The notes under the pieces: model-generated
Told to the model about the DNA's origin: nothing
What the model saw: the letters and a program-made list of their open reading frames with translations, nothing else
The model's database searches: none
Assembly (NCBI GenBank): GCA_964187785.1
Contig: OZ076421.1
Location: 10,416,001 to 10,480,000 of the forward strand
From: Amphiscolops sp. MND2022
Taxonomy: Eukaryota
Direction of reading: 5' to 3'
Length of the DNA: 64,000 nucleotides
Shown: piece by piece, positions 1 through 64,000 of the stretch
How positions within the stretch are numbered: position 1 is the first letter of the stretch
Layout: every line of letters starts with the position of its first letter
Position numbers and translations under genes: made by a program

Positions 1-265
1 GGTTTCTTTACAAATCGATATTATTAATCAAATTCACTGGCAATTTGGTTTACATGGTTAAGCACGTAAATACAAATGAAAACACAGCTAATTGATATAA
101 ATAATCAGTTCTAGGATATTAGTTTGACAGACTGTCTACTTTAGACGGGTGGACCGATGGTCCGTAAAATAATATAAATGCTAACTAAAATACTTTATAC
201 TGACATCAAATTTAACGGGGTAGTTTTATGCGGACCTGTAGTCTCTTTCATCTATAGGGGTAACA
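1..265 (-). mobile_element. Probable LTR fragment running off the window start
   Basis: Minus strand reads GGGG|TGTTACCCCTATAG (purine run then TG start) and shares the word GTCCGCATAAA with the LTR at 7581-7761. The other end is not visible. Confidence 0.3.
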
Positions 266-668
266 CCCCAGCAGGCAACGGCATGTCACTCATCTCATTC
301 GGCACAATCTGACAGCTGTTGCCATCGCAGGCGGCAGACTGCGACAGCCTCTTTTGCGTTTTCCTCCGTGCATTCATATCTAGCATCTTATTCGAAAGTT
401 TTCCTCGTATTTCGATAAGCATTACAACTGCATTGGCTGATAGCTGGATCTTCTCGAATATGTTCTGGTTTTACCTTATATGTATTGCCAATTGCAAAAT
501 CAGGCTATGATTACAATTTGAAGCTTCATTTTTAGCAATAGGTTCATCTAGTTTGCTTACAACTTCAGACCTTAACTCTAAAAAAATGCTTTTTCTAAAC
601 AGAAAATTTTCTAAACAAAAACCCAAAGAGGAGACACTTTAGTATTTGATTTGTTTGCAAATTTGTTT

Positions 669-725
669 GCTGCGCAGGATTCGAACCCACACATCTTTAC
701 CAAGCTAAATGGCAATACTTTAGGT
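669..725 (-). repeat. tRNA-derived SINE relic
   Basis: Minus strand contains a B-box GGGTTCGAATCC, but no foldable full cloverleaf. Confidence 0.35.
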
Positions 726-2053
726 CAAAAATCTCCCCAGAATTTGGACCAACCATTGTGAAAATCGTGGTCTGAGAAAGCAAAAGAAGAGAAAACTCTC
801 AATTGACTGAGCCGGACATTCTTTATTTCAATCCGACTAAAACGCTTTCGAAACGTTTCAAAAGTTGCATGAAAGTTCAAGTAGAAATCCAATCATGTCA
901 TCCGATACCTGAATCACTGCATCAATTGTTCACGCCTCATTCAATTGCTAACAATGTTCCGTAAATTTCTTCCAAAGGATTCTTCAAAAATATAACCTTG
1001 AGCTACTTCTGTTTGTTATAGAGTGTATACAAGAATCTGAATTTTGATTTTTGACAGAGATCGAACATTCTGAGCTGTTGAGTTTATTTTTGGAAATATG
1101 ATGAATAGGGACCAGTTTGATTCTTTTCAGTTTCCAAGTTCAAAGGTCGTTCCGTAATATTTCACCAATGGCTGCAAAATGGTACAGCTGAGAAGAATTT
1201 TTTAAAATAAACTTTTCGCGTCTGTCATTGCGAGACAACCAATGACAGAAATTCCATGTCCGGATATTGGATTGCTCGGAGCCAATGACAAAAAGATTTT
1301 GTGAAGCATATCGATAAAGTACATGATTGGCTTAGAACTATTGGTAGAGAGATTTTAGTTTCAGCGTACTTCATTCTCCTGGAACTTTGTCTATCAAACG
1401 GTTGGTTCGTAGTTTAGTTATTCCCTTGGATTTTTCCCTAAGCTTTATTCCCCTTGAGAAATATTTGAAAATGAAAAATGACACTAACGTGTCAGGCCTA
1501 AAAATGAAGATTTTTCTCAAAAAATCTGAAATTAGTGGAAAAAACCCTGATTTTAGAGTGACCTAAATATTTTTTTGTGTTTTATATGACTGCCAGTTTC
1601 CCGTGGAAACCAGTAGATTTTCTCATCAACACTTACCTACTGATAAACAATCTACTTCGCGAAGATGTTAACGAACAACATTTTGTTTGTGACGTTTTTT
1701 TTGCACTTTTTGCAGTTTCGGTCAGTGCATACAGGTTGGTTGGCTTACGATTCAGTTGTCCGTCTTTCGTTTTCCGAGTTCTAATGTCCTAAATGTTTTA
1801 CAAAATTTCGACGAATAAGCCGTGAATGGCTCAAGGCAGCGCCACGCTCAAGCTTCGAGAAGTACAAAATGTTTGTAAAATGATCTAGGATAATTATTGC
1901 GGAACATCGACACACGGTTCCAATGAATATCCTAAAAAGTACCCTTAAAGTTTGAAAAAAAACTGTTTCGGAACTGAAAACGCCAAAAAAACGCCAGTTA
2001 TGCTTCGATCCTAGAACTTTTTCTGTACATTGTGATACTGCAACAAGTCTCTA

Positions 2054-2175
2054 AACAAGACGCCCGCTAAGCACCGGGATATTTTCCGCTATAAAAAAGT
2101 AACGCTCGAGCTCGAGTTCGAACCCTTGACCTCGTGCCTGGTAGGCAGACGCACTACCAACTGTGCCACTGCGAC
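2054..2175 (-). mobile_element. tRNA-derived SINE (Gly-ACC-like head plus 36-bp body)
   Basis: Minus strand GTCGCAGTGGCACAGTTGGTAGTGC (A-box, D-arm), loop CTACCAG, then GGTTCGAACTC (B-box). The acceptor and T stems do not pair. Body GCGGAAAATATCCCGGTGCTTAGCGGGCGTCTTGTT recurs at 3341-3376. Confidence 0.55.
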
Positions 2176-3159
2176 TATTTTTTCGTTTTACTAAATGGAG
2201 TAAATAAAAGTGGAGATTTGGCAGAATTTGTAAAAATAACGCAACACAGATCATGATTTTCTAGTGAAATAACAATATTTCTAGTGAAGCAACGGAGTGA
2301 AACTATTACGATACATATGCGCAACGAACAAGCAAGATCTAGAATACGATTCGCTCTCCTTTCACGGAAAATACACTTTACACTTGATGATAACTTCCAC
2401 TTTTGCGGCATATGTATCGTAATGATCGAAACTTTGTGTGCAAATAGACAAACATCGAAAATTCTGAAATTCTAATTGTTAATCAGTCTTTTTATGTTTT
2501 CAGGTTTTCATTGATGACAGAATGCGACGGAGGTTAATTTCAAGCTGAAAAACCAATTATTTTATTCCCGTAATATTATTTCCTCTATTTTCAAACAAAT
2601 ATTTCACTTTCTAATCCGAACAAAAATACCCTCAAAAAATTGACATTGGAGCAATCGCATCGTTGAAGTACAAGAATTGAAAGCTCACATCGAAGGAAGT
2701 TTTTGAATGAAAATTTGATAGTCGAGGATTTTGGCAACCTTCTCAGCTTTTCAACTTAATAGCCTGAAAATTGTTTCTGGTAAACTGTTCAGTTATCATT
2801 TTCCACAAAGGAAACGAGATCCATCTAAGAAAATAAAATTTCATATCTTATAAACAGTTCGAATTTCTAAAGGGTATACTGTGTCTATTTGCTGTCTGAA
2901 AACTTCATACGGTATCATGTAAAGTCTCGACAACTTTAGGGTATCTCGGGCCAAAAAAGGCCTTCGGTGACTCATTTTTTATATTGACTTTTTATTTTCC
3001 CACCCCATATTTTATAAATGGGGGAGGAAAATCATGATCTGTGACGCGTTTTTTTCCAAAACTTTGCCAAATCTCCAAAATCTCCACCTTTTGATTACTT
3101 GACTATTTTAGATAGCTATTAGTAACTAAAGGAGCCAAGTAACTGAAATGGCATACAGC

Positions 3160-3298
3160 GGGAATAATATCTAAAGTCAAAAAAGGGAATACGATCTAAA
3201 GGGAATAAGATCTAAAATTTCAGGACGGGAATAAGATCTAATAGGAATAAGATCTAAAATCACTAAGTTTTAGATCTTATTCTTTAGATCCCATTCCC
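3160..3298. repeat. GGGAATAAGATCTAAA short-unit array with inverted terminal copies (MITE-like)
   Basis: About 5 direct copies of GGGAATA(A/C)GATCTAA followed by inverted copies TTAGATCTTATTC / TTAGATCCCATTCCC. Confidence 0.6.
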
Positions 3299-3340
3299 AC
3301 TACCAAAATAGCCATGGCAAAGTTGGTGAAGGCGAACAGG

Positions 3341-3376
3341 GCGGAAAATATCCCGGTGCTTAGCGGGCGTCTTGTT
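3341..3376 (+). repeat. SINE body fragment, inverted relative to 2054-2089
   Basis: 36-bp exact reverse complement of 2054-2089. Confidence 0.7.
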
Positions 3377-5142
3377 ATACATTGCCGTGTAACATATATA
3401 ACTGGAGCGCACATGGTTTACTTTCCATGTTGGGAAGATCTTGGAACGTATAATGGCAAATGATAAGAAATTTCGTTTCCTTTGTGGAAAATGATGACTG
3501 AACGGTTGTGATACGCGTGTGGACGTAGAATGCCATTATCAAGAGAGACATGTTTCAAAGGAAAAGCTTGTCAGAGGGCGATAAACGTCTGCCAAAAGTT
3601 GCGTAGAGCAAGAAAAAACATCAAAAAATATGTGTTAGTATTAGTAGGATGTTGGAAAAATCTTGTCATGTAATCATGACCTACAAAATGCAGGAACAAT
3701 ATGGCGAGGTTGTGTTAGTGTTGTCGAGATGTTTAAGAGCTTTCAACCGTGTAGGTTAGTTCTTCTTACGGTTTTTTTCTGAATCCTTGTCGAAGCTGAT
3801 GTACTGTTAAATACACAAAGGTCTATCATAGTTTTAGTTCTTTGAATGATTGGGCTTAAAATAGGCGGAATTTGTGCGGAAAGATGCACTTTCCGGAAAG
3901 ATGTTTGCAAACAAATGATGTTAGAGTTGAGTTTGTTGACCATCATGGATATCCACGAATATGATAGGGGTCACAATGGAGTTTTGTGTGGAAGCAAAGA
4001 CGTTGTACCCGAATTTGCCCAAAATTGCAACATTTTCTGTCCTAAAAAGTGCCGTTAGTATGTGTAACTCTTTACCATTAATATCTCGAAAGACTTGAAA
4101 TTCAAAAGAAGTCGCTCTTTTCATTAGTTTCTATTGAGACTAGACTTGACTTCCAATACAGTTTAATTCGAAGCCTGTTGTGCATCATAAATCATAAACA
4201 TTATAAACAGTATCTAGAAAGAAACAAGGACAGATGTTTTCAGCGTTTAATCGATAAGATTCTCGTTTTGGCTGAGACTCGAAGGCAGAACACCATAGTC
4301 CTCTGAGCCACCGATGGAGACAAATTTGCATCATTTTTTTCACTCGTTCCCACTGAAATGCCATCTGTGGATGGCCACGGTGGCCATCTGTGGATAAATT
4401 TTGAAAGTTTCACAGGGATTGCAGTTTTCACTTCATCTGCCGAAATTCATAACGGTTAAATGATTGGATCCATATAGCGTTTCGAGGTACCTTAGTGGTC
4501 CAATTATTGATGAAGCCGTTTGAGACGTCATGTCCTGTAGTTGCTATGTAGGCTGTGTTTCTGAAGGAATAAGGTGAACATTTAACGTTATTAAACTTTC
4601 AAGTTTTTGGGCCTGGATTATAGCTTGTTTTTGATAAATCAGAGATGGTTTATGATTTCCTCACACAAGATACATATCGGAAAAATATTAACACCCACGG
4701 AAAACCAGAGATACCATGAAACAAGACGTTGTTGTTTAGTTTTGAACCACTGTTTTGAACACTGTTTTAACACTGGATACTAGTTTTTGGGAGAATCAAT
4801 CCAACTACAACATTATTCTAACGCTCGAGTGGAGTCAATTGACAAAATCAACAAAAAAACAAACACAATGAATTTTTTGGAGTCGTTAGTTCGTTTCAGG
4901 CATTTTTTTCAGAAAGAAAGTTAATCAAAAAAGTAACTGAATCTTTCTAACTAAAAAATCCCTACAGATCTCAAAAACTAACTAATGCATATATACATGA
5001 AGGATTCCTAATTGGACAGTTGAAAGAGATCCTTTCCAACGCTTTCCCCTTGGAAACATCTGAGTCAATAGTTCGAAAGTACTGCCATTTTATACGTTTT
5101 CCCCAGAAAATACAATTATCAGTCAAACCATTTTGAAAGATA

Positions 5143-5735
5143 ACAAGCCGGGACCGGCCCAAGTCGGCGCCATATCCAAGGCTCAAAAATAGCAAAAGGA
5201 CTTCCAAGAGTCAATTTACAGTAATCCAAAATCGAAAAAGCAAAAAAATGGACCGAGTGGCGCGCCGGGGCCCGCTAGCGCGAGTCCCTGGCGCGCTAAA
5301 AGGGGGACATTTCCGAAATTGTCAACATTTTTGTCGCAGTTGAAGGGGGGACCCTTTGGAGAAAAAACCAAATTTTTGGAAAAAAAATCTCACAGTGCCG
5401 AAAAAAACTGAAAGGGGGGACCCTTTGGGATTTTCCAACATCCATTCTGTCGCAAAACAGTAAAAAAAATTGAAGGGGGGACCCTTTGGGTAAAATTTTT
5501 TTAGCAAAAAAGTCTCACAGTGCCGAAAAAAATTGAAAGGGGGGACGCTTTGGTCTCGTCCAGCATGGTATGTTACGCGGGAAAACAGGAAAAACCTTTT
5601 TGGTTCAGTTCGCTAGACCAAATAGTGCAATTTGGTGCAATAATATTTTGTAGAACTTATAAGAACTATTTTGGTCAGTTCGTGTGGATTGAAAAAAAAG
5701 AAAAGCCACTATAATAGTCGCGTTTCACTTCATGA
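5143..5735 (+). mobile_element. Non-autonomous Helentron/DINE-like element with internal tandem units
   Basis: 5-prime end AACAAGCCGGGACCGGCCCAAGTCGGCGCCATATCCAAGGCTCAAAA; internal repeats GAAAGGGGGGACCCTTTGG and CTCACAGTGCCGAAAAAA. Same family as the insert at 42470-42872. Confidence 0.55.
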
Positions 5736-5787
5736 TCTATGAGATCATAAGATATACGATCCATAACGTGAACTTTCAATTTCAACG

Positions 5788-6111
5788 TTATATCAAGGAA
5801 TGGTTGTCACGTCCCACTTGGGGCTGCTTTGAAGGACCCTGAGAGCCATATGGCTGACTGTCATTACTAGTTTTATTAATAACTGCCATCATCAAATCCT
5901 TCAGTTGACTAAATTCTGAGTTTAATTCATTGATTTTGCGTTCATAATTTTCCTTCATTTCAGTTAACTGAGAAGAGATATCAGAACTGTCATTGATGTC
6001 AGAGTCGTTCGGGTTTGATTGTGCCATGTTCAAGTCTTCTGGAGCGTTCTTTTCAGATGGAGAGTCAAATATTTTGCCGTTTCTGAGTAGTGTACCTTGA
6101 CTTAGACTCAT
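5788..6111 (-). pseudogene. Truncated gag-like N-terminus of an LTR retrotransposon
   Basis: ORF lies downstream of an LTR+PBS+leader on the same strand, has an LRNGK start motif and a coiled-coil segment, and is cut off at about 5800. Confidence 0.5.
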
Positions 6112-6699
6112 ATAACCAAGTGAAACCTATTTGTGAGTGAAGACTGGATTAATGAGATGTTTTAAGGTTGTATTTTGCTGTTTATCGTTCAATGTCAGAT
6201 CTCAAATTCACTAACTTTGAACTGAGATGTTTTATCGATGAAGTTTAAAGGAAGATTGAGTATTCAGCGCGTAGTATAAATCAGAGGAAGGTATTCGAGG
6301 AAGTCATCCAACTCATCGTAATGAAGACTTACTAAAATGATTATTCAGAAAGGTTGCGTTATCGTTTCTAGAGATGAATTGTAGATGATTTTCTAGTTAA
6401 TTTTGACATGAATTGACCAACTGAACGGTAGCTAGTCGCAATCTCTCTCTAAGTAATTTCTAATGGCGGCACAAACTACAGCAGTTCACGTGTCTTTTCT
6501 GGTTGGTAAGGCGCTTAATCTCTTACCAATCTTCTTTCATTGGCTGTTGTCTGTTGGTGCTAATTAGTAAGTCACGTGACCGGTGTTGCGAACCGCCGCA
6601 GGATGGCCGCGCATCATGGTAAATCTACACATATGCAAATAGCAGTGAATCATCAACTTTACAGTGTCGCAATTTCCTGCACAATAACAATGGTTGCTA

Positions 6700-7560
6700 A
6701 AGAGACGGAAACAGGATGAATGCATTCACTATTGCCCTAATTTCAGGTCAAATTAAGATAAAGTACATTGCGCGATGGGAAAACGATGTTTTCTGTCTGA
6801 TAATAGCGCTAATAGATGATGTTTCGCACACGAAGATGAAAATGCGATGAAAACATTGGAATACTTGCTATTTCCAAGTCTGGTTCAGCTCAGGATGAAA
6901 ATGCGATGAACTGCAGTCAATCTCGCTCAAAAATCAGCACAATTTAAAATTACGATGACAAAGAGATGAACTCCCTCTGTTTTTTGCTTTTTCCAACACG
7001 AACCAAAGTATCGATGAATTAGGGATGAATCCGCTCAACAAAATGGATAATTCCAGCACGAACTAGAGTAGCGATGAATTAGGGATGAATTTACTCAACA
7101 AACTGATAATTCCAGCACGAACTAGAGTAGCGATGAATTAGGGATGAATTTACTCAAAAAAACTGATAATCCAGCACAGTCACTCTTTTAGGATGAATTA
7201 AAGATGTACTTTCTCATTTCTCTCTCTCTGCAGTTCTCGCGATGGATAAGCGATGAGTTACTTGTCTTAAGAAATTACAGGCACATTTGGAATTTCCAAG
7301 TATACTTTGACGATGAATTTTGGATGAACTAGTAAAATTAAGTCCTGTAAAATCCACTGATGGATTGATGATGAAATACGTAAAAGTCCCACATTTAGTT
7401 CATTCGCAACTCTGGGAATGAGATTGCGATGAACTATGTTAGAATAGCGTCAGTAAATCCGCTGATGGTTTCGGGATGAGTTATCACAAATAAATTGAAT
7501 TCACCAGTTAATCAGCTAATGGATTAACGATGAACTTTAGAAAAAGTATCGTCACGACTA
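6700..7560 (-). repeat. GATGAA-rich retrotransposon leader including a ~58-bp tandem array at about 7020-7175
   Basis: Many GATGAA/GATGAT words; tandem unit TTCCAGCACGAACTAGAGTAGCGATGAATTAGGGATGAATTTACTCAACAAAACTGATAA seen 2-3 times. Confidence 0.65.
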
Positions 7561-7761
7561 TTGCCCTGAGGCGGGGAGCATGTAAAAATAACGTACTTCA
7601 TCTCTTTTATATCTCTCGGTCCAGTCTGGCCGGAAAACTTCTTTCCCTTGTCGTGGCAAACCAATATTTAAAGTTACAGCACTTTATTGTCATAGGCAAG
7701 ATCATTTATGCGGACACCGGGACTAGAGCGCTCAGTATTAAGTAAATATATATAACTTACA
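7561..7761 (-). mobile_element. 5-prime LTR (7581-7761) with tRNA-Asp-like primer binding site
   Basis: Minus strand TGTAAG...TTTTTACA (TG...CA, 181 bp) contains AATAAA and ATATAAAAG. It is followed immediately by TGCTCCCCG, matching the tRNA-Asp PBS TGGCTCCCCG minus one G. Confidence 0.6.
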
Positions 7762-7783
7762 CTCAGGGGGTAAAGGGATTTAA

Positions 7784-7983
7784 NNNNNNNNNNNNNNNNN
7801 NNNNNNNNNNNNNNNNNNNNNNNNNNNNNNNNNNNNNNNNNNNNNNNNNNNNNNNNNNNNNNNNNNNNNNNNNNNNNNNNNNNNNNNNNNNNNNNNNNNN
7901 NNNNNNNNNNNNNNNNNNNNNNNNNNNNNNNNNNNNNNNNNNNNNNNNNNNNNNNNNNNNNNNNNNNNNNNNNNNNNNNNNNN
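7784..7983. other. Assembly gap (200 N)
   Basis: Run of N. Confidence 1.
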
Positions 7984-8760
7984 GTACAAGTAATGTAGGG
8001 TTGCTCACAACCATAGCTCTTATTTTATGACTTCATATTGCCCATATCTAAGTACATAAGACATAGTATTTACATTACAGATTTTTCGTAAACTATATTT
8101 CCATCATGCTGGCATGACACTCCCCGGGGGAGGGATTTGGACTGAGAGTGCAGAAGCCAAATGTGCAGAGGATGGTTGTCTCAGCGTGGTCTTCGACTGT
8201 TCTTCCTTCGTTTGGTTGGGGAGATATTATCCTTCTGGTTCTGAGTTGGCTTGTCCTTCATCAGTGCTGTCCCGTGTGAATCTTCTCTGAGAAGGGGACT
8301 TCGGCAGTCGTCTCTTGTCTGGTATCATCCTGGGTGATTCCGGTTAAAATTTGGACGCGGCAACTCTAGTTCTTGGCCCATCGGATGTCCGCTGATCTGC
8401 AATTTATTGGTTGTCATGCTTTTGTCGGGAGTTAGTCGGCTAATTGTTTTGGTGAAAATTTGCTTTCTTGGTGAAGATTTTCCCTCCAAGCCGCCTACGC
8501 TAAGTTGACACTTTGGCAAGCTTCGTTGGCAATTTAGCGATGAGTTGGCGCCGCCACCATTACAGTGCATCTGCAAGCTTTTTCTGAGCGTTTTGCGGAA
8601 ATCAGGACACGAAATCTCGGAAACCGAGACGCGTGCACTGAATTCATTCCCCTTTGATGTCCACTGCCTTAGCTTCCTTTGAAGTTGAAATCTTACTTTC
8701 CGCAATTTTGTGTCTTGGCAAGTTAATGGGGCCAACTAATTGCCACTTATGCCAGGCCTC
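7984..8760 (-). mobile_element. 3-prime end of a degenerate LTR retrotransposon (coding relic, PPT, LTR start at 8119)
   Basis: Minus strand CGGGGAG|TGTCATGCC at 8126-8111, preceded by a GC-richer ORF-like relic. No recognisable domain. Confidence 0.35.
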
Positions 8761-8890
8761 AATAGCGCCAATTATTTCGAGAGCAAATAGTGCTCAGTGC
8801 TAAATGTGTCTCAGATTCCAAAATTTTATCCAATAGAGTAATTCGTACGCCTACATTCCGCAACACGTATATCCTGTTTCCGCATTTTTT

Positions 8891-9073
8891 AAAATAATTT
8901 ATTCCAGTTGGTATAAATGTATTTCACTTTTGTATATCACTATATACACTCAGTATAAATATTTTGCACTTTAGTAAAGTGTTGAAAGAAATTTTCCTTT
9001 TTCGTTTTTTTTTCAAATTCATTTTCAAATTTCATTTTTTCAAATTCCAATGCAGTTGGTATAATTGTAGTAC
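8891..9073 (+). repeat. 183-bp direct repeat, left copy
   Basis: Aligns without gaps to 26494-26676 with 8 mismatches by hand count. Confidence 0.9.
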
Positions 9074-9784
9074 CATAGGATGAATGTAGTACAATCCGCA
9101 ACACGTATATTCTGGTTCCGCATTTTGTCTTGATACAAAATAAGTAATGTTATGATACAAAACTAGTAATGTTCATGTTCGGAAACAACATTCTGTTAAT
9201 CACGATTTGACCCACGATTGGAACCAAAATATAAATTCAATTCCACACTAATGACTTCAATAAATCTTTCATTTTTTTAACAATTTCATTACAATTGGTA
9301 GAAATGTAGTATTTCTCTATTGTATTTCACTATAGTCTAATATTTACAGTTGAAAGTCTAAAGAATACAGTTTTGTCTATTATTGTGGTAACTTGAATAT
9401 GAAATCAGTGAAATATAATTGAAAATCAAAAAAGATATTTCTCAAATCAAAAAAAGTGAAATATATAGATTGCATTTGAAACAAATTCGGTTCCAATCGT
9501 GGGTCGAATCTTGGTGTTTCTATTCCTTAATATATCGTTGAACCTCGGAATATTGTACTGTCTGTCACATTACCGTATCTCTCGTAATTACGTAATCATT
9601 TGTCGTGACCAATGACAAGTTAGTATTCTATGAACGTGAGAAATATACGGAAAAACGAACAGATTACCATGTATTACTTCTCTTAGTTATAGAGGCAAGA
9701 TAAACTGATTGTAAGTCACGTGTAATTTCTGTTTTAAGAAAATGATTTTCACAACCGATTTTCACAACTGATTTTCACAACCAA

Positions 9785-10048
9785 TTGGATAGAAGAACAT
9801 CAAAAAAAGAGATGCAGTGGCGCAGTGATCATTCCATGTGGGCTCTTCCTATCATTGTGAAGCGGAACACAATGTCTTTTGCTCAGTCTATATGGAGGGA
9901 ACACAGAGCAGTCTGCATCGAATCACCAGGGAGTTTATGGGCGGGGATTGAACCGGTGGTAGACAACGTATCAAGCTTCACTACATACCCACAGGCATTA
10001 TCAACTGCGCCACCATCCCCATTATGTCGTTGCATTAGACACATATAA
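9785..10048 (+). CDS. Small unknown protein (likely ATG at 9812, MQWRSDH...APPSPLCRC), paralog of 54845-55117
   Basis: Shares QWR...IESP.S....I.PVVDN..S.TTYP...S.APPSP.CRC with the B copy, with many synonymous third-position changes. Confidence 0.7.
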   Translation: MDRRTSKKEMQWRSDHSMWALPIIVKRNTMSFAQSIWREHRAVCIESPGSLWAGIEPVVDNVSSFTTYPQALSTAPPSPLCRCIRHI

Positions 10049-10117
10049 AAACTTTTGGAAATCTCCGATAAGAAATTGCAGTGAGTGATTTTTGATATGA
10101 CAAGAAACGACTTTTAT

Positions 10118-10140
10118 ATGTATATATATATATATATATG
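10118..10140. repeat. (TA)n microsatellite
   Basis: TATGTATATATATATATATATATG. Confidence 0.9.
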
Positions 10141-10622
10141 ACTGTGTATTATTATCAGATTGCATTCATTTCATCGTTAGTAATGAATTGAAGCATCATA
10201 ACTCAACTCGACCCACGGTTGGAACCAAAATTTTCTATGTTTGAATCTATTTGAATAAAAATATTCGAGGAACCTATTTTTTACCATTGAACTTGTGACG
10301 TTTTGTAAAAATTTGAAGTACGTTTTCTTTTACCGCTAATGATCAAGGGGCTTCCGATGAATTTTTTGGTGTGAATTGTATTGGAAAATTTATTCCATTC
10401 AAATTTTGATTTATGATTACATAGTAATTGAATTCTTCAAACCAAACCTAATTTTTGCGTTACGAAATCTACTTTGGAATGGTTTAAAATTAGATTCAAG
10501 CTTTCGTCAGGATTTTAAAATCAAAATTGTTCCAGTGGAAACTTAGTAACAACATTTTAAACTCTCACGTACACTAAAACCAATGCCACAAAAGTCTAAA
10601 AGTTTGTCATTCCCTTTCAACG

Positions 10623-13337
10623 TCAATTTTCTTCGTCTGAGTCTTCTCCACGATTGTCACTGTTTTCTTTTCTTGGTTCTTGACTACCGCTGCATCGGCT
10701 GCTGGTGTTTCCGGAGCTGCTCCCCGACTGGGCCTCACTGAATTCAGAGCGGGCTACCGGATCTTCATAGTCGAACATTAACTGCTCGAAGGGATGAATT
10801 GTTTTACTTGCTCGGAGGACAACATAACGTTGATTGTTGTCGGCAAATACAGTGACATCAGTGGACTTCATATTGGCTTCTAAAACTGAGTGATTGGCAA
10901 GGCGACCCATACATCTACTATCAGGGTGGACAGGACACGTTTCCGCGGAGGCATTGATTATCCTTCGGCCAGGTCCTTTGACTTCAAGACAAAACTCCCG
11001 TTTAACACCTTCAATGGCGGATACTTCGTCCATTGATGTCTTGAGGAAAACCTGCCCGTGGTAATCAATGACGACTTCATTTTTCTGGAAAACTCGGGTG
11101 GCAACGATTCCTCGTCCAAACTTGCTAAATGAAACTTGCGTGACTCCGGGCCATTTTTGAGATCGACATCTCTCCATAAGCGAAGTTTGATCTTCAAACT
11201 CCATATTGCTTGCCAATCCTTTGTAATAAATCTTCTGAATTGCCTTGTTCGTTTCTACTTTTGGGGTAATAAATATTGGGAGCACAAGTAGATAAACTTT
11301 TCTCAGGTCTTGGTTGCCGTCATTCTGCGTCGTCCACTTCTGTCGATGGAAATAGCTCTTCAGTCTCATTTCCAACGAAGCAAGGTCAGTTTTTCCATTC
11401 ATATGCTTGAAAAAAGCATGGGCACGAGCTGATTGGCGGGCATATCTCTGTCGATCCTGGTGCCTTCTCACCGCCGACTGCACGACCTGGTAGTCCAAGG
11501 CAATGTCCAGAGTCTGCCAAATTGCTCTAGTTTGGACCTTCAACTTAGGGAGTACTGCTTCAGTGTCGTTTGCGATGGGCAACACAACATGAAGGTGCCG
11601 TTCCAATTCCCACAGCGGGCTAGCACAGTGTTTCAGTACCTGTTTAAAACGATACCAACATTAAATTGTGTCTAAATGCATTCTGAATTAATGATATCAA
11701 CAGTGTACGTGTCACAGATAGATCGACCCCCGATTGGTACCAAAAACTAGCAAAACTAGCTCTACAATATAAATTGTCCCAGTTTCCACGGATTTTCAGT
11801 ATAATTTGACTTGCTCAAAGAAAGCAATGCGGAAAGCAAGACCATATCTTTAAACACATGGCGTGGAAACCAGATACAAATCTTAATACATTGCGAACTT
11901 TCACTCAAAGGGGTGTACACATTATTGCGCGTTACCATGAATGTCCTGGATTCCACGGTTTTAAGTTTGAATTGACTTACTCAAAGAATGCATTGCGGAA
12001 AACAAGACCATATCTTTAAACACATGGCGTGGAAACCAAATACAAATCTTAATACATTGCGAACTTTCACTCAAAGGGGTATACACATTATTGTGCGTTG
12101 CCATAAATGTCCTAGTTTGAACGGTTTTTGAGTATAAAACGGCTCGCTTTTAAAAGTCTTCGAGAAAAAAAGACCATATCTTTGAACACGTGGTGAAAAT
12201 CGAATACAAATCCTAACTCATAGTTCTATTCAAAGGGGTATGATGATGATTTGTTTATACATACCGACTCCATATATTGGTCAACAACGTGGCTAGGTCG
12301 GAAGTTGGATTTCCCAGCTGAGTTCACAAAAACCAATTCGGTGTACAGGATCCGATTGTCTGTCTCACTCAGCAGTCTTTCGAAAGGAGTCCCCTCACCG
12401 TGGTCCAGAAATTCGCTTCGAACACTCACGAAGTAGTCCACAAAGCCTTCCAATAACCATCGTGGTATATTGTAGCACGTTTTTCTGGCGCACCTCTCCG
12501 CTACATCTATCTCAAGCACGAAAGAGGCATTTTGGTCGTCTGATTCTTTCATCTGAACTGCTGCCTGCGCCACGGCGTGGACAGTCACATTGCTGACCTC
12601 CCGATCCAGAAAACCCAAGAATATTAAAACGTAAGCCATTAGACTTCGGAAGAACCCTATTTGGACCTTTTTCGTAGCCAGAATTCTCTTACTGCAACGC
12701 GATACATTCTCTGTTATTGTCCATTTAATGAAAGACTCCACTGTATCGGTTTTGTAATCAGGCTTCTTCTTCTTGGCGGGAACAGTCTAAAAAATGGAGA
12801 GTTTTCAAAAAGTGTCTTTATTGTATTTAAAACTGATAACGCATCCTCCAGGAATTAAAAAGTAAATTGGTTTCTATGAAACGTAACCCTTAATTGGAAC
12901 GCAAAATTTGAACAATATGTATTCAGAAGTTTTACTATACTTACCATATCAACTGGTGGGGGCATTGGACGTTTGTTTGCTACATTATCGGAGCTTGGAT
13001 GTCCATTGGACGGTTTTGGAGGAATTATGATCTCAGCTGGTAATTCGCTCTGATTGTTTAAAAACTCGTTTATGACCTCTTCAGCTTCAGTCGGGAGATG
13101 TTCCGTTATTATTCCATCCTCATTGAAGCTGAATTCAGGTGGCTCTTGGAGGCGGAACGGAGTGCTGTTGAGTGGCCCGCCGGGTGTTTGGCTAAACATC
13201 ACGGGCGATACCAGGGGCGTGAACAAACCAGAAGGAGTTTGCATTTGGGTTAATGTCAGAGGCGTAGACATGTCCGCGGAAGACGGTGTTGGAATTGGGG
13301 GCATCGACAAAGGCAGCGAGGTTTTATTTTGTTCCAT
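10623..13337 (-). CDS. Intact 3-exon gene (exons 13337-12945, 12786-12265, 11639-10623; about 643 aa): Pro/Ser/Thr-rich N-terminus, degenerate tyrosine-recombinase-like core, C-terminal SETD8/PR-Set7-like SET domain
   Basis: GT-AG phase-0 junctions join three open frames. SET motifs GRGIVAT, VIDYHG, GRLANHS and EQLMFDY are present. The YR-like segment is AYVLIFLGFLDREVSNVTVHAVAQA...VFVNSAGK, without the catalytic R or the downstream HxxR/H/Y. Confidence 0.85.
11725..12215 (+). repeat. 166-bp tandem array 1 (about 3 units) headed by motif A, inside intron 2 of the SET gene
   Basis: Unit TTCCACGGTTTTAAGTTTGAATTGACTTACTCAAAGAATGCAATGCGGAAAACAAGACCATATC... repeats with a 166-bp period. Confidence 0.9.
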
Positions 13338-13635
13338 TTAGTAAAGTTAGATTTTCTATTTTGACGGTCTGATTTTCAGAGACGATTTCAAGATAATGAT
13401 TGTAGATTTCGAATATTTGTTGATATGAATTACGATAATATCTGATATTTAGTAATTAGTAGTGCCATATCCGGCTGTGCAACCGAAAACCTCAATCTTA
13501 AATGAGGCATGTAAAAAGCGTTATTTCGGAATGAGGCTAGTGTCTTCATTTCCAATTATTCCTAATAGTGCACCTGCTTCGTAATTAGGTGACGATTAGC
13601 TGTAATTAATTTGGGATGCAACCAATCTCGTTAGC

Positions 13636-13955
13636 GTCTTCTTTAACGCTCATCCCATCAACATTCATCACTTAAAAGGTCTACATATTCTATTAGTTTC
13701 GAGCTTTAAAATAAAGTCTTCTTTAACGCTCATCCCATCAACATTCACCACATAAGGGGTTTACACATTCTATTAGTTTCGAGCTTTAAAATAAAGTCTT
13801 CTTTAACGCTCATCCCATCAATATTCACCACATAAGGGGTCTACATGTTTTATTAGTTTCGAGCTTTCAAATAAAGTCTTCTTTAACGCTCATCCCATCA
13901 ACATTCACCACATAAGGTGTCTACACATTCTATTAGTTTCGAGCTTTAAAATAAA
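13636..13955 (+). repeat. 4 x 80-bp tandem repeat in the divergent promoter between the YR-SET and Tudor-like genes
   Basis: GTCTTCTTTAACGCTCATCCCATC starts at 13636, 13716, 13796 and 13876; the array ends at the ATG at 13957. Confidence 0.95.
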
Positions 13956-13956
13956 A

Positions 13957-15194
13957 ATGCTTCTCCAAACCTTCTATGAAAATGAAGTTGTGCAAATCTT
14001 GGATCCTGCGACATCAATTTGGGAATCAGCGAAAATAATTTCCTTTGTGAGCGATTGGTGTGTAAGAATTAAATGGGTCGATTGGTCTTACAATAAAAAA
14101 GAAGATATCACTGTTCCCGAAGTATACAGACCTGACAAAAATTACTGGAATTTTAGAAAATCCCACAATCTTGTCCGCGAAGAAACTGTGAGCAACAAAA
14201 GACGGTCAACACCTCTTAGCTACAACGCTCGTCGACTGGTCAGAAACGATCAAATTTACTTTTGGCAACCAGAATGTAACTGTGTAGATAGCGAAAGATG
14301 CCAAGAGGACCGTTGCTGCGGGTCAGTTGTGATGGGTTGGGTAAAAATTAATGACCCTTTCTGTCAACAATGTTTGATAACCGACGTGGAGGACAATGAT
14401 GAGTATGTTTCGTATCGCCAACTAAGAAATAAACCTTGTGTAAGAGACACTGAACCAGAAATTGATGAAACTGAACAAGATCATGAATCAGGATCTGACG
14501 TACATCGCCCATTCGTCAAGAAGCAAGCCCGTGTGACAAGCGCCACCCAACCGATGCCACAAGTCGACATTCTTTCCTTGCTTCCCAGTGTTGACGATGT
14601 CGTTGAATTAACATATGCACCCTGTGAAAATGATATCATAAAGGTAATGTTTTCTTGCTTTTTTGCTTACAAACTTTGCTTTTGAATTTTGATAACCCTG
14701 GATTGGCACCAAATTTTTCAAAGTATTTTTCCCACCAAATATTTGTTCAATCTTTTTATTTTCAGGTGGGATCTATTGCATCTTACGCAAATGATGATTT
14801 TGAAATCAAGAAGATTTAATATGATCATCAGAAGAGAAAAGCATGTGCATTCATGCAGAGCAGAAGTGACCCTGACATTGAAGTGCGCATCCCGACAATT
14901 CGTGTTGTCACAACAACATCTTCTAAAGGCGATGTAATGGATTTTAATTCGCTTCTGGAGCCCATGGACCAAGTCTATGCTTTGTTTTCTGCAATAAAAC
15001 GAATGGTGGGACTCTCAAGAAAGAAGCATTCCTTAACTGCAACATTAGTTCCCTGTACCCCACTGACAAAAAACTCTGTGGCTTCGAAACTGGCAATCTC
15101 AAAGAGGCCGTTAAGTATAGTTTTGCAAACCAAGAGGGACATAAATGGTGCAACGGTACATGGGATACTGTACTTGGAAGAAATTGGGATATGA
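13957..15194 (+). CDS. Tandem Tudor/Agenet-like (royal family) protein; exons 13957-14643 and 14766-15194, premature TAA at 14817
   Basis: FYENEVVQILDPATSIWESAKIISFVSDWCVRIKWVDW fits a Tudor-like beta barrel with aromatic residues. A second barrel-like unit is VMGWVKINDPF...YVSYRQL. A phase-0 GT-AG intron joins the exons. Confidence 0.5.
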
Positions 15195-15574
15195 TCCCAT
15201 GTCACGCAAGCGATGGAGAAGATGTTCTTATCAAGACAATGAGGTTCATTGAACATCAAGAATTTGGCATGTTCACGATTCGTGTCCAGTTTTTGTCAAG
15301 CCAAGGCCACTACAAAAACAGCCAATATAGAGATCTGAGTCGAAATGTACCTGTCTCAGATGCATGAAATACTCTTAAATACTCCTGAATTTTAAAAAAA
15401 CTTTCTATTCGTGTTTGATCATTTTTTGTTTGTTCAACAATTTATCTTTCATCATTATTAGTAATTATTACAATATAAGCTCCATGACCTTGTATTCTTG
15501 AAAATTCTTGAGAAAAGTCTTAGACTATCGAATTACTTTATTCTGAAATGTAATGCACTTGTCACATATAGATC

Positions 15575-16085
15575 AACCCCTGATTGGTACCAAAAATGAT
15601 ACAATCTCAACAATATCCGGGATTTTATTTGCATGTTTTCCAACTTTTTTCAGGAAATTTGATTTGCATCAAAAAGCAATGCGGAAAACAAGGACACATC
15701 CTAAAAAACATGGCATGAAATCCAAACACAAATCGTAATGCATTGCTCAATTCTGTTCGTCTCGGTTTCCACGGATTTTCAGTAAAATTTGACTTGCTCG
15801 AAGAATGCAATGCGGAAATCAAGACCATATCTTTAAACACATGCCGTGGAAACCAAATACAAATCTTAATACATTGCGAACTTTCACTCAAAGGGGTATG
15901 TATGTATGCAGACACCGGATTGCGCATTACCATAAATGTCCTGGTTTCCACGGTATTTAAGTGAAAATTGACTTGCTCAAAGAAAGCAAGGCGGAAAACA
16001 AGGACATATCTTTAAACGCATGGCGTGGAAACCAAACACAAGTCCTAATACGTTGCTCAATTTCATTCGAAGGGGCGTAGTCATG
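15575..16085 (+). repeat. 166-bp tandem array 2 (degenerate units) headed by motif A
   Basis: Same unit as 11784-12215, preceded by AACCCCTGATTGGTACCAAAA. Confidence 0.85.
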
Positions 16086-16478
16086 GTTTTCAGAAAATAA
16101 TCAAACAATTTTTGTTTTTCTTTTTTTATTACCTTTTGAGTATTTCCAATCAGATAACACTTTACCAAGATGAAACAAACAGTCCTGAGAAGTGAAAACT
16201 TCTAATTACGAGTGATAAGACTTAATGGAAGACTCTTTTGCATCTGATTGAGATTATTGACAAAATGGCCTTGGGTGATATGGACTCAAATTATTAAAGT
16301 ATAATTGAACCGTAATTCATCAGTTTAATGAAGAGACTCAAAACCGGACTCATTTCACTTGTGGGTTTGTGTATCTAATTGCATTTCATTTTATTGTATG
16401 GTAAGGGTTGCAGTCTGACAAATGTTCTACAATCTATACAATTTCACTTTGCAATAAACCTAAAAACCAGCTTTAGAA

Positions 16479-19400
16479 ATGACTCCACTGTCAATGTGGG
16501 AAAGAAATATTATCGAAGCGGAAAATGGGAAATTCTTCGCTAACTGTCGACTTTTTGACGATATATCCGGAAAAGAAATACCGAATAAGTTTCGGAAGTT
16601 CGAGACACTTGTTGGGGAAATGTTGACTGGGACAAATTTAAATTCAAAAGAATTCATTCGAAGAATTGCTGTTAAAGGCCAGAAAACTCCCCCTGTAGTT
16701 GTAGCAGCAAAATTGGCAAAACTACTTGTACTGCGTGGATTTAAAGACTTCCCTTGGAACTCAGCCAGAAGAGAGTTTGTCAGTTTGTTTTTCAATAATG
16801 ATGTCATACCATATCACAATCTTTACATGAAAGACACCCTTGTGACACCTGCAGATGCGACTCCTGAAGATTCGGCCCCTGAAGGTCAAGTCAGTGACAA
16901 TTCTCTCTCAAAAGAAAGAAAGCTAGAAATATCAGACGCCAAAAAAGTCAAACATGAACAAACTGATCCAATTAGAACAGATCTGATGTCAGAAGTTGGG
17001 TTCAACAGTTTCATGAAAAAAATCAAAAGCTCTGCAAATAAGAGAAAAGATCAACGATTCACAAAAAAGAGGACCCAAACTTAGTCAAAAAAATTGTAGA
17101 TCTTTTCGAAAAAAGAGAATCTACTGATGAGTTCAGGCACCATTTATCTCTTGTTACGAAAACGGGTAACACGGAAGATGTTATAAAAGTTATTCGAACA
17201 AGACTTTCAATTGTTGGACTCGGATACAATTTAGTCCCATGCATTCGATTGGTCAAGAAGTCAACATCCGAAATTCAGTCCTACTTTACAGCAATGTGTG
17301 AGCCAGAAAGAACCTTTTCTGGTTTTCGCTGCAACCTGATAAAATGCGTGGAGACGGTGTCATACTTCTTGTTTGGAACGAAAGAACTCAATGGCCAACG
17401 AGTTGATATCTGGGGAGATGGTTGTGAAATTGGAGGTGTCGAAACAACACGAATTGCATTCCGGATCCTTACTGACAAAATGAAGTGTCAATCATCCGAT
17501 GCAGTATTCTGTTTTGCTGCATACAGGGGTAAAGATAGTAGATCCGCAATGGAGCAAAACCTTGGACCAACTATAGCTGGAGTTCAAGAGTCTGGTTGGC
17601 TTTTTATGAAGACCCTGGAACTATCAAAACGCGGAGTTAATTTAACATACAGTGGCGATTCGCCGTTTTTAATGAGATTGGTGCTCGGAATCACAAATGA
17701 ATCAGCTAGCCCATCGAAAATGCCACTCTATATAACAGAACTTGATTACACACCAACAAAATGTCATCATGAAACTGGTCTACGATCTGATGTTATTATA
17801 CCCTTCAGAACGGATCTTCCAAAATCTTCCTTGGTCTTCTACGAAAATATACAATCAGTTTGTCCTGATGCCACGCATATGACCACCCTGTGTTGAAAAT
17901 GACCTCCAAAGAATTGCACAGAAAATTATCAGAGAAAAGCATCCTAATCATGATGTAGCAATTCGCCAGCTTGAAGAAAACTTGACAAGAAGAGATGCGA
18001 AGAGACCATACTTTCAGTTCAACATATCTCATAGAAGTGGTTCGTGTATCGGTACTGTAGGTGCAGTATCCCTCTCAGGTGGTAGTGCTCTAGCGGTCAT
18101 TGCTGATAAAGAGGAGCTTGCAGGTGCAAAAGACGGTAAAATTAGCGATCTTTACCATGGTGTTTGGGGTCCCGAAGATATCATTGTTGGCAGTGAAGAA
18201 AACGCAAATGTCCCTTGCGTTAACATCCTAGGAAACTGGTTTCCTAAACTTTTCAATAAAGATAACCCCAAGCAAAAAGAGTCCAATGACAAATTCATAT
18301 CTGCTTTTGATGCTTGCGAACTCCTGCGATCGAGTTTAAACCAATGTGTTTTATGTCTGCGAGCAGAAGAATTCAACAGTGAAACGTTCAAAAAATGGGC
18401 TGAAGTTTATTACCAAACCAATATCTTGATATTCGGGCATGCCGGTTTGACACCTTATAAATTGAAAATGCTGATGTTTCCTCAATTTGTTGAGAGTGGA
18501 TATATAAAAAGACCATTTGATCATTTGTGTGAAGGTCTTGAAAAATCGAACCACCAAGCTAATCGTGGCTTTCAGACAAAGACAATGCGCGGAGGAGGTA
18601 AGATCTATCACAAGGATCCACTATTCCTCGAGTCGTCCTTTTCTTTCTTGAAATTTTTAAGATTCGCAGTTGAAGTTGAAGACAAAGGGTCGGACGCTGA
18701 ACCAACTTCTAAGATTATCATGGAACCTGAACAAGACGCAACAACAGAGGTCTACTTTGATGACCATAATATGACTGGAAACAGAAAGATCTATCAGACA
18801 GTTTCGAACAGTACCACAAACAGCGTAATGAGTATACTTCATAGTGCAACAAAAGTGATGGACATTGACGTTCCGGGACCTGAGTACCTTGATATTTGCC
18901 GCATAGAACCACCGTTAACAACTATCGCCATTGGATGTCAAGAAAATCCTTTAAGTGGATTAAGATTTTGTCTGCTTGGTCGCTTGGGTACTTGGAAAAA
19001 ACATACTCTAACACATGACATGGTGAAACAATTGATCATCAATATGGGAGGAACTGTTCTAGAAAATGAACAAGCTGACGTGTTGATGAGCACCCATTCA
19101 CAGCTCCCCAATTGTTTTGTTCTCGTCAAGGACGAAAAAGACTGAATCTTAGGTACCGGTTCCACAGAGGAAATTAATGACATGAAGAAACCAAGGAAAA
19201 GAGGGTCATCAGCAACACGGGAGGGTGGAAATGAACCATCACAATATTCCAAAATAGCAAAACCATTCGCAGCTGGGGGTTTCAAATTCTTGAATATCGA
19301 ATTTTTATCTGAAGTTGACGAGAAAAAAATGCTGATTGACCCGGAGCCATACATTCTTCAGCCCGGATCCAAACTTGTTGAAAATCGTGTCAACGACAAA

Positions 19401-19511
19401 AGACCTTTGTTCTTGGACCAATGCAGTGGAAAAACACTGGGTGAAGGTGTATCTGCGATTGTCGCTCTCAAGAGATACCGTGATGGCACTTTTAAACAAC
19501 TTTCGTTTTGA
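16479..19511 (+). pseudogene. Transib/RAG1-like DDE transposase with C-terminal BRCT domain (frameshifts near 17075 and 17890, stop at 19143)
   Basis: Motifs in order: DIWGDGC (D1), SGDSPFL (D2), CPDATHM (DxxH, compare RAG1 IDALH), LTPYKLK, CEGLEKSNH (E, compare RAG1 SEGNESGNK). BRCT: LSGLRFCLLG...VKQLIINMGGTV. Paralog at 59368-62815. Confidence 0.8.
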
Positions 19512-19714
19512 TTTACTGTTCTCTTCTAATTCATATGTTACCCGAACTTGAAACTATTCAATAAATTCTTCAAAAATAAGTATTTTCATTAGGTTTATTG
19601 TGATGCTCCTACGAAACTAGTTTTACATATCAATGATTGGTGTCAAAAAGCACACAATTTTGGGCTCCGTTTCGGCAAACTTTCGTTTGTCTTGGTTTCC
19701 ACAAATTGAATGCG

Positions 19715-20072
19715 CATTACCACAAATGTCCTAGTTTCCACGGTTTCAAGTTTGAATTGACTTACTCAAAGAATGCAATGCGGAAAACAAGACCATATCT
19801 TTAAACACATGGCGTGGAAACCAAATACAAATCTTAATACATTGCGAACTTTCACTCAAAGGGGTATACACATCATTGCGCGTTACCATGAATGTCCTAG
19901 TTTCCACAGTTTTAAGTTTGAATTGACTTACTCAAAGAATGCAATGCGGAAAACAAGACCATATCTTTAAACACACGGCGTGGAAACCAAATACAAATCT
20001 TAATACATTGCGAACTTTCACTCAAAGGGGTATACACATTATTGCGCGTTACCATAAATGTCCTTGTTTCCA
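19715..20072 (+). repeat. 166-bp tandem array 3
   Basis: GTTTCCA starts at 19734 and 19900 (period 166). Confidence 0.9.
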
Positions 20073-20937
20073 TTGAGTTTTTAACTAGCGGAAATTCACT
20101 GTTGAGGTATACTCCTGATTTTTCTCCTATTATTCTTGCATAATCTTGGAAATTATTGCATTAGACGTCCAAACGTTTCAAAGCATGTTTTGAATAATTG
20201 AGAATTTTTTTCAATTCATTTTCCAATTAAACTTCTTGCGCTCGTCACTGAATAAAACAGATTGTAAGGTATTTGGCAGTTTTGTCATTTATTTGTATGA
20301 TACTGAAAATCTAAATCTGAATCTACAGTTTAATCTAAATCTAAAATATCTAGTTCAAGGGGGATTGAGCGGATTCCCGTAATGGCAGCAACAAGAGGAC
20401 AGCGTTTTGGGTGCAAAGATGGATCTACCACCTTTGCCGGCAAGAGAGTTTTTCCCTTGCCTTTAACATGGGTAACCATCATTGCAGGTTTTGACTCGAG
20501 TTCTAGTAGATCCGTTGTCGTCATTACTTCCTCGTAGCTTTTCGTGTAGGGGTCAACAGCGATGGGCACATGCTCTGGAACAGTAAGAGCCTTACTGGGG
20601 TCAGTATTCTTCTCGGGATGCTCTCTCAAATAACTGCGGCTGCTGCTTGGTGGCTCACGCAGTGTCACTGAAGCTCTTTTTTGGCCCAGTAGGATGAAGT
20701 CTTTCAGGACTGAAATCGGGTAGCACCTGTAAAACGTAAAAATCAAACTTTAAACCTGGAGAGCAAACTTTCAATTGAAAAATCCGAAATATTTTTGGTA
20801 TAGTTCTTGTTTATTGACTTAGAAGCACAAAATTTCACTCAGTTGCGTTTTACTTGCATGTATATCAGTCAGACATGAATGTAGAGGATGATCAATTGAA
20901 AAAAGCAAGACTTGTTCATAAACATAAGTTTTTGAAC

Positions 20938-21153
20938 TAGAAAATGACCCTCGATTGGAACCAAAATGGAAATGATTGAAAATGGAAAATAGAAGTTTTG
21001 TTACCAAACAAAACTGAAGGCTTAACAATCTTACTTCACCGAACTTTTCGAACTAAAAAATGACCTTCGATTGGAACCAAAATGGAGATGATTGAAAATG
21101 GAAAATTGAAGTTTTGTGACCAAACAAGAGTGAAGGCTTAACAATCTTACTTC
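20938..21153 (+). repeat. Two ~115-bp tandem units each carrying motif A (JmjC intron)
   Basis: GACC(C/T)TCGATTGGAACCAAAATGG...CTTAACAATCTTACTTCAC duplicated. Confidence 0.9.
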
Positions 21154-22188
21154 ACGGGCGGCGTGTTCATTGTATAGTGATTGCACTGTGCTGTACATCG
21201 ACACCAGGCGTCGACAGAGTCGAGGGCACAGCTTTTCGGCAATACGGTACATCAGAAGTACCAACATCTCTGGAAGATCAGGGAACTTGTCATCGGATCT
21301 TCTCGGGAACTCGACGATGATTGAGTGTCTTATCATGGGCAGGTGCCCGAACGCCAGGAAGTTCGTTCCCAACGAAATGGCATTGCCTTTCGTAAGTACA
21401 AAGTAGAGGAAATTTGCGGGCATGACTAGAACATCTCCAGCTGTGACATGCAACCGCAAACATCCCTCTTCCAGCTGGTCGATGTTCCCGAAGAATGTTG
21501 GCCTGAAAGTAAAAGTACATCGAAGTTGCTTTTCTATTTATTTGACATCAATAGAAGTAAACTAGAAAAAAGTTTAAATATTTGAAAAGAGACGTTAAAT
21601 GCTTGCTTGTTGTTTTCCATCACCAAAAAATGTTAGTCAAAAAGTATAATTGTTTGTTTTTGAAAATAGAACAGTGTTCTTGAAGACAATAAAGTTGGTG
21701 TATTAGTTAAGTTTTGTTACTTACGTAGTGTCGTTCTCAGCATTCGACCATCTTTCAAAAATACTGAGGTTTTTCTTCGACGGTTTCACTAAGAAGAAAA
21801 TCTTCTCTCCAGTTAGAACTGTGTAAAACACAGACGTCGAAGAATAATCCTGATGCCACGTCGTGTGCGCAGAATCTTGAGTGACCAGGACATAATAGGA
21901 AGTAGAACAAGAGTAGGGCTCGGTTCTCGACTTCCCGATCTCCCTGTCTGCCAAATGGTTGATGGAGTTGTCAGCCACCATCTTGGGTACTGTGTATATG
22001 GCCTTGGGGAGTGTCCTGACATCGATGACGTTTAGAGGGTAATACCGACTGCCTGGATGACAGTTGGCCAGCTCCACGAAAAACTCGTCATACGTCATTT
22101 CTCGTGTCTGCAAAAAAACATCTATTAAATGATGCTAGGCAAGGTTCTAATTCATGTTATCAACAGTATACTTATCACAGGTAGATCG

Positions 22189-22700
22189 GACCTGGATTGG
22201 TACCAAAACGAACTCGACATAACTGTCCCAGTTTCCACGGATTTTCAGTATAATTTGACTTGCTCAAAGAAAGCATTGCGGAAAGCAAGACCATATCTTT
22301 AAACACATGGCGTGGAAACCACATACAAATCCTAATACATTGCGAACTTTCACTCAAAGGGGTATACACATTATTGCGCGTTACCATGAATGTCCTAGAT
22401 TCCACGGTTTTAAGTTTGAATTGACTTACTCAAAGAATGCAATGCGGAAAACAAGACCATATCTTTAAACACATGGCGTGGAAACCAAATACAAATCTTA
22501 ATACATTGCGAACTTTCACTCAAAGGGGTATACACATCATTGCGCGTTACCAGGAATGTCCTAGTTTCCACGGTTTTAAGTTTGAATTGACTTACTCAAA
22601 GAATGCAATGCGGAAAACAAGACCATATCTTTAAACACACGGCGTGGAAACCAGATACAAATCCTAATACATTGCAGAACCTCACTTGAAGGGGTATACC
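22189..22700 (+). repeat. 166-bp tandem array 4 headed by motif A, inside a JmjC intron
   Basis: Same unit, about 3 copies. Confidence 0.9.
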
Positions 22701-23289
22701 CATGGTTTGTGTTTTGGAAAAACTAAATTCGGTTTTACTAAATGCTAAACATGGTTCAAACGAGTAAAAAGTGTTTTTTACCTCTCCGATTCTGGCTGAC
22801 TTGACTTCAATTGGAGCATCAGGTTCAGCAAGGTTGACCGGTCGCAGAAGCCGTTCGATCTCCGCGACAAAGCCTTTTTTCGCGGAGAATTTTGGGATTT
22901 TCAGTCCTGTGCAATGCTTGGCTCCATTTCTCCAAATCAAGGGGACACCATGTCGAAGAAGGTGACCAAGGTGTTCGGTTTGATTGTCATGGGGACCCTG
23001 CCACTCAGCGTAGGAAAATTGACAATCCAGAGGCACGTTTTCGCAAAATGCGAAGTGCTCTTGGGTGCCAAATGGGGCCGCTGGAGTCCCAGAATTGAAT
23101 GTCAAATCAAGTGGCATCGGTGGTTGGGCAATTTGACATTTGACTGATCTCGCAATGTGGTTCCTTAGGCTGTAGCCGTACCCGAATGAGGTCCCACACG
23201 AAATGCAGAAATGACGGCTTCTTTTTTTCCTCTCGCAGCTTCTGTAATTTCAAAGACAATTTATCAAATGAATTTTTTCTCGTGAATTT

Positions 23290-23440
23290 CATTCATGGTA
23301 TGACCCATGATTGGAACCAAAAATCTTCCAAGATTTCATGAATGCTTTAATAGTATGACCCATTATTGGAACCAAAAATCTTCCAAAGATTTTATGAATG
23401 CTTTCATGGTATGACCCATGATTGGAACCAAAATCCTTCT
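23290..23440 (+). repeat. 3 x ~56-bp tandem units each carrying motif A
   Basis: GACCCAT(G/T)ATTGGAACCAAAA at 23302, 23357 and 23413. Confidence 0.95.
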
Positions 23441-26400
23441 CGAAAATTTGTGTTTTTAGACCTTCCCTTTCACATCAGAAAAACATTGCCCTTCTTTTTC
23501 TATTGCGTACGGTAATCGGTTCAAGACCGTAAAATATTTCAAAACAAGAAAAAAAATTCTGGAAACAATCTTAACACTAACGGTATTGGTACATCCTGAC
23601 TTCTTCTCCAGCAGCAATCTTTTCTTGTTGCTTCGTGCAATATTTGGCTCTTCTTTGATGGCGCTCTTTACTTTTTTTTGGTCGTGAAAATCTGACCACA
23701 TTTCTCGCACGTCAAAATCTGGGCAACTTGTTCCTGCTTGCTGACACTTTTGCATCCGGGAAGATGACGGGTTAAGTGCCATTTTCTTCCAGCAACGTAG
23801 TCGCAATTCGAACACGGGAAACCTAAAGATAGCCTTTTGAATTATACGAGATGAAGAAGTCAAATAAAAAACCAACCTATACATACAATATACATACCAA
23901 AATCAGATTGTTTTCCACGAGTTACAAAAATGATAGGTTTCATTTAGATTGCTGGAAACTTTGAAAAATGGTAGACATGATATATTGATCCACGTGATGT
24001 TTGATTTGTCAAACTATTTATCATTTCAATTTCAATATCAAAAAATGGAGATTGTCGCTTGTCAATTGGAATTGTCAAAACGAGTACAAGAACGAGTAAA
24101 TGGAAGTCTTACGTTTTTTAGGTGGCGGAGTGGTATCTCGAAATTCGTCACAGAGTTGTCGTTTTCGGTTTCTGGCAAACCAGGGCAAGTGCGGGCATGA
24201 ACAGCAAGGGCTTCTCGAGTGGGGGCATAATAGTCGCAAGCACCGATTGTGCAGAGATGACCTGAGTAATAAAACAACGATGAAAATATATACAAAAAAT
24301 GTGAATATATTCAAAAATTATTTTTTGAACACCGCTGTTCATACAGCCTCAAAATTTCAATACAAATAAATCCAAATAAAGTAAAGAAACGTTCATCAAA
24401 TTTTCAAACATTTTTCACCTTCGCAGTTGAATTTACCCGTTTCAGCAGTTTGATAGTTTTTGACCTTTTTCACTGATAGTCAAGAAAAAGTAACGCAGGA
24501 ATTAACGACTTACCAAGGAACAGTTCTGATGATGAGTCAGATGAGTCCATGCGGGATCTAAAGTTCTGCGAAGTGCTGGGTCCGCTGGGTCCGGGGGCTT
24601 GCTCAGAAGTACTTTGCTCAGAAGCAGCTGTTTTCTTCGATTTCGGCTGTAACAACTTGAAAATGTGAATAAAAGGTCCAAAATATCAAGTGCAAATAAC
24701 ATGAAATTTAAATTAGTTCAAACAACGAAGACAAAATTGTTTACGAGAAAGTTTGGATCTTTCCGTCTCATCCCCCCATCGATTTAAGTCCCCCAGTTAT
24801 TATTAAATAAAAGTTTTATAAATTACCTTTAAAAAAATATTAAAGTATCTCATTAAACATACAATTTTTTTGGAAAAGAATCTGCGTAAAACAATTTGAA
24901 AGTTATCAGGACACTGTTTGAAAAACTGCCCTAAACTTTGAACCAGAATCTGCTACTCAATTGTAAAATCAATTACAGTAGGGGGCTTTTATAACGACCC
25001 AAAGGGGCAGTTGATTTTAAACTGATAATTTCCTGATAAAATCCAAAAACAGTTTCTTGGAATTTGGGATTAAAATTGAAACAAGTAGAAGCCAAGACGC
25101 AATGAATAGCTAACTTTAATTTCGACGCTCTGAATACTTTTGTTTATTCCAATCTTGGAACCAATCTTTGAAAAAAATCCATAAGCAAAATCAATACAAA
25201 GACACTTTAGTGAATTCCCAAATACCATAAGAGCAAATATCATAAAACGAAATTAGTTTCAAATGACAAAAATGAAATGAGTTTGACATTATAAAATAAA
25301 ATTGTTTACGAGAAAGTTTCATTTTCATGTTATTTGAACCTAATTTTGTTTTTATGCTATTTGCTCTTATGTTATTTGGTACCTAATCGACAATTTTTCA
25401 ACCAAAAATTTATTTCCGAAAACGAAAAAATCAACTTACCATTATGATTGGCTTCGGGTTATATCCGTTGATTGGCTGAGGGTAGTATCGGCTGCTGGAT
25501 GTCTGCAAAACTTTGAGTTGTTGAGAGAATCAAAGAGAGATTCAATGGGAGATTCTGGCTTGTTAATCAGTTAACAGTCCGAACGGTGAGAAAACAAGTT
25601 TGACAATGAAAACTGCCGGTCAGTTAGCAATCAGTCAGTTGCTGTGATACGCGCCGCTGATACGAGCCGCTGATTAGCCAATAGGAATCACCCACAGTTG
25701 GAACAGTCATCAGTTTGGTACGAGTTGCTGATACGCGCCGCTGATTAGCAAGGAAATTACTCACGATTGTAACAGTAATGATTTTGATACGAGCCGCTGA
25801 TACGCGACGCTGGTGAGCTTTCAAGCGATGACCGATAAGGCAATAACAATCATATCTGTTCTAATATTGTTGACAAGCAATAAGTTTAAAAGCAAATAGA
25901 AAGCAGTTTCTCGATGACCGTGTAAATTCGAGAATGTTCTAGAAAATATTCGAAAAAAATATTCGAATACGAAAAATCTTAATCTTTTGCTGTTTATTCT
26001 TCGCCTCGAATCTTGATAAAATTCAGTACGAATTTGGCCTCTAAACCTGAAGCATAATACATCATTGGTTGCTTTCATTTTCACGCCCGAAACGATCAAT
26101 AGAAACCGAAAATCTATAGTTAACGATTTCAAATATCGTTCAAATAGATATCATTTTGATTAATTTTGCTCAGATTCGACCCATGATTGGAACCAAAATC
26201 TCCCCATTTCTCCACTCTAATTATTCAAATAAATTTTTCATTTTCCAGTATAATTTATTTCAGTATAAATGTAGTATTTCACTCTTGTGTATCACTATAG
26301 TATAAAAATATTCCAGTATAGTATAGTGAACATTATAGTTAAGTATAGTACAAGTAACCTGAATCTTTTCAATTGCATTCTAATTGACTATTTTAATCAA

Positions 26401-26493
26401 ATTTTTATTTTTATTTATCTAAGCAGCTTTACGATTCGACCCACGATTGGAACCAAAATCCCCCGAATTCCACGAAGATTTTAAAATTTCATT

Positions 26494-26676
26494 AAAATAA
26501 TTTATTCCAGTTGGTATCAATGTATTTCACTTTTGTATATCACTATGTACAATCAGTATAAATATTTTGCACTTTGGTAAAGTGTTGAAAGAAATTTTCC
26601 TTTTTCGTTTTTTTTTAAAATTCATTTTCAAATTTCATTTTTTCAAATTCAAATGCAGTCTGTATAATTGTAGTAC
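26494..26676 (+). repeat. 183-bp direct repeat, right copy
   Basis: Matches 8891-9073. Confidence 0.9.
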
Positions 26677-26999
26677 GATAGTATAGTATAGTATAGATGA
26701 AAGGAAGAGAAGCCGACAGTTTTACGGAAAAAGAGACATTGATTTTAACTTGTTTGTGGAAATTGACTTTGTATTTACTCTCCGGCTTATTAAATTTGAT
26801 TTCAGCTAATTAAAATGTAAGTGGAAAGTAAGACGCTGAAATTTGCAGCCATCTGATTGGTTGTAATGCACTTTGTGGAATCCAAGACACGAATTTGGCG
26901 GCATCTTGTCGGCATTTGTCGGCATATTTTTGGTCCCAGTTTCCGCAAAATGAAACCGGCTAACGTATTAACCCATGCCCTCGGATTCCGAAAAACGCC

Positions 27000-29975
27000 G
27001 ATTTTCGTGGCGTGGATTCCGCAAAATCAGTGCTAAATAGCCAATTTTGCACGCTTTAAGACATGTCTGCGGAATCGGAGGCCTACACGCACAGAAATGT
27101 GTCTGTAGCGATTTAGCTTGCAGATGCACAGTAATGCCGTTGCCCCCATAGCTGGTATTCTGCAACGTGATCAATCACTTGGACCTCCGTGGCACCCTGA
27201 AGCGTTTCGAAGGAGGAAAAAGGCAATTGACGGAAGATATCATTACTAACGAAGTGGTGGCATACATTGAAACGGTAATACGACGGAGTACAGACTAAAA
27301 GTCCAACAGTAGGAGTGGTCTTCGTCTCACGCCCGCGGTACATCTATCTTCCGAAGCAGTTGCAACAGTTTCTACACCTAGTAGTGGAAGCAGCCTTGAC
27401 CCAGAAGTTGTACTTCTACATAGTGGCGCCCAACCTCAGAGTCAGTGCGATGATATGGCTCCCTTGCGAGACCTCCTATCTTGCACTGCTGGGCGAGATA
27501 TCCAAGGCTTTACAGGCTTATACCGGATACCATGGCAACTCACAATTTACAGCAGATGACGCAACAGCCTTTGATTTCGGCATGCAGATAGGCCACCGCA
27601 CAATCGACAAAAATGGAGTGCGCCAAGCCAATGAACTCAACACTGCGGAAAGAAAGAATATGATCGACAACGTATGGTTTGAAAAACGAGATGAGTTCAC
27701 AATTGATGAAAAGAAGCACGACCCTAAGTTTCACAAAGGGCTGCTATCGCTCTTGCGGAGGACCGAAAAGATTAAACTGAATTGCAGCGACGCCACTGTC
27801 TTTCTTGTGGCCACACAAGCCGTCGATTCACAACCTGATAAGGTGTCGCCCACGTTAGTGCTGTTAGTAGTGTTGGCCCGCAAGACAGCACAAGAGAACC
27901 AAGCAAAACCCCAGCTCTCGTACCAGTCTTGGTACGAAGCGATGCAAGAGCCATTGTCACAGGTGGCTGAGCGACATCAGATTCCATTTCCAATATTGCT
28001 GTTTAACATATCCTTGTTTTGGGTACCGTCCATTGCCCAGAGCGAGAGCAGTTTAGATGAGCAACAGATGAAACTATATTGGGAAGCCATGGAGAGAGCC
28101 ATAATCAGCGAAGTGCCAGCCTACTTAATGGCCGCTGGCCTTAGCACTTTTTATAAAAATTCTGTGCACATGATCCAGACGCTAGTCCACCACAAGGCCA
28201 GTTCCTGCTTGTTCAATTTTCTGGTATTCGCGAGGAACCAGAGAGGATGGATTCATGCAATCATCAACACACTAGACCCAGCAGGGGCATTGGAGCATTA
28301 AAACTGCACGCACAGCCAGAAGCGAATGTCGAAGCAATCCTAGTCTGGATCTACTCGGTGTGGGTAAACATATCGGGTGTGATGGGCACCCTGGATGGCG
28401 TGCAAATTGTGCGACACTACGCAGACGACCTGCCAGGATTCCTCTTCCCGTCGCAAGTGGCCAGTTGTTGCTAGTGGAAACTGAAGACCTGGTTCCTTTG
28501 ATTGCCCCTATTGTATGGCTAATCTTCGGTCCAATGATGGCACTGCCCTATCCCACGCAACCACTGAGGGTCGCTGCCAGAACACCCATGATGTCATTTT
28601 TGCACTTTGTAGACCCTAAGGAAGCCTCCTGACTCCCAAGCTTCCAGTCACTGGTAAGAACGTTCGCCAGCTTCAGACCCCCGATGGCATACACAATAAT
28701 TGAAGATGGGAAGCAGACTGAATACAATTTTGCGACACTGATCAGAGCCAGAGCGCAGTGCACCCTCCCCATGTCATTGGAGTTCCATCCAATGGAATGA
28801 CTACACGCCCCATTATGTCCAGACGCTGGTGCAGTACAGAAACGCTCGAGTTGGGTTGCTGAAACAACCCTAGGAACGCTGACTGTGGCAGTGCAACGCC
28901 TTGGAGGACGTAGAAAAGGCGCAGCGCCTGAACAGCGGCAGCACCAGATCGTCCGAGACACCTCTAGAATGTACTGCTCCAGGACGGATCCACGCGCCAA
29001 CACCGCAGCAATACTGACAACCACAACACCCTGGACCAATCAACCAGTGGTAGATCGAAAGATATACCAACGATACTGGCAGTTAAGAGCAACCATACCC
29101 AAGATCACAAGGGAACTGAATCGCAAGGCCTTACCCATCAGCAATGAGATGCCCAGTAACCCAAAGATGGCAATGGACTATTCCTGAGACCAATAGCCAA
29201 GCAAAGAGAGGGAGCAGAAGTTGCATTTAAAGGTTACGCAACCGCCGTACAGACCTACAGAGATATCTTCATCAAGAATGGATACCCGCAACTTGCAGAA
29301 AGGCTGCCAAAGTTACGCCCGCTGGGCTCTATCAGTGAACCACGAGCAGCAGGAGGTTCGAAAGTTTCTGCTGGTGGCAGTTCTTTTTCGATGGTGGCAG
29401 AAGACAACCCATCCAGCCCCTCTCAGTCTCTGGTAGCATCCGGAATTGAAATGACCGACACAGCAGACCAAATGGACACACGAGACCAAACAAGCAGCGA
29501 TACAACGGAAGCTCCAACCGAAGTAGAGAGAGAGGCGGCAACACCACAATACAGCTCAGGCACGTCCAATACCCAGATGGAGGTGCCTGCCATAGAAACA
29601 GAGCTGGACGAGCTCACCACCCTCGCAGAGATACGGGTACAGGATTTAGAAGAAGAGTTGCATGTTCCAGGCGCTCCTGCTAATGCACGTGATAAGCAAC
29701 AACAGAAGACCGCAAACTATTTGTTTATCGTTAACTGAATATTGCGAGAGGACCCAAGTTACAAAGTTGAGTTAACGTCTCGAATAATGAGCAATTTTTG
29801 TTTTACGAAGCGCCAATGTAGTATTTCGATTAGTTTGACTAGATGAAACCGAAGCGAAATTGATATTACTACCTGCTAGGTAGGTTTCCGCATGATGTTA
29901 AACCATTTGCAGATTGAGGTGCAATTGACTCTAATCCGAAGTGTCATCTGATGTTTTTTAGTGTCGCGTGGGGAG
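27000..29975 (+). mobile_element. Retrotransposon 3-prime accessory-ORF block (unknown proteins), ending in PPT-like GCGTGGGGAG
   Basis: ORF 27315-28301 and frames near 28480-28620 are homologous to minus-strand frames at 34070-35650 (GNSQFTADDATAFDFG vs GNSQLTIDDVIYFDHG; LVPLIAP..YPTQPLR vs LVPVLAP..YPTKPLR). Confidence 0.6.
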
Positions 29976-31129
29976 TACACTCCCTAAAAAATTTCTAGCA
30001 AGACTGACAATTGAGGAAACGAACTTTTAAAAACTGGTTTTTATTCCCTAGACTGTCAAATATTAGAAAAAAAAGCTACGAGAATGATGCCAGAAATGAT
30101 GCAGGAATTTTGAACAATACGATCAAATTAAAGTTGGAAGTATATTACTGAAGACCCGCTGGGTCAGTAGTATCATTTTCTCTGGTTTTCTGTGGACGAC
30201 AAACAACGTTCCGGGGAGGATGTAACGTCAAGCATTCGGTCCAAAATTTCAATGACACCAAAAATTTGAAGTAGAACCAACAATTGTGCGAGTCAGTATG
30301 GCCGAACTGACAGGTCCTTGAAATCATAGAGGAATGACGAAAAACAAACAAAACACCTCAACTCTTCCCGAGAAGATGAAAAACTCATAGAAGACGTTTG
30401 AAGATACTCGGAAGCAGCAACAGAGCTGTACCCGGTGATGTGACATTATCATCCGAGAAATGCCAAGATATACCATTTTGCCCCGAAGATGCAGAATCAT
30501 GCCAGATGCCAGAAACTGAGCAAACTCAAGCTGTGATGTTAACTGAGCTCATCTCGTTGTTTTTGCTACCGTTAACAGGTATTTGGATGATGTTTGACCT
30601 GCTAGGTCTTCATTTTGGTCCTTATTCTCTAAATAAAATCTATTTCAGCTAGACACAATTTTGGACCTTGGAAGAATGTAGGAACTCGCAGGATTTTCAG
30701 AATTACTTTTACAAGCTTGTGGACGTGTCCAGACTTTAAGTGTGCCGGCAAGTTGCCACGGAGCTCTCATATGAGGAGTCTCCTAAGACGTTCGGAAAAG
30801 TCCCCTAGACTTTGGCACTAAAAACTAGTGTCTAGGGCTGTAGTAAGGCAACGGTCTCCTCTTTAAGCACCCTAGGCATTGTCCCACTTCTACGATGTAC
30901 TCTGCTATGTGGACGTACACTCGGACCAAAGAAACAAGGCTAATGGGATGTCCTATTTCAATTGGTAAAAGTCTAGACAATAACGCTGATAAAGTTGAAC
31001 AACTTCGCTCCACATTTTTCTCCAACAGGCACCGTCACAGAAAAACGTTTGACGAATCTTAGCTGAAGAATGCAGAAGAAACCCTCACGGAAAACTTTCA
31101 TCAGGATTATGTGCAGCCACTGTGCACAC

Positions 31130-31700
31130 ATGTAAGCGAAGAAGACCTTGACAGCGCTCTGAAGGAGTCTCAAACAAGGCAAAAAGACATCCGATCCAGA
31201 TGGCATACATTTACGAATGCTCTAACACCGGAACTTTCTTCAAAATGGCCTGTTTCAAGCTTTCTCGCCTCACCCCTGTTTACAAGCAGGTATGATCATT
31301 TGGAATTAAAGTTAAGTCTTTTTCTCCGACAACCTCACAAAGGAGACTATACTATCGCTAACAGTAACAGACCAATTATATTCACTTCCTGCGTAAGAAA
31401 GTTGTTTGAACGCATAATAGAGAGACGATTGCGAATCGACTTGGAGGCGACAGGTTGATTGATGAAAGCCAAGAAGGATTCAGCAAGCGGCGAGGCACAG
31501 GTAGGTGGATTTATCAACTTATAGACAGTATTCAATAAAACATTGGGTAAGGAAATGTAGCGGCTGCCCTTTTAATCGACTAAGAAGAAGCATTCGACTC
31601 GATTTGGATTGACGGTCTCATGTATGAACTCCGTGAAGCAGAAATAAACAGCTACACTTTGAACATCAATGACAATTATCTCGGATACAAAACTGTTTGT
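31130..31700 (+). pseudogene. Non-LTR (LINE) reverse transcriptase fragment
   Basis: Frameshifted motifs KTSDPDGIH, NRPIIFTSCVRKLFERII, QEGFSKRRGT and LID*EEAFDSIW. Confidence 0.85.
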
Positions 31701-33229
31701 AACGACAAGCTTTCACCTTTGTCGCTGCAGGAATTCGAGATGGAGGAACACATGGTATGGGTATTTGCCCGGGACAGGCACCCATGACCATGTGCCCATT
31801 TTGCCTATTTCGGGTAAAAATTGTCCCGTCAGAAGAGGATTCCGCTTCTTGTGGAGTGCTCGCCGGCCTGATCCAGTCTTTAATTGCTGTCAGTACGCTT
31901 TTTCTAGAAACCATTGCTTACACAGCCTGTAAAATCAAGGTGATGGCAGAGGAAAACCTTGCAATTTCATTGATTTAGAATATGACAATAATTAGTAGCT
32001 CACGAGCTAGTTCAGTAACAAAATGAACAGATTACAGCATAAATAGCACAATGGGTGGCAATGATCAGTTGCGGACACAAGCACAAAATCTTGCCTAAGC
32101 TAAAAGACTCATTTCAAGTAATTGCAACCGCGAGTAGCGATAAGTTGATGAAAGAAATAGCACTGTGTCCGAAATTAGACAGTTTCCCGAGTCTGTTTTC
32201 GGCGTGTCTTGTTCGTTCTTCCCGTTTTGCGGGTCTGGTTTCGCTTTTTGTCGCTTTGTAGTTCTTCAATTCGCTGGGCAGCTCTTTGGTAAAGACACGA
32301 TATCCATCAGCGGATTATTATTAATTTGGTACTGAATCTAGCAGAGATATATTCCCTTGAACGAATTTTGCAAACATGTTTCTGACTTGACATGTGTTCG
32401 TTACATGAGTCCCCGGGGTCTATGCTTGACGTCCCTGTCAAGCGGGTGGTTGGAGCCTCGCATTGCATTCTCTCGACAACGTCGTAGCACAGACATTATT
32501 GTTCCTCAAGAGTGTCGTCCTTGCCGCTTCCAAACAAAACTGCTAAACTGCTTTTTACAAACAGAATTTTGTACAGCAACGGTGTTTTCTCTGCCTGTCG
32601 TTAGCAAGTCAGGCCATAAAAAGTTCTTTTCGGTTTACGTATGAAAAATACCTTTTTTGACCGTTACTTTGTGAAACTTGTTTTTTTGATAAGCGATCAT
32701 CACGTGACACAGATTAATGTTTTTTCCGAAGCTCGGAAGCTTCGCACTGCTTGGCCTCAATAAATTTTTTTTTGCGTTTGCCATAAAATCAGTCAATCGA
32801 TAGGATAAAACCTCTTTTGTGAGACTATTTGTTGCTCCTAATCTGTAACTCAGCAAAAAGTGAAAGTTTTTACCATTTATTTGGGCATATCAGTTGACAT
32901 TTTTTCTTTTGTTCTCCTTTTTTTTATTCATAAAGTAACCAAGAACTAAAATTAGTGTCAATAGCACCGATCATAAGATAGCACTATGGAAGCACTGGAA
33001 GTCAAAATGCACGCTTTTACCGCGAAATGAGAATACTAAGAACTAAAATTGCAAATTTATTACACCAATAAAAGTCTGATTAGGTAAGGCAAAATCATAG
33101 AGTCTAGCAGGTTGTCAGTCCTGTTTGGAATGTGAGCAGGGAGGATGAAGCCCGGGGGCTTCATCTCCACTTGTGCGTTTTGTTTGTGAGTGATAGTTCG
33201 ACTAATGGTTTTACTGATGTTCTTACTGC

Positions 33230-36200
33230 TCATGGAGTGGCAGAGTTATGACGTGTCTTTTGCTGATTGTCCTCGCCACGGTTTGGTTCGGTCAGTGACG
33301 CTCTGCGTGCAGAACCTTCTCGCAATACTACAGTCTCTTGGCTGTCAAGCGTGTCTGCAGCTTCAGGCTTCCAGGGGCCTTCTCCTGCAATGAGGTCCTC
33401 CGCATGTACAGGCGTCGCTAAGTGTTCTCCTTGCGTCGCTTTCTCGCTGATGGGCCGCCCTGGAGTGATGGTTTCGGTAGTGCTGGCATGGGTTCCAGTG
33501 GGAATGTGTACGTCCAATTGACTTGTGGCTGGCAGGTGTGGTAAGGGTAGCGGTCGGGCTCGTGCGGCGATTGCTCGCTTCTGTTTGACGCTAACCTTGG
33601 GGCGCAAATCAGGTCTGCCCCAGAGCCCACATGCTCGGAATAGTCAGTTGTCTCGTTTTTCGTGTTTTATGATCTGGCAAGAGGCTTCCCATTCGGGTCC
33701 AAGGGGGCCACTAAGTAGTTCCATGATGTGATAGCAGGTCTCAGCGGGCATGTGGGTTCCAAGAGGTGCAACTTGGGAGTACCACCTTTCCTTTGAGTTT
33801 TCCTCGTGATTTCTTCCAAACTCGCATTTTGTAATGAAAACCTCCAACTTGTAATGGACGCAAGAAACAAACTACTCGGCGTTCAACCAGACTGATTAGC
33901 TTTGCTCTGATCAACCCTATAGGTCCTCGCCAGAATCTTGCTGGAAATTTGATAGATTGAAAACTGTAATTTCGATTGTTATGTCCATTTAGAGTTTGCA
34001 GGCATCCAGTCACGTACTTTCGTAATAAGGATAGGCTCTAATCAAAGCGGACGGGCAAACTTTTTGCATTCATAGGGGCATTGTACCAGTTGACTGGACC
34101 GTATTCCCTGTGAAGGGGACAAGCTTTTTCGTCCTTGCTTTCAAGATTCCCTTGAGGTTGTGATCTTGCTGCACTTCTGACTTGTATGTCATGTACATTC
34201 GCGGCACGCGCATGTACAAGTCGCAGTCTAGAATCTGTTGGTAATAGTGTGGTTTCACGTTCTTGAGGAATGTTAAAATTGATACGCTTGGTGTCTCGGA
34301 TGCTAGGCGTAATGGTTTGGTCGGGTAACGCAGGTTACCTGTGTCGCCATAGATTGTGGTTAGCACGGGTGCTAACACTGGTACCAAATACGCGACCTCA
34401 GACAGTATGAAGTCGGCTAGCTGATTTGGCGTAAGGAATCCAGCCAACTCTGACTTCAGCTGGCGTCCGTCATATAGTGGCTGGGTTTTGTCTATACCGA
34501 CGAACAGTTCAGAAGGAAAGACCAAACTACGATAGATCTAGTGGTACAGGGATAGTTTCATCGCCTATAAAAGCGCGGTTTGTTCTTGTGCATCCTCCTT
34601 CTTCAATAACTCGGCGAGGGTTGTCAATCCTGGTATATCACCTCTTGTCATCAGCAGATAGGAAAAAAGATAATCTAAGTTGCTTTCTGCGACTAGCTCG
34701 GCCAGTATCATCATTGGCCAAGCAACGAGACGCTGCTGGCCGAAGGCTACCATAAGTGCGATAACTTCATTCAGGCGCATTTTCCCAATGATCTCACTGA
34801 TCTCTACGATACACTTTTCCTCCAATCCAAACTGCACACGCATGACATCTGGGCCCCACCCTAAGCCCAGGCAAATGGCAAATTGGCCCACAGACATCTC
34901 TAGCTCCTTGGCAATGTCTGCGATCGTGGTTCTCTCCAATCGTTGATACCAACTGTTTTATGTGCCTCTTAACGCTTGGTTTTCTGCATGCGTCTCGCTG
35001 GTCAGCTTGGCAGCTATATATTTCATTCCAAGCGACAGCTTATCCACACACACATCGGCAAACTGCAGCCGTGGGATTGCTCGCTCTACTTTTTTTACGT
35101 CTGCTACTTTTCCCATCAGTGCAGTGACCTCGGCAAGTTCTCTCTTGATGGATGTCTTTTCATTCACCGGTGGAGCGTGCGCTTTTCATCCAGTAATGGA
35201 CTCTTATGGCCTCCCATTCAGCTTGACTGGGTTCAGGAACATCCTTGTACCGTGATCGAAATAAATGACATCATCGATCGTCAGCTGTGAATTGCCAGTT
35301 TTCTCAACTGATTGCAGAACCTTCGATACTGAAGCAATTTACCCCATGTATCACAACCATGAGGGGTGCAAATCTCCGCTGATGATTTGCATAATGGGGG
35401 CACAAATGACAAAGTTGACTTCTCGGCCTTGGCAAATCTCTGTGACTAGGTATACGAATCGCTCTAGTGCAGAGTGCCAATGGCAGAACCCAGGAGGAGC
35501 CACGAATATCACGGGTACTTTCAACTTTTCTTTCAAGATGTTCTGTGCCTTTTCTGTGGCTCTGGCAAGACTAGTAGCTGCATTTCGAGGAGTTGGTTGT
35601 AAAATCTCTATATCCGCTAGCTGCGCCATCAATCCTTCGCAGGTCAAGTTGCCAAAGACTGATTACCACTTTGCGTGGAGGAGGTTCCTTGAAGGTACCG
35701 GTCATTTCCGGGTCGAACAAGTGTGGCTATTACTTCCGCCATCTCAGGAGTTCGTGACAGTGGCAGCGTGAAAACCATCACACCGGCCAACACGTTATCG
35801 ATGGGTATGTTCATCAGGAAGGTCGAGTCTATAAGCAAGGCGTAGCGAGCGCTGCAACCTTTCTTTAGGCATTGGTAACTGAGCTTCTAAGTCTCGAGCT
35901 TATCTGTCGTTTATTTCAAAGATCTCTCCTGCACGAAGTACGTACCTCCCCTCAAACAGCCCGCGTGGGTCGATCGCAAGGGTGTCCACGTAATTATCAT
36001 CTACGCTTGGTAACATATTCACGGCCTTACCGAGCCAGACTGGGTCTATCTGCGGAGTGTAGTCTGCTCGCAGTGGTATACTCATAAATACGGATACGCT
36101 AGACTTCTTGAACGTGGCATGTTCTCAATCACTTGGCGGACACATATTCTTCTCAATTCATGCTGCCGTAGTTGTTTTGCATGGGTGGTATATGTGAGTT

Positions 36201-38808
36201 GCCTGGTGAAGGTTCTCTTGATGGGATTTCGGATGGCTTTTTTGCGGAGTCGAGTGCCTCTGGGTTCCACTGTTTTTCACTTTCAAATCAGCATAGTCGT
36301 TCATAATATCATCTACGGTCTTCTGGTTTTGCGGCACACCTTAATATCCAATGGCTGGTGCTTGTTGCTGCTGCTTCGATGATGAGGGTAGGGGTGTCTA
36401 TCTCTGCGCCAACGATTCTCGTGAATGTGACTGCGATTGTACTGGTTGAGGCAATCCTTGTGGTTCGGATGATTGAGGTTGCAGCGATGGCGGAAGCACG
36501 GATGCTTCCGACACCACCAATTTCAGTTTGCTTATTTTTCTGGTAGACGTGTCTTTGGATGTCGATTGCTCATTAGATATCTTCTTGTATGGCGGAGGCT
36601 TGCTTGAGGGACTGTCTTTTTTGAGCAACCTGCTGAGGTGCTGAGGTGGTGGTCATCTTCGCTGGTGAACAGGCGTTTCTTTTTTCAGAGATGGGGCGCC
36701 GCTCCCCTCCCCCTTTTGAGAAGAAAACGTGGAGCGTGAGGACGTGCGGCTTCGTTCTATAATGACTTGGCGGGAATGCCCGGGCTGCTCGTTCAAAGGG
36801 TTTTTTGTGGGACAGTCAAGGCAGATTGCGTGCTTGGTTATATGACATTCGGGATAGTTATGGTTGGTAGTGTGATGTGGCGCAACTCAGGCCAGTATTG
36901 TTGCATGGATCGCACGACATCTGCATAATGTGGGTTGGTTGCCACAGCATGGAGGGCTGTCATCAATGCTTGTCCGGCTACCAGGCGATCAGCCATATCT
37001 GGTAATGCTGGGGCAGGCTGACGCGCCTGAGAACCTGGGGGCTCTCCGGCACGCGCAGTGAATTGCTGCACAGCAACTGGTGGAGGTGGCGGAGGAGGTG
37101 GGCTTACTGGAACTTGCAATGATCGATTCAGATGCACTCCTCCGTTTGCAGGACTATGATAGATGGAGGCACGATAATTGTGAAAATGATAAGTCAAATC
37201 GTGCCCAGACCAAGTGCCGTTTCGAAATGTCATTGATCGTTGAAAACCAGGGAATCCTGAAGTAATAGTTACGGATAGCAGCATCTGGGCTATCACGGCT
37301 GCTACACCGGCCACAGTGGCTTGTGACATACCTTGATCTAGTCTGTCTCAGACTAGGGCGGCTTGTGAGGTGCGTTGAACTCTGGTGGTGTCGTATATAC
37401 GTTGTCGCATGGCAGGGAGTTCATTGAAAGACGGGGAGGGATATCTTGGATAACTTCGTTATTGCCATTGTTTCCTTGGTTCATTATCGAGGTCTCTGAA
37501 AGAATGCACGTCGATATACAGGAGTCAGAGTGAACTCGGTACGTAACTTGTTTTACCAGGTGCTGTCATCAAAAGATAGTTATAAAAAGCTAACACGCTA
37601 CTCTACTAATCTAATCTACTTAATAAATCGAAGTCGAAGTTTAAAGCTTAAAAGTCGAGAAAGTAACGTATGGGGTGTTCGGGGTCGACGATTGAAGAAT
37701 GAATTTCTGCAGCATCGAGCCGTTTAGGTTGAGTTTTTAATTGTTCGAGACATGCAAAAAAGGTATCTGCTACCATCGCGCAACGAGGTGTAGATCTGGT
37801 CACCAATAGATGGATCGATTGCAATTGACCATCAATATTGAGTGATGCTGGCAATGTCAGTACAACGCCAACTTAAGGTCGGAGCCGAAATAAGCATCGG
37901 CTCCATTTTCGCGGATAATATAGCAAAGGTCTGCTGAGTTGGTCTCTAGGTTTGCGGGGCAACATAAGGCAATATCGAACATAGTCAACTTGTTGTGGTC
38001 GGAGAGCTCCAGGATACACAATCTCTCGTCCAGGACTGTCAACAAGTGGGTCCTCACCAGAGTTCGGGCAATTTTTTGCAACAGTTGCCTAGGACTTGGG
38101 GACAGACCATATCTGACACGTGATGAGCAGTAATCAATAAAAACCAATTAGCTGAGGGTTGGTAGACATCTCCCGGTGCCGCCACGACGTTTTTTTTATC
38201 GTGCAAAAGGACGGCAGTGATACAGCGCACCATTTGGATAAGTTCTAGTTGAAAGGGCCGAAGACGATGTTTGGAGGTACTGGAGGAATCGTGATAGCCA
38301 ATGTGAATTGTAGACCTCGAATTCATGGGTCCACTCTTTGAACCTGAGACAAGGGGTTTCTGCAATCGACTATAAGTGCATTAGCTTAGCTAGTACATGT
38401 TCCAGCTGATATGAGGCTGTATTGCGCTCCAAGCCTGTGTATGTTTTCTCGGCTTGGATGACCAAGCGGCTGATCGAATATTTTCATAGGCTGCGGTTCT
38501 TTTTTGGGGTTGCCTCTTCTACGGTTGCCCCTCTTGCGGTTGCCCCTTTTGCTGTTGCCCATTTGCAGTTGCCCCTGGGAATGCCTCTTTGCGGGCGGTC
38601 TCGTAGTGCTATTGTACGTGGTATTGCTCTCCCTGGAGGGCGTCCTCGTGGTCTTCGGCTTTGTTGCTCCCTTTGAGTATAGGCATACTCCGTGGTAGTT
38701 GCTGGATTCACCGTAACGGGTGGTGGTGGAGATTCCGTATCTGGCACTGGTGGTTCCGGCAAACTGTTCCTGGTCTCGAGAATGGATTGATGATCTATTT
38801 TCGGTCAT
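33230..38808 (-). mobile_element. Accessory-ORF block directly 3-prime of the gypsy pol (several degenerate unknown ORFs)
   Basis: Series of same-strand ORF relics separated by short AT-rich spacers, with no LTR between it and pol. Paralogous to 27000-29975. Includes an AT-hook-like RRPRGRPPGR in 38484-38762. Confidence 0.55.
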
Positions 38809-41800
38809 ATGGGAAAGTTGCTCAACATGTCTGTAAGCGAAGGATTTGTCAGCGGTGGGGCAGATGTGCCTGCCAATGAAGCGTCAGCACTGTCAAGCAA
38901 CTATCGCATTGGGAGATTTGGCTCTCCTGGTTCTGCTTTCATCACTGCTTCGTTGTCCAAGAAAAGGACGTCCATGGGTAGTAACGGTGAAATTGGGATT
39001 TCGTTCAAAGGCATGGTGTCATTTGTTGGCGGTGTTGTGATGATACTTTCGTCGGGGTTGAATTGGGCACTGGACAGTAGAACGTCCGAGCGTTCGTCAT
39101 CAGAGTCAGTTGATGAATAGTAAAAGTGCTGATAGTGGAGACGACTGCCGCCTGCGCGCATGCGCGTGCGTACTCTGGTGTCCATCCAATGTCGACGTCG
39201 GGAAGTTAATGAGGCATTGCTAGCCTCGGATATTGGTTCTTCTTCACAATAGGAGGGCTGTGAGGCGTCATCGGGTACTTCTTCTAAGGAGCGTTCCGGA
39301 TCTGGGTCCATGATAATTGCCACTTCACCATAGTTTCTTGGAACTGTGGCCCATTCAGTATGGTCCACCAGCCGCTCGAAGTGTACCATTTGACCTGAGT
39401 ATGTAAACATGTCCTTCTTGTAGCACTCGTGCTACTTTGTGGGGACCGCGCCATGCTCTCATCAGCTTAGGGGATCCTTTTTGTGGAATATACCGGCAGA
39501 ACACCCATACTGGTTCGCCGACATCGTATGCCTTGACAAGAATTGCTCAATCATATTTGAGCTTCTGACGTTGTTGGGCTTGGTGTGTGTTTCGTCGCAC
39601 CAAATCGTGTATCTCTTGTTGTCTGGCTAAGACATGATCCACGTATGCTTCATGTGAATCGAATGACTAAGTGGCGAATTCAAGTTACAGAAAAGTGAGT
39701 GGTATCGTTTTCTCCATCTCTTCCCTCAGCATATATGGGGAAAACACAGTAGTTGTTTGACGCGTCGAATTGTATGCACCCATCACTTCATCTAAGTTTT
39801 GATCCCAATCTCGCATTCGTCGGAAGCAAAAAACACGTAGTAAGGTCAACAATGTTCGGTTTTGGCGTTCCACTGGCCCTTGGGGTCTGAGACGACCAAC
39901 AGTTGAGATTACTTTGGTCACTTGTGATGCTTTCATTAATTCGGCACATACTTCTGCAGTGAAGTTGGGCGCGTTGTCGGATTGCATTCTGGCTGGCGTA
40001 GCATGTCGGGCGAACCACTTTTGCAGCAGCTGCTCCAAGGTAGTTGCCGCATCGTATTCCTCATGATTGCACGGTACCGCCTCGGCAAACTTTGAAAGGT
40101 GATCGATGATAGCCAATATGCCAGTGTTTTGATTAACAGATGGGCAGGTCTTCAGATGATCATATTGTACCAGCTCATTGAACTAACCACTTTGAAAATT
40201 TTTCAAATGAAATCATACGTCACCAGGCTTGTCACGCACTTGTTGGCAGGTTATGCATTGGCTTACGTTTTGCCCTGACCTTTTTCGTATACAAGGCCAG
40301 GTATACCAGGCATCGTGAGCTTGAATAGTATTTCGTGCTGATACAACTGTGCCATCATGTTTATGCGTGGGCGTCCATGCAGGGCTCTTTGACTTTTAGG
40401 ATATTTGACACACAACCCACTAGCATGGATCAATAGGAGATCTTTCTTTTGTTTGTAATAGTCCTTAGCGAAGGCGCGCATGTTTTCAGGAAAAAATGTC
40501 GTGGTCAATTCACTCTTGCATCACCAGTTTCTTGATGGACAAAACGTGTACGTCACGGTTTTGCGCTAGCAAAAAAGCTTTGAGACCATGAACCGCATTA
40601 GCATGCTCATGGAGTTCCACAGATACGCTGTTGACCACAAAGACCATTTGCTTCACACTTTCGGGTGCGTACTGACTGCCTGTTTTTCCTCCCCGGTCAA
40701 TGGGTAGGTGGTCCTTGAGGGTTCATTGGCTGCGTGTGCAGGCAGCGGTAGTCTCGATCGCATTCTTATTTCCATCCAGTCCTCAGGATACTCGGGATAT
40801 TTGTCGGCAGCCATTGACTGGCGTTAGCAGTGTTGGTAGGGGAGCTCTCAATTCCTTCTCGCACATCATTGCGCATTGTTTGCTCTTTTGCGTGCGGGCA
40901 ATTGCGAGTGTTGTTCGCGATGGCCTATGAGCCAATTTTTGAAGATGCATGATCAAGTTGGGGTTGTCAGGCATTACTCGCCCATGAACATCAAGCACGG
41001 GGCCAGTGGAAGTTCGTCGTACTCTTCTTGAGATATGAAGTTCCCTTTTTCAGCAATTGGAGGTGCGCCTTCGTTCATGTTTTTTGTACTAGTTGTTTTT
41101 TTTTGCTGAGACCATCGGCATTCCGATGTTGTGTTTATGAGAGGACTTGGTTGTCTACTCACAATGCGAATTTGCGAGGGCAGAGATAGCTTTGGTTCTT
41201 TAGGATGAAGTAATACACAGCGTACATTTCCATTTTTGGTGCCCCGTACTTAGCTTGCGTGGGAGTCAGCTTTTTGCTTCCAAATACAGTCGGTCGCAAC
41301 TTCCGACTTTCAGGTGGTCCTCGCCATTGGTGGGGAATACCCGAAATGGCTATGCCACTGGCATCAGTGTCCAAGACTAATTTTTCCTCAGCATCTGGTT
41401 GTGCCAGGGCCGTGGCCTCCATTAACGACACCTTGATGATATTGAAAGCTTGCTGCTAGTCCTCCACCCACATAATTGGAGACCCCGTGCCAGTAATTGC
41501 GTGTAGCGGGACGACACGTTTGGCATGCCTTGGGATAAAATCAATATAGTAGTTAGCGAAACCCAAGAAGCTTTGCAGTTCTGTTTTGGTTCCTGGAACG
41601 TCCCAATCCCTCAGCTTGAACACAGCTTTTGGATCTGGATTGATCACATCTGTGGATACTTCTCGGCCCAAGTATTTAATTTTCGGATTTCATGACAACG
41701 CATTTGGAGTCCCTCATCTTGAAGCCAGCTTCACACAGACAATGGAACACTTCGCGTAATCTATCCAGGTGGTTTTCGATAGTTTTTGTAGCAATCACAA

Positions 41801-42469
41801 TGTCGTCAATGCATGCCATCACCATGCTTCCCTCGCGGTTGACAAATTATACTGTAGCGCTCGCGCAATGACCCGTTGGAATGTTGCAGAAGCATTACAC
41901 ATACCAAAAGGCATGCGACGCCATTCAAACAGTCCAAGTTCGCAGGCGAAGGCAGTTTTCTGACGATTAGCTTTCCGGGCAGGGGTTTGGGTTCCAAAAC
42001 GCCCAAGCTAGGTCAATGCTGGTGTGGGTGTTCACTTTGCCCAATCGTGAAAGGCTCTCATCAATACGTGACAATGGTTAGGCGTCTTTGATTTTCACTT
42101 CATTGAGTGGTCGAAAATCACAGCAGAGTCGCAGTTCCACATTCTTCTTTTTGACCATAACGATACCACTTCCCATGGAGATAAAGTGTGTTGTATCATT
42201 CCCAAAGCCAGTAGAAAACGAACTTTTTGATTGGCACGATCTGCTTTGTAAGGTGACATCCTGCGTGCCCCTGGCTCTACTTCCACCCCACCGGGTGCTT
42301 GGCATTTTTACAATTATCAATGTCAGCTTTATATTCCATAGAAAGATCTTCAAATTCTTTCAAAACTTGATGAGCGTGTCGCTGGCGACCGAACCCCATA
42401 AACCACGCACTTTGCCGATTTGTGCTTCAGGACCCGGGATCGAGGCCATTAGTGCTGGATCGGTGCGTT

Positions 42470-42872
42470 TTTTAGTCGGCGCTTTTCGTAGAAAAACGCA
42501 GTAGTGACATTTCTTTTTTTGAGACCAACGAAGTGACAGATTTCATAAGCTTTAATAAGCTGGTATTTTCATTCGTTCATCTTATTGCCCGTCTAGTTTT
42601 CGGACTCCTTTTGAATTTTTTTGGCACTATGCGACTTTTTTTCCAATTTTTTTGAATTTTGTCGAAGGGTACCCACTTGAGTTATTTGAAGTTTTTGGTT
42701 TGTAAAACACGTTTAATGAGCCTAAAAGGTCTCTTTTTGGGTTTTTCGGCATAAAGCGACTTTTTTACCAAGTCTTTTTTTGTAAAAAATATTCCAAATG
42801 TTTCCAAAAGTTGTTCCTTGAATATTTTTGAGCCTTAGATATGGCACCTACTTGGGATATTCCCGACTTGTT
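42470..42872 (-). mobile_element. Helentron/DINE-like non-autonomous insertion inside gypsy pol
   Basis: Inserted in a T-run. Carries a sub-terminal inverted pair (intact AGTCGGCGC at 42474; degenerate partner at about 42845-42853). Removing it restores pol ...EHE-KRTDP. Same family as 5143-5735. Confidence 0.7.
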
Positions 42873-45430
42873 TTTTCATGTTCCGACGGACCGAGTTCCG
42901 ACGGATCGGTAAAAGACACAGTTCAAATTCAGATGAAGAACTATCATTAGAAGTAGAGTCAATCTTCATCTGCTCATAGACTTTATAAACAAAGTTTGCT
43001 GTGGGTTGATTTGCAATTTGTTGTCCAGGGACAGTTTGAGGAATGGCTTTGTAAAACATTATCACAGGCACTGCAGTTCCCAAAAGTGTACCCTTTTCTA
43101 CTCTTTGCACATTACTAGTTAAGTTTCCTAAACTGATCTACAGGAAACCCGTCTCCCCCACGGTTGCCACGGTGTCTTCTGAAAATCTTGCATTTTTCAA
43201 CAAACGGTTAGGCGTTTGGAAGTTTATCAACACGGTTCGAAAATAAAAGGTCCCAGGTTGTCCGCTAATATGTTTGCACGCAAAACGCCGCGTTCAAAAT
43301 GTTGCAAAACGACATTTTGTGCTATCGCCACCGACGTGCTAAGTGACTCGTTTCTTCCGTTACTTACATAAGCTTGCGCATGATACCAGACGGGCTCGGA
43401 GGGGGCACGAACAATGCCTTTCATTGCTGTTGGGTCAACCAAGACTTGGTAGGCACGTAGGAATTTCCGGCCCAATAGGAAGTCTTCCACGATCATGGCA
43501 TCGTACACAACAACAAAGTTGGTTTCTAATTCTGCCAGCCCAAAAGTCTTGATTGTCTTTCCATTGGCAGCATATAGATCAATACCATTATAAGGTCGGA
43601 GGATCGTACCGGTATGCACTGCTAGTCGAATATAGGCCGAAAAAGTAGAGAAACTCCAGAACCAGTGTTGATCAGCCCTAGCAATGTTACCGGGGCGGCA
43701 TCTGGAACGAAGAAGGATACCATGAGCGACGCACGCTCATTGATCCTCGCTTCACCCGTAGACTCTTGAGCATCGATCATGTAGCAGCGCAGTTGTTGTG
43801 GTCCTAACAGGTTCCAGATTCAGGGGAAAAGGCATCAATGATCACCGTAGCTTCGAAACACATGTCAAGTACATCAACACATACTTTAACGGTGGTAGGG
43901 CAGTAAGCGTGATACGTTGACGTGACTCCTTTCATTTGCCATTCCTCAAGTTGGGGCAGAGTCAAGTGCTGGTAGCTTTCATTGGCAATTTCGTCTTTCA
44001 GAATTTCGATGGTAAGCTCTGGGCGTTTCTCTCGCTCGATAGCCAATAACAATCGAAAGGACAAGGATCGTTCGTACAAATGGGTCGAAAGTAGTAGGTC
44101 CAAGTCTCGTTTGTACTTGGATTTTACCATGTGAATGTCAGGGGTGTTGATACGTGGGCAATATCTGCAGGTCGTAGCATAAGGACAGTTTCCCTACCAC
44201 TTAGCGTTTGAGGGACAGGTTGCTGTTCAGCCCAGAGGCTGTAAGCCACGTCCTCATGTACCGGAACGTTTTGGCATTGTGACGCTGAATGCTCAGTCGT
44301 GCCGCAATTGAGACAGAATATTGGGCCCGAGCAGGCAGAAGCCACACTACTTTCACGAAGATTCACCTGATCGTCTGGGCAGCACGAGCCAATGGTTTTC
44401 TTGTTTGGTCCCTAGTTGGACACTCTCGTGCAAAATGACCCGGTTGCCCACAGTTGAAGCAGGCTCCTTAGGGAGCCCCCGCTGGTTGTTGTAGTATGGG
44501 CGCCTGTTTCACTGACGAGGGTAGCTATCGGGAGTTTTGCATTTTGTTGTTCTGGACTTGGTGGTAGCACGTTTTGTGGTATACCTGGTGCTGTATAGAC
44601 CATCGTTCCCGGTATGAAAGGGTGAGGTCGTGATCGCATGTCATACCAGGGATCATAGGGTTTGGACGTTGTGGGTCTGTGTCGCTGAAGCTGCTTTGTT
44701 GTGTATCTAAGAGACTCCATGGTGGGTGGATGGGTGTCTCGGTCAAGTAACTTTCGGCTGCGAACACTACAGCAAGCTCTTGTCGTAGTGTTGGGTCACT
44801 AACACCGTTTATGAAACGTTGCAAGATCTCATAACGACCTGTGATTGGCTCGTCTGGAAAGCCTTGGGTGCGCAGTATTTGGAGGGCGTCAAGATATTGC
44901 ATCCAGTGTTCATTTTCTTGTTGGGTACGAGACATGAAGGTTTGTCGAACATCCAGACGGTTTACGGTTGCCTCTCGTTCCAAATCTACTAGCCAGGATG
45001 GTGAAGACTTTGTCTGCCAGTGGTTTGTCTCGTTTAGGTTCAGATTTGTTGACGATATAGTTTCTTGCTTCTCCTTAGAGGTGGTCTATTTTGGCCCAAG
45101 CTTTGTCGATTTTGATGGATTTAGCATGTACCCGTTAGAGAAATCGTTTCATTAGAGGGAGCCAACCGTCAACGGTGCCCGTGGGTCCGACTCTCGTCTG
45201 ATCTCGATTGGCAATTAGTGGTGCCAATTCCTTGGACATGGCCTTGGATATTGCTTCAGTGAACCTGAGTTGGTCCGGGGACATGGTTGTCTCTTCCTTG
45301 GTAGCGAGTGGCAAAAAGCTTTTTCTCCGCGTGGAGTTGATAGAGTCATTCAAGTTTTCTGGAATCGTTGCTTCTTTGCATCTGGTGCTGCTGGCGCATC
45401 GTCTGCAGTGTGAAATTCCGCCGTCGTTAT

Positions 45431-46080
45431 CCCCCCAATGTCGCATTAACGGTTTGGAAGGTACTAGTTACTTCCGTTAGCTTGCTGATGCATGTGGGTT
45501 CTCTTAGGCCTGTGATACTCTTGCTTGAAAATTCCACCGTTATCAAACCACTGACAGGATCATTCGATAGCCCATAGCGTCCATGCGTGCAGCTCGAATC
45601 TCCTGCCCATGTGCTTGTCGCTCAGTAGAAGATCGCAAATTGCTCTTTTTCAGAACAAAATCATGATTCCAATCAATTGATTTTAATCCAACATCCTTGC
45701 CTAAGCACGATAAACATAGGGCACAAAAAATTATTGGTTAGATGTAACGACTCAATGAGCGAGATGAAAAAAAGATATAACACAAATGTTTAGAAACATT
45801 TAACGACAATTACGTACCAAATAACATCAGTGCAAATAACATAGAAACAAAATTAGTGTCAAATTCCCCCAATGTCCTATTAACGGTTTCGAAGGTACTA
45901 GATACTTCCGTTAGCTTGCTGATGCATGTGGGATCTCGTAGGCCTGTGATACTCCTGCTTGAAGTTTCCATCGTTATCAAACCACTGACAGGATCATTCG
46001 ATAGCCCATAGCGTCCATGCGTGCAGCTTGAATCTCCTGCCGCTGTGCTGGTCGCTCAGTAGAAGATCGCAATTCGCTCT
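45431..46080. repeat. ~215-bp direct duplication of gag sequence flanking a ~210-bp filler copied from 48895-49106
   Basis: 45431-45645 matches 45865-46080; the filler 45655-45863 matches 48895-49106. Confidence 0.9.
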
Positions 46081-47248
46081 GGAGAGCCTCAATTTTTTCA
46101 ACGACAGCCTGGTGCTCTCGAGCGCATCTCGCCTTTCGCTTTGATAGTTGGGGGGCAGCTTGCTTCACTCCTATTTGTGCTTACAACCTTAGCTGCCTCG
46201 TGCACTGCTCGGTAGGCGGAAGATCGGCCCGATGCGGCCATAGATAAGATGAAGTTGAAGGGGCGAATCGGGAGGCACCATGCGTTCCCGTGGTGCTCGT
46301 CTGTGCTAACAGGGCTGGGGGCTGTACTTGCCTTCCCTTCCCCGATGGTGGGGAGGTGGTAGCCTCTTGGAAGCGTGCCGTGCCCTGGCGTAATTCATGC
46401 CTCCGATATAGGACATCTGTTGCAGCCATTACGACGCCAATCGGAGAAAAACAGTGACAAATCTGTTGTAGTCTTATGTGGATTTTTCAACTGCATTATA
46501 ACGCATGTGTTTCAAGAATTGATGAGTGAATTATTTTTCTGGATTTTTGCACTAATACTGCGTGCAACCTGCGAAGAATCACCAAAAGAGAGTTCCACTC
46601 GTTTCTCTTGATTCTTGAATCTGTATGGATTCTTCACTGAGCAAATTTTAGTTTGCGTGGATTCTTCGCTAATTAGTTCACTCATTTAAGTTACTACACT
46701 TTTGTGGATTCTTCGTTTTGTATGAATTCATCGAAATGCCATTAATTAAGTAGAATGTTTAAAAGACAATTCGATATACCCCCAGTTTGCCAAACTCGAA
46801 AATTCCCTTTTTCTATTTGTATTGAAACAAATAAGGTTTACGTAAAAATAAATAAAGACATGTAAATATCTCCCCGTTTGACAAATTCAAAAAAAAATAC
46901 TATTAATTTTATTGAAAGGTATTTTTGTAACAATTCTAGGAGCGTTCAAATAGATTGTATTGAAGTGAGCGAAGTCATTTGTTAACTACAGTTAATGCAA
47001 TACATTTAACTATGACGTCACTGCTGGCCTTTCGGTTTCGTTCTATGAAAATATCGTTCAGTCCCGACATGGTTCGTAAAAAGATTTACGAAATTCAAAC
47101 TTCTTCGTGAATTCATTCATTTCTTCCGTCACTCTATACAAATCTCTAAAATCTCTACAAATCTATAAATCTTCATTCTTATTCTTCCTTCTAAACTTTT
47201 ACCTTTCTAAATCAACATTCGCCAACCAAATTTTTTCATTCTAAACAG

Positions 47249-47483
47249 CTCAATAGATGAGGGTGAAAAAACGGCTGCTTCTAAGAATAAAGAATGCAAG
47301 ATTTGCCTCGAAAACTTTAGACCAGTAGAATTACAAAGTTTTCACCCAGATTATAGTTGACATTTAGCTTGTAGAGAGTGTATAAAACACTGTTTAGATA
47401 GTTTAGCGAGTGCAGATTTTGTTAGATGTCCTTACTGTAGATTGATTACCTGTAGAGGGTATTTTGTACAATTAAAACTTTGA
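47249..47483 (+). pseudogene. RING-finger (C3HC4-like) exon with an in-frame stop
   Basis: Follows acceptor CTAAACAG; reads ECKICLENF...PDYS*HLACRECIKHC...RCPYCR. Confidence 0.65.
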
Positions 47484-49431
47484 AAAAAATGTAGTTAGCA
47501 TGTTTTTGTAGTAGAATTTGTAAACTATACTTTTGAGACCTTTCAGAGGCCACGTTCTTGACGTTGGTCGTGTTATGGGCGACACCATGTGATCCCCTAA
47601 CCGAGAACCTCTCTAAAACTACATTATACTGGGCAAAAACGTTAATCTCGGCTTGTATTTGTTCCCGACAAATTGTGTTATCGAGGAAATGGTTTTCAAA
47701 ACATCAACCGCAGGAATGAAAATGTAACTACTCCAGGAGCGTTTAAGAAAATTGTTTCAAATAGATACCTCCCCTGTTTGTCAAATTAAAAACAAATTAT
47801 ATTGATTGTAATGAAATAAATAATTTTGTAACGACTCCACGAGCATTCAAAGAAAATCTAATAAATACCCCTTCCCTCCAAATGCCAAACTCGAAAAACT
47901 TTAAGGAAACAGATGTTTTTGTAACAACTCCAGGAGCGTTCAAATAATTTGTATTGAATATTGTTTGCGAAAATGAAAAAAAATCATATCAATTGAAATG
48001 AGAAAATTACTTTTGTAACGGCTCATTTTAATTGTCATCCACACCTAATATTGACTGCCGGGGGATCTTTCTGTTAACCACCCCCCACAGTAAGCCCGAA
48101 AATAATATTCCCCCTGCTATCAGCGATGAGTTTTTGTTGCAGTTAAACATTATCTTGAAAAATGGTTGGAGGAGGGAAAACATCCCCGTGGAAAACCGAC
48201 AGTTTTATTTCACAAACGATGAGAGTGTATTAGGTGACTCTTCAAGTCCCAGAATACTCATGTTGCCCAAAAAAAATGAGGCCATTCAAATCAGCAAACA
48301 ATTTCATGATTTTTACTCGAATTGGATTCGTTCATTGAAAGAACTTTTTGTCACGTGACCATGACTCGCAGAAATCACTGTGTCATGTAAACTAATTACC
48401 TCCCTTGATCTATAAACGTTACTTGGAATAAGCTAAATTCTGCGCGTCATGGTCACGTGACAAAAAAGTTCATCAAAATGAACTTTTTGTGACGTGACCA
48501 TGACGCGCAGAATTTAGTGCGTCTTGTAAACAAACTTCAAAATCCCTCGTTTTAGGCAATAACGTTGCAATCAGTCGTTTTCTGAATCTCCTGAAGACTC
48601 CAAGAGTTTACCGAACACAACAAGAATTTCACGAAGACTGCAAACCCACTCCAATTTGAACAATCGAACAAATTCAATCTTCAAGTCAAGTAAGTCAAGT
48701 GTTTTATTTTTGGTACATTTTGAGCTTTTCCGTCCCAAAAATTTGCAGTTTTTCTAGTTAAAATAAGTATTTAGTCATATGTAACAACTCCATGAGTGCG
48801 ATGAATATAAGGCATGAAAAAAAAACGTTTAGTCTGATGTAACGTCTCCATGAGCGCAATGAGCACAAGGATGATATAAAATCCAGTTTTTTCAAAACAA
48901 AATCATTATTTCAATCAATTCATTTTAATCCAACATCCTTTCCTGAGCACAATAAACATAGGCCCAAATAAATTATTGGTTAGATGTAACGACTCCATGA
49001 GCGAGATGAAAATAAGGTGTAACACAAATGTTTAGAAACATTTAACGACCATTACGTACCAAAAAACAGAAATGCAAATAACATAAAAACAAAATTAGTG
49101 TCAAATAACGTGTTTAAGGCAACTCATTTCATTTTTGTGTGTATTTGAAACTAACTTTATGCTATTTGCTCTTATGATGTTTGGAATATCCTCGTAACGA
49201 CTCCATGAGCATGATAATGAAAGGACTAAATGCAGATGTTTAGTTAGATGTTACGACTCCAAGAGCGCAACGGATAAGAGTACAACATGTTAATGTTTAG
49301 CCTCATGTTTAGTATAATAAGGTAATGTGGTTGTAACGACTCCATGAGCGCGACAAATTCAAGGAAATAAGGAAACAGAACGTTAAAAAATCTAATAAAA
49401 AACAAGTTAATTTCTTTTTAGAAAACAGAAA

Positions 49432-52054
49432 ATGCCGTCAAAACCCCAGATGAAGTGTCTCAAGTGCCCTTACGAGTCGACCAGGTTGTTTAACTACAAC
49501 AGACACGTCGAAAAATGCGACGGGCCCAAGCCGGTGGCGGAGGTGGCGAGCGGAAGTGGTGGCTTCACTTGTTTACAAGCTGTGTCGACAAAAAATGCTC
49601 TCAAACGTCATCAGCAGACAGACCCAGAGCTGTCCCAAGAGGGCGCGTGAATTGGCAATTGGCTCAAGGTCACTCCCCAGCACTGAAGGAACACAGTAAG
49701 TTACTGATCTCAATACAAACCTATCTACAGAAACGGTCTTGTTACAAATCATAAGGTTACACGAATCTTTTATACTTTTGAGAAACTGATGATAGTTTGA
49801 TATTTGTGCTTGCAGTATAGAAATGTAACGCCCATGTTTTAAGTTGGTGTTTGTTTTATTTCAGAGTCTGTAACGGGGAAACTCAAGCCAACGAGCTGTG
49901 AGGGGTGTCAACAGCAGTTTTCTTCCCGGAGCAATCTGCTGCGCCATCTGGAGAGAGCTCCGCATCACAGGTTCAAGGACATGAACTTCTCGCGGTTCCC
50001 CAGAAAGTCGGCCCAAGACGGCACTTACACGTGAGGGAAATTCGACCTGAGAGCTATGCTACTAAATACATAGTGTATTCAAGTATTATTAGGTCCAACT
50101 GTGTATTGCAAGTTTGAAAGAAATGAAGGGAATAAAAAATATTTAAAATGTTAAAATTATAGCTGCCCTTAACAGAATACAATACAACAGATGTCAAAAC
50201 TCAAACTTTTTCTTGCCTATAGGTAGTTTAAATCAAACATTCATTCCGAATTAGTTTTTTGCTAGGATAATAAAGACTTTTTTGAACTAAAAAAATTTCG
50301 TAGTTGTTTTTTGTTCTTAGGTACTACGAGCACCTTGAGGGGACGACTGAGAATACCATCCCAAAGTGCGTTGTTTTTGATGAGGTCGTGGACAACCAAA
50401 CGAAAAAGATCTTCTCTTATTTGTCCCATGGTTTCCCCATCCTATGGAAAGGAGCCAGGGACAACGCGGAAGGCCTCGTCAATCCACATATTCCCGAGGA
50501 CAAGGCAACTCAGTTTCTGCCACTAGCAGAACATTTGTTGCAGCATGTTGCCAACCCGGATGTACCCATATCAGCAAATTCGGCAAAAGTGAACGAGGTG
50601 AGATTTTAAACTATAAACTGCTGTTGACTTACAGAAACACTCTCCTGGATTTAGGAGCACGCATAATAGGCAAACGCAGTCATTTATCGCTGAGAAGAGG
50701 CCACAAACTTTTATATTTGTATCGTTGTGAAATCATGGACCACTACCTTCAAATTAAATATTCAATGGTTTATTATTCAGTGATGGATTCTTCGCAACGT
50801 GTTTTATCATTATTGTCCCATTTCTACTGCGTTCACGCAGCCAAAACAAAATTGTTGAAATCACATCTTTGCGAAGAATCCACAAAATTGTTTATTTTGT
50901 GTAGTTTTGAAATCATGGACTGCTACCTATTATTTATTTTTCCAATGGTCTATCATCCAGTGGTAGATTCTTCACAACGCGTTTAGTCACTATTGTCTCA
51001 ATTCTACTGCATTTTCGCTTTGGACAAAAAATCGTTTTTACTGGAGTACAAAATGGATTTGCAGATACGAAGTTTGACTAGAGACGAATATCTGGCGGAA
51101 AGCAATCCGGGCTACACTACAAACAGCCCGTGAAGGACTCTTTCCTGTGAACGTGCTAGATGTCAACCTTCAACATGCGGTAATGAGACATTTAGATAAA
51201 ATTGAAGCTAATTTAGAAGTAGAGTGAAGAAAAAAATTTTAAAAAACCTTTCTAAGTGAGTGATAAATTAGATTTCATAGGTGCCCAGTTCCCATATGTA
51301 AACGAAACAAAATCGTCGTCGCAAAATTTTCTTCGTAAAATATACGAAAGCCAATTTCTCATTTTAAGTAGTTCAAGTACATTCGTTTTTAGATATTTTC
51401 ACCACCTACTGCGATACGAAAGGACGCAATCGACCGCTATGTTGAGTCAAAACTGGCAGCTTCTCAGAGCGATGGGTACTTGACGGAGAGCACGTGGAAC
51501 ACCTGCTGCTTTCCAACGACAAACGCGTCACCCCGTGGCTCAATGATTTCGCAAGCACGTCAGTTTCTACGTGGTACTGGGTCAGAAAATCTTCTGGCTT
51601 GTTGAGCCAACAAAGAAAAGTACTTACAACTCTTCCACATTGGACAGTGAGAAAGACCCTCGCAGCCTGTAAGTAGAAACATCATACTTCGCGTCATTTC
51701 CTTAAAATCTATGTTCGTTTAGTGTATCGGAAATAGACAATGTCTGTGGGAAAAAATCGTCGTTTTTTGGGTAATCCTAAAAATAAGCACCCAAATTTTT
51801 TCTATCAAAACCCCCATTTATGTTTATTATGTGTGCAATTTAGAACAACATGTTTTGGAGATCTGCAGACGTTAGAACGGGGCTGTCATAGGATTCACAC
51901 AAGGCCAGGACTTGCCATTAGTTTGCTTTCAAGGTGGATTCACGGTGTCCTAATCCTGGGCGACTCAGTGGCACCCGGTGCCAATATTTTGAGGTTTGGG
52001 AACAATGGATTAACTGTGGGTGCCCACATCCACAATGAAGAAGATACACGCTAA
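49432..52054 (+). pseudogene. Zinc-finger + JmjC gene, paralog of 20330-25442, with frameshifts
   Basis: Fingers CLKCPYESTRLFNYNRHVEKC, FTC..STKNALKRHQQ and CEGCQQQFSSRSNLLRHLERAPHH. SHGFPILWKGAR matches RHGVPLIWRNGAK in A; also FPVNVLDV, WLNDFASTSV, GQKIFWLVEP, RWIHGV. Two intron positions are shared with A. Confidence 0.85.
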
Positions 52055-52430
52055 AATATTATATACAGTAAAAATACAACATCACTATACTTCCCTTACG
52101 ATCACTAAATCTCAAACGAGAAAGTGAACATCCTTTGTAAACATTAAACAGCAGAAACAGCCTCCTTTTTTTATTTTGTAACGATTCCGGGAACATCTTT
52201 GGCAATCAATTCAAAATGCTATATAAGTCACAGCCCCTCCCAATATTTTGTAACGACTCCAGGAGCATCTTTGGGGACCAATTCCAAACAAGCCTCCAAC
52301 AATATTTTTGTAACGACTCCAGGAGCAGTTTGTCAGGGAACACAAGCTTAAATTTCAAATAAACAGTTGCAACATTATAATTGTCATATCTAACACCCCT
52401 CCACCAATTGTTCTTTTGTAAATTGTTACT

Positions 52431-53051
52431 TTGAGTATAATATTTGTGTATTCCATATATCCCGGTTTGACGACAGTTTGGAGTGTGTTGTTGTACAACT
52501 TCCGCAAGCTATGCCACAACTATTTGGGTGATCAGTACAGGCACCTTTTTCACAAAATGTCAAAGGACATGCAGGATGAAGTAGCCACCACACAAATAAG
52601 TATTCAAGAAAATTATGATTGGTCTTTTGTATTTGTGAGCATTCCACAAACTGATAAATACTACGAAGGGGGTGAACTTCAAAATTGTCTTAACAGTATC
52701 TCAATAGTTTTCAATTCGCCAATGGAACTGTAAGGAAAACTTTTGTGTTTGTTACAGGTTTTTCTTGGCTTCAACATAGCCCTGTTCGACGAACAACCCA
52801 GGAAAACACAATATTCAGGTGGACGCTTCTTACACGTCAATCTGAAAAAGACAATGATGTCCCCCACCCAAAACCGCAAATCGATGATCATGGTTGGGTC
52901 CGATTTTCAACCAGCCATCCCTTCATGCAACCAGCCACCGTATGCTGAAGACGATCGGTGTGAGGCAGTAGATAGTCTCACATTGGTCACGCGAGAGATT
53001 GCAGCCACTCTGCAGCTGCTCATTACCCACCAAAGAAGTAGTTGTTTATGA
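52431..53051 (+). pseudogene. Possible 2OG-Fe(II) oxygenase-like relic
   Basis: YYEGGELQ and QYSGGRFL...MIMVGSDF resemble the GG-containing strands of prolyl-hydroxylase-like dioxygenases. No intact HxD...H. Confidence 0.25.
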
Positions 53052-54044
53052 ATAAAATGGTACGTCTGCATTCAAAAGAACTTTCACCTTCAAAGTAATC
53101 GTTGTCCAAAATCTGCATTTAACTAATCCTTTTATTAATTTCTTCTTTCATTTTGTATGTTCTAGAATTGCCAAGTCATCCAATGGTTCCCCACCCGTTG
53201 ACACTCGCTCGCAGATTTGTTAGGACTGCATGTTATTGTTTCAGAAAGGAGCCTTTCAGAAAAAAATTCGTTACCCGCTATTTCGAAGTCAGGCGTTGGC
53301 TGGAGGCTGATTTCATGAATTACAGAGACGTCATTGCAGTTGCTCCGTCAGCGCATAACTTCCACTGTACCAAATAAAGATAAATAGACTTAGTTTACTT
53401 TTTCGAAGATAATTGTCTTTTTTCACCAGTTACAAAAATGCAAAGTACTATTTCATTAGTATTTTTCAATTGAAATAAAATTGCAAACCATTTTTACATG
53501 AGATTTTCAAACGTAGGTTCATATCAGTTCTATTGTTGTGAAGGCAGTCCTATTGCTGTGAAGAATCTACAAAATATAAACGAACAAATTTGGTTTCAAT
53601 TCGTAGACCACAACCTTCATTTTTCACTCTCGCAGGATTTATCATCCAATTACAGACTCTTCACTCCATGTATAGTAATTAGTCTCTTGGTTCTACTGCG
53701 CAATTCGACGTAAAATTTGAAATCAATTCGGTATACCCATTATACAGATTTATCTTTATTTTCATCCAGTGGTGTCCATTTAGGAACTTTTTCCTTCCTA
53801 ACACCCCCCTCAACCACACACACTTTGTGAAAGAATCTAGTCTTCTCGGTCTACTAGATTTCGTTTGAAAAGGCAAACAAGTCAATAATGAGTAACTATC
53901 AATATGTGTCAAAAATAATCAACATTCACAAACAACTGTTTTGGACATTTAGTATAACAAGAGACAGCACGACCCTGCTATGTAGACTTTTCAAGGTTTC
54001 TTTATCAGTTATTTAGTAGTTTACTATCATTTTGATATAAAAAA

Positions 54045-54127
54045 GTTCTCACTCGGGGAATTGAACTCATTCGGAATACCTTTTTGGCAAAATTTCAATA
54101 GCGCACTATCCATGGTGCTAAACGGAC
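54045..54127 (-). repeat. Degenerate tRNA-derived SINE head
   Basis: Minus strand TAGCACCATGGATAGTGC (A-box-like) and GAGTTCAATTCC (B-box-like). Confidence 0.3.
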
Positions 54128-54624
54128 TTAATAGTTCCTAGTTATATTTTGTTTACACTGCAAACGCAACAATTTTCCAGATGATGTTTTTGCAAATACT
54201 TATAGTTTTTCGATATAGTTTTTCTGTAATACTTGATTACAAACCAGAATCCTTCAGTTTTAAATGTATTCCCGAATGACAGTTTTTAATTGGAACACAA
54301 ATTTGTTCACACTATTTTCCCTATTCTTCAAAAACTGTGGGGGGGCGGGGTTAAGGAAAAAGAATTTCCATTTATATTAATTAAAAGATGTTATATAATT
54401 CAAAATATTAAAGAATAACTGCCATAATATAAAGTTTCATGCCATAATACATCAGTTCTGAAAACTGAATATTCGATCCTGTTATGAACGCATTTTGAGC
54501 TGGATTTTCTGTCGAACAACATAAATAAAGGTCATTTAAATTATTGTAGTTATGGCTAATTTAAATAAAATGTAATAGTTTACATTTTATTTAAATTATG
54601 AATAAAAGTGGATATCACTGTTTT

Positions 54625-54905
54625 TATCAAAAAGGGATGCAGTGGCGGATTGAACCTTCAATTGGGCCTCCCTATCGTTTGTGAAAGGGAACGAAGTCTC
54701 TTGAAAAAGGGATGCAGAGAACCTCAAATTGGGCTTCCTAACGTTTGTGAAAGGGAATGAATTCTCTTGAAAAAGGGTTGCAGAAAACCTTCAGTTTGGT
54801 TTTCCTATTGTTCGTGAAAGGAATCGAATTCTCATCAAAAAGGGATGCACTCTCGTTGTTCGACTCATCAAAAAGGGACGCAGTGGCGGATTGAACCTTC
54901 AATTG
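54625..54905 (+). repeat. Tandem copies (about 4, ~65-75 bp) of the 5-prime end of the small-peptide gene
   Basis: AAAAGGGATGCAG...AACCT(T)CAA.TTGG...TGTGAAAGG repeated. Confidence 0.85.
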
Positions 54906-55117
54906 GCATTTTTATTGTTGTGAAGCTTAATCAGACCGATCATGATGTCTTTATCGAGTCGCCTAACAGTGTCTATGTGAGAATCGATCCAGTGGTAGAC
55001 AACTCATATAGCATCACCACATACCCACGTGAAATCTCAAATGCACCACCATCCCCAAGATGCCGTTGTGTTGTACACAAAAAAAACTCACACAAACTTA
55101 ATCTTTCGTTTCGCTGA
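54845..55117 (+). CDS. Small unknown protein, paralog of 9785-10048
   Basis: QWRIEPSIG...IESPNSVYVRIDPVVDNSYSITTYPREISNAPPSPRCRC. Confidence 0.65.
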   Translation: MHSRCSTHQKGTQWRIEPSIGIFIVVKLNQTDHDVFIESPNSVYVRIDPVVDNSYSITTYPREISNAPPSPRCRCVVHKKNSHKLNLSFR

Positions 55118-56309
55118 TCGTTCACTTGCATATTATTTTTAGTTTGTTCTTAGTAATGATTGATTTTTGACAACCTCTTTACTCAAAGAATAAATTTTCA
55201 TTGAGTGATGGCTTTCCGAAATTGAGAAATTAACTTTATTACATGATTTGGAGAAACTAGATATCAAAGTTTAAATACTGCGAATCATTTTTAGTATTGA
55301 ACTGATTTTGAACAATTTTTGAAACCTATTTTATGAATTTTGCGGTAAATTTCATGGAGTGTCACTATTTTACGCGCCGTGAAATAACTACCATTTTAAT
55401 TCACAAAAGATGTGAGTGTATTTGATGACTCATCATCAGGGTTGTTCAAAAGATATTTGATGCCAAACATTATTCTCCAATTAACTGTATTACACTCAAC
55501 CAATTTTCAAAACAGAAACAACCCCTCTCATTTTTTTAACAACTCCGGGAGCAATTGTTTAGGGATAAGAAGCTTGTTTTTCAATTACAGGTTAATGCAA
55601 TTTTAGGTTCTCATTATCTCTCGTTCTCGGTACTTTCGTATTCGAGAATTCAAATAATCAATAAACCAAACCATTTAGTACGAAGTTTACAAACGTAGGT
55701 TCATAGCAGTCCTATTGTTGTGGAGAATCCACGAAAATAAACGAACAAGTTCATTTCAATTTCGTGGTCCACTACCTTCTATTTTCACTCCCGCATGTTT
55801 AATCATCCAATTATAGATTCTTCACACCAAGTATAGTAATTAGTCTCTCAATTCTACTGCGTAATTCACAATGTAATTTGAAATCAACCCATTGTACAAA
55901 TCTAATACAATCAAGGGGTGCCAAAAAATAATTGAAAATAATCACCTTCTTAACGTCAACTTTTTAAATGCGATCGGTGAATTTGAACTCAGTTTTGACT
56001 CAAATAACTTTTGATACACTCTGAATGTAATTTGAAAATTAGTTAAACGTTTCTAATAAATGCAGTGTCATGGCAGTTTAAATTGCGTCAAAAAATGAGT
56101 TCAATTTTTTTCCAATTGATTTAACAACTATAAGTACACAATTCAAAATCATTGCTTTCATCACCTAGACCAATTACTCTCGCAATAACCAGCAGTTCAA
56201 ACAATTCAAAACAAATTCTTCATTATTCTAGACCGATTACTCTCGCAGCAGCTCAATTTTCAAACTTTTTACTTTCCCCGTTGATTTCTGACTAAACCAA
56301 AACTTCATA

Positions 56310-58720
56310 ATGTCGGAACCTCTGAGAAACATCTCAATTGGTGATTGCGACTTCACGCAATATACTCAGTCCAGTCCTTATCTAACCCTTTTACAACCTG
56401 CACAAACACCTAATGAATTTCACTTTAATAGCACTCCTGCGTCGATTCATCGAAGTTACTTCTCATTTCACGAGTCCTATATGGGCACTACGATCCCTTG
56501 TCCGCCCAACGTTTCTCAAATATTGGCAACAAGCGAAAGCACCCCCCGTATATTACTCAAAGCAGCACATCAAATTCTACACAACCGGGCGATTAAGCCC
56601 AAAAAAACCAAAACGAATCGAGTGCACTTTCTACAAGCACCTCCTTAGAGCGCAGCCTCGACTTTCCTGCTAAGACGTGCCAATTGCCCCAACTGACAAA
56701 GTCAATACCAAAATTGCCCCAACTGCAGTTGTCGGAGAAAGTCGAACCCGAAATTGAAAAGACATTAGAGGGGGTTTTAGAAACGTACGACAAATGTGGA
56801 GCGCTGACGTACCAGCAACAATTAACCCTTTTTCACGGCATTGTCACGTACCTAAACATGTATGCCGAGCCAGTGGCAGTGATGACAAAGAGCATTTTGG
56901 CTGTGGCAGGGCATGCTGTCACCCAAGGTATGATACATTTTGATGACTTGAGCGGGAATGACAATTGCAGATTGATTCTCGAACCATCTTTGGGTAAATA
57001 TACTGGACCTTTTTTTTAAAACATGAAGACGACATAGGATGTTCTGTGTAAAGTTAAAGATTTTTAGCGTATGGTACGAAGAGGTTTTTTTCAATTTGAT
57101 AATTTCAACCAGATAAAATCATGCGGACGTATAAAGTGTTGAAATGAGAATATAAATTAAAACATAAGACAACAAATTAAATGACTAAATCTAGAACTAT
57201 AAAATGAGATCGTTTCAGGAAACACTATTCGAGTAAAACACCGTGTCGAACGATGGATGGTGAACGCGATGCGGGTGTATCACTTTAATGTGAGCCCTAC
57301 TTTCCAACGGAAATCACCAAGAACTGTGACGAGAACATTTCAACGGGAAGAAGGTGGCGTCGAAGAGGTTGCTACGGAGCATTCCTTTGTAACTTCGAAA
57401 AGGAATGCGAACTTCAACCCCAGAACTATTGCTGAGGAGTTCGTGGACAAGGTAAAAACTGAACCATTAGGAGCACAGAGAGCTTTGGGAGTCTAAAGTA
57501 GTAAAATTTGTTGTTTCAAGTAACGGGTGCACAATTATTTTGAAGTATAATTTCCGTTCTCTCATGTAACAACCCTTTTGTCAGATTATCATCGCACCAT
57601 TCAAATTTTGCCGCAGTTGTGTTGCTTTAAAATTGCGTACTCACTCTGTAGATGGAAGAGAAGGCCAGGGAGACAGTGGATGATATACTGCTGGGGTATG
57701 TCCACGAAGCACTTCCTCTGCCTACATCTAGCAACGCCCGATTCAAGAAGAAAACGCAAGCCATCGCTGAGATCTGAGCCCCTGTTGACAAGGCCGGTGC
57801 TGCAATACACAGTATCACTCAGCGATAGCTGGGTCCTTACGTTGTCAGACGCCTCAATGCGCAGCGAGTTGCCCGCCAAGTGCTGTGAGCCAAAGAATTC
57901 CTTGCGTTTTGTGGCAGCAAACGCAAACACACGGTACCCACCAGGCAGCGACTCATAGAATTTTACGTCAAGAACTCATGGAGCACTGAAGAAGACCTGA
58001 AAAAGGTATCTTTTTGACCAGCAGCATTCGACAGATTGACTTCTTTCTTCAGTAAAGCAACGGTTACATTGCATGAGAAGGAATATCAGTTACACTGCAC
58101 AAAAAAATTACCAGCAATAAAATAGCTAAAGCCAAGTAAACAAAAGAATAACTAATTATCAGTTTCATGCTGTTGTTATAAATTTAGACGTTCAAGTTTG
58201 TCACAGATCGATTGAATCTAGAGGCACTACAGACTCCAACAGTTTCCTTTCGCCACGATGTCTTATTCCTGGCAGCTCATAACGAACAAACAGATACCTT
58301 CAAGAGGACGCTTGACAGACGAATTAAGTCACAGCAATGGCCATCAATCTGTGACGTTCACGTGAAAGGCTTGGGTCGAAAGATCCTAATCGAATATAAC
58401 GGAGAAGAGATCCAAGGAATGAGCAGCGAAGACAATCTCGAGATACCCGGAAACCAAGTCGAGTATCTCTTCCAAATTCCGCAAAAACACCTAATCGACG
58501 CCTCCAAGGAAATCTGCGACGAACATCCGATCAACCGGTGCCTTGAGAGATTAATTAATCACAAGTCGTCCAAGGAAGCAAATGTGAAACCGGTGCTAGT
58601 AAACATAGCACAGAACAAAGACGTCCTGGTCATGGTAGCTTAGACTGACATTGCGGCATTCCAGGAACTTCGCTTCACTTATGGAGACGAAGAAGAGGGG
58701 AGTTTTTCAATTGAAAGATT
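56310..58720 (+). pseudogene. YR-like core + SET gene, paralog of 10623-13337 (exons about 56310-56993, 57219-57451, 57652-58005, 58198-end), with stops and a deletion
   Basis: HAVTQG vs HAVAQA; TEHSFVTS..NFNP vs TELVFVNS..NFRP; QRVARQ vs QRYARQ; SQQWP vs SQKWP; CDEHPINRCLERLINHK vs CPVHPDSRCMGRLANHS; FQELRFTYGD. Confidence 0.85.
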
Positions 58721-59367
58721 TCAGAATGGTTGTTCAAAAAAAATTCAAAGTTTTCCCAATAAATGGTTTTTTAAAAGAAAATAAGATCCTGGAGTTTTTA
58801 CCTAGTTGATACAGAAAGGTTTTCAAGAACTGTATCCGCTCGCGGAGTCGTTACGAGCTAATGCGAGCTAAAAAATCCACATATTTGGCTTCAACGCTTG
58901 TTCAGAATCAGTGTACATTACCTTTAAACAATTACTAGCAATGGTGTATCGTTGATATCTGGATTCTTCAAACCATGCCTAAGACTTAGTTTCTCAATTC
59001 TAGAGCGCATTTTAAGCGTGACCTGAGCTATTGCGATCTGAAGAATCCACAAATTTGGTTTCAACGCTTGTTCGAAATCAGTGTACTTCACATTTAAACA
59101 ATAACTAGAGAAGGTTTAACATTGATATATTGATTCTAGGGTAACTTTCTCAATTCTAGGGCGCTGTTAAAAACGCAAGCTGCGCTTTTTGAAAATGATA
59201 TAACTTTGAAATTGTTTATTTTTATTGAAATAAAATACTTGTCACTTGTTTCAAGCAAAATTTTCAAGCATGAGAAAATTATCATAATTTGATTCGAGAC
59301 AAACATTTTCAAGCAAATCAAAGTTACCTAACATTTTTTTCCCTATTTGCTGGAAAGATTAGCAATT

Positions 59368-62300
59368 TTATCGTCTGGTTGTCCTTCCTCTCTTGCTCTT
59401 TTTCTTGAATTTTTCAATGAAGTAAATCAATGATCTGTAATCAATGTCTGATATTCCGGGATTTATTTGTCTCTCAGATAATTGACGTTGGCCTTTGACA
59501 CAAGCTCGCTCAATCGCACCATCAGCAAACAAGTATTCGGAAGGGTCCAAAACACAGCCCTTTTTCGCAAAATCTTGATTGTATGCTATACTCAAAAACT
59601 TGAAATCGGTGAGGAAAAACTCTGTTTGATCCTTGTTTTGTTGCTTTTTTCAATATTTTCGTTGGAGCTGCTTTTCGTTGAGTGTTCGATGAACATGTGT
59701 CGCTGTCTGATCCGGAAGCTGAGTTTTTTTCACTCTGCGTTGCATTGAGCAATTCAATGTCATTTTTCAATAAAGTAAATTAATTTATGTTGATGAATGA
59801 CGCTCTGATAGTCCAAGAGCTTTGTCTTTACTCAACACTTCCCCCCCAAACGAGTAATTGTATCTTCCAAAGCTTCTCCAGTCGTTCCAGTAAAGTGACC
59901 AACCACGTGAAATAGAAGTCCACTCAGCAGCCTACTTGAATCTCGAGTGGCAGCTGTTTCTATTATTGGATGCTTGCATACATTTTTGCATTTTTCGGAA
60001 TAAGTTGTTGTCGGCTTGAATTGTTTCTTAAGCAAGTCAAATCTATCGCTCACTGGTATTCTTTGGTGTTTTGAAATTATGTCGATTTATTGGCAGTAGG
60101 AAAAGAAACCTTCAAAGAATAAGGGATCAGCGTTGTACAATTTTCCTCCGCCTGTTATTGTTTTGGGTTGGAAGTCCTTGTGAGCATGATGGTTCGACTT
60201 TTCCATCGCTTCACACATGTGTTGCCATGGACTCCGAACAAACTCTGTGTCCATTATCTGTGGGATTAGCAATATTTTCAATTTGTAGGGGGTGGGTCCG
60301 ATTTTCCCGGAAAAAAGACCAACGATGATTGATAATATGACTCAGACCAAAACTTAAATTGCTCCGTGTTTAGACCGTGTTTGGATGCCCACAAAATGAT
60401 AGTTCATTTATTCAAATTATGCTGCAAAAGATTTGCACAGTCGTTTGTTGTCAATATGTCTGATTTTGCATGTGTGGGTGCATGGGTTTCAAAACTGAAA
60501 AGGCATTGCTGACAGCACGCGCATTTTCTTTGTTTGTGTTGTCTCTCTTCTCAAAAAGGATTTGTTTTCCAAACACATTTCCAAAAAGGTTCGGAACTTC
60601 TAGCTCAATTTTTTTTATCAACGATAGCTACTAGCGCTGATGTTCCGGTTAGCCATACCGGTCAAACGGTTCCTTTTTTCAAATCAGATCCTTTCACTTG
60701 CAGGTCAAATTGAATTTTCGGTTTTTTTCAACGCCCTTCGAGTACAGTTTTCTTCCAATTGCTGTAGGGGCACTTTGCACACTTGTTTTTCGTTCACAAT
60801 TTTCTGTGCAGCTTGGTGGAGATCACTCTGAGCGCACCTTGGGATCATATGCGTTACAACTGGCATGACACATCTTATAATCTCAAGGTACACAAGTGAG
60901 TTTCGTGGGATTTTTTTCTGAACAGAGCTTTGAGATTCTGACGCATACAAGTATATTCATCCACATCTGTGGGTGGGAAGATACTTTTCAGATCCCACAT
61001 ACAGCGACAAGTCTGAAGGGTACAGGTTTGATGCATCGCTGTCTTGTCTATCACCGCATCGCCAATATGAGACAGTACAGAAAACGATTGTCGCCGGAAT
61101 AGGTGACCACCGCCCCTTGTGTACTCAACTCTTTTGTTTCCTTGTACAGCCACCCCGTCTCTTGTTTTCCAGCTATCTCTGGTCCCAAATTTCGCTCCAG
61201 TACGAATCTGCTGTCTTTGCCTCGGAATGTTTAGTATATCATAACAAAATTTACATTTGATGTTTCGATTGACGTTTGACACCTCTTAGTTTACCTTTGG
61301 TAAATAGATAGTATTAGATTTGGTATAGTGGACTGATTTCGAATTACACGGTCAATTACACAGTCGAATCACTATACATGGTGTGAAGAATTTATAAATG
61401 GATGGTTAAACATGCGACAGTGCAAATTGAAGGTAGTGGTCCACGAATTTAAACTGAACTTGTTTGTTTATTTTTGTGGAATCTGCACAGTAATAAAACT
61501 ACTTTACTGAGCGGCAATTAGAAATTACAGAACCGAACCAGTAAAAATAACCACTGAGACAAAAAATTTTATACTTGATGATTGCGCTGTCATTTTATCA
61601 GAGAAGTCTTGCAAAATTCTGAAACACAACCTTGTGTGATCAACGCCACCAATTTCACAACCATCACCCCACAAATCCATTTTCAGTTCAGATGTTTTAG
61701 CTCTCTCGTAACGAATCCACGCAACAAATTTGACACATGACACCAGATCACGACGGATTCCAGAATAGGTGGTTTCAGGCTTACACACCGAGATAAAGCT
61801 TTCCATGATCTGACTCTGGTATCTCTGGACTGCACGGTATGATGGTACGAGACTTTGGAAGTTTTCTAATTTATTGATTTTGAAGTTCGAGGATAGAGTG
61901 AATAGTAAGTCTTCTCGCGACTGAAAGTTAGGGAAGACTTTTTATTGACAGATTTAAGTGCTCTGGCTGTTTTGTTCTGGAAAAGTGAAGGATGACGTCT
62001 ATAAGAGCGTCGAAGTCGACGTTGTTTTTTTGCATGACGCAAAACGAAATTCCAATATGTTATTGGAGGGTTTTGTATTCTAACTACTCTTTTCCCTCGC
62101 GGAACTACGTAAGTCGTAGACTGATTGTTTCCGGCCTTTGGGGCAATTGTCTGCATTGTGAAACGATTGTTCACGGGTTCTAGTGACTCATCGGTTCCAG
62201 TTTGTGTACCAATTATTCTGTGTACCTCTTGCGGTGTTGGTTTGACCACTTGGTTTCCAGTGGGAAACAGATTTAGGCCTATCAATTTAGTTGTGATTTC

Positions 62301-62815
62301 CTTTCGAGCGTTTGTCCTTGGTATGTTTTTCCCACACTCAACAAAACTAGTTTCATCATCTGTGCCTGACAAAAAACTTTACTTTAAAAAAGGTATGCTC
62401 CCCGAGTCGTTACGCTGTTAGTTTATAAATGTTCTACAAATATGCATGCTCCTGGAGTTGTGATGGTTCTGGTACAGAAAAGCTGTATAGAACGTTTGTA
62501 TTTTCCAGGGGTTGTCAACGATTACTAGAGAAGCTGAAATAGGTTGTTAAAATGTTACTACAGAAGTTGAAATTGAAAGTGTTGAGTCTAAAATCTTACC
62601 TCGATGTAAATTGTGTGTCTTGTCTGGCCGTTTGTTTTCCAATTGATGACGAAATCGTCAGCTTTCAATGATGTTCCACAAATGACGTGATTCGTTAATT
62701 TTGCAGTTTCTCGATATTTGTTATTCTCATTGACTCCAGAAATTTGATCGATTAGGTTATAATCAATGTACTAAATACTGTTCATGAAAATAGAATTCTC
62801 TTTCCAGATTTCCAT
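59368..62815 (-). pseudogene. Transib/RAG1-like transposase + BRCT, paralog of 16479-19511, intron-containing and frameshifted
   Basis: LIDQISG..NKYR; MDLWGDGCEIGG; GKDSR...NLGPEIAG.QETGWL; TYSGDNRFL; PVVTHM; PYKLK; CEAMEKSNH; BRCT LLSGLLFHVVGHF...ITRLGGK; LDPSEYL. Confidence 0.85.
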
Positions 62816-63277
62816 TGTTGATGAGTGGATTGAAATGCAATGCATGTTTTGTGAAGATTTAAAATGGGACTGAGGTGTTTGGGCAAAAATTGAGTTCCAC
62901 ACTCTCTTTAAAGTAACAATACGATTCCAAACGAAAAAAGGAAATGAGCCCTAAATGGGACTCGTCGCGGGTTGTTATTTACACTTGTTGCATATGTGGC
63001 ACTTTAAACGCAAATTGAGACTCGATTTCTCACCTGTTAATTTTTGTTCAACTCCATGTCATTTCTGCCAATTTGAATTTTGTTCAACTCTAAGCAAACC
63101 TAATCTATTTGACTACAAAATACCCAGTATTTATAGCAAAAAGCTAATTCGAAATGTTGTCAAAGCATTTTAAACTTAAAGAAGCTGTTGATGCTATCGA
63201 CAAATGCTACATGCGGAGGCAGGCAGAAATAATTGAATTCATCGGGTAGTGGGAAGTAGTTTTTCGATGGAGAAAAT

Positions 63278-64000
63278 TTGGAAAGGAAAAATCAAAAATA
63301 CAAATCAATAGCACTGCGAGAAAAACATCGGAGAAGTGGAATGTTAGAAAGACGAAAGTTACCTTCAAGACACTTTCCCAGAAAAGAAGGCGAGAAAACA
63401 AATTTTTGCTTGACTATCAGCCCAAATTCCAATCCCGTGGTGATAGAGTCGAATTCATTCAGGAACGTGACATCAAACAAGGATTTGTTTTCATTAGGGA
63501 CACGGTACTGAGTGAAATGAAGATATTTGAAGAAGACGAGTATAGAGAATGACAAGACATGGGAAAAATGGAAGAACTGACTACCACGTTCAGAACTCTG
63601 ACAGTGAAGTACGACGACCTGCGGAGTTTAGCAGCTCAAGTGTTCCATGAAACAAACGAGATCCAGTGCGATGATAGCTTCGATGAGAATAACGAAACTG
63701 ACAATAATCAGCCGTCGACAACAAAAAAGCAACAGAAACGCGCAGTTTCCTCAAAAAGAAAGAACCGGTCGCTATGATGACGATGATTCCCGTAAGTGTA
63801 CAAAATATTGTAATATCTATGCGAGATAAAAAATGTAGCAATAAGCATAAACTTGCTCAACAAGCATGAAAGAAACTTTGTTCAAAAGCATGAAAAATGT
63901 TTGTTGTGTTAAGTAGAGTAATTGTTTTCATTTGCTGTAGAAAACTACCGACGAAGTTCCCCTCATCTATTTCCCATGTGCGAATGGGATATTGCATGAA
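63278..64000 (+). pseudogene. Start of an unidentified multi-exon gene divergent from transposase B
   Basis: Coding-like frames 63278-63777, donor GTAAGT near 63792 and acceptor TTGCTGTAG near 63939. No recognisable domain. Confidence 0.35.

Follow-up and report, generated by a model that had tools for sequence, protein, structure and literature searches.

Evidence for a family of very large transposons in Amphiscolops that pair a RAG1/Transib-fold transposase with a putative histone-methylation module

The window analyzed here, a stretch of 64,000 nucleotides from Amphiscolops sp. MND2022 (contig OZ076421.1), contains one complete element, termed element A, which spans positions 8558-27136 and measures 18.6 kb between 22-bp terminal inverted repeats (TIRs), and a second, related cassette, termed copy B, which occupies 49.4-63.5 kb and runs off the window end. 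An earlier note on this DNA had described two paralogous cassettes, each bearing the same four genes, encoding a DDE transposase-BRCT, a ZnF-JmjC protein, a YR-like-SET protein and a small peptide, and had proposed that they are giant elements of at least 17 kb. The predicted size is borne out by element A, and a cassette does lie where the first one was placed, although its true span differs from the 8891 to about 26 kb given for it. The transposase-BRCT, ZnF-JmjC and SET genes do occur twice, with a similarity far above chance expectation, but the small peptide does not stand as a gene, and the true fourth shared gene encodes a Tudor-like protein. The features of element A are as follows.

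8558..8579, + strand: left TIR, CATTACAGTGCATCTGCAAGCT, pairing uniquely with 27115-27136
9209..26458: twelve copies of a 21-bp motif, GACCCNNGRTTGGAACCAAAA, dispersed over the element, eleven of them on the + strand
9785..10060: conserved non-coding segment of roughly 190-270 bp, the former small peptide (copy B counterpart at 54840-55120)
10623..13337, - strand: SET gene (Pfam SET, 1.5e-10, above cut-off), with a SET-domain exon from 10623 to about 11681, a middle exon at 12226-12741 and an uncertain first exon at 12855-13337
11769..12216: tandem array of a 166-bp unit within an intron of SET
13636..13955: 80-bp unit repeated four times in tandem, separating the divergent SET and Tudor-like genes (92% matches and a score of 556 in Tandem Repeats Finder)
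13957..15322, + strand: Tudor-like gene, the fourth conserved gene (dN/dS 0.30-0.32)
16479..19511, + strand: intronless transposase gene, about 1010 aa, DDE core and BRCT
20330..24295, - strand: zinc-finger and JmjC gene with at least six exons (PHF8 match), including the HxD exon at 21721-22113 and the third-metal-ligand exon at 21031-21459
27115..27136, - strand: right TIR, with one mismatch relative to the left TIR

The features of copy B are these.

49450..52044, + strand: ZnF-JmjC pseudogene (tblastx/tblastn to A and to subfamily L010)
56729..58694, + strand: SET pseudogene, 32% identical to the SET of A
59515..62821, - strand: transposase-BRCT pseudogene, 41% identical to that of A
63154..63528, + strand: first exon of a Tudor-like pseudogene, the remainder lying beyond the window end

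Three lesions private to this copy break the transposase gene of element A: deletions of 1 nt at 17062 and of 2 nt at 17888, and a stop at 19143-19145. An 896-aa ORF is intact in copies L001/L002, and L015 has a 939-aa ORF that begins at the same ATG. Since each of the three young copies has private frameshifts of its own, the transposase ORF must have been intact in the source element. Structure prediction yielded an AlphaFold model (pLDDT 84.5, pTM 0.83) for which the top 47 Foldseek matches were all RAG1, HzTransib or BbRAGL (best E 1.8e-6), with probability 1.0, ~650 aligned columns and target-normalised TM of about 0.4-0.53. The modelled protein thus possesses the RAG1-type catalytic core fold, an RNase-H DDE domain with a large helical insertion. 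Residues D195, D199, D279 and E571 are invariant among the transposases and map, in the AlphaFold model, to beta-1, to the region after beta-4 and to a helix start; D199 (or D195), D279 and E571 are likely the catalytic residues of this predicted core. By sequence the picture is different: neither phmmer nor a 36-sequence HMM retrieved RAG1 or Transib from among all PDB chains, and no Pfam transposase or RAG1 family was found in the 36 family members at E<=1. The alignment likewise contains no C-x2-C or H-x3-4-H column pair corresponding to the canonical C(2)C and H(3-4)H motifs, the only conserved columns in the Cys/His motif check being C345 and C347 (45-68%), H352, H568 and H578. The previously suggested Transib/RAG1 affiliation is therefore upheld by fold but not by sequence, and, judged by the latter, the transposase is too divergent for the Transib label. 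The proposed fusion to a BRCT domain is well supported, BRCT_2 (best 1.6e-6) and BRCT (best 1.2e-7) being detected in 19 and 7 of the 36 members, respectively. The family HMM also weakly matches the BRCTs of Lig4 and Rap1, and in the AlphaFold model the secondary structure of residues 713-790 fits the BRCT order beta-alpha-beta-beta-alpha-beta-alpha.

Two of the cargo genes have recognizable relatives among solved chromatin proteins, as anticipated in the earlier note. For the SET protein, the best PDB match is SETD8/KMT5A (2.6e-5, 26 bits), and the alignment with SETD8 includes RLANHS and FDYED, so that the NHS and (F/Y)DY catalytic motifs are present. The part of the gene that had been called YR-like gained no support from Pfam or PDB sequence searches: the N-terminal exons (12229-12741 and 12858-13337) match no Pfam family at E<=0.1 and no PDB sequence, and no Pfam family was found at E<=0.1 in the remainder of exon 3 outside the SET domain or in the corresponding part of the L007 homologue. 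Both 3' exons have a dN/dS ratio of 0.21-0.30; that of 12855-13337 is about 1. The JmjC protein is of the KDM2/KDM7 type, a strong assignment by fold family, its PDB matches being led by PHF8 (1.2e-11) and followed by KDM7, PHF2 and KDM2A. Relative to C. elegans KDM7A, the JmjC protein of the A lineage keeps HQD and has a Tyr in place of the second His, the third metal ligand. This substitution renders its demethylase activity doubtful, and the A-lineage protein may not demethylate; the same His-to-Tyr change is found in PHF2 and in Schizosaccharomyces pombe Epe1. The homologue in subfamily L010 keeps NWIHCV. A C2HC-like finger is visible in the ORF at 24062-24295 of element A, and the L010 homologue has a C2H2 finger. 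The JmjC core exon has a dN/dS of 0.24-0.27 and the other exons 0.5-0.65, the range for relaxed non-core exons reaching 1.0; subfamily L009 lacks the gene, and none was detected in L007.

The Tudor-like protein is about 424 aa long in the intronless relative P0248; in the A lineage its gene has a roughly 110-nt intron after 14665. Sequence searches of Pfam and PDB gave no match for this protein. Its AlphaFold model, of low confidence as a whole (pLDDT 50.6), includes two beta-barrels with pLDDT of 72-90. Foldseek related this model weakly (E 1e-4 to 1e-2, low TM) to tandem Tudor/Agenet/SAWADEE readers, namely those of AGDP3, SETDB1, ADCP1, FMRP, BAHCC1 and UHRF1, and also, with low TM, to the Spt5 KOW domain. 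Among these weakly scoring structural matches is the BAHCC1 TTD bound to H4K20me1. Every Tudor-like homologue recovered in the homologue search lies next to one of these transposases.

The ends of element A identify it as a discrete unit. Its TIR pair is unique, the number of chance matches expected being zero. The homology of copies L004 and L005 to element A ends exactly at the left TIR, beyond which their flanks are unrelated, and the right end is shared with L002, L006, L008 and L015, each followed by a different flank; an end homologous to the right TIR is present even in the 54%-identity subfamily L009. In one public assembly the ends recur on four contigs (ctg185812, ctg184759, ctg177212 and ctg181808), where the five right flanks and three left flanks are all unrelated. 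Alignment of the flanks of the closest copies, which had been proposed as the way to define the boundaries, thus gave the same TIR-bounded ends throughout, and gave no 5-bp target-site duplication (TSD) in the three complete copies; no direct repeat of 3-10 bp was found at any boundary offset on both flanks of these copies. The tips of the element read 5'-CA...TG-3', with CATTAC...GTAATG in the window and at four of five other ends, and the tips of one A-type copy are mutated to CG/GG. With the CA...TG tips, two of the three complete copies lack a TSD. Only the dinucleotide TA fits all three, provided that the ends are redrawn to CAGTG...CACTG, and TA as the TSD with these ends would imply a near-fixed CAT|TA|ATG target. 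Copy A is young, its identity to two further copies being 98.6-99.1%. Cut-and-paste movement is suggested by the DDE fold together with the TIRs. The element A family yielded neither an empty site nor an excision footprint, and no non-autonomous derivative either, and none of the five A-type copies examined is fully intact. Two candidates for an empty site were rejected: ctg177212, considered as a possible allele of the window, is a separate insertion with an unrelated right flank, and the satellite array that surrounds the ctg185812 copy shows too much irregularity at the junction to serve as a proxy. A search of JGI metagenome contigs with the TIR turned up four matches, all attributable to chance and lacking any additional homology. 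In L005, the left arm is internally duplicated in tandem.

Copy B is an old, pseudogenized fossil of a different subfamily from A. The two belong to one family (tblastx, summed E 5e-71 and 4e-29) but, at 41% transposase identity, are not duplicates of each other, and copy B cannot be regarded as the equivalent cassette that it had been taken for, being decayed and unlike A in gene order. Its JmjC frame is broken and has lost the His of HxD; its SET pseudogene, compared with A, has lost 11 aa and gained an in-frame stop, and it shows three further stops relative to L010; its transposase has at least six in-frame stops and an interspersed repeat inserted at about 61250-61560; and its Tudor-like exon, 40% identical to the L010 Tudor ORF, has one in-frame stop. 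Since copy B is a fossil, many of the apparent introns there are decay. Across all four genes, copy B is collinear with subfamily L010, in which the set is intact. The order in A is SET (-), Tudor-like (+), transposase (+), JmjC (-), whereas that in B, read in the direction of the transposase, is Tudor-like (-), transposase (+), SET (-), JmjC (-). No convincing inverted repeat and no A-like tip was found in 45-64 kb, and a supposed MITE with A-like tips at 61479-61495 proved to be an unrelated interspersed repeat in which homology continues beyond the presumed tip.

The expectation of a multicopy mobile family was supported. At 90% identity, the A-type transposase cluster comprises 128 member sequences on many contigs, and the clusters of other subfamilies comprise 93 and 21 member sequences on separate contigs; the source genome likely holds more than 100 copies. 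The transposase (dN/dS 0.28-0.30), SET, Tudor-like and JmjC core sequences together have dN/dS ratios of 0.21-0.32, compared with 0.66-1.19 in non-coding controls, and the four genes, in the case of JmjC its core, are under purifying selection. Identity between A and subfamilies L009, L010 and L007 is 54, 36 and 27% for the transposase and 48, 32 and 30% for SET, that between A and L009 and L010 is 50 and 36% for the Tudor-like protein, and that between A and L010 is 28-44% for JmjC. As far as these sequence comparisons indicate, the cargo genes co-diverge with the transposase across subfamilies. SET adjoins the transposase in two distant samples, even at 27% transposase identity, and all four genes are kept in the L010 lineage at 36%. 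The earlier idea of a carried chromatin toolkit is thus supported: the cargo genes lie inside the TIRs, are selected and co-diverge with the transposase.

The known systems that element A most resembles are Transib, RAG1 and ProtoRAG-RAGL, which share its overall fold over about 650 positions and provided the only significant structural matches. The TIR also contains ACWGTG, resembling the CACWGTG heptamer. However, this heptamer-like string lies 4 nt inside the tip, the tips being CATTACWGTGCA rather than 5'-CACWGTG, and element A has no detectable sequence similarity to that group (phmmer, HMM, Pfam) and no 5-bp TSD, and its transposase has a C-terminal BRCT, lacks the C(2)C and H(3-4)H motifs and is without a RAG2-like partner. 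Element A exceeds the usual length of a Transib element about four- to fivefold. [quoted passage not shown] With ESTA it shares a similarity to RAG1 visible solely by profile or structure methods and a cargo of putative epigenetic modifiers, in the case of ESTA TET/JBP (PMC12730594); a short TSD, TA as in ESTA, is possible. ESTA, however, is fungal, and the cargo of element A is predicted to be histone-directed rather than DNA-directed. TET/JBP genes occur in fungal DNA transposons (PMC12730594), SET histone methyltransferase genes are reported in HarbingerS and Phytophthora MuDR DNA transposons (Repbase Reports, cited in PMC12730594), and such modifier genes (SET, TET/JBP) are interpreted as anti-silencing (PMC12730594). 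As they are reported there, HarbingerS and MuDR resemble element A in having a SET gene inside the TIRs of a DNA transposon, but their transposases belong to unrelated superfamilies (PIF/Harbinger and Mutator), and each carries a single modifier gene as against SET, JmjC, Tudor-like and BRCT in element A. The closest solved relatives of the cargo are the host proteins KMT5A/SETD8, PHF8/KDM7/PHF2 and the tandem-Tudor readers 53BP1, UHRF1, BAHCC1 and SETDB1. In contrast to these host chromatin proteins, the cargo genes lie in a mobile element, are multicopy and are highly divergent (26-48 bits to solved proteins), and the JmjC protein has a C2H2/C2HC finger in place of the PHD of PHF8/KDM7. In the full-text literature searched, to which Repbase Reports and most subscription journals did not belong, no RAG1/Transib-like element bearing BRCT, SET, JmjC or Tudor genes is described.

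Collectively, these data make it probable that both cassettes belong to one family of very large TIR transposons carrying a chromatin module, a family that we read as a new, deeply divergent RAG1/Transib/CMC-type lineage in which this module is conserved. According to this model, the transposase would bind the TIRs, cut the element out and reinsert it, and its C-terminal BRCT may couple transposition to phospho-dependent DNA-damage or repair factors. The SETD8/KMT5A-like protein, the C2H2-ZnF PHF8/KDM7-like JmjC protein and the tandem-Tudor-like protein would together constitute an element-encoded lysine-methylation module that writes (SET), removes or masks (JmjC) and reads (Tudor-like) lysine methylation, its targets, by analogy with the closest characterized relatives, probably being H4K20/H3K9-type marks. 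We think that this module works on the chromatin of the element itself or at break or target sites, where it would keep the element expressible, in an anti-silencing role, and steer repair and integration. A bolder form of the model, which we advance only tentatively, holds that the family is an undescribed superfamily-level RAG1-fold lineage whose ancestral state would be a transposase-BRCT fusion in lasting partnership with a writer, an eraser-like protein and a tandem-Tudor reader. These three would act as a self-sufficient module for control of chromatin and repair, fill the role that RAG2, a chromatin reader, has for RAG1, and program methylation, probably of H4K20/H3K9, at the element's own copies or breaks.

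That the locus is not a transposon, but a multicopy host gene cluster or an endogenized virus-like element spread by segmental duplication, is extremely improbable. The lack of a clear TSD, the position of copies amid other repeats and the tandem duplication within L005 are in keeping with such a history, yet the boundaries of every copy coincide to the base with an inverted-repeat pair between unrelated flanks, the protein has a DDE transposase fold, more than 100 dispersed transposase copies fall into several diverged subfamilies, and none of the ORFs scanned encodes capsid, polymerase or packaging functions. Somewhat less remote, although still improbable, is the notion that the cargo consists of passive passengers, host SET, JmjC and Tudor genes captured in the manner of Pack-MULEs, of no benefit to the element and now decaying. 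The patchy distribution of JmjC among subfamilies, the lost metal ligand of the A-lineage protein, its relaxed non-core exons and the variable order of the cargo genes all speak for passengers. Decay of this kind is, however, difficult to reconcile with dN/dS ratios of SET, Tudor-like and JmjC core sequences as low as that of the transposase, with a SET-transposase linkage that persists in different samples down to 27% transposase identity, with the retention of four genes in lineages that are only 36% identical, and with Tudor-like homologues occurring in the transposase context alone.

A module that serves DNA repair or target choice instead of anti-silencing is a possibility of a different order, somewhat unlikely as the sole function but by no means negligible. 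SETD8-type H4K20 methylation, tandem Tudor and BRCT would here mimic a 53BP1-type break response, through which the element controls repair of the donor gap or insertion, or its landing site, much as the PHD of RAG2 ties RAG1 to H3K4me3. KMT5A writes H4K20me1 and PHF8 removes it, and 53BP1 combines a tandem Tudor with BRCT; the closest relatives of the cargo are KMT5A and PHF8/KDM7, the structural matches of the Tudor-like protein include the H4K20me1-bound BAHCC1 TTD, and transposases throughout the family bear a fused BRCT. These arguments all proceed by analogy, since substrate specificity is not readable from similarities of this strength (26 bits for SET, weak Tudor scores), and a repair function is compatible with the transposon model set out above rather than exclusive of it.

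If the transposon model is correct, the family is new in degree: it would unite a whole writer, eraser-like and reader set with a transposase, a linkage kept down to about 30% identity. DNA transposons with a single epigenetic modifier are already known, VANC in VANDAL elements being one more example. It would offer a natural system for studying the manipulation of histone methylation by mobile elements. A deep relative of RAG1/Transib that is invisible by sequence and bears a BRCT would widen the diversity of the fold behind V(D)J recombination and, if the putative readers act as such, would be an independent example of a RAG1-type enzyme tied to chromatin-reading partners. In practical terms, multi-intron copies of 18 kb will be mistaken in annotation for SET, JmjC and Tudor gene families of the host.

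Several non-coding features of element A recur in other copies. The segment that had been called a small-peptide gene (ORFs at 9785-10048 and 54845-55117) is 77-80% identical at the nucleotide level between A and B, with indels that are not multiples of three, and it is inverted and ORF-less in L004 and L005. Weak internal inverted arms lie at 9817-9842 and 9988-10013. A/B-box-like strings had raised the suspicion of a tRNA-derived SINE, which was dropped after ARAGORN and Rfam gave no match. The 166-bp unit of the SET intron is found again at about 15650-16075, 19711-20072 and 22224-22703, and it is present in subfamily L009 too. The 21-bp motif has 12 matches, where none is expected, and does not occur in the window outside element A; in other A-type copies its positions are kept, and it is absent from the flanks of those copies.

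The window looks eukaryotic, with a G+C content of ~38%, one 200-N gap (7784-7983) and no prokaryote-style long gene arrays. Translated self-comparison of 8-27 kb with 45-64 kb revealed two inverted, collinear blocks of protein-level similarity, and protein queries added a third:

16.5-19.4 kb versus 62.8-59.5 kb, inverted: transposase region, summed E 5e-71
21.3-23.8 kb versus 52.0-49.4 kb, inverted: JmjC region, summed E 4e-29
10.7-11.2 kb versus 58.3-58.7 kb: SET domain, seen with protein queries

Given these three blocks, the repetition of a gene set proposed in the earlier note is real for the transposase, JmjC and SET genes; the fourth gene had been misidentified. Its central interpretation, a mobile element with chromatin genes, is also correct, the element being TIR-bounded, but its boundaries were wrong, as a 22-bp TIR pair places element A at 8558-27136:

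8558-8579: left TIR, CATTACAGTGCATCTGCAAGCT
10623-13337, minus strand: SET gene (Pfam SET 1.5e-10)
13957-15322, plus strand: Tudor-like gene, absent from the earlier list
16479-19511, plus strand: transposase gene, intronless, ~1010 aa when intact
20330-24295, minus strand: ZnF-JmjC gene, at least 6 exons, introns with 166-bp repeat arrays
27115-27136: right TIR, complement of CATTACAGTGCATCTGCAAGCT with one mismatch, an inverted repeat

The SET ORF of A has 20 relatives, close to distant, each on contigs of public assemblies, and five A-type copies were fetched from ENA assembly ERZ25074608 (ctg177212, ctg181808, ctg185812, ctg184759; stretches L001-L006, L008 and L015). All are collinear with the window, and homology stops at two common points. 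The TIR 20-mer has only two sites in the window (chance expectation 0) and occurs once per end in the other copies; beyond it the flanks are unrelated, three left and five right flanks all being different. The shared ends at an inverted repeat, together with the unrelated flanks, therefore define A as 18,579 bp, so that aligning the flanks of copies, as had been suggested, gave exact TIR-marked ends. A subfamily with a transposase only 54% identical ends in the homologous tip CATTACAGTGCACAGGCAAGC. At 90% identity, the cluster of A-type transposases comprises 128 sequences, spread over many contigs of 0.1-0.8 Mb, and two further subfamilies form clusters of 93 and 21; a library clustered at 50% identity contains 179 representatives that match the transposase at E<=1e-3. 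A is a multi-copy, TIR-bounded, recently active element.

The three copies with both flanks were scanned at all boundary offsets for TSDs of 2-10 bp, and the Transib-type 5-bp duplication was not found in them. The sole pattern fitting 3/3 copies is TA, with the ends drawn CAGTG...CACTG; this reading needs a near-fixed CAT|TA|ATG context, for which a simpler explanation is that it belongs to the TIR. Integration may leave either TA, as in fungal ESTA elements, or no duplication; no empty site of the element was found.

In the window copy, the transposase gene is broken by deletions of 1 nt at 17062 and 2 nt at 17888 and by a stop at 19143-19145; the sole lesions in ctg177212 and ctg181808 are private 1-nt deletions at 16688 and 19275, respectively. 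Because the lesions differ in each of these young copies, which are 98.6-99.1% identical, their common source had an intact, intronless protein of ~1010 aa; elsewhere, relatives consist of one ORF of 990-1300 aa each. Pfam transposase families and PDB chains gave no match to the protein or to a profile of 36 sequences, save for weak BRCT hits. Residues ~705-870 make up a BRCT region, with BRCT_2 detected in 19 of the 36 family members (best 1.6e-6) and BRCT in 7 of 36 (best 1.2e-7). Structure prediction, also suggested earlier, identified the fold as RAG1/Transib type: with a confident AlphaFold2 model from 150 family sequences (pLDDT 84.5, pTM 0.83), the top 47 Foldseek matches in the PDB were RAG1, Helicoverpa Transib and the amphioxus RAG-like transposase (E to 1.8e-6, probability 1.0, ~650 columns aligned), with Hermes (hAT) next at E 3e-3 only. 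In this model the invariant residues D195 and D199 on the first long strand, D279 right after strand 273-278, and E571, which opens helix 571-587, lie at the expected places of an RNase-H DDE triad and are the putative catalytic residues. The C(2)C and H(3-4)H motifs, shared by EnSpm, Mirage, Chapaev, Transib and RAG1 (PMC12730594), are not conserved, conservation being confined to C345, C347, H352, H568 and H578.

The nearest solved relatives of the SET protein are SETD8/KMT5A (2.6e-5, NHS and FDY motifs aligned), then MLL (7e-3). Pfam and PDB sequence searches gave no support for the tyrosine-recombinase relationship implied by its previous label, "YR-like." Two more ORFs upstream in this gene are kept in every copy; selection acts on the middle one but not on the 5′-most (dN/dS ~1), which may be non-coding or disordered. 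The JmjC protein has an N-terminal C2H2 or C2HC zinc finger, and its HxD exon matches PHF8 (1.2e-11), KDM7, PHF2 and KDM2A. In the next exon (21031-21459, minus strand), alignment to C. elegans KDM7A places Tyr at the second iron-binding His, a substitution also present in PHF2 and fission-yeast Epe1; this exon is under weaker constraint (dN/dS 0.55-0.60), and the second His ligand is retained in subfamily L010 and in fossil copy B.

The Tudor-like gene, ~424 aa in relatives without introns, stands in place of the fourth gene of the earlier note, a "small peptide." The ORFs so named (9785-10048, 54845-55117) lie over a segment whose nucleotide identity between A and B is 77-80%; the protein genes, in contrast, show no nucleotide similarity. 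In stretches L004 and L005 this segment is inverted, lacks the ORF and contains indels of lengths not divisible by three. It was rejected as a gene and is perhaps a cis-acting sequence or a small inverted-repeat element. Homologues of the Tudor-like protein were found nowhere but beside these transposases. Its model is poor overall (pLDDT 50.6), with two confident N-terminal beta-barrels (72-90), and Foldseek matched it, at E 1e-4 to 1e-2 and low TM, to tandem Tudor, Agenet and SAWADEE readers (AGDP3, SETDB1, ADCP1 with H3K9me2, FMRP, BAHCC1 with H4K20me1, UHRF1) and also to Spt5 KOW, which suggests, with moderate confidence, a Tudor-like protein and probable reader. The SET, JmjC and Tudor-like genes of the A lineage do contain true spliceosomal introns; the intron positions reported as shared between A and B are in B largely decay.

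All four genes lie within the TIRs of A, and they diverge under constraint.

dN/dS between A-type copies
Transposase: 0.28-0.30
SET, two 3′ exons: 0.21-0.30
Tudor-like: 0.30-0.32
JmjC core exon: 0.24-0.27
Five non-coding control stretches: 0.66-1.19

Post-insertion decay raises dN/dS, so the actual constraint is stronger than these values.

Protein identity to A in three other subfamilies
Transposase: L009 54%, L010 36%, L007 27%
SET: L009 48%, L010 32%, L007 30%
Tudor-like: L009 50%, L010 36%, L007 not found
JmjC: L009 absent, L010 28-44%, L007 not found

Gene order and strand
A: SET minus, Tudor-like plus, transposase plus, JmjC minus
L009: Tudor-like minus, SET plus, transposase plus
L010 and B: Tudor-like minus, transposase plus, SET minus, JmjC minus

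The A and L010/B lineages both have JmjC; the right arm of L009, complete at 5.3 kb, has none, and the L007 contig (10 kb) yielded no JmjC match. In two unrelated samples (Logan ERR15087781, ENA ERZ21818094), the SET and transposase genes are arranged head-to-head. Judged from the sequences, the cargo is part of the element: inside the TIRs, selected, co-diverging and linked.

A combines a RAG1-fold DDE protein with three selected chromatin genes. The transposase would excise and integrate the element, and its BRCT domain would tie it to phospho-dependent repair factors. From their domains, we infer that the SET protein places lysine methylation, the JmjC protein removes or masks it and the Tudor-like protein reads it, on the element's own chromatin or at its breaks. 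This trio recalls the H4K20-methyl/53BP1 axis, which serves double-strand-break repair, and parallels the RAG2 PHD finger, which ties RAG1 to H3K4me3. The cargo might steer repair or target choice, an alternative that is compatible with anti-silencing and that we rank below it. Anti-silencing or control of the element's own chromatin is the most likely role; transposon-borne modifiers have been treated as anti-silencing devices (PMC12730594).

Going by its fold and TIRs, A probably moves by cut-and-paste in the manner of a Transib/RAG-type or CMC-type element. Compared with Transib, it lacks detectable sequence homology, the 5-bp TSD, the terminal heptamer and the zinc motifs; compared with CMCT, it has CA...TG tips but not the zinc motifs, and as to the TSD only TA fits 3/3 copies, under redrawn ends. 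The nearest published parallel is ESTA, with a TA TSD, RAG1 similarity by HHpred only and TET/JBP cargo (PMC12730594). Capture of a single modifier is already known, as HarbingerS and MuDR elements are reported to carry SET (cited in PMC12730594). The full-text literature searched, a scope outside which Repbase Reports falls, held no report of the gene combination of A. A represents a new variant of RAG1-fold DNA transposons, possibly a new deep lineage; what distinguishes it among them is a conserved histone-methylation module.

Across all four genes, copy B is collinear with L010, a subfamily with an intact transposase ORF of 992 aa. B itself is heavily decayed, a correction to the earlier account of its status: the transposase has at least 6 in-frame stops and an inserted interspersed repeat, SET has stops and an 11-aa deletion, JmjC has a broken frame and has lost the HxD His, and the Tudor exon carries a stop, the gene being truncated by the window end. 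Its transposase is at most 44% identical to any database transposase, and no TIR of B was found. The ~170-bp interspersed repeat recurs across B (53572-53708, 55705-55872, 61336-61503; fragments near 46700 and 50880), with one copy inside the transposase, and is missing from young element A.

Several repeats lie in A itself. A 21-bp motif, GACCCNNGRTTGGAACCAAAA, which holds a CCAAT-box complement, occurs 12 times within A (expected 0) and nowhere else in the window: 9209, 9485 (minus), 10210, 11725, 15575, 20946, 21062, 23302, 23357, 23413, 26178 and 26438. Eleven of the 12 sites are on the plus strand regardless of gene orientation, and the positions are kept in other A-type copies, with none in their flanks, L010 or L007; a protein of the element may bind the motif. 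A 166-bp unit forms short intronic or intergenic tandem arrays in A (11769-12216, ~15650-16075, 19711-20072, 22224-22703) and recurs in L009 (2622-2881, 6046-6101, 8592-8858, 14115-14170, 16727-16957), the subfamily of 54% identity; the unit may be either specific to the element or a repeat found throughout the genome. The independent contigs ctg177212 (L001/L002) and ctg181808 (L015) both end at window-equivalent 10357, adjoining a hypervariable left arm (window 8.9-10.2 kb), where the inverted segment lies and where L005 has a tandem duplication of 1.7 kb; the shared end probably reflects a break in the assembly at a region that is rich in repeats and rearranging.

The ctg185812 copy sits in a 27-28 bp satellite on both flanks (L004 13265-14700, L006 1-4523), the unit of which holds ATGCACTGTATGG, a near match to the 13 outermost nt of the TIR (ATGCACTGTAAGG); the satellite could be TIR-derived, or the element may prefer such sequence. 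Flanks of other copies contain mobile elements (L015 17729-18475, L008 19703-20483, L010 2236-6432, L003 1-2110), including a MULE transposase, a PEG10-like gag and full Ty3/gypsy pol genes, and copies therefore tend toward repeat-rich DNA. In the window, a G+C-rich block (27137-46500, 44-49% versus 38%) starts exactly at the right end of A; it contains minus-strand Ty3/gypsy-type remnants (integrase 39688-40116, RNase H 41162-41431), for which no LTR pair was found in the block, and several other ORFs (e.g., 27315-28301). Between this block and the copy-B region, at 45429-46080, lies a 218-nt direct repeat of 92% identity with a spacing of 434 nt.

Follow-up and report, generated by a model that had tools for sequence, protein, structure and literature searches.

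In the window analysed here, that is, the whole 64-kb stretch of DNA, a 21-bp motif, GACCCAYGATTGGWACCAAAA, recurs throughout the mobile element called cassette A (8558-27136, 18.6 kb), and we put the chances at about even that it forms a candidate binding-site array for a protein encoded by the element itself, most likely its zinc-finger-JmjC protein, which would direct chromatin changes to the copies of its own family. This reading is suggested by a motif that is non-random, confined to the element, retained where other non-coding DNA was lost and independently re-amplified, together with its subfamily variants, their co-variation with a zinc finger, the PHF8/KDM7-like JmjC domain and a pattern like that of the VANC21 targets.

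At three mismatches or fewer, the motif has 12 matches in the window (0.00 expected from 100 shuffles), and a further copy at 22188, GGACCTGGATTGGTACCAAAA, differs at four positions, in agreement with the 13 good copies, 12 of them on the + strand, counted in the first-pass annotation; the sole - copy is that at 9485. Other element copies also conserve two degenerate versions, at 14694 and 19628, which bring the total to about 15, spanning 9209-26458 (Table 1). It was also correctly noted that all copies lie within cassette A, the rest of the window having none even at four mismatches, and that they are intronic or intergenic, with no overlap with exons as defined by ORFs and tblastn/tblastx. 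The core had been called palindromic, and this holds for the W=T form, TTGGTACCAA, found in three copies or, counting a degenerate one, four, but not for the commoner form, TTGGAACCAA. The copies nearest to the element ends lie ~650 bp inside, on the same strand at both ends.

Table 1. Features of cassette A in the window
Feature	Position	Strand	Remarks
Left (SET-side) terminal inverted repeat CATTACAGTGCATCTGCAAGCT	8558-8579	+	inverted match to 27115-27136; left boundary of cassette A
Left subterminal TGCGGAA cluster, 5 copies	8594-9122	both	
Motif, 0 mismatches	9209-9229	+	terminal non-coding, 651 bp from left end
Motif, 2 mismatches, only - copy	9485-9505	-	segment inverted relative to L009
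Motif, 1 mismatch	10210-10230	+	~390 bp downstream of SET stop codon
SET-domain gene, KMT5A/SETD8-like	10626-13337	-	exons ~10626-11640, 12229-12741, 12858-13337
Motif, W=T	11725-11745	+	SET-gene intron; heads 166-bp array at 11769
166-bp array, 2.7 units	11769-12216	+	
Transposase gene	13957-19511	+	family-specific exon 1, RAG1/Transib-fold DDE core, C-terminal BRCT
Degenerate motif TAACCCTGGATTGGCACCAAAT	14694-14714	+	directly after transposase exon 1; identical in L009, L001
Motif, W=T	15575-15595	+	transposase-gene intron; heads array at 15628
166-bp-type array, diverged units	15628-16076	+	
Degenerate motif	19628-19648	+	between transposase stop codon and array 19711; conserved in L009, L005
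166-bp array, at least 2.2 units	19711-20188	+	
Zinc-finger-JmjC gene	20333-24253	-	3-4 C2HC fingers, then PHF8/KDM7/PHF2-like JmjC
Motif	20946-20966	+	JmjC-gene intron; unit 1 of 116-bp tandem duplication
Motif	21062-21082	+	same intron as 20946; unit 2 of 116-bp tandem duplication
Motif, W=T, 4 mismatches	22188-22208	+	JmjC-gene intron; heads array at 22224
166-bp array, 2.9 units	22224-22703	+	
Motif	23302-23322	+	1st of three, 56-bp tandem repeat; intron between finger-2 and finger-3 exons
Motif	23357-23377	+	2nd of three in 56-bp tandem repeat
Motif	23413-23433	+	3rd of three in 56-bp tandem repeat
Motif	26178-26198	+	terminal non-coding, 938 bp from right end
Motif	26438-26458	+	terminal non-coding, 678 bp from right end
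Right subterminal TGCGGAA cluster, 3 copies	26941-27074		
Right (JmjC-side) terminal inverted repeat CATTACTGTGCATCTGCAAGCT	27115-27136	-	same end in L005, L006, L007, flanks unrelated

Cassette A is a mobile element, given its 22-bp inverted ends, CATTACWGTGCATCTGCAAGCT, and the unrelated flanks at eight element ends representing seven insertion sites. Position 8558 is exactly where homology begins between the window, L002, L004 and the window's own right end in reverse complement. Another sample (ERZ1742291) contains a complete 13.1-kb element, L013, with nine motif copies.

The element encodes, as had been annotated, a zinc-finger-JmjC protein and a transposase, and besides these a SET-domain protein (Pfam SET, E 1.5e-10) whose matches among solved structures are SETD8/KMT5A in 14 of 14 cases. 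Neither Pfam nor sequence comparison matches the transposase with RAG1/Transib, and its exon 1 has no detectable relatives; its AlphaFold model (pLDDT 77), however, finds only RAG1, BbRAGL or HzTransib among its best 49 Foldseek PDB matches, with E down to 3e-6 and target-length-normalised TM-scores of 0.36-0.53 (0.40-0.53 for the Transib and BbRAGL entries), and the motifs DIWGDG, SGD and EGxEKSNH carry the conserved acidic residues. In the window, two frame changes and one stop codon interrupt this gene. The JmjC domain of the zinc-finger protein resembles that of PHF8/KDM7 (E 1e-11). Seven other copies keep its HxD...H triad intact; the window copy has a private change from His to Tyr at the distal iron ligand, and its finger 2 contains a frameshift.

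Six element copies were compared with 72.1 kb of DNA outside elements, flanks included, for the enrichment that the first-pass annotation proposed to look for: there are 55 matches in 91.7 kb inside the elements, 53 of them on the same relative strand, and none outside; a scan of JGI metagenomes gave one match, judged to be chance. The exons of L002 and L010 are 72-75% identical to those of the window element and only 221-524 of 7632 nt of their other non-coding DNA can be aligned, yet they retain 5-11 motif copies, and the non-coding 12-mers that also occur in the window come down to little more than the motif, the core of the 166-bp unit and the element end. At short distance, in contrast, conservation of the motif is not clearly above that of neighbouring non-coding DNA (best-hit identities of 0.897 vs. 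0.869 in L009 and 0.852 vs. 0.901 in L005). Subfamilies have their own variants: L003 carries TACTCACGATTGGGACCAAAA, arranged in palindromic pairs, and the motif of cassette B is a different 18-mer, TGTAACGACTCCAKGAGC, in 17 copies.

Local tandem duplication, already noticed at 23.3 kb (three copies) and 21.0 kb (two copies), produced 5 of the 13 good copies, through a 56-bp unit repeated 2.6 times (23292-23433) and a 116-bp unit repeated 2.0 times (20929-21155). The motif is amplified independently and repeatedly in the same intron across subfamilies, since the intron that separates the final two JmjC exons has two copies with a 116-bp period in cassette A, two at a spacing of 60 bp in L002 and L010 and three with a 52-bp period in L013; elsewhere, the tandem periods are 56, 37 and 51 bp. 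The orientation bias of the motif could in part result from the way in which local duplication spread it. Likewise in line with the first-pass annotation, the motif heads the 166-bp arrays, lying 15-35 bp upstream of those at 11769, 15628 and 22224, with a degenerate copy (19628) before the fourth, at 19711.

As for which protein would bind, only a small co-variation between finger 1 and the 5' half of the motif, of the kind that the first-pass annotation proposed to test, speaks for the zinc-finger-JmjC protein; it involves three states, and overall divergence (phylogeny) confounds it. The finger-1 helix GR[KNH]WHL[TQ]RH pairs with (G/A)ACCCA, DRLFNLQRH with TACTCA and TRLFNYNRH with the cassette B motif, and fingers 2 and 3 show conservation in all cases where GATTGGNACCAAAA is retained. 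Three or four fingers classically read 9-12 bp, whereas the motif has 21, and this mismatch argues against the self-binding array, as do the short-distance conservation and the lack of a motif copy in the divergent promoter of the SET and transposase genes (13337-13957).

The RAG1-like transposase could instead bind the motif, by its N-terminal exon or another part, as accessory transposition sites or for self-activation, as has been reported for the AtMu1 transposase and Spm TnpA; we consider this unlikely. In its favour are the cysteine cluster of the family-specific 242-aa exon 1, the copies 650-950 bp inside both ends, the concentration of the cassette B motif near one end and the precedent of Spm, where family-specific motif clusters are bound by a transposase-derived regulator (bioRxiv 10.64898/2026.08.24.746577); however, the majority of copies are internal, those at the two ends are not inverted, and cleavage-competent sites inside the element would harm it. 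The ends have, besides their own inverted repeat, clustered TGCGGAA words, which are better candidates than the 21-mer for a repeat used in end recognition. The earlier proposal of a zinc-finger-JmjC or transposase target thus keeps its family-private features and loses likelihood for end recognition by the transposase, the ends being ~650 bp away with repeats of their own. We find it rather improbable that the motif is a mere piece of a small duplicative module (a leader, the motif and the 166-bp unit, or a MITE-like unit whose inverted ends are the motif) that moves within and between element copies, creates or fills introns and functions only in its own spread. Three or four copies do head 166-bp arrays, ~540 bp is common to introns of two different genes at 86.7% identity, L002 and L004 have an additional phase-0 intron in the SET exon which consists of the motif and a 166-bp unit and has the direct repeat TTTTTCCAR on either side, the L003 variant forms the inverted ends of ~200-bp tandem units, and 9209-9505 resembles a 297-bp MITE. 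Nevertheless, the 166-bp unit is missing from 9 of the 13 good copies, which resemble each other over only ~21-25 bp, the five loci retrieved via ORFs called in that unit all lie inside elements, and independent tandem amplification in one intron is left unexplained by spread. An independent MITE family, one of the findings that would refute the reading of the first-pass annotation, is made less likely by the local inversion relative to L009 that accounts for the 9209-9505 pair and by the absence of copies from the 72 kb compared outside elements.

It is also very improbable, in our opinion, that a host factor binds the motif as dispersed enhancers exploited by the element, with NF-Y as one candidate, since GATTGG, which is invariant, reads as a CCAAT box on the opposite strand. 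ATTGG is kept, with few changes, in nearly all copies of A, L002/L010, L003 and L013, but conservation spans ~21 bp including ACCAAAA, the 3' half of the cassette B motif is unrelated, a fixed factor is not expected to give subfamily-specific variants, and the divergent promoter again counts against it. Just as little credence goes to neutral hitch-hiking, in which slippage during replication, together with unequal exchange, multiplied a functionless chance sequence within repeat-rich non-coding DNA: the copies from tandem duplication and the unexceptional short-distance identity fit it, but the motif is kept between unrelated flanks in many contexts, survives both in another sample and across subfamilies in which the other non-coding DNA no longer aligns, was repeatedly amplified independently, and has lost nearly all of its copies in the decayed L004.

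The resemblance to VANDAL elements that had been pointed out is upheld. In Arabidopsis VANDAL21, the VANC21 targets (YAGTATTAY) lie in introns, intergenic and terminal non-coding DNA, in one orientation and in tandem repeats, and, as here, the motif is private to one family, is multiplied by fast-evolving repeats and differs between related subfamilies, and the element encodes extra proteins beside its transposase (PMC5735166). The differences are that VANDAL belongs to the Mutator-like elements of plants, with VANC a protein type of its own causing loss of DNA methylation, whereas cassette A has a RAG1/Transib-fold transposase and SET and zinc-finger-JmjC cargo, and a 21-bp motif that is sparse (~0.6-0.8 per kb) and whose binding is putative. 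The CpG observed/expected ratio of ~0.9-1.1 is, unlike in VANDAL21, without sign of DNA methylation, which speaks for any silencing here acting through histones, in keeping with a cargo of histone enzymes. The TnpA motifs of Spm/En (CACTA) are also family-specific and co-diversify with element lineages (bioRxiv 10.64898/2026.08.24.746577). The termini here are CACTA-like as well (CAYTAC, and CACTAC in L012), but TnpA sites are terminal and in both orientations with hypomethylation restricted to the termini, whereas our motif keeps one strand over the whole element, TGCGGAA fills the subterminal regions, and no 3-bp target duplication was seen for the element. The RepeatMasker 'CMC' class groups CACTA, Mirage, Chapaev and Transib.

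With RAG1, BbRAGL and HzTransib the element shares the transposase model fold, the acidic residues and a heptamer-like TACWGTG at positions 4-10 of its ends; it differs from RAG1/Transib/ProtoRAG in its BRCT and family-specific N-terminal exon, its size (13-19 kb across the family) with two chromatin-enzyme genes, and the lack of a 5-bp target duplication in three complete copies, and the 21-mer does not resemble the nonamer of RAG signal sequences. KDZ elements in fungi carry TET/JBP genes. The SETMAR fusion likewise joined a mobile element with an epigenetic enzyme (cited in bioRxiv 10.1101/2021.11.30.470311). Transposase families and enzymes differ from ours in both cases. A full-text literature search combining Transib, JmjC, SET domain and transposon found no paper. 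To our knowledge, a private oriented array of motifs has not been reported from any transposon with a chromatin- or DNA-modification enzyme.

In summary, we infer binding of the motif by a protein, the identity of that binder and an anti-silencing outcome. Through sites scattered over introns, spacers and terminal non-coding DNA, the zinc-finger-JmjC protein would be recruited to every copy, including decayed ones such as the window element, and would bring a PHF8/KDM7-type histone demethylase activity to them, possibly in cooperation with the KMT5A-like SET protein. The family copies would in this way stay transcribable and transposable, while the genes of the host would be left untouched.

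The 21-base motif repeated in the non-coding DNA of cassette A was matched 12 times in the window (GACCCAYGATTGGWACCAAAA, up to 3 mismatches), with 0 matches expected from 100 dinucleotide-preserving shuffles, and all 12 lie inside 9209-26458, 11 of them on the + strand and one, at 9485, on the - strand. Together with a copy at 22188 that carries 4 mismatches, these bear out the 13 good copies, 12 on the + strand, of the first-pass annotation, and two degenerate copies, at 14694 and 19628, were recognised through their conservation in other copies of the element. Outside that range, the window holds no similar motif even when 4 mismatches are allowed, so its confinement to cassette A within the window stands as well. 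We found the same privacy over the ~164 kb covered in all, where six copies of the element contain 55 matches (up to 3 mismatches) in 91.7 kb of element DNA, and the 72.1 kb of flanks and other non-element DNA contain none at that threshold, which is the enrichment over background that a genuine family-private motif had been predicted to show. All five loci reached through ORFs called in the 166-bp tandem unit lay inside elements, and a scan of JGI metagenome contigs gave a single chance match in an unrelated contig of 52% GC.

The motif is also strongly oriented, with 53 of the 55 matches on the same relative strand, in the direction from the SET-side end to the JmjC-side end. The one exception within the window, at 9485, belongs to a segment whose orientation is reversed compared with L009, another copy of the element, in which the homologous motif has the usual orientation. 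The same inversion accounts for what had looked like a 297-bp MITE at 9209-9505 with the motif as its inverted end, given that the minus-strand arm is the inverted one; this only inverted motif pair in A also lacks a flanking target duplication, and no MITE of the kind that had been set against a private motif was seen in A.

Local tandem amplification at 23.3 and 21.0 kb was confirmed with Tandem Repeats Finder, as a 56-bp unit in 2.6 copies and a 116-bp unit in 2.0 copies, respectively. The motif does head the 166-bp arrays, with a copy having T at the variable W position 15-35 bp upstream of each of the arrays at 11769, 15628, and 22224, and a degenerate copy partnering the array at 19711. 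After aligning the motif copies with their flanks, the likeness spans only ~21-25 bp, except inside the sub-groups formed by the tandem copies and the 166-bp-array copies. The palindromic core claimed earlier is found in TTGGTACCAA only, the commoner TTGGAACCAA not being palindromic. Most copies are internal, and those nearest to the element ends are 651 and 678 bp away from them. Two other tandem repeats were observed in cassette A, one of 69 bp whose units hold motif-like CACCCACAATTGGAAC beside GC-rich TGATACGMGCCGC words, and one of 80 bp (4-5 units, 92% identity) that takes up the divergent promoter region shared by the SET and transposase genes and has no motif copy within.

Coordinates of the features described in cassette A, cassette B, and related element copies
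Feature	Locus	Coordinates	Strand
SET-domain gene	window, A	10626-13337	-
Transposase gene (large)	window, A	13957-19511	+
JmjC gene	window, A	20333-24253	-
22-bp inverted repeat	window, A	8558-8579, 27115-27136	
TGCGGAA, 5 copies in left 560 bp	window, A	8594-9122	both
TGCGGAA, 3 copies	window, A	26941-27074	both
166-bp arrays	window, A	11769-12216, 15628-16076, 19711-20188, 22224-22703	
166-bp units	L002	1258-1590, 5190-5976, 8628-8721, 9990-10079	
56-bp tandem repeat	window, A	23292-23433	
116-bp tandem repeat	window, A	20929-21155	
69-bp tandem repeat	window, A	25645-25812	
80-bp tandem array	window, A	13556-13955	
Motif pairs	L003	52-99, 3493-3547, 7009-7057, 19168-19216, 19368-19416	
Extra SET intron	L002	9787-10102	
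Extra SET intron	L004	9730-10056	
Empty site of extra SET intron	window, A	11345-11350	
Element ends	L012	4159, 18664	
Element ends	L013	992, 14102	
SET domain	window, B	58.3 kb	
Transposase	window, B	60-62 kb	
JmjC	window, B	50-52 kb	
Hairpin-like segment	window, A	25206-25390	
Hairpin-like segment	window, B	49050-49196	
tRNA-like, SINE-like repeat	window, A	9800-10057	
tRNA-like, SINE-like repeat	window, B	54983-55088	
tRNA-like, SINE-like repeat, inverted	L009	15503-15683	
GC-richer segment	window	27137-46000	
Integrase-core remnant	window	39685-40116	
Run of 200 N	window	7784-7983	

Between the window and the more distant copies L002 and L010, exons are 72-75% identical and almost no other non-coding DNA can be aligned, the non-coding 12-mers that they have in common coming essentially from the motif copies, the 166-bp-unit core, and the element end. 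L002 has 5 motif matches at up to 3 mismatches, versus 0.01 expected, and 11 at up to 4, all on one strand. Some positions are the same across copies and others are new: in the intron between the last two JmjC exons, A has two motif copies 116 bp apart, L002 and L010 have two that are 60 bp apart, and L013 has three with a 52-bp period. For the intron that separates the finger-2 and finger-3 exons, the count is three in each of the window, L006, and L007, two each in L009 and L005, and one in L010. A SET intron of L002 carries three within a 37-bp repeat, the equivalent window intron having none, and hardly any motif survives in L004, a decayed copy. In comparisons at short distance, with L009 and L005, the motif shows no clear excess of conservation over the neighbouring non-coding DNA, and its conservation signal is seen only at long distance; therefore, constraint on the motif is suggested, at the level of sequence comparison, by its long-range retention together with its repeated independent amplification.

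Window copies of the 166-bp unit match those of L002/L004 at 80-85% identity, the exons reaching only 65-78%, and the core of the unit, AAGACCATATCTTTA, is kept even in L003. The unit holds an inverted pair, GTTTCCACG...CGTGGAAAC, a half-motif-like GTGGAAACCAAA, and one TGCGGAA word. An extra phase-0 intron in a SET exon of L002 and L004, absent in the window and in L003, combines a motif copy with a single 166-bp-type unit between TTTTTCCAR direct repeats, and looks like an introner-like gain by insertion.

Cassette A is an 18.6-kb DNA transposon (window 8558-27136), as established by its inverted ends, by eight ends with unrelated flanks, and by further complete elements. Its 22-bp inverted repeat, CATTACWGTGCATCTGCAAGCT, opens all eight ends at seven insertion sites, the elements of the family are bounded by CAYTACWGTGCAT ends, and homology among both window ends and two diverged paralogues starts exactly at the first base of the repeat. 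The copies L002-L007 and L009-L012 lie on further contigs of the ENA source assembly (ERZ25074608), and L013 (ERZ1742291) and L014 come from another sample; complete with both ends are L012 (14.5 kb), a transposase-less derivative with one end reading CACTAC, and L013 (13.1 kb). None of the three complete elements shows a target-site duplication of 2-5 bp. The sequence of the ends is CAYTAC-WGTG..., in which positions 4-10 form a heptamer-like TACWGTG, and a TTTCTGWG box follows 12 bp beyond at the SET-side end and ~28 bp beyond at the JmjC-side end. TGCGGAA words are clustered subterminally in both orientations and are a candidate binding word for the transposase or an accessory protein. Just left of cassette A there is a run of N, and its right end adjoins DNA with 47-49% GC versus 38%, many short ORFs, and one integrase-core remnant, which is probably decayed LTR retroelement DNA. 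Neither end of cassette B was located in the window.

With respect to the genes carried by the element, all 14 solved-structure matches of the SET domain are SETD8/KMT5A, and the JmjC exons, which follow three or four C2HC zinc fingers, match PHF8, KDM7, PHF2, and KDM2 (E 1e-11). Besides SET, BRCT, and JmjC/cupin, no Pfam family was detected in the element, and the Rfam and tRNA scans of the window gave nothing. The transposase is a single intact 896-aa ORF in the nearly identical copy L001 and has 375 relatives in a 50%-clustered protein library. Its only sequence match in Pfam or solved structures is a C-terminal BRCT domain; its core and first exon had no match in these searches, nor do the N-terminal parts of distant homologues align with the first exon, the versions of L004 and L010 being left out because of stop codons. 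In its AlphaFold model (20 relatives, mean pLDDT 77), the best 49 Foldseek PDB matches are all RAG1, amphioxus RAG1-like (BbRAGL), or Helicoverpa Transib (HzTransib), with E values down to 3e-6. DIWGDG (in the consensus), SGD, and EGxEKSNH motifs are conserved, D279 being nearly invariant and E571 and E574 invariant, and we infer a catalytic role for these acidic residues. The modelled fold and the conserved acidic residues thus identify the + strand gene product as a predicted RAG1/Transib-fold DDE transposase.

The window copy itself has decayed, with two frame changes and a stop codon in the transposase (16979-17069, ~17890, ~19143) and a frameshift (~23676) in finger 2 of the JmjC gene. 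In its JmjC domain, the distal iron ligand is changed from His to Tyr (21399-21401), and the same position is Tyr in Epe1 (PMC7192584), but seven other copies keep His; therefore, we regard this Tyr as a private mutation of a decayed copy, and an Epe1/PHF2-like analogy was dropped.

Related subfamilies carry their own motifs, with A, L002/L010, L003, and B variants all differing. L003, whose SET protein is ~50% identical, has the variant TACTCACGATTGGGACCAAAA in ~10 copies, arranged as five head-to-head pairs 6-7 bp apart, inside ~200-bp tandem units at both ends of the gene block, an arrangement that suggests a dimeric site. Cassette B, with its own SET domain, transposase, and JmjC, has no A motif and instead an 18-mer, TGTAACGACTCCAKGAGC, with 17 matches at up to 3 mismatches (15 on the + strand, 45743-62414), 11 of which lie at 45.7-49.4 kb, upstream of the zinc-finger exons of B; cassette A has no TGTAACGACTCCAKGAGC match. 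The B motif and the A motif plus its 5' flank have CGAC(T)CCAnGA in common. The covariation of motif and fingers that the earlier annotation proposed to look for is seen in finger 1, whose helix GR[KNH]WHL[TQ]RH accompanies (G/A)ACCCA in A, L011, and L013, DRLFNLQRH accompanies TACTCA in L003, and TRLFNYNRH accompanies the B motif. Good conservation of fingers 2 and 3 goes with retention of GATTGGNACCAAAA, and B either lacks these fingers or has different ones. With three states, confounded with overall divergence, this co-variation is a suggestive lead. Two further non-coding features occur in both cassettes: a hairpin-like segment upstream of the zinc-finger-JmjC gene, conserved between A and B in tblastx matches in several frames on both strands, which may be a promoter element, and a tRNA-like, SINE-like repeat in the terminal non-coding DNA, which neither ARAGORN nor Rfam called.

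The VANC21 targets of VANDAL21, whose binding was shown by ChIP-seq and EMSA, are private to one family and specific to each subfamily, share one orientation, are repeatedly amplified in tandem, and lie in introns, spacers, and terminal non-coding DNA (PMC5735166). The likeness to VANDAL elements proposed in the first-pass annotation stands in these respects, given that the A motif is enriched in one transposon family (55 inside versus 0 outside in 164 kb), is spread over introns, intergenic DNA, and the non-coding terminal regions in one orientation and in copy-variable tandem repeats, and is replaced by different motifs in A, L002/L010, L003, and B. It does not extend to kinship, since cassette A is not Mutator-like and has a RAG1/Transib-fold transposase, CACTA-like termini, and no VANC homologue; by analogy, the element would work like VANDAL/VANC without being a member. 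Compared with the TnpA sites of CACTA (En/Spm) elements, the A motif is not clustered within a few hundred bp of the ends and is strand-biased (12:1 in the window, 53:2 over six copies). The termini are CATTAC, or CACTAC in L012, and no 2-5 bp duplication is seen in three complete copies. Transib and RAG resemble it in the predicted RAG1-like DDE catalytic core and differ in that the ends of the cassette A family begin CAT-TACWGTG, the heptamer-like part lying 3 nt in rather than as a CAC heptamer at the start, and in that there is no 5-bp target duplication; size, cargo, and added domains also set cassette A apart from Transib and ProtoRAG. A full-text literature search combining Transib, JmjC, SET domain, and transposon found no paper, and the part consulted of a survey of chromatin-domain/transposon fusions (bioRxiv 10.1101/2021.11.30.470311) mentions no such element.

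Because these features match those of the VANC21 targets, we read the motif array as predicted binding sites for an element-encoded DNA-binding protein, the first candidate being the zinc-finger-JmjC protein, in which putative sequence-reading fingers are joined to a PHF8/KDM7-type demethylase domain whose HxD...H triad is intact in the family. The transposase could bind the same motif. That it does so for recognising the ends is unlikely, since the nearest copies are ~650 bp from the ends and lie on the same strand at both of them, and the ends carry their own inverted repeat and TGCGGAA clusters. A regulatory action of the transposase through the motif is, in contrast, a serious rival to the zinc-finger-JmjC protein, such a role having been reported for the AtMu1 transposase and Spm TnpA (bioRxiv 10.64898/2026.08.24.746577).

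A host factor, NF-Y, might read the motif as a CCAAT box, a pentamer that it does contain, although this reading is weakened by the divergent promoter (13337-13957) having no motif copy, by the intronic location of copies, and by the variation of the motif among subfamilies. Alternatively, the motif could merely be part of a duplicative module formed by a leader, the motif, and the 166-bp unit, and this is real for three or four copies, the module also seeming to have made the extra intron in L002 and L004, but it leaves nine good motif copies without a 166-bp unit unaccounted for. CpG observed/expected values are ~0.8-1.1 throughout window 1-64000. The window repeats show no sign of germline CpG methylation, so the silencing of these elements is probably histone-based, and the histone-enzyme cargo fits.

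To our knowledge, the documented cases of transposons that counter silencing at their own copies in a sequence-specific way come mainly from Arabidopsis (VANDAL/VANC, Spm/TnpA), where DNA methylation is the target. Cassette A shows the same genomic signature in an unrelated superfamily with a predicted RAG1-like transposase fold, in a genome without CpG depletion and with cargo genes that point to histone lysine methylation. Taken as a whole, we put forward tentatively, as a possibility that we hold to be rather improbable, a new lineage of 13-19-kb DNA transposons combining a RAG1/Transib-fold, BRCT-bearing transposase with its own histone-modification kit (a KMT5A-like writer and a PHF8/KDM7-like eraser fused to sequence-reading fingers) and with subfamily-private, oriented motif arrays that would address this kit to the element's own copies, the fingers and motifs co-diversifying. 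If true, anti-silencing of the VANDAL/VANC and Spm/TnpA type would have a counterpart outside plants that is based on histones. Its confirmation would make private motif arrays a convergent, general transposon strategy, would provide naturally co-diversifying pairs of zinc fingers and 18-21-bp targets, and would add a chromatin-linked relative to the RAG1/Transib family, with a bearing on how these recombinases interact with chromatin.

Follow-up and report, generated by a model that had tools for sequence, protein, structure and literature searches.

We report that motif B, a short word repeated in the non-coding DNA of a transposon in the 64-kb window (the whole stretch of DNA that was analysed), probably directs the zinc-finger histone demethylase of the element to the element's own copies. 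Specifically, the motif is enriched and conserved within its family, is confined to that family and avoids open reading frames (ORFs), its arrays turn over, and the first finger of the ZnF-JmjC protein corresponds to a triplet in the motif. From this we infer, with slightly more confidence than doubt, that a protein binds the motif, that this binder is encoded by the element and is most likely the ZnF-JmjC protein, and that the consequence for chromatin is self-directed anti-silencing or activation, i.e., that motif B would represent a family-specific docking site.

Motif B in the window and in other copies of the element

The window was searched with the 18-nt word YGTAACGACTCCANGAGC and the 17-nt core GTAACGACTCCNNGAGC, allowing up to three mismatches and using shuffles as control. 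The 18-nt word gave six exact matches and 19 matches at ≤3 mismatches (0.16 expected from the shuffles); 18 of these 19 lie within 45743-62465 and the remaining one, at 13142 with three mismatches, looks like a chance match. With the 17-nt core one extra copy with three mismatches was recovered, at 58785 on the minus strand, and its 18-19 occurrences at ≤3 mismatches across 45743-62465 (0.16 expected) bear out the original prediction of about 17 copies of a private motif. The strand pattern and the placement with respect to the RING, ZnF-JmjC and transposase genes had also been described correctly (Table 1). The palindromic core that had been proposed is not conserved, since the two central bases vary (AG, AT, GG, GC, AC and AA) and the constant part is CTC...GAG only.

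Within clusters of three to six co-oriented copies the spacing is 56-104 nt. For comparison, four other B-family copies (L001, L003, L004 and L005) were taken from a public assembly, and de novo k-mer counts rank motif B first in L001, L004, L005 and the copy in the window. In a test that was independent of the pattern, the seed 6-mer CGACTC gave 61 matches in four B copies (≈16 expected) and recovered the adjoining TAA and GAG, the edges of the motif being sharp.

The window holds a dead copy of a cut-and-paste transposon that measures ≈20.5 kb; the element extends beyond base 64000 such that its right end lies outside the window. The copy of motif B at 45743 had been counted with the B element (cassette B) and is located outside it, 560 nt beyond the left terminal inverted repeat, in a 219-nt duplicate that is flanked by 218-nt direct repeats (45429-45646 and 45863-46080). 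RAG1/Transib was not found by Pfam in the intact transposases of L006 (family C), L003 and L011, and an atlas search gave RAG1-like leads, all of which were sub-threshold.

Table 1. Features of the B element and copies of motif B in the window
Feature	Position	Strand	Remarks
Motif B copy, one mismatch, outside the element	45743..45760	+	In displaced 219-nt duplicate (45646-45864) of 48888-49106
Left terminal inverted repeat, CATTACGACGCCAATCGGAGAA	46427..46448	+	Inverted CATTACGACGCCAATCGGAGAA ends L003, L004, L005 and L006 (family C)
Subterminal cluster of a second repeated word (GTGGATTCTTC, TTCAAGAATTGAC)	46475..46720	.	At both ends of B copies, inverted
Motif B copy, three mismatches, decayed	46926..46943	+	≈330 nt 5' of the RING ORF
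Three motif B copies (47723, 47827, 47920), AGG/ACG type	47723..47937	+	Between the RING ORF and ORF 48032-48355
Six motif B copies, ATG/AAG type	48780..49349	+	5' of the ZnF-JmjC gene
ZnF-JmjC gene, broken here	49433..52054	+	C2HC/C2H2 finger exons, then intron-split JmjC domain
Three motif B copies, GGG/AGG type	52177..52326	+	120-270 nt 3' of the JmjC stop, 5' of the ELM2-like ORF
Single motif B copy, three mismatches	55535..55552	+	3' of the ORF for a conserved 80-aa peptide, 5' of the SET-fusion gene
Two motif B copies (58785 with three mismatches, 58838 with one)	58785..58855	-	Between the convergent SET (+) and transposase (-) genes
Transposase gene with BRCT tail, broken here	59835..62833	-	Homologous to the transposase of cassette A
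Two motif B copies	62397..62465	-	Within the 210 nt that separate transposase ORF 61869-62378 from the first one (62591-62833)
All plus-strand motif B copies	45743, 46926, 47723/47827/47920, 48780/48838/48985/49193/49249/49332, 52177/52249/52309, 55535	+	Motif scan
All minus-strand motif B copies	58785/58838, 62397/62448	-	Motif scan

The other B-family copies have the motif in syntenic clusters (15 copies in L001, 11 in L003, 17 in L004 and 13 in L005) and an intact composite B element of 20,521 nt has 20; overall, B copies retain about 12-20 motif copies each, at matching intergenic or intronic positions. L002 is a 1.1-kb JmjC fragment without intergenic DNA and its lack of the motif is therefore uninformative. 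In L005, where the SET protein is 62% identical, the flanks are unalignable and the motif B word is still present, arranged in two arrays, one of 54 nt with 5.1 units and an inverted one with 2.1 units. Units within one cluster are alike beyond the core, while the sequence common to different clusters and to diverged copies is the 17-18-nt core alone, the flanks being unrelated. As many as 18 of the 20 composite copies lie outside all ORFs of at least 75 codons, which make up 57% of the composite (P = 1.4e-5), and 16 of the 20 are on the strand of the nearest (downstream) gene; the orientation is plus in the left 10 kb and minus in the right 7 kb. The copies closest to the ends of the composite are 950 nt (left) and 566 nt (right) away, with the others distributed across all intergenic regions, and intact relatives have two further minus-strand copies near the right end. 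With read placement at 80% likeness, 1,200-1,400 contigs were placed per run, which shows that the B family is repeated many times. The indexed sequencing runs of this organism were four of DNA type, from one sample, and none of RNA.

The distance from the last copy of the 48780..49349 cluster to the ATG of the ZnF-JmjC gene (49433) is 83 nt in the window as well as in the intact composite, and because a splice-acceptor-like tract is present immediately 5' of this ATG the array is possibly part of an intron in the 5' UTR. In an intact relative, 41 nt with an acceptor-like tract separate the equivalents of the copies at 62397..62465 from the Met of the second transposase ORF downstream.

Words of related families and the fingers of the ZnF-JmjC protein

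Related families were labelled A, C, F, G and H, where C, F, G and H are labels given in this analysis. At ≤2 mismatches motif B has no copy in ≈110 kb of non-B DNA, all five of these families included, and an exact-pattern scan of metagenome contigs gave no clusters, only single chance-like matches, one per contig, of which two were in human-gut assemblies. Across all DNA examined the motifs A, B, C and F are mutually exclusive, each being confined to its own family, and families A, C, F, G and H carry words of their own at positions equivalent to those of motif B; the one-family/one-motif pattern of the original prediction is thus real and general. It had further been stated that motif B bears no resemblance to motif A, which stands for the direct comparison (9/18 positions, p ≈0.15) but not for the families as a group: motifs H and G are significantly similar to motif A when the latter is read as its reverse complement, and are linked in turn to C and F, while B is linked to the other families through a weak similarity to C (10/17, p ≈0.025, uncorrected). 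As judged by these similarities, the motifs of A, C, F, G and H represent a single ≈20-nt site in varied form, its 3' triplet being constant, and B is linked to it weakly, through C.

The ZnF-JmjC protein has a zf-C2H2 match of 30.1 bits, above the Pfam cut-off, and a JmjC domain that is recognisable in two exon halves. According to the canonical rule for C2H2 fingers, Asn at helix position +3 goes with A and His with G. At helix positions -1/+3/+6 finger 1 has R/N/R in B, C and H, K/N/R in G, R/N/K in F and R/H/R in A, and the motif has, at its anchored position, the triplet GAG in B, C, H and G, TAG in F and GGG in A. Finger 1 fits the 3' triplet in the six families, with Asn +3 together with GAG and His +3 together with GGG; this comparison comprises one clean code-conforming change (A) and one that is non-canonical (F, where Lys goes with T). 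Two diverged B copies have the same fingers 2 and 3 (TDAR and SSNR), which differ in C and H. The linkers between the fingers are long (≈17 and >50 residues). For finger 3 the predicted triplet, GAN, occurs as GAC at motif positions 6-8, but the predictions for fingers 2 and 3 do not tile the motif as contiguous triplets. Co-evolution of motif and binder, as originally suggested, receives circumstantial support from finger 1, which tracks the triplet in six families, and from the family-specific fingers 2 and 3; the element-encoded binder itself is, at the level of sequence, a candidate.

We propose that each lineage of these 17-20-kb cut-and-paste transposons keeps docking sites of roughly 17-21 bp as same-orientation arrays in its non-coding DNA, which comprises intergenic stretches, 3' regions and probable introns of 5' UTRs, and that the arrays turn over through local tandem duplication with selection retaining the core word alone. 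The site would most likely be read by a sequence-specific protein from the element, for which the three-finger ZnF-JmjC protein is the best candidate, such that finger 1 would read the constant 3' triplet (GAG in B) and the diverging fingers the variable 5' part. The JmjC demethylase would thereby be concentrated, in trans, on copies of its own family, and the effect would be anti-silencing or activation that is directed to the element itself and spares host genes and other families. More tentatively, the families might together represent a group of animal transposons with a zinc-finger-guided histone demethylase, family-specific 17-21-bp tags, fingers and tags that co-evolve, and a private anti-silencing channel for each lineage.

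Other readings of motif B

One alternative, which we consider unlikely but worth weighing, is that motif B constitutes a promoter or enhancer module that is read by a host transcription factor and coordinates the genes of the element, with no element-encoded reader. Arrays are indeed positioned 5' of gene starts, including those of the ZnF-JmjC gene and the main transposase ORF, and the preference for the strand of the nearest downstream gene is as expected for such a module. However, the distance upstream of the genes is not fixed, being 83 and 41 nt for these two and hundreds of nt for others, and copies occur at other places as well: two lie where the SET and transposase genes converge, and another two follow the last plus-strand genes close to the right end. 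Moreover, the acceptor-like tracts between arrays and ATGs suggest that the arrays are intronic, and sister families in the same assembly have other words at the same positions, which is unexpected for a shared host factor.

It is rather improbable that the copies are internal binding sites of the transposase, or of a transposase-derived regulator, used for synapsis or for transposase-driven activation of cognate copies in the manner of the Spm TnpA motifs or the AtMu1 transposase. According to one preprint (10.64898/2026.08.24.746577), a transposase can be a sequence-specific activator of its cognate copies, and such a role would agree with the inverted orientation of the motif in the two halves of the element and with a weak likeness of the motif to the inner terminal repeat (uncorrected p ≈0.05 for B and 0.014 for the reverse complement of A). 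For motif B the best ungapped match to the terminal repeat is ACGACGCCA vs ACGACTCCA, and its p-value, given here before correction, is not significant after correcting for six comparisons. The terminal repeats of families B and C are near-identical, with CATTACGA(C/G)GCCAA...GGGAA in common at their ends, and their words differ; since the two families share the terminal inverted repeat and not the motif, the two do not co-vary and the motif B word does not track end recognition. In addition, motif B is found in all intergenic regions rather than subterminally, with no copy within 900 nt of the left end of the composite, and both subterminal regions hold a different word (GTGGATTCTTC / TTCAAGAATTGAC) in inverted orientation, which would be the likelier transposase-binding repeat.

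A role at the RNA level, where the motif would be a sense-strand element in introns and UTRs and a site for a splicing, export or small-RNA-evasion factor, appears very improbable: most copies are co-oriented with the transcription unit that contains or adjoins them, and those associated with the transposase are sense and located in a probable intron and in the 3' region, but the two right-end copies are antisense to the adjoining plus-strand genes and single motif copies of family C are oriented opposite to their neighbours. It appears equally improbable that motif B has no function and is the best-preserved part of a short repeat spread by tandem and dispersed duplication: the arrays clearly expand through tandem duplication, with units that are alike within a cluster, but only the core is retained between clusters and diverged copies, and five other families have the same architecture with other words.

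With respect to known sites, the 5' half of motif B (TAACGA/TAACGG) recalls the Myb-type site YAACNG, in line with the reading as a host-factor module. A SANT/Myb protein was considered as an alternative reader and rejected, as no such domain was seen by eye in the ORFs located 3' of the ELM2-like ORF. Likeness to ACTACAACTCCCAG, the ZNF143/THAP11 site, was set aside because it accounts for neither the family exclusivity nor the 3' GAGC.

Comparison with known systems

To our knowledge, the escape of transposons from chromatin silencing in animals is poorly understood, and VANC in Arabidopsis is the only well-worked sequence-specific anti-silencer encoded by an element that we know of. The VANC21 protein of VANDAL21 binds a short word and removes silencing marks from copies of its own element, and motif B is similar to the VANDAL21 word in that it is short, enriched in the non-coding DNA of one family and rare in related families (PMC5735166). 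It also shares with VANC/VANDAL-type systems the same-orientation arrays that evolve through tandem repeat formation, as represented by the 54-nt array of L005 and the clusters of three to six copies. By contrast, the host of motif B is an animal, its element belongs to another kind of cut-and-paste transposon, the length of the word is 17-21 bp compared to 9 bp in VANDAL21, and the candidate reader combines zf-C2H2 with a JmjC domain of the histone demethylase type; likeness to VANC21 is claimed for the mechanism only.

If motif B is a docking site for the ZnF-JmjC protein, the B element and its relatives would provide an animal counterpart to the plant VANC systems that is made of unrelated parts. 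Private arrays, a ZnF-JmjC gene in the same element and a residue-to-base correspondence in six lineages make this a directly testable hypothesis. The families would then offer a natural example in which fingers diverge jointly with their target sites, and might yield programmable, self-limited chromatin editors.

In En/Spm, the DNA-binding protein TnpA of the element acts on its own word, in the form of 12-bp subterminal motifs. As in Spm TnpA and transposase-activator systems, the protein of the B element would recognise many copies of its own word and reactivate silent copies, and, as in Spm, the motif has opposite orientation on the two halves of the element. Unlike the TnpA motifs, motif B shows no concentration near the ends and varies independently of the terminal repeat; the subterminal regions have a word of their own, and the candidate reader is not derived from a transposase. 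Finally, the gypsy retrotransposon has ≈12 sites for the zinc-finger protein Su(Hw), clustered in non-coding DNA, which control local chromatin and transcription. Both are mobile elements with clustered sites, candidate sites in the case of motif B, for zinc-finger proteins in their non-coding DNA; Su(Hw) is a host protein with a single cluster of sites, whereas here each family has private arrays, located in every intergenic region.

Motif B in the window copy

The word YGTAACGACTCCANGAGC (motif B) is present in the window in 6 exact copies and in 19 at ≤3 mismatches, compared to 0.16 expected from dinucleotide shuffles, and 18 of the 19 are located within 45743-62465, while the remaining match at 13142 looks like a chance occurrence. 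The 17-nt core revealed one weak extra copy, 58785(-). As a pattern-independent check the 6-mer CGACTC was used as seed in four B copies, which gave 61 matches (~16 expected), and the flanking TAA and GAG re-emerged with sharp motif edges. GTAACGACTCC and GAGC are constant, and since the two central bases differ by cluster the palindromic core of the original prediction, CTCC-N-GGAG, is limited to some copies. Motif B also contains a CpG (AACGAC), and old copies decay most often by a G to A change (AACAAC) at motif position 6 (in the window e.g. 46932, 47729, 47926 and 48786). Such a change is the pattern expected of methylated-cytosine deamination on the other strand, such that the putative binding could be methylation-sensitive.

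Genes were mapped by tblastn of the ORFs of cassette A, a related element in the same window, onto the B region combined with Pfam, and every one of the six mapped genes is broken. An in-frame TGA at 47358-47360 replaces the Cys predicted by the RING consensus in the C-x-H pair and is among several lesions that mark this B copy as dead.

Features of the B element in the window
Feature	Position	Strand	Basis or detail
Motif B, single	46926	+	
RING ORF	~47255-47470	+	tblastn/Pfam
Motif B, 3 copies	47723-47937	+	
E-box units	48345-48517	direct and inverted	3 copies of 29-34 nt
Motif B, 6 copies	48780-49349	+	
ZnF-JmjC	49433-52054	+	tblastn/Pfam
Repeat units with GTGGATTCTTC	50691-51036, 53544-53726, 55706-55887, 58855-59137, 61307-61503	both	150-180 nt
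Motif B, 3 copies	52177-52326	+	
ELM2-like ORF	52734-53048	+	tblastn/Pfam
Conserved 80-aa peptide ORF	54863-55078	+	tblastn/Pfam
Motif B, single	55535	+	
SET gene	58188-58688	+	tblastn/Pfam
Motif B, pair	58785/58838	-	
Transposase with BRCT tail	59835-62833	-	tblastn/Pfam
Motif B, pair	62397/62448	-	

The E-box units carry the palindrome GTCACGTGAC, have arms that are 97% complementary, are closely followed by a donor-like GTAAGT (~48690) and may represent the real promoter of ZnF-JmjC, the gene for a zinc-finger and JmjC (histone demethylase type) protein. CACGTG is also present immediately before the transposase Met in an intact relative.

The motif B copy at 45743 does not lie within the element but in a 219-nt duplicate (45646-45864) of the ZnF-JmjC upstream region (48888-49106; 90% identical). 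The duplicate is enclosed by 218-nt direct repeats (45429-45646 and 45863-46080, 92% identical) inside a neighbouring high-GC retroelement, 560 nt beyond the left end of B, and resembles filler, a template-switch repair product or a small mobile unit.

Element ends and conservation among B copies

Searches at protein level, with the exons of JmjC and SET as queries, identified relatives on long contigs of the ENA assembly ERZ25074608. L001 and L003 share 98% identity, each being 80-85% identical to the window copy (L004, 80-84%), L005 is a more distant member of family B (SET protein 62% and DNA about 70% identical) and L006 belongs to another family, C (SET 48% identical). Similarity to L001 begins at 46427, where both read CATTACGACGCCAATCGG(G/A)GAA, and the 22-nt end sequence at this position was found inverted at the ends of L003, L004, L005 and L006; hence the B element has terminal inverted repeats with its left end at 46427, and it extends beyond the window, given that the alignment with L003 is still running at 64000. 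This type of terminal repeat was not found at the ends of cassette A, which is flanked exactly by 193-nt direct repeats (8889-9081 and 26492-26684, 95% identical). The word GTGGATTCTTC / TTCAAGAATTGAC, distinct from motif B, is present in both subterminal regions of B copies. The repeat units with GTGGATTCTTC are situated in the JmjC intron and several intergenic regions, and family H (L011) has a related word, CAGTGGATTCCAC, in 183-nt tandem arrays.

Motif B ranked first among the de novo k-mers of the window copy, L001, L004 and L005, and at ≤3 mismatches we detected 15, 11, 17 and 13 copies in L001, L003, L004 and L005, respectively, in syntenic clusters, and none in L006 or L002 (a JmjC fragment only). 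L005 has kept the motif with flanks that are no longer alignable, as a 54-nt tandem array of 5.1 units adjoined by 2.1 inverted units, and only the 17-18-nt core is common to different clusters. When the young pair was joined into a composite (L001:6586-9375 and L003:1-17731; 20,521 nt), 18 of 20 copies fell outside all ORFs of ≥75 codons, which constitute 57% of the sequence (P = 1.4e-5). Each intergenic region has at least one copy, including that between the convergent SET and transposase genes, and copies are also present in the gap of the first two transposase ORFs and near the right end. Splice-acceptor-like tracts between the arrays and the ZnF-JmjC ATG, and likewise before the main transposase ORF, suggest that some arrays may be intronic.

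For 46900-52400, 1,200-1,400 Logan contigs per run were placed at 80% likeness, and the summed depth (about 1,000-4,500 vs about 45 for exact single-copy pieces), while not itself a copy number, suggests tens of related copies in the genome. Two sharply bounded segments, 49051-49109 and 47531-47639, are much more abundant in the genome, with a summed contig depth of 64,000-113,000 compared to 1,000-4,500 elsewhere in the element; the former starts with the terminal-repeat-like CATTACGTACC and is the only part upstream of ZnF-JmjC alignable with cassette A (25326-25387, 85%).

Family-specific motifs and their relatedness

At ≤2 mismatches motif B had no copies in the other DNA scanned (about 110 kb, including cassette A, family C and all flanks), and at the corresponding positions every related family carries a word of its own. 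Since B and C have the same terminal repeat but different motifs, and the subterminal word is separate, motif B is not an end-recognition sequence. L009 and L010 are near-identical contigs of 2.5-3.1 kb with a ZnF-JmjC gene of the same group and ACATCTGTCGGTAGCA on both gene sides; as they derive from marine metagenomes, the ZnF-JmjC/motif system is present in other marine organisms.

Motifs and first-finger residues of ZnF-JmjC by family
Family	Source	Motif	Copies	Finger 1 (-1/+3/+6)	Anchored triplet
A	window	GACCCACGATTGGAACCAAAA	11 (up to 25, looser core pattern), all one strand	R/H/R	GGG
B	window	YGTAACGACTCCANGAGC		R/N/R	GAG
C	L006	TTTCTAAACCGTGAGC	23-29	R/N/R	GAG
F	L009/L010, Tara Oceans and a second marine metagenome	ACATCTGTCGGTAGCA	5 in about 3 kb	R/N/K	TAG
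G	L012	TTTTGATCCCTGTCGTGAGC	11	K/N/R	GAG
H	L011	TATCCACCGTGAGTA	about 12	R/N/R	GAG

With the consensuses aligned on the common 3' triplet and motif A as reverse complement, 12 of 18 positions match for H and C (p about 0.0003), G and F (p about 0.0005) and A and H (p about 0.0025), and 11 of 18 for G and C (p about 0.0065). Judged from these pairwise matches, the A, C, F, G and H motifs are versions of a single site whose 5' end is T-rich, whose centre varies and whose 3' end is CGTGAGC-like. Motif B is tied to this group only weakly, through C (10/17, p about 0.025, uncorrected). That motif B bears no resemblance to motif A thus agrees only with their direct comparison (9/18, p about 0.15), but A joins H in the very group to which B is weakly tied.

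A candidate reader and rival explanations

ZnF-JmjC has three C2HC/C2H2 fingers (zf-C2H2 passes the Pfam cut-off with 30.1 bits in L001) and a JmjC domain detected by Pfam as two exon halves. In the canonical C2H2 rule Arg at -1/+6 reads G, and Asn and His at +3 read A and G, respectively. Finger 1 obeys this rule in B, C, H, G and A, while in F both protein and site have changed but Lys is a non-canonical reader of T; the comparison covers a small sample (six families), the inter-finger linkers are long and the predicted finger 2/3 triplets do not tile the site. The contact residues of fingers 2 and 3 are the same in the composite and the distant L005 (TDAR, SSNR) and differ in C (SLAR, HYSR) and H (TVTR, RDSR), a divergence that mirrors the variability of the motif's 5' part.

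The best-supported reading of these sequence data is that the motif would serve each family as a private docking site for a factor encoded by the element. ZnF-JmjC is the most likely such factor, and at these sites it would focus demethylase activity on its own family's copies. The rivals are a host-factor promoter module, sites for the transposase or a transposase regulator (compare 10.64898/2026.08.24.746577), an RNA-level element and, finally, neutral repeat debris. We found no paper joining Transib-type transposons with JmjC or SET cargo. For a family-specific docking site the closest described system is VANC21/VANDAL21, where a 9-nt word forms single-orientation arrays in the non-coding regions of the element, is family-private, evolves via tandem repeats and is bound by the element-encoded anti-silencer (PMC5735166).
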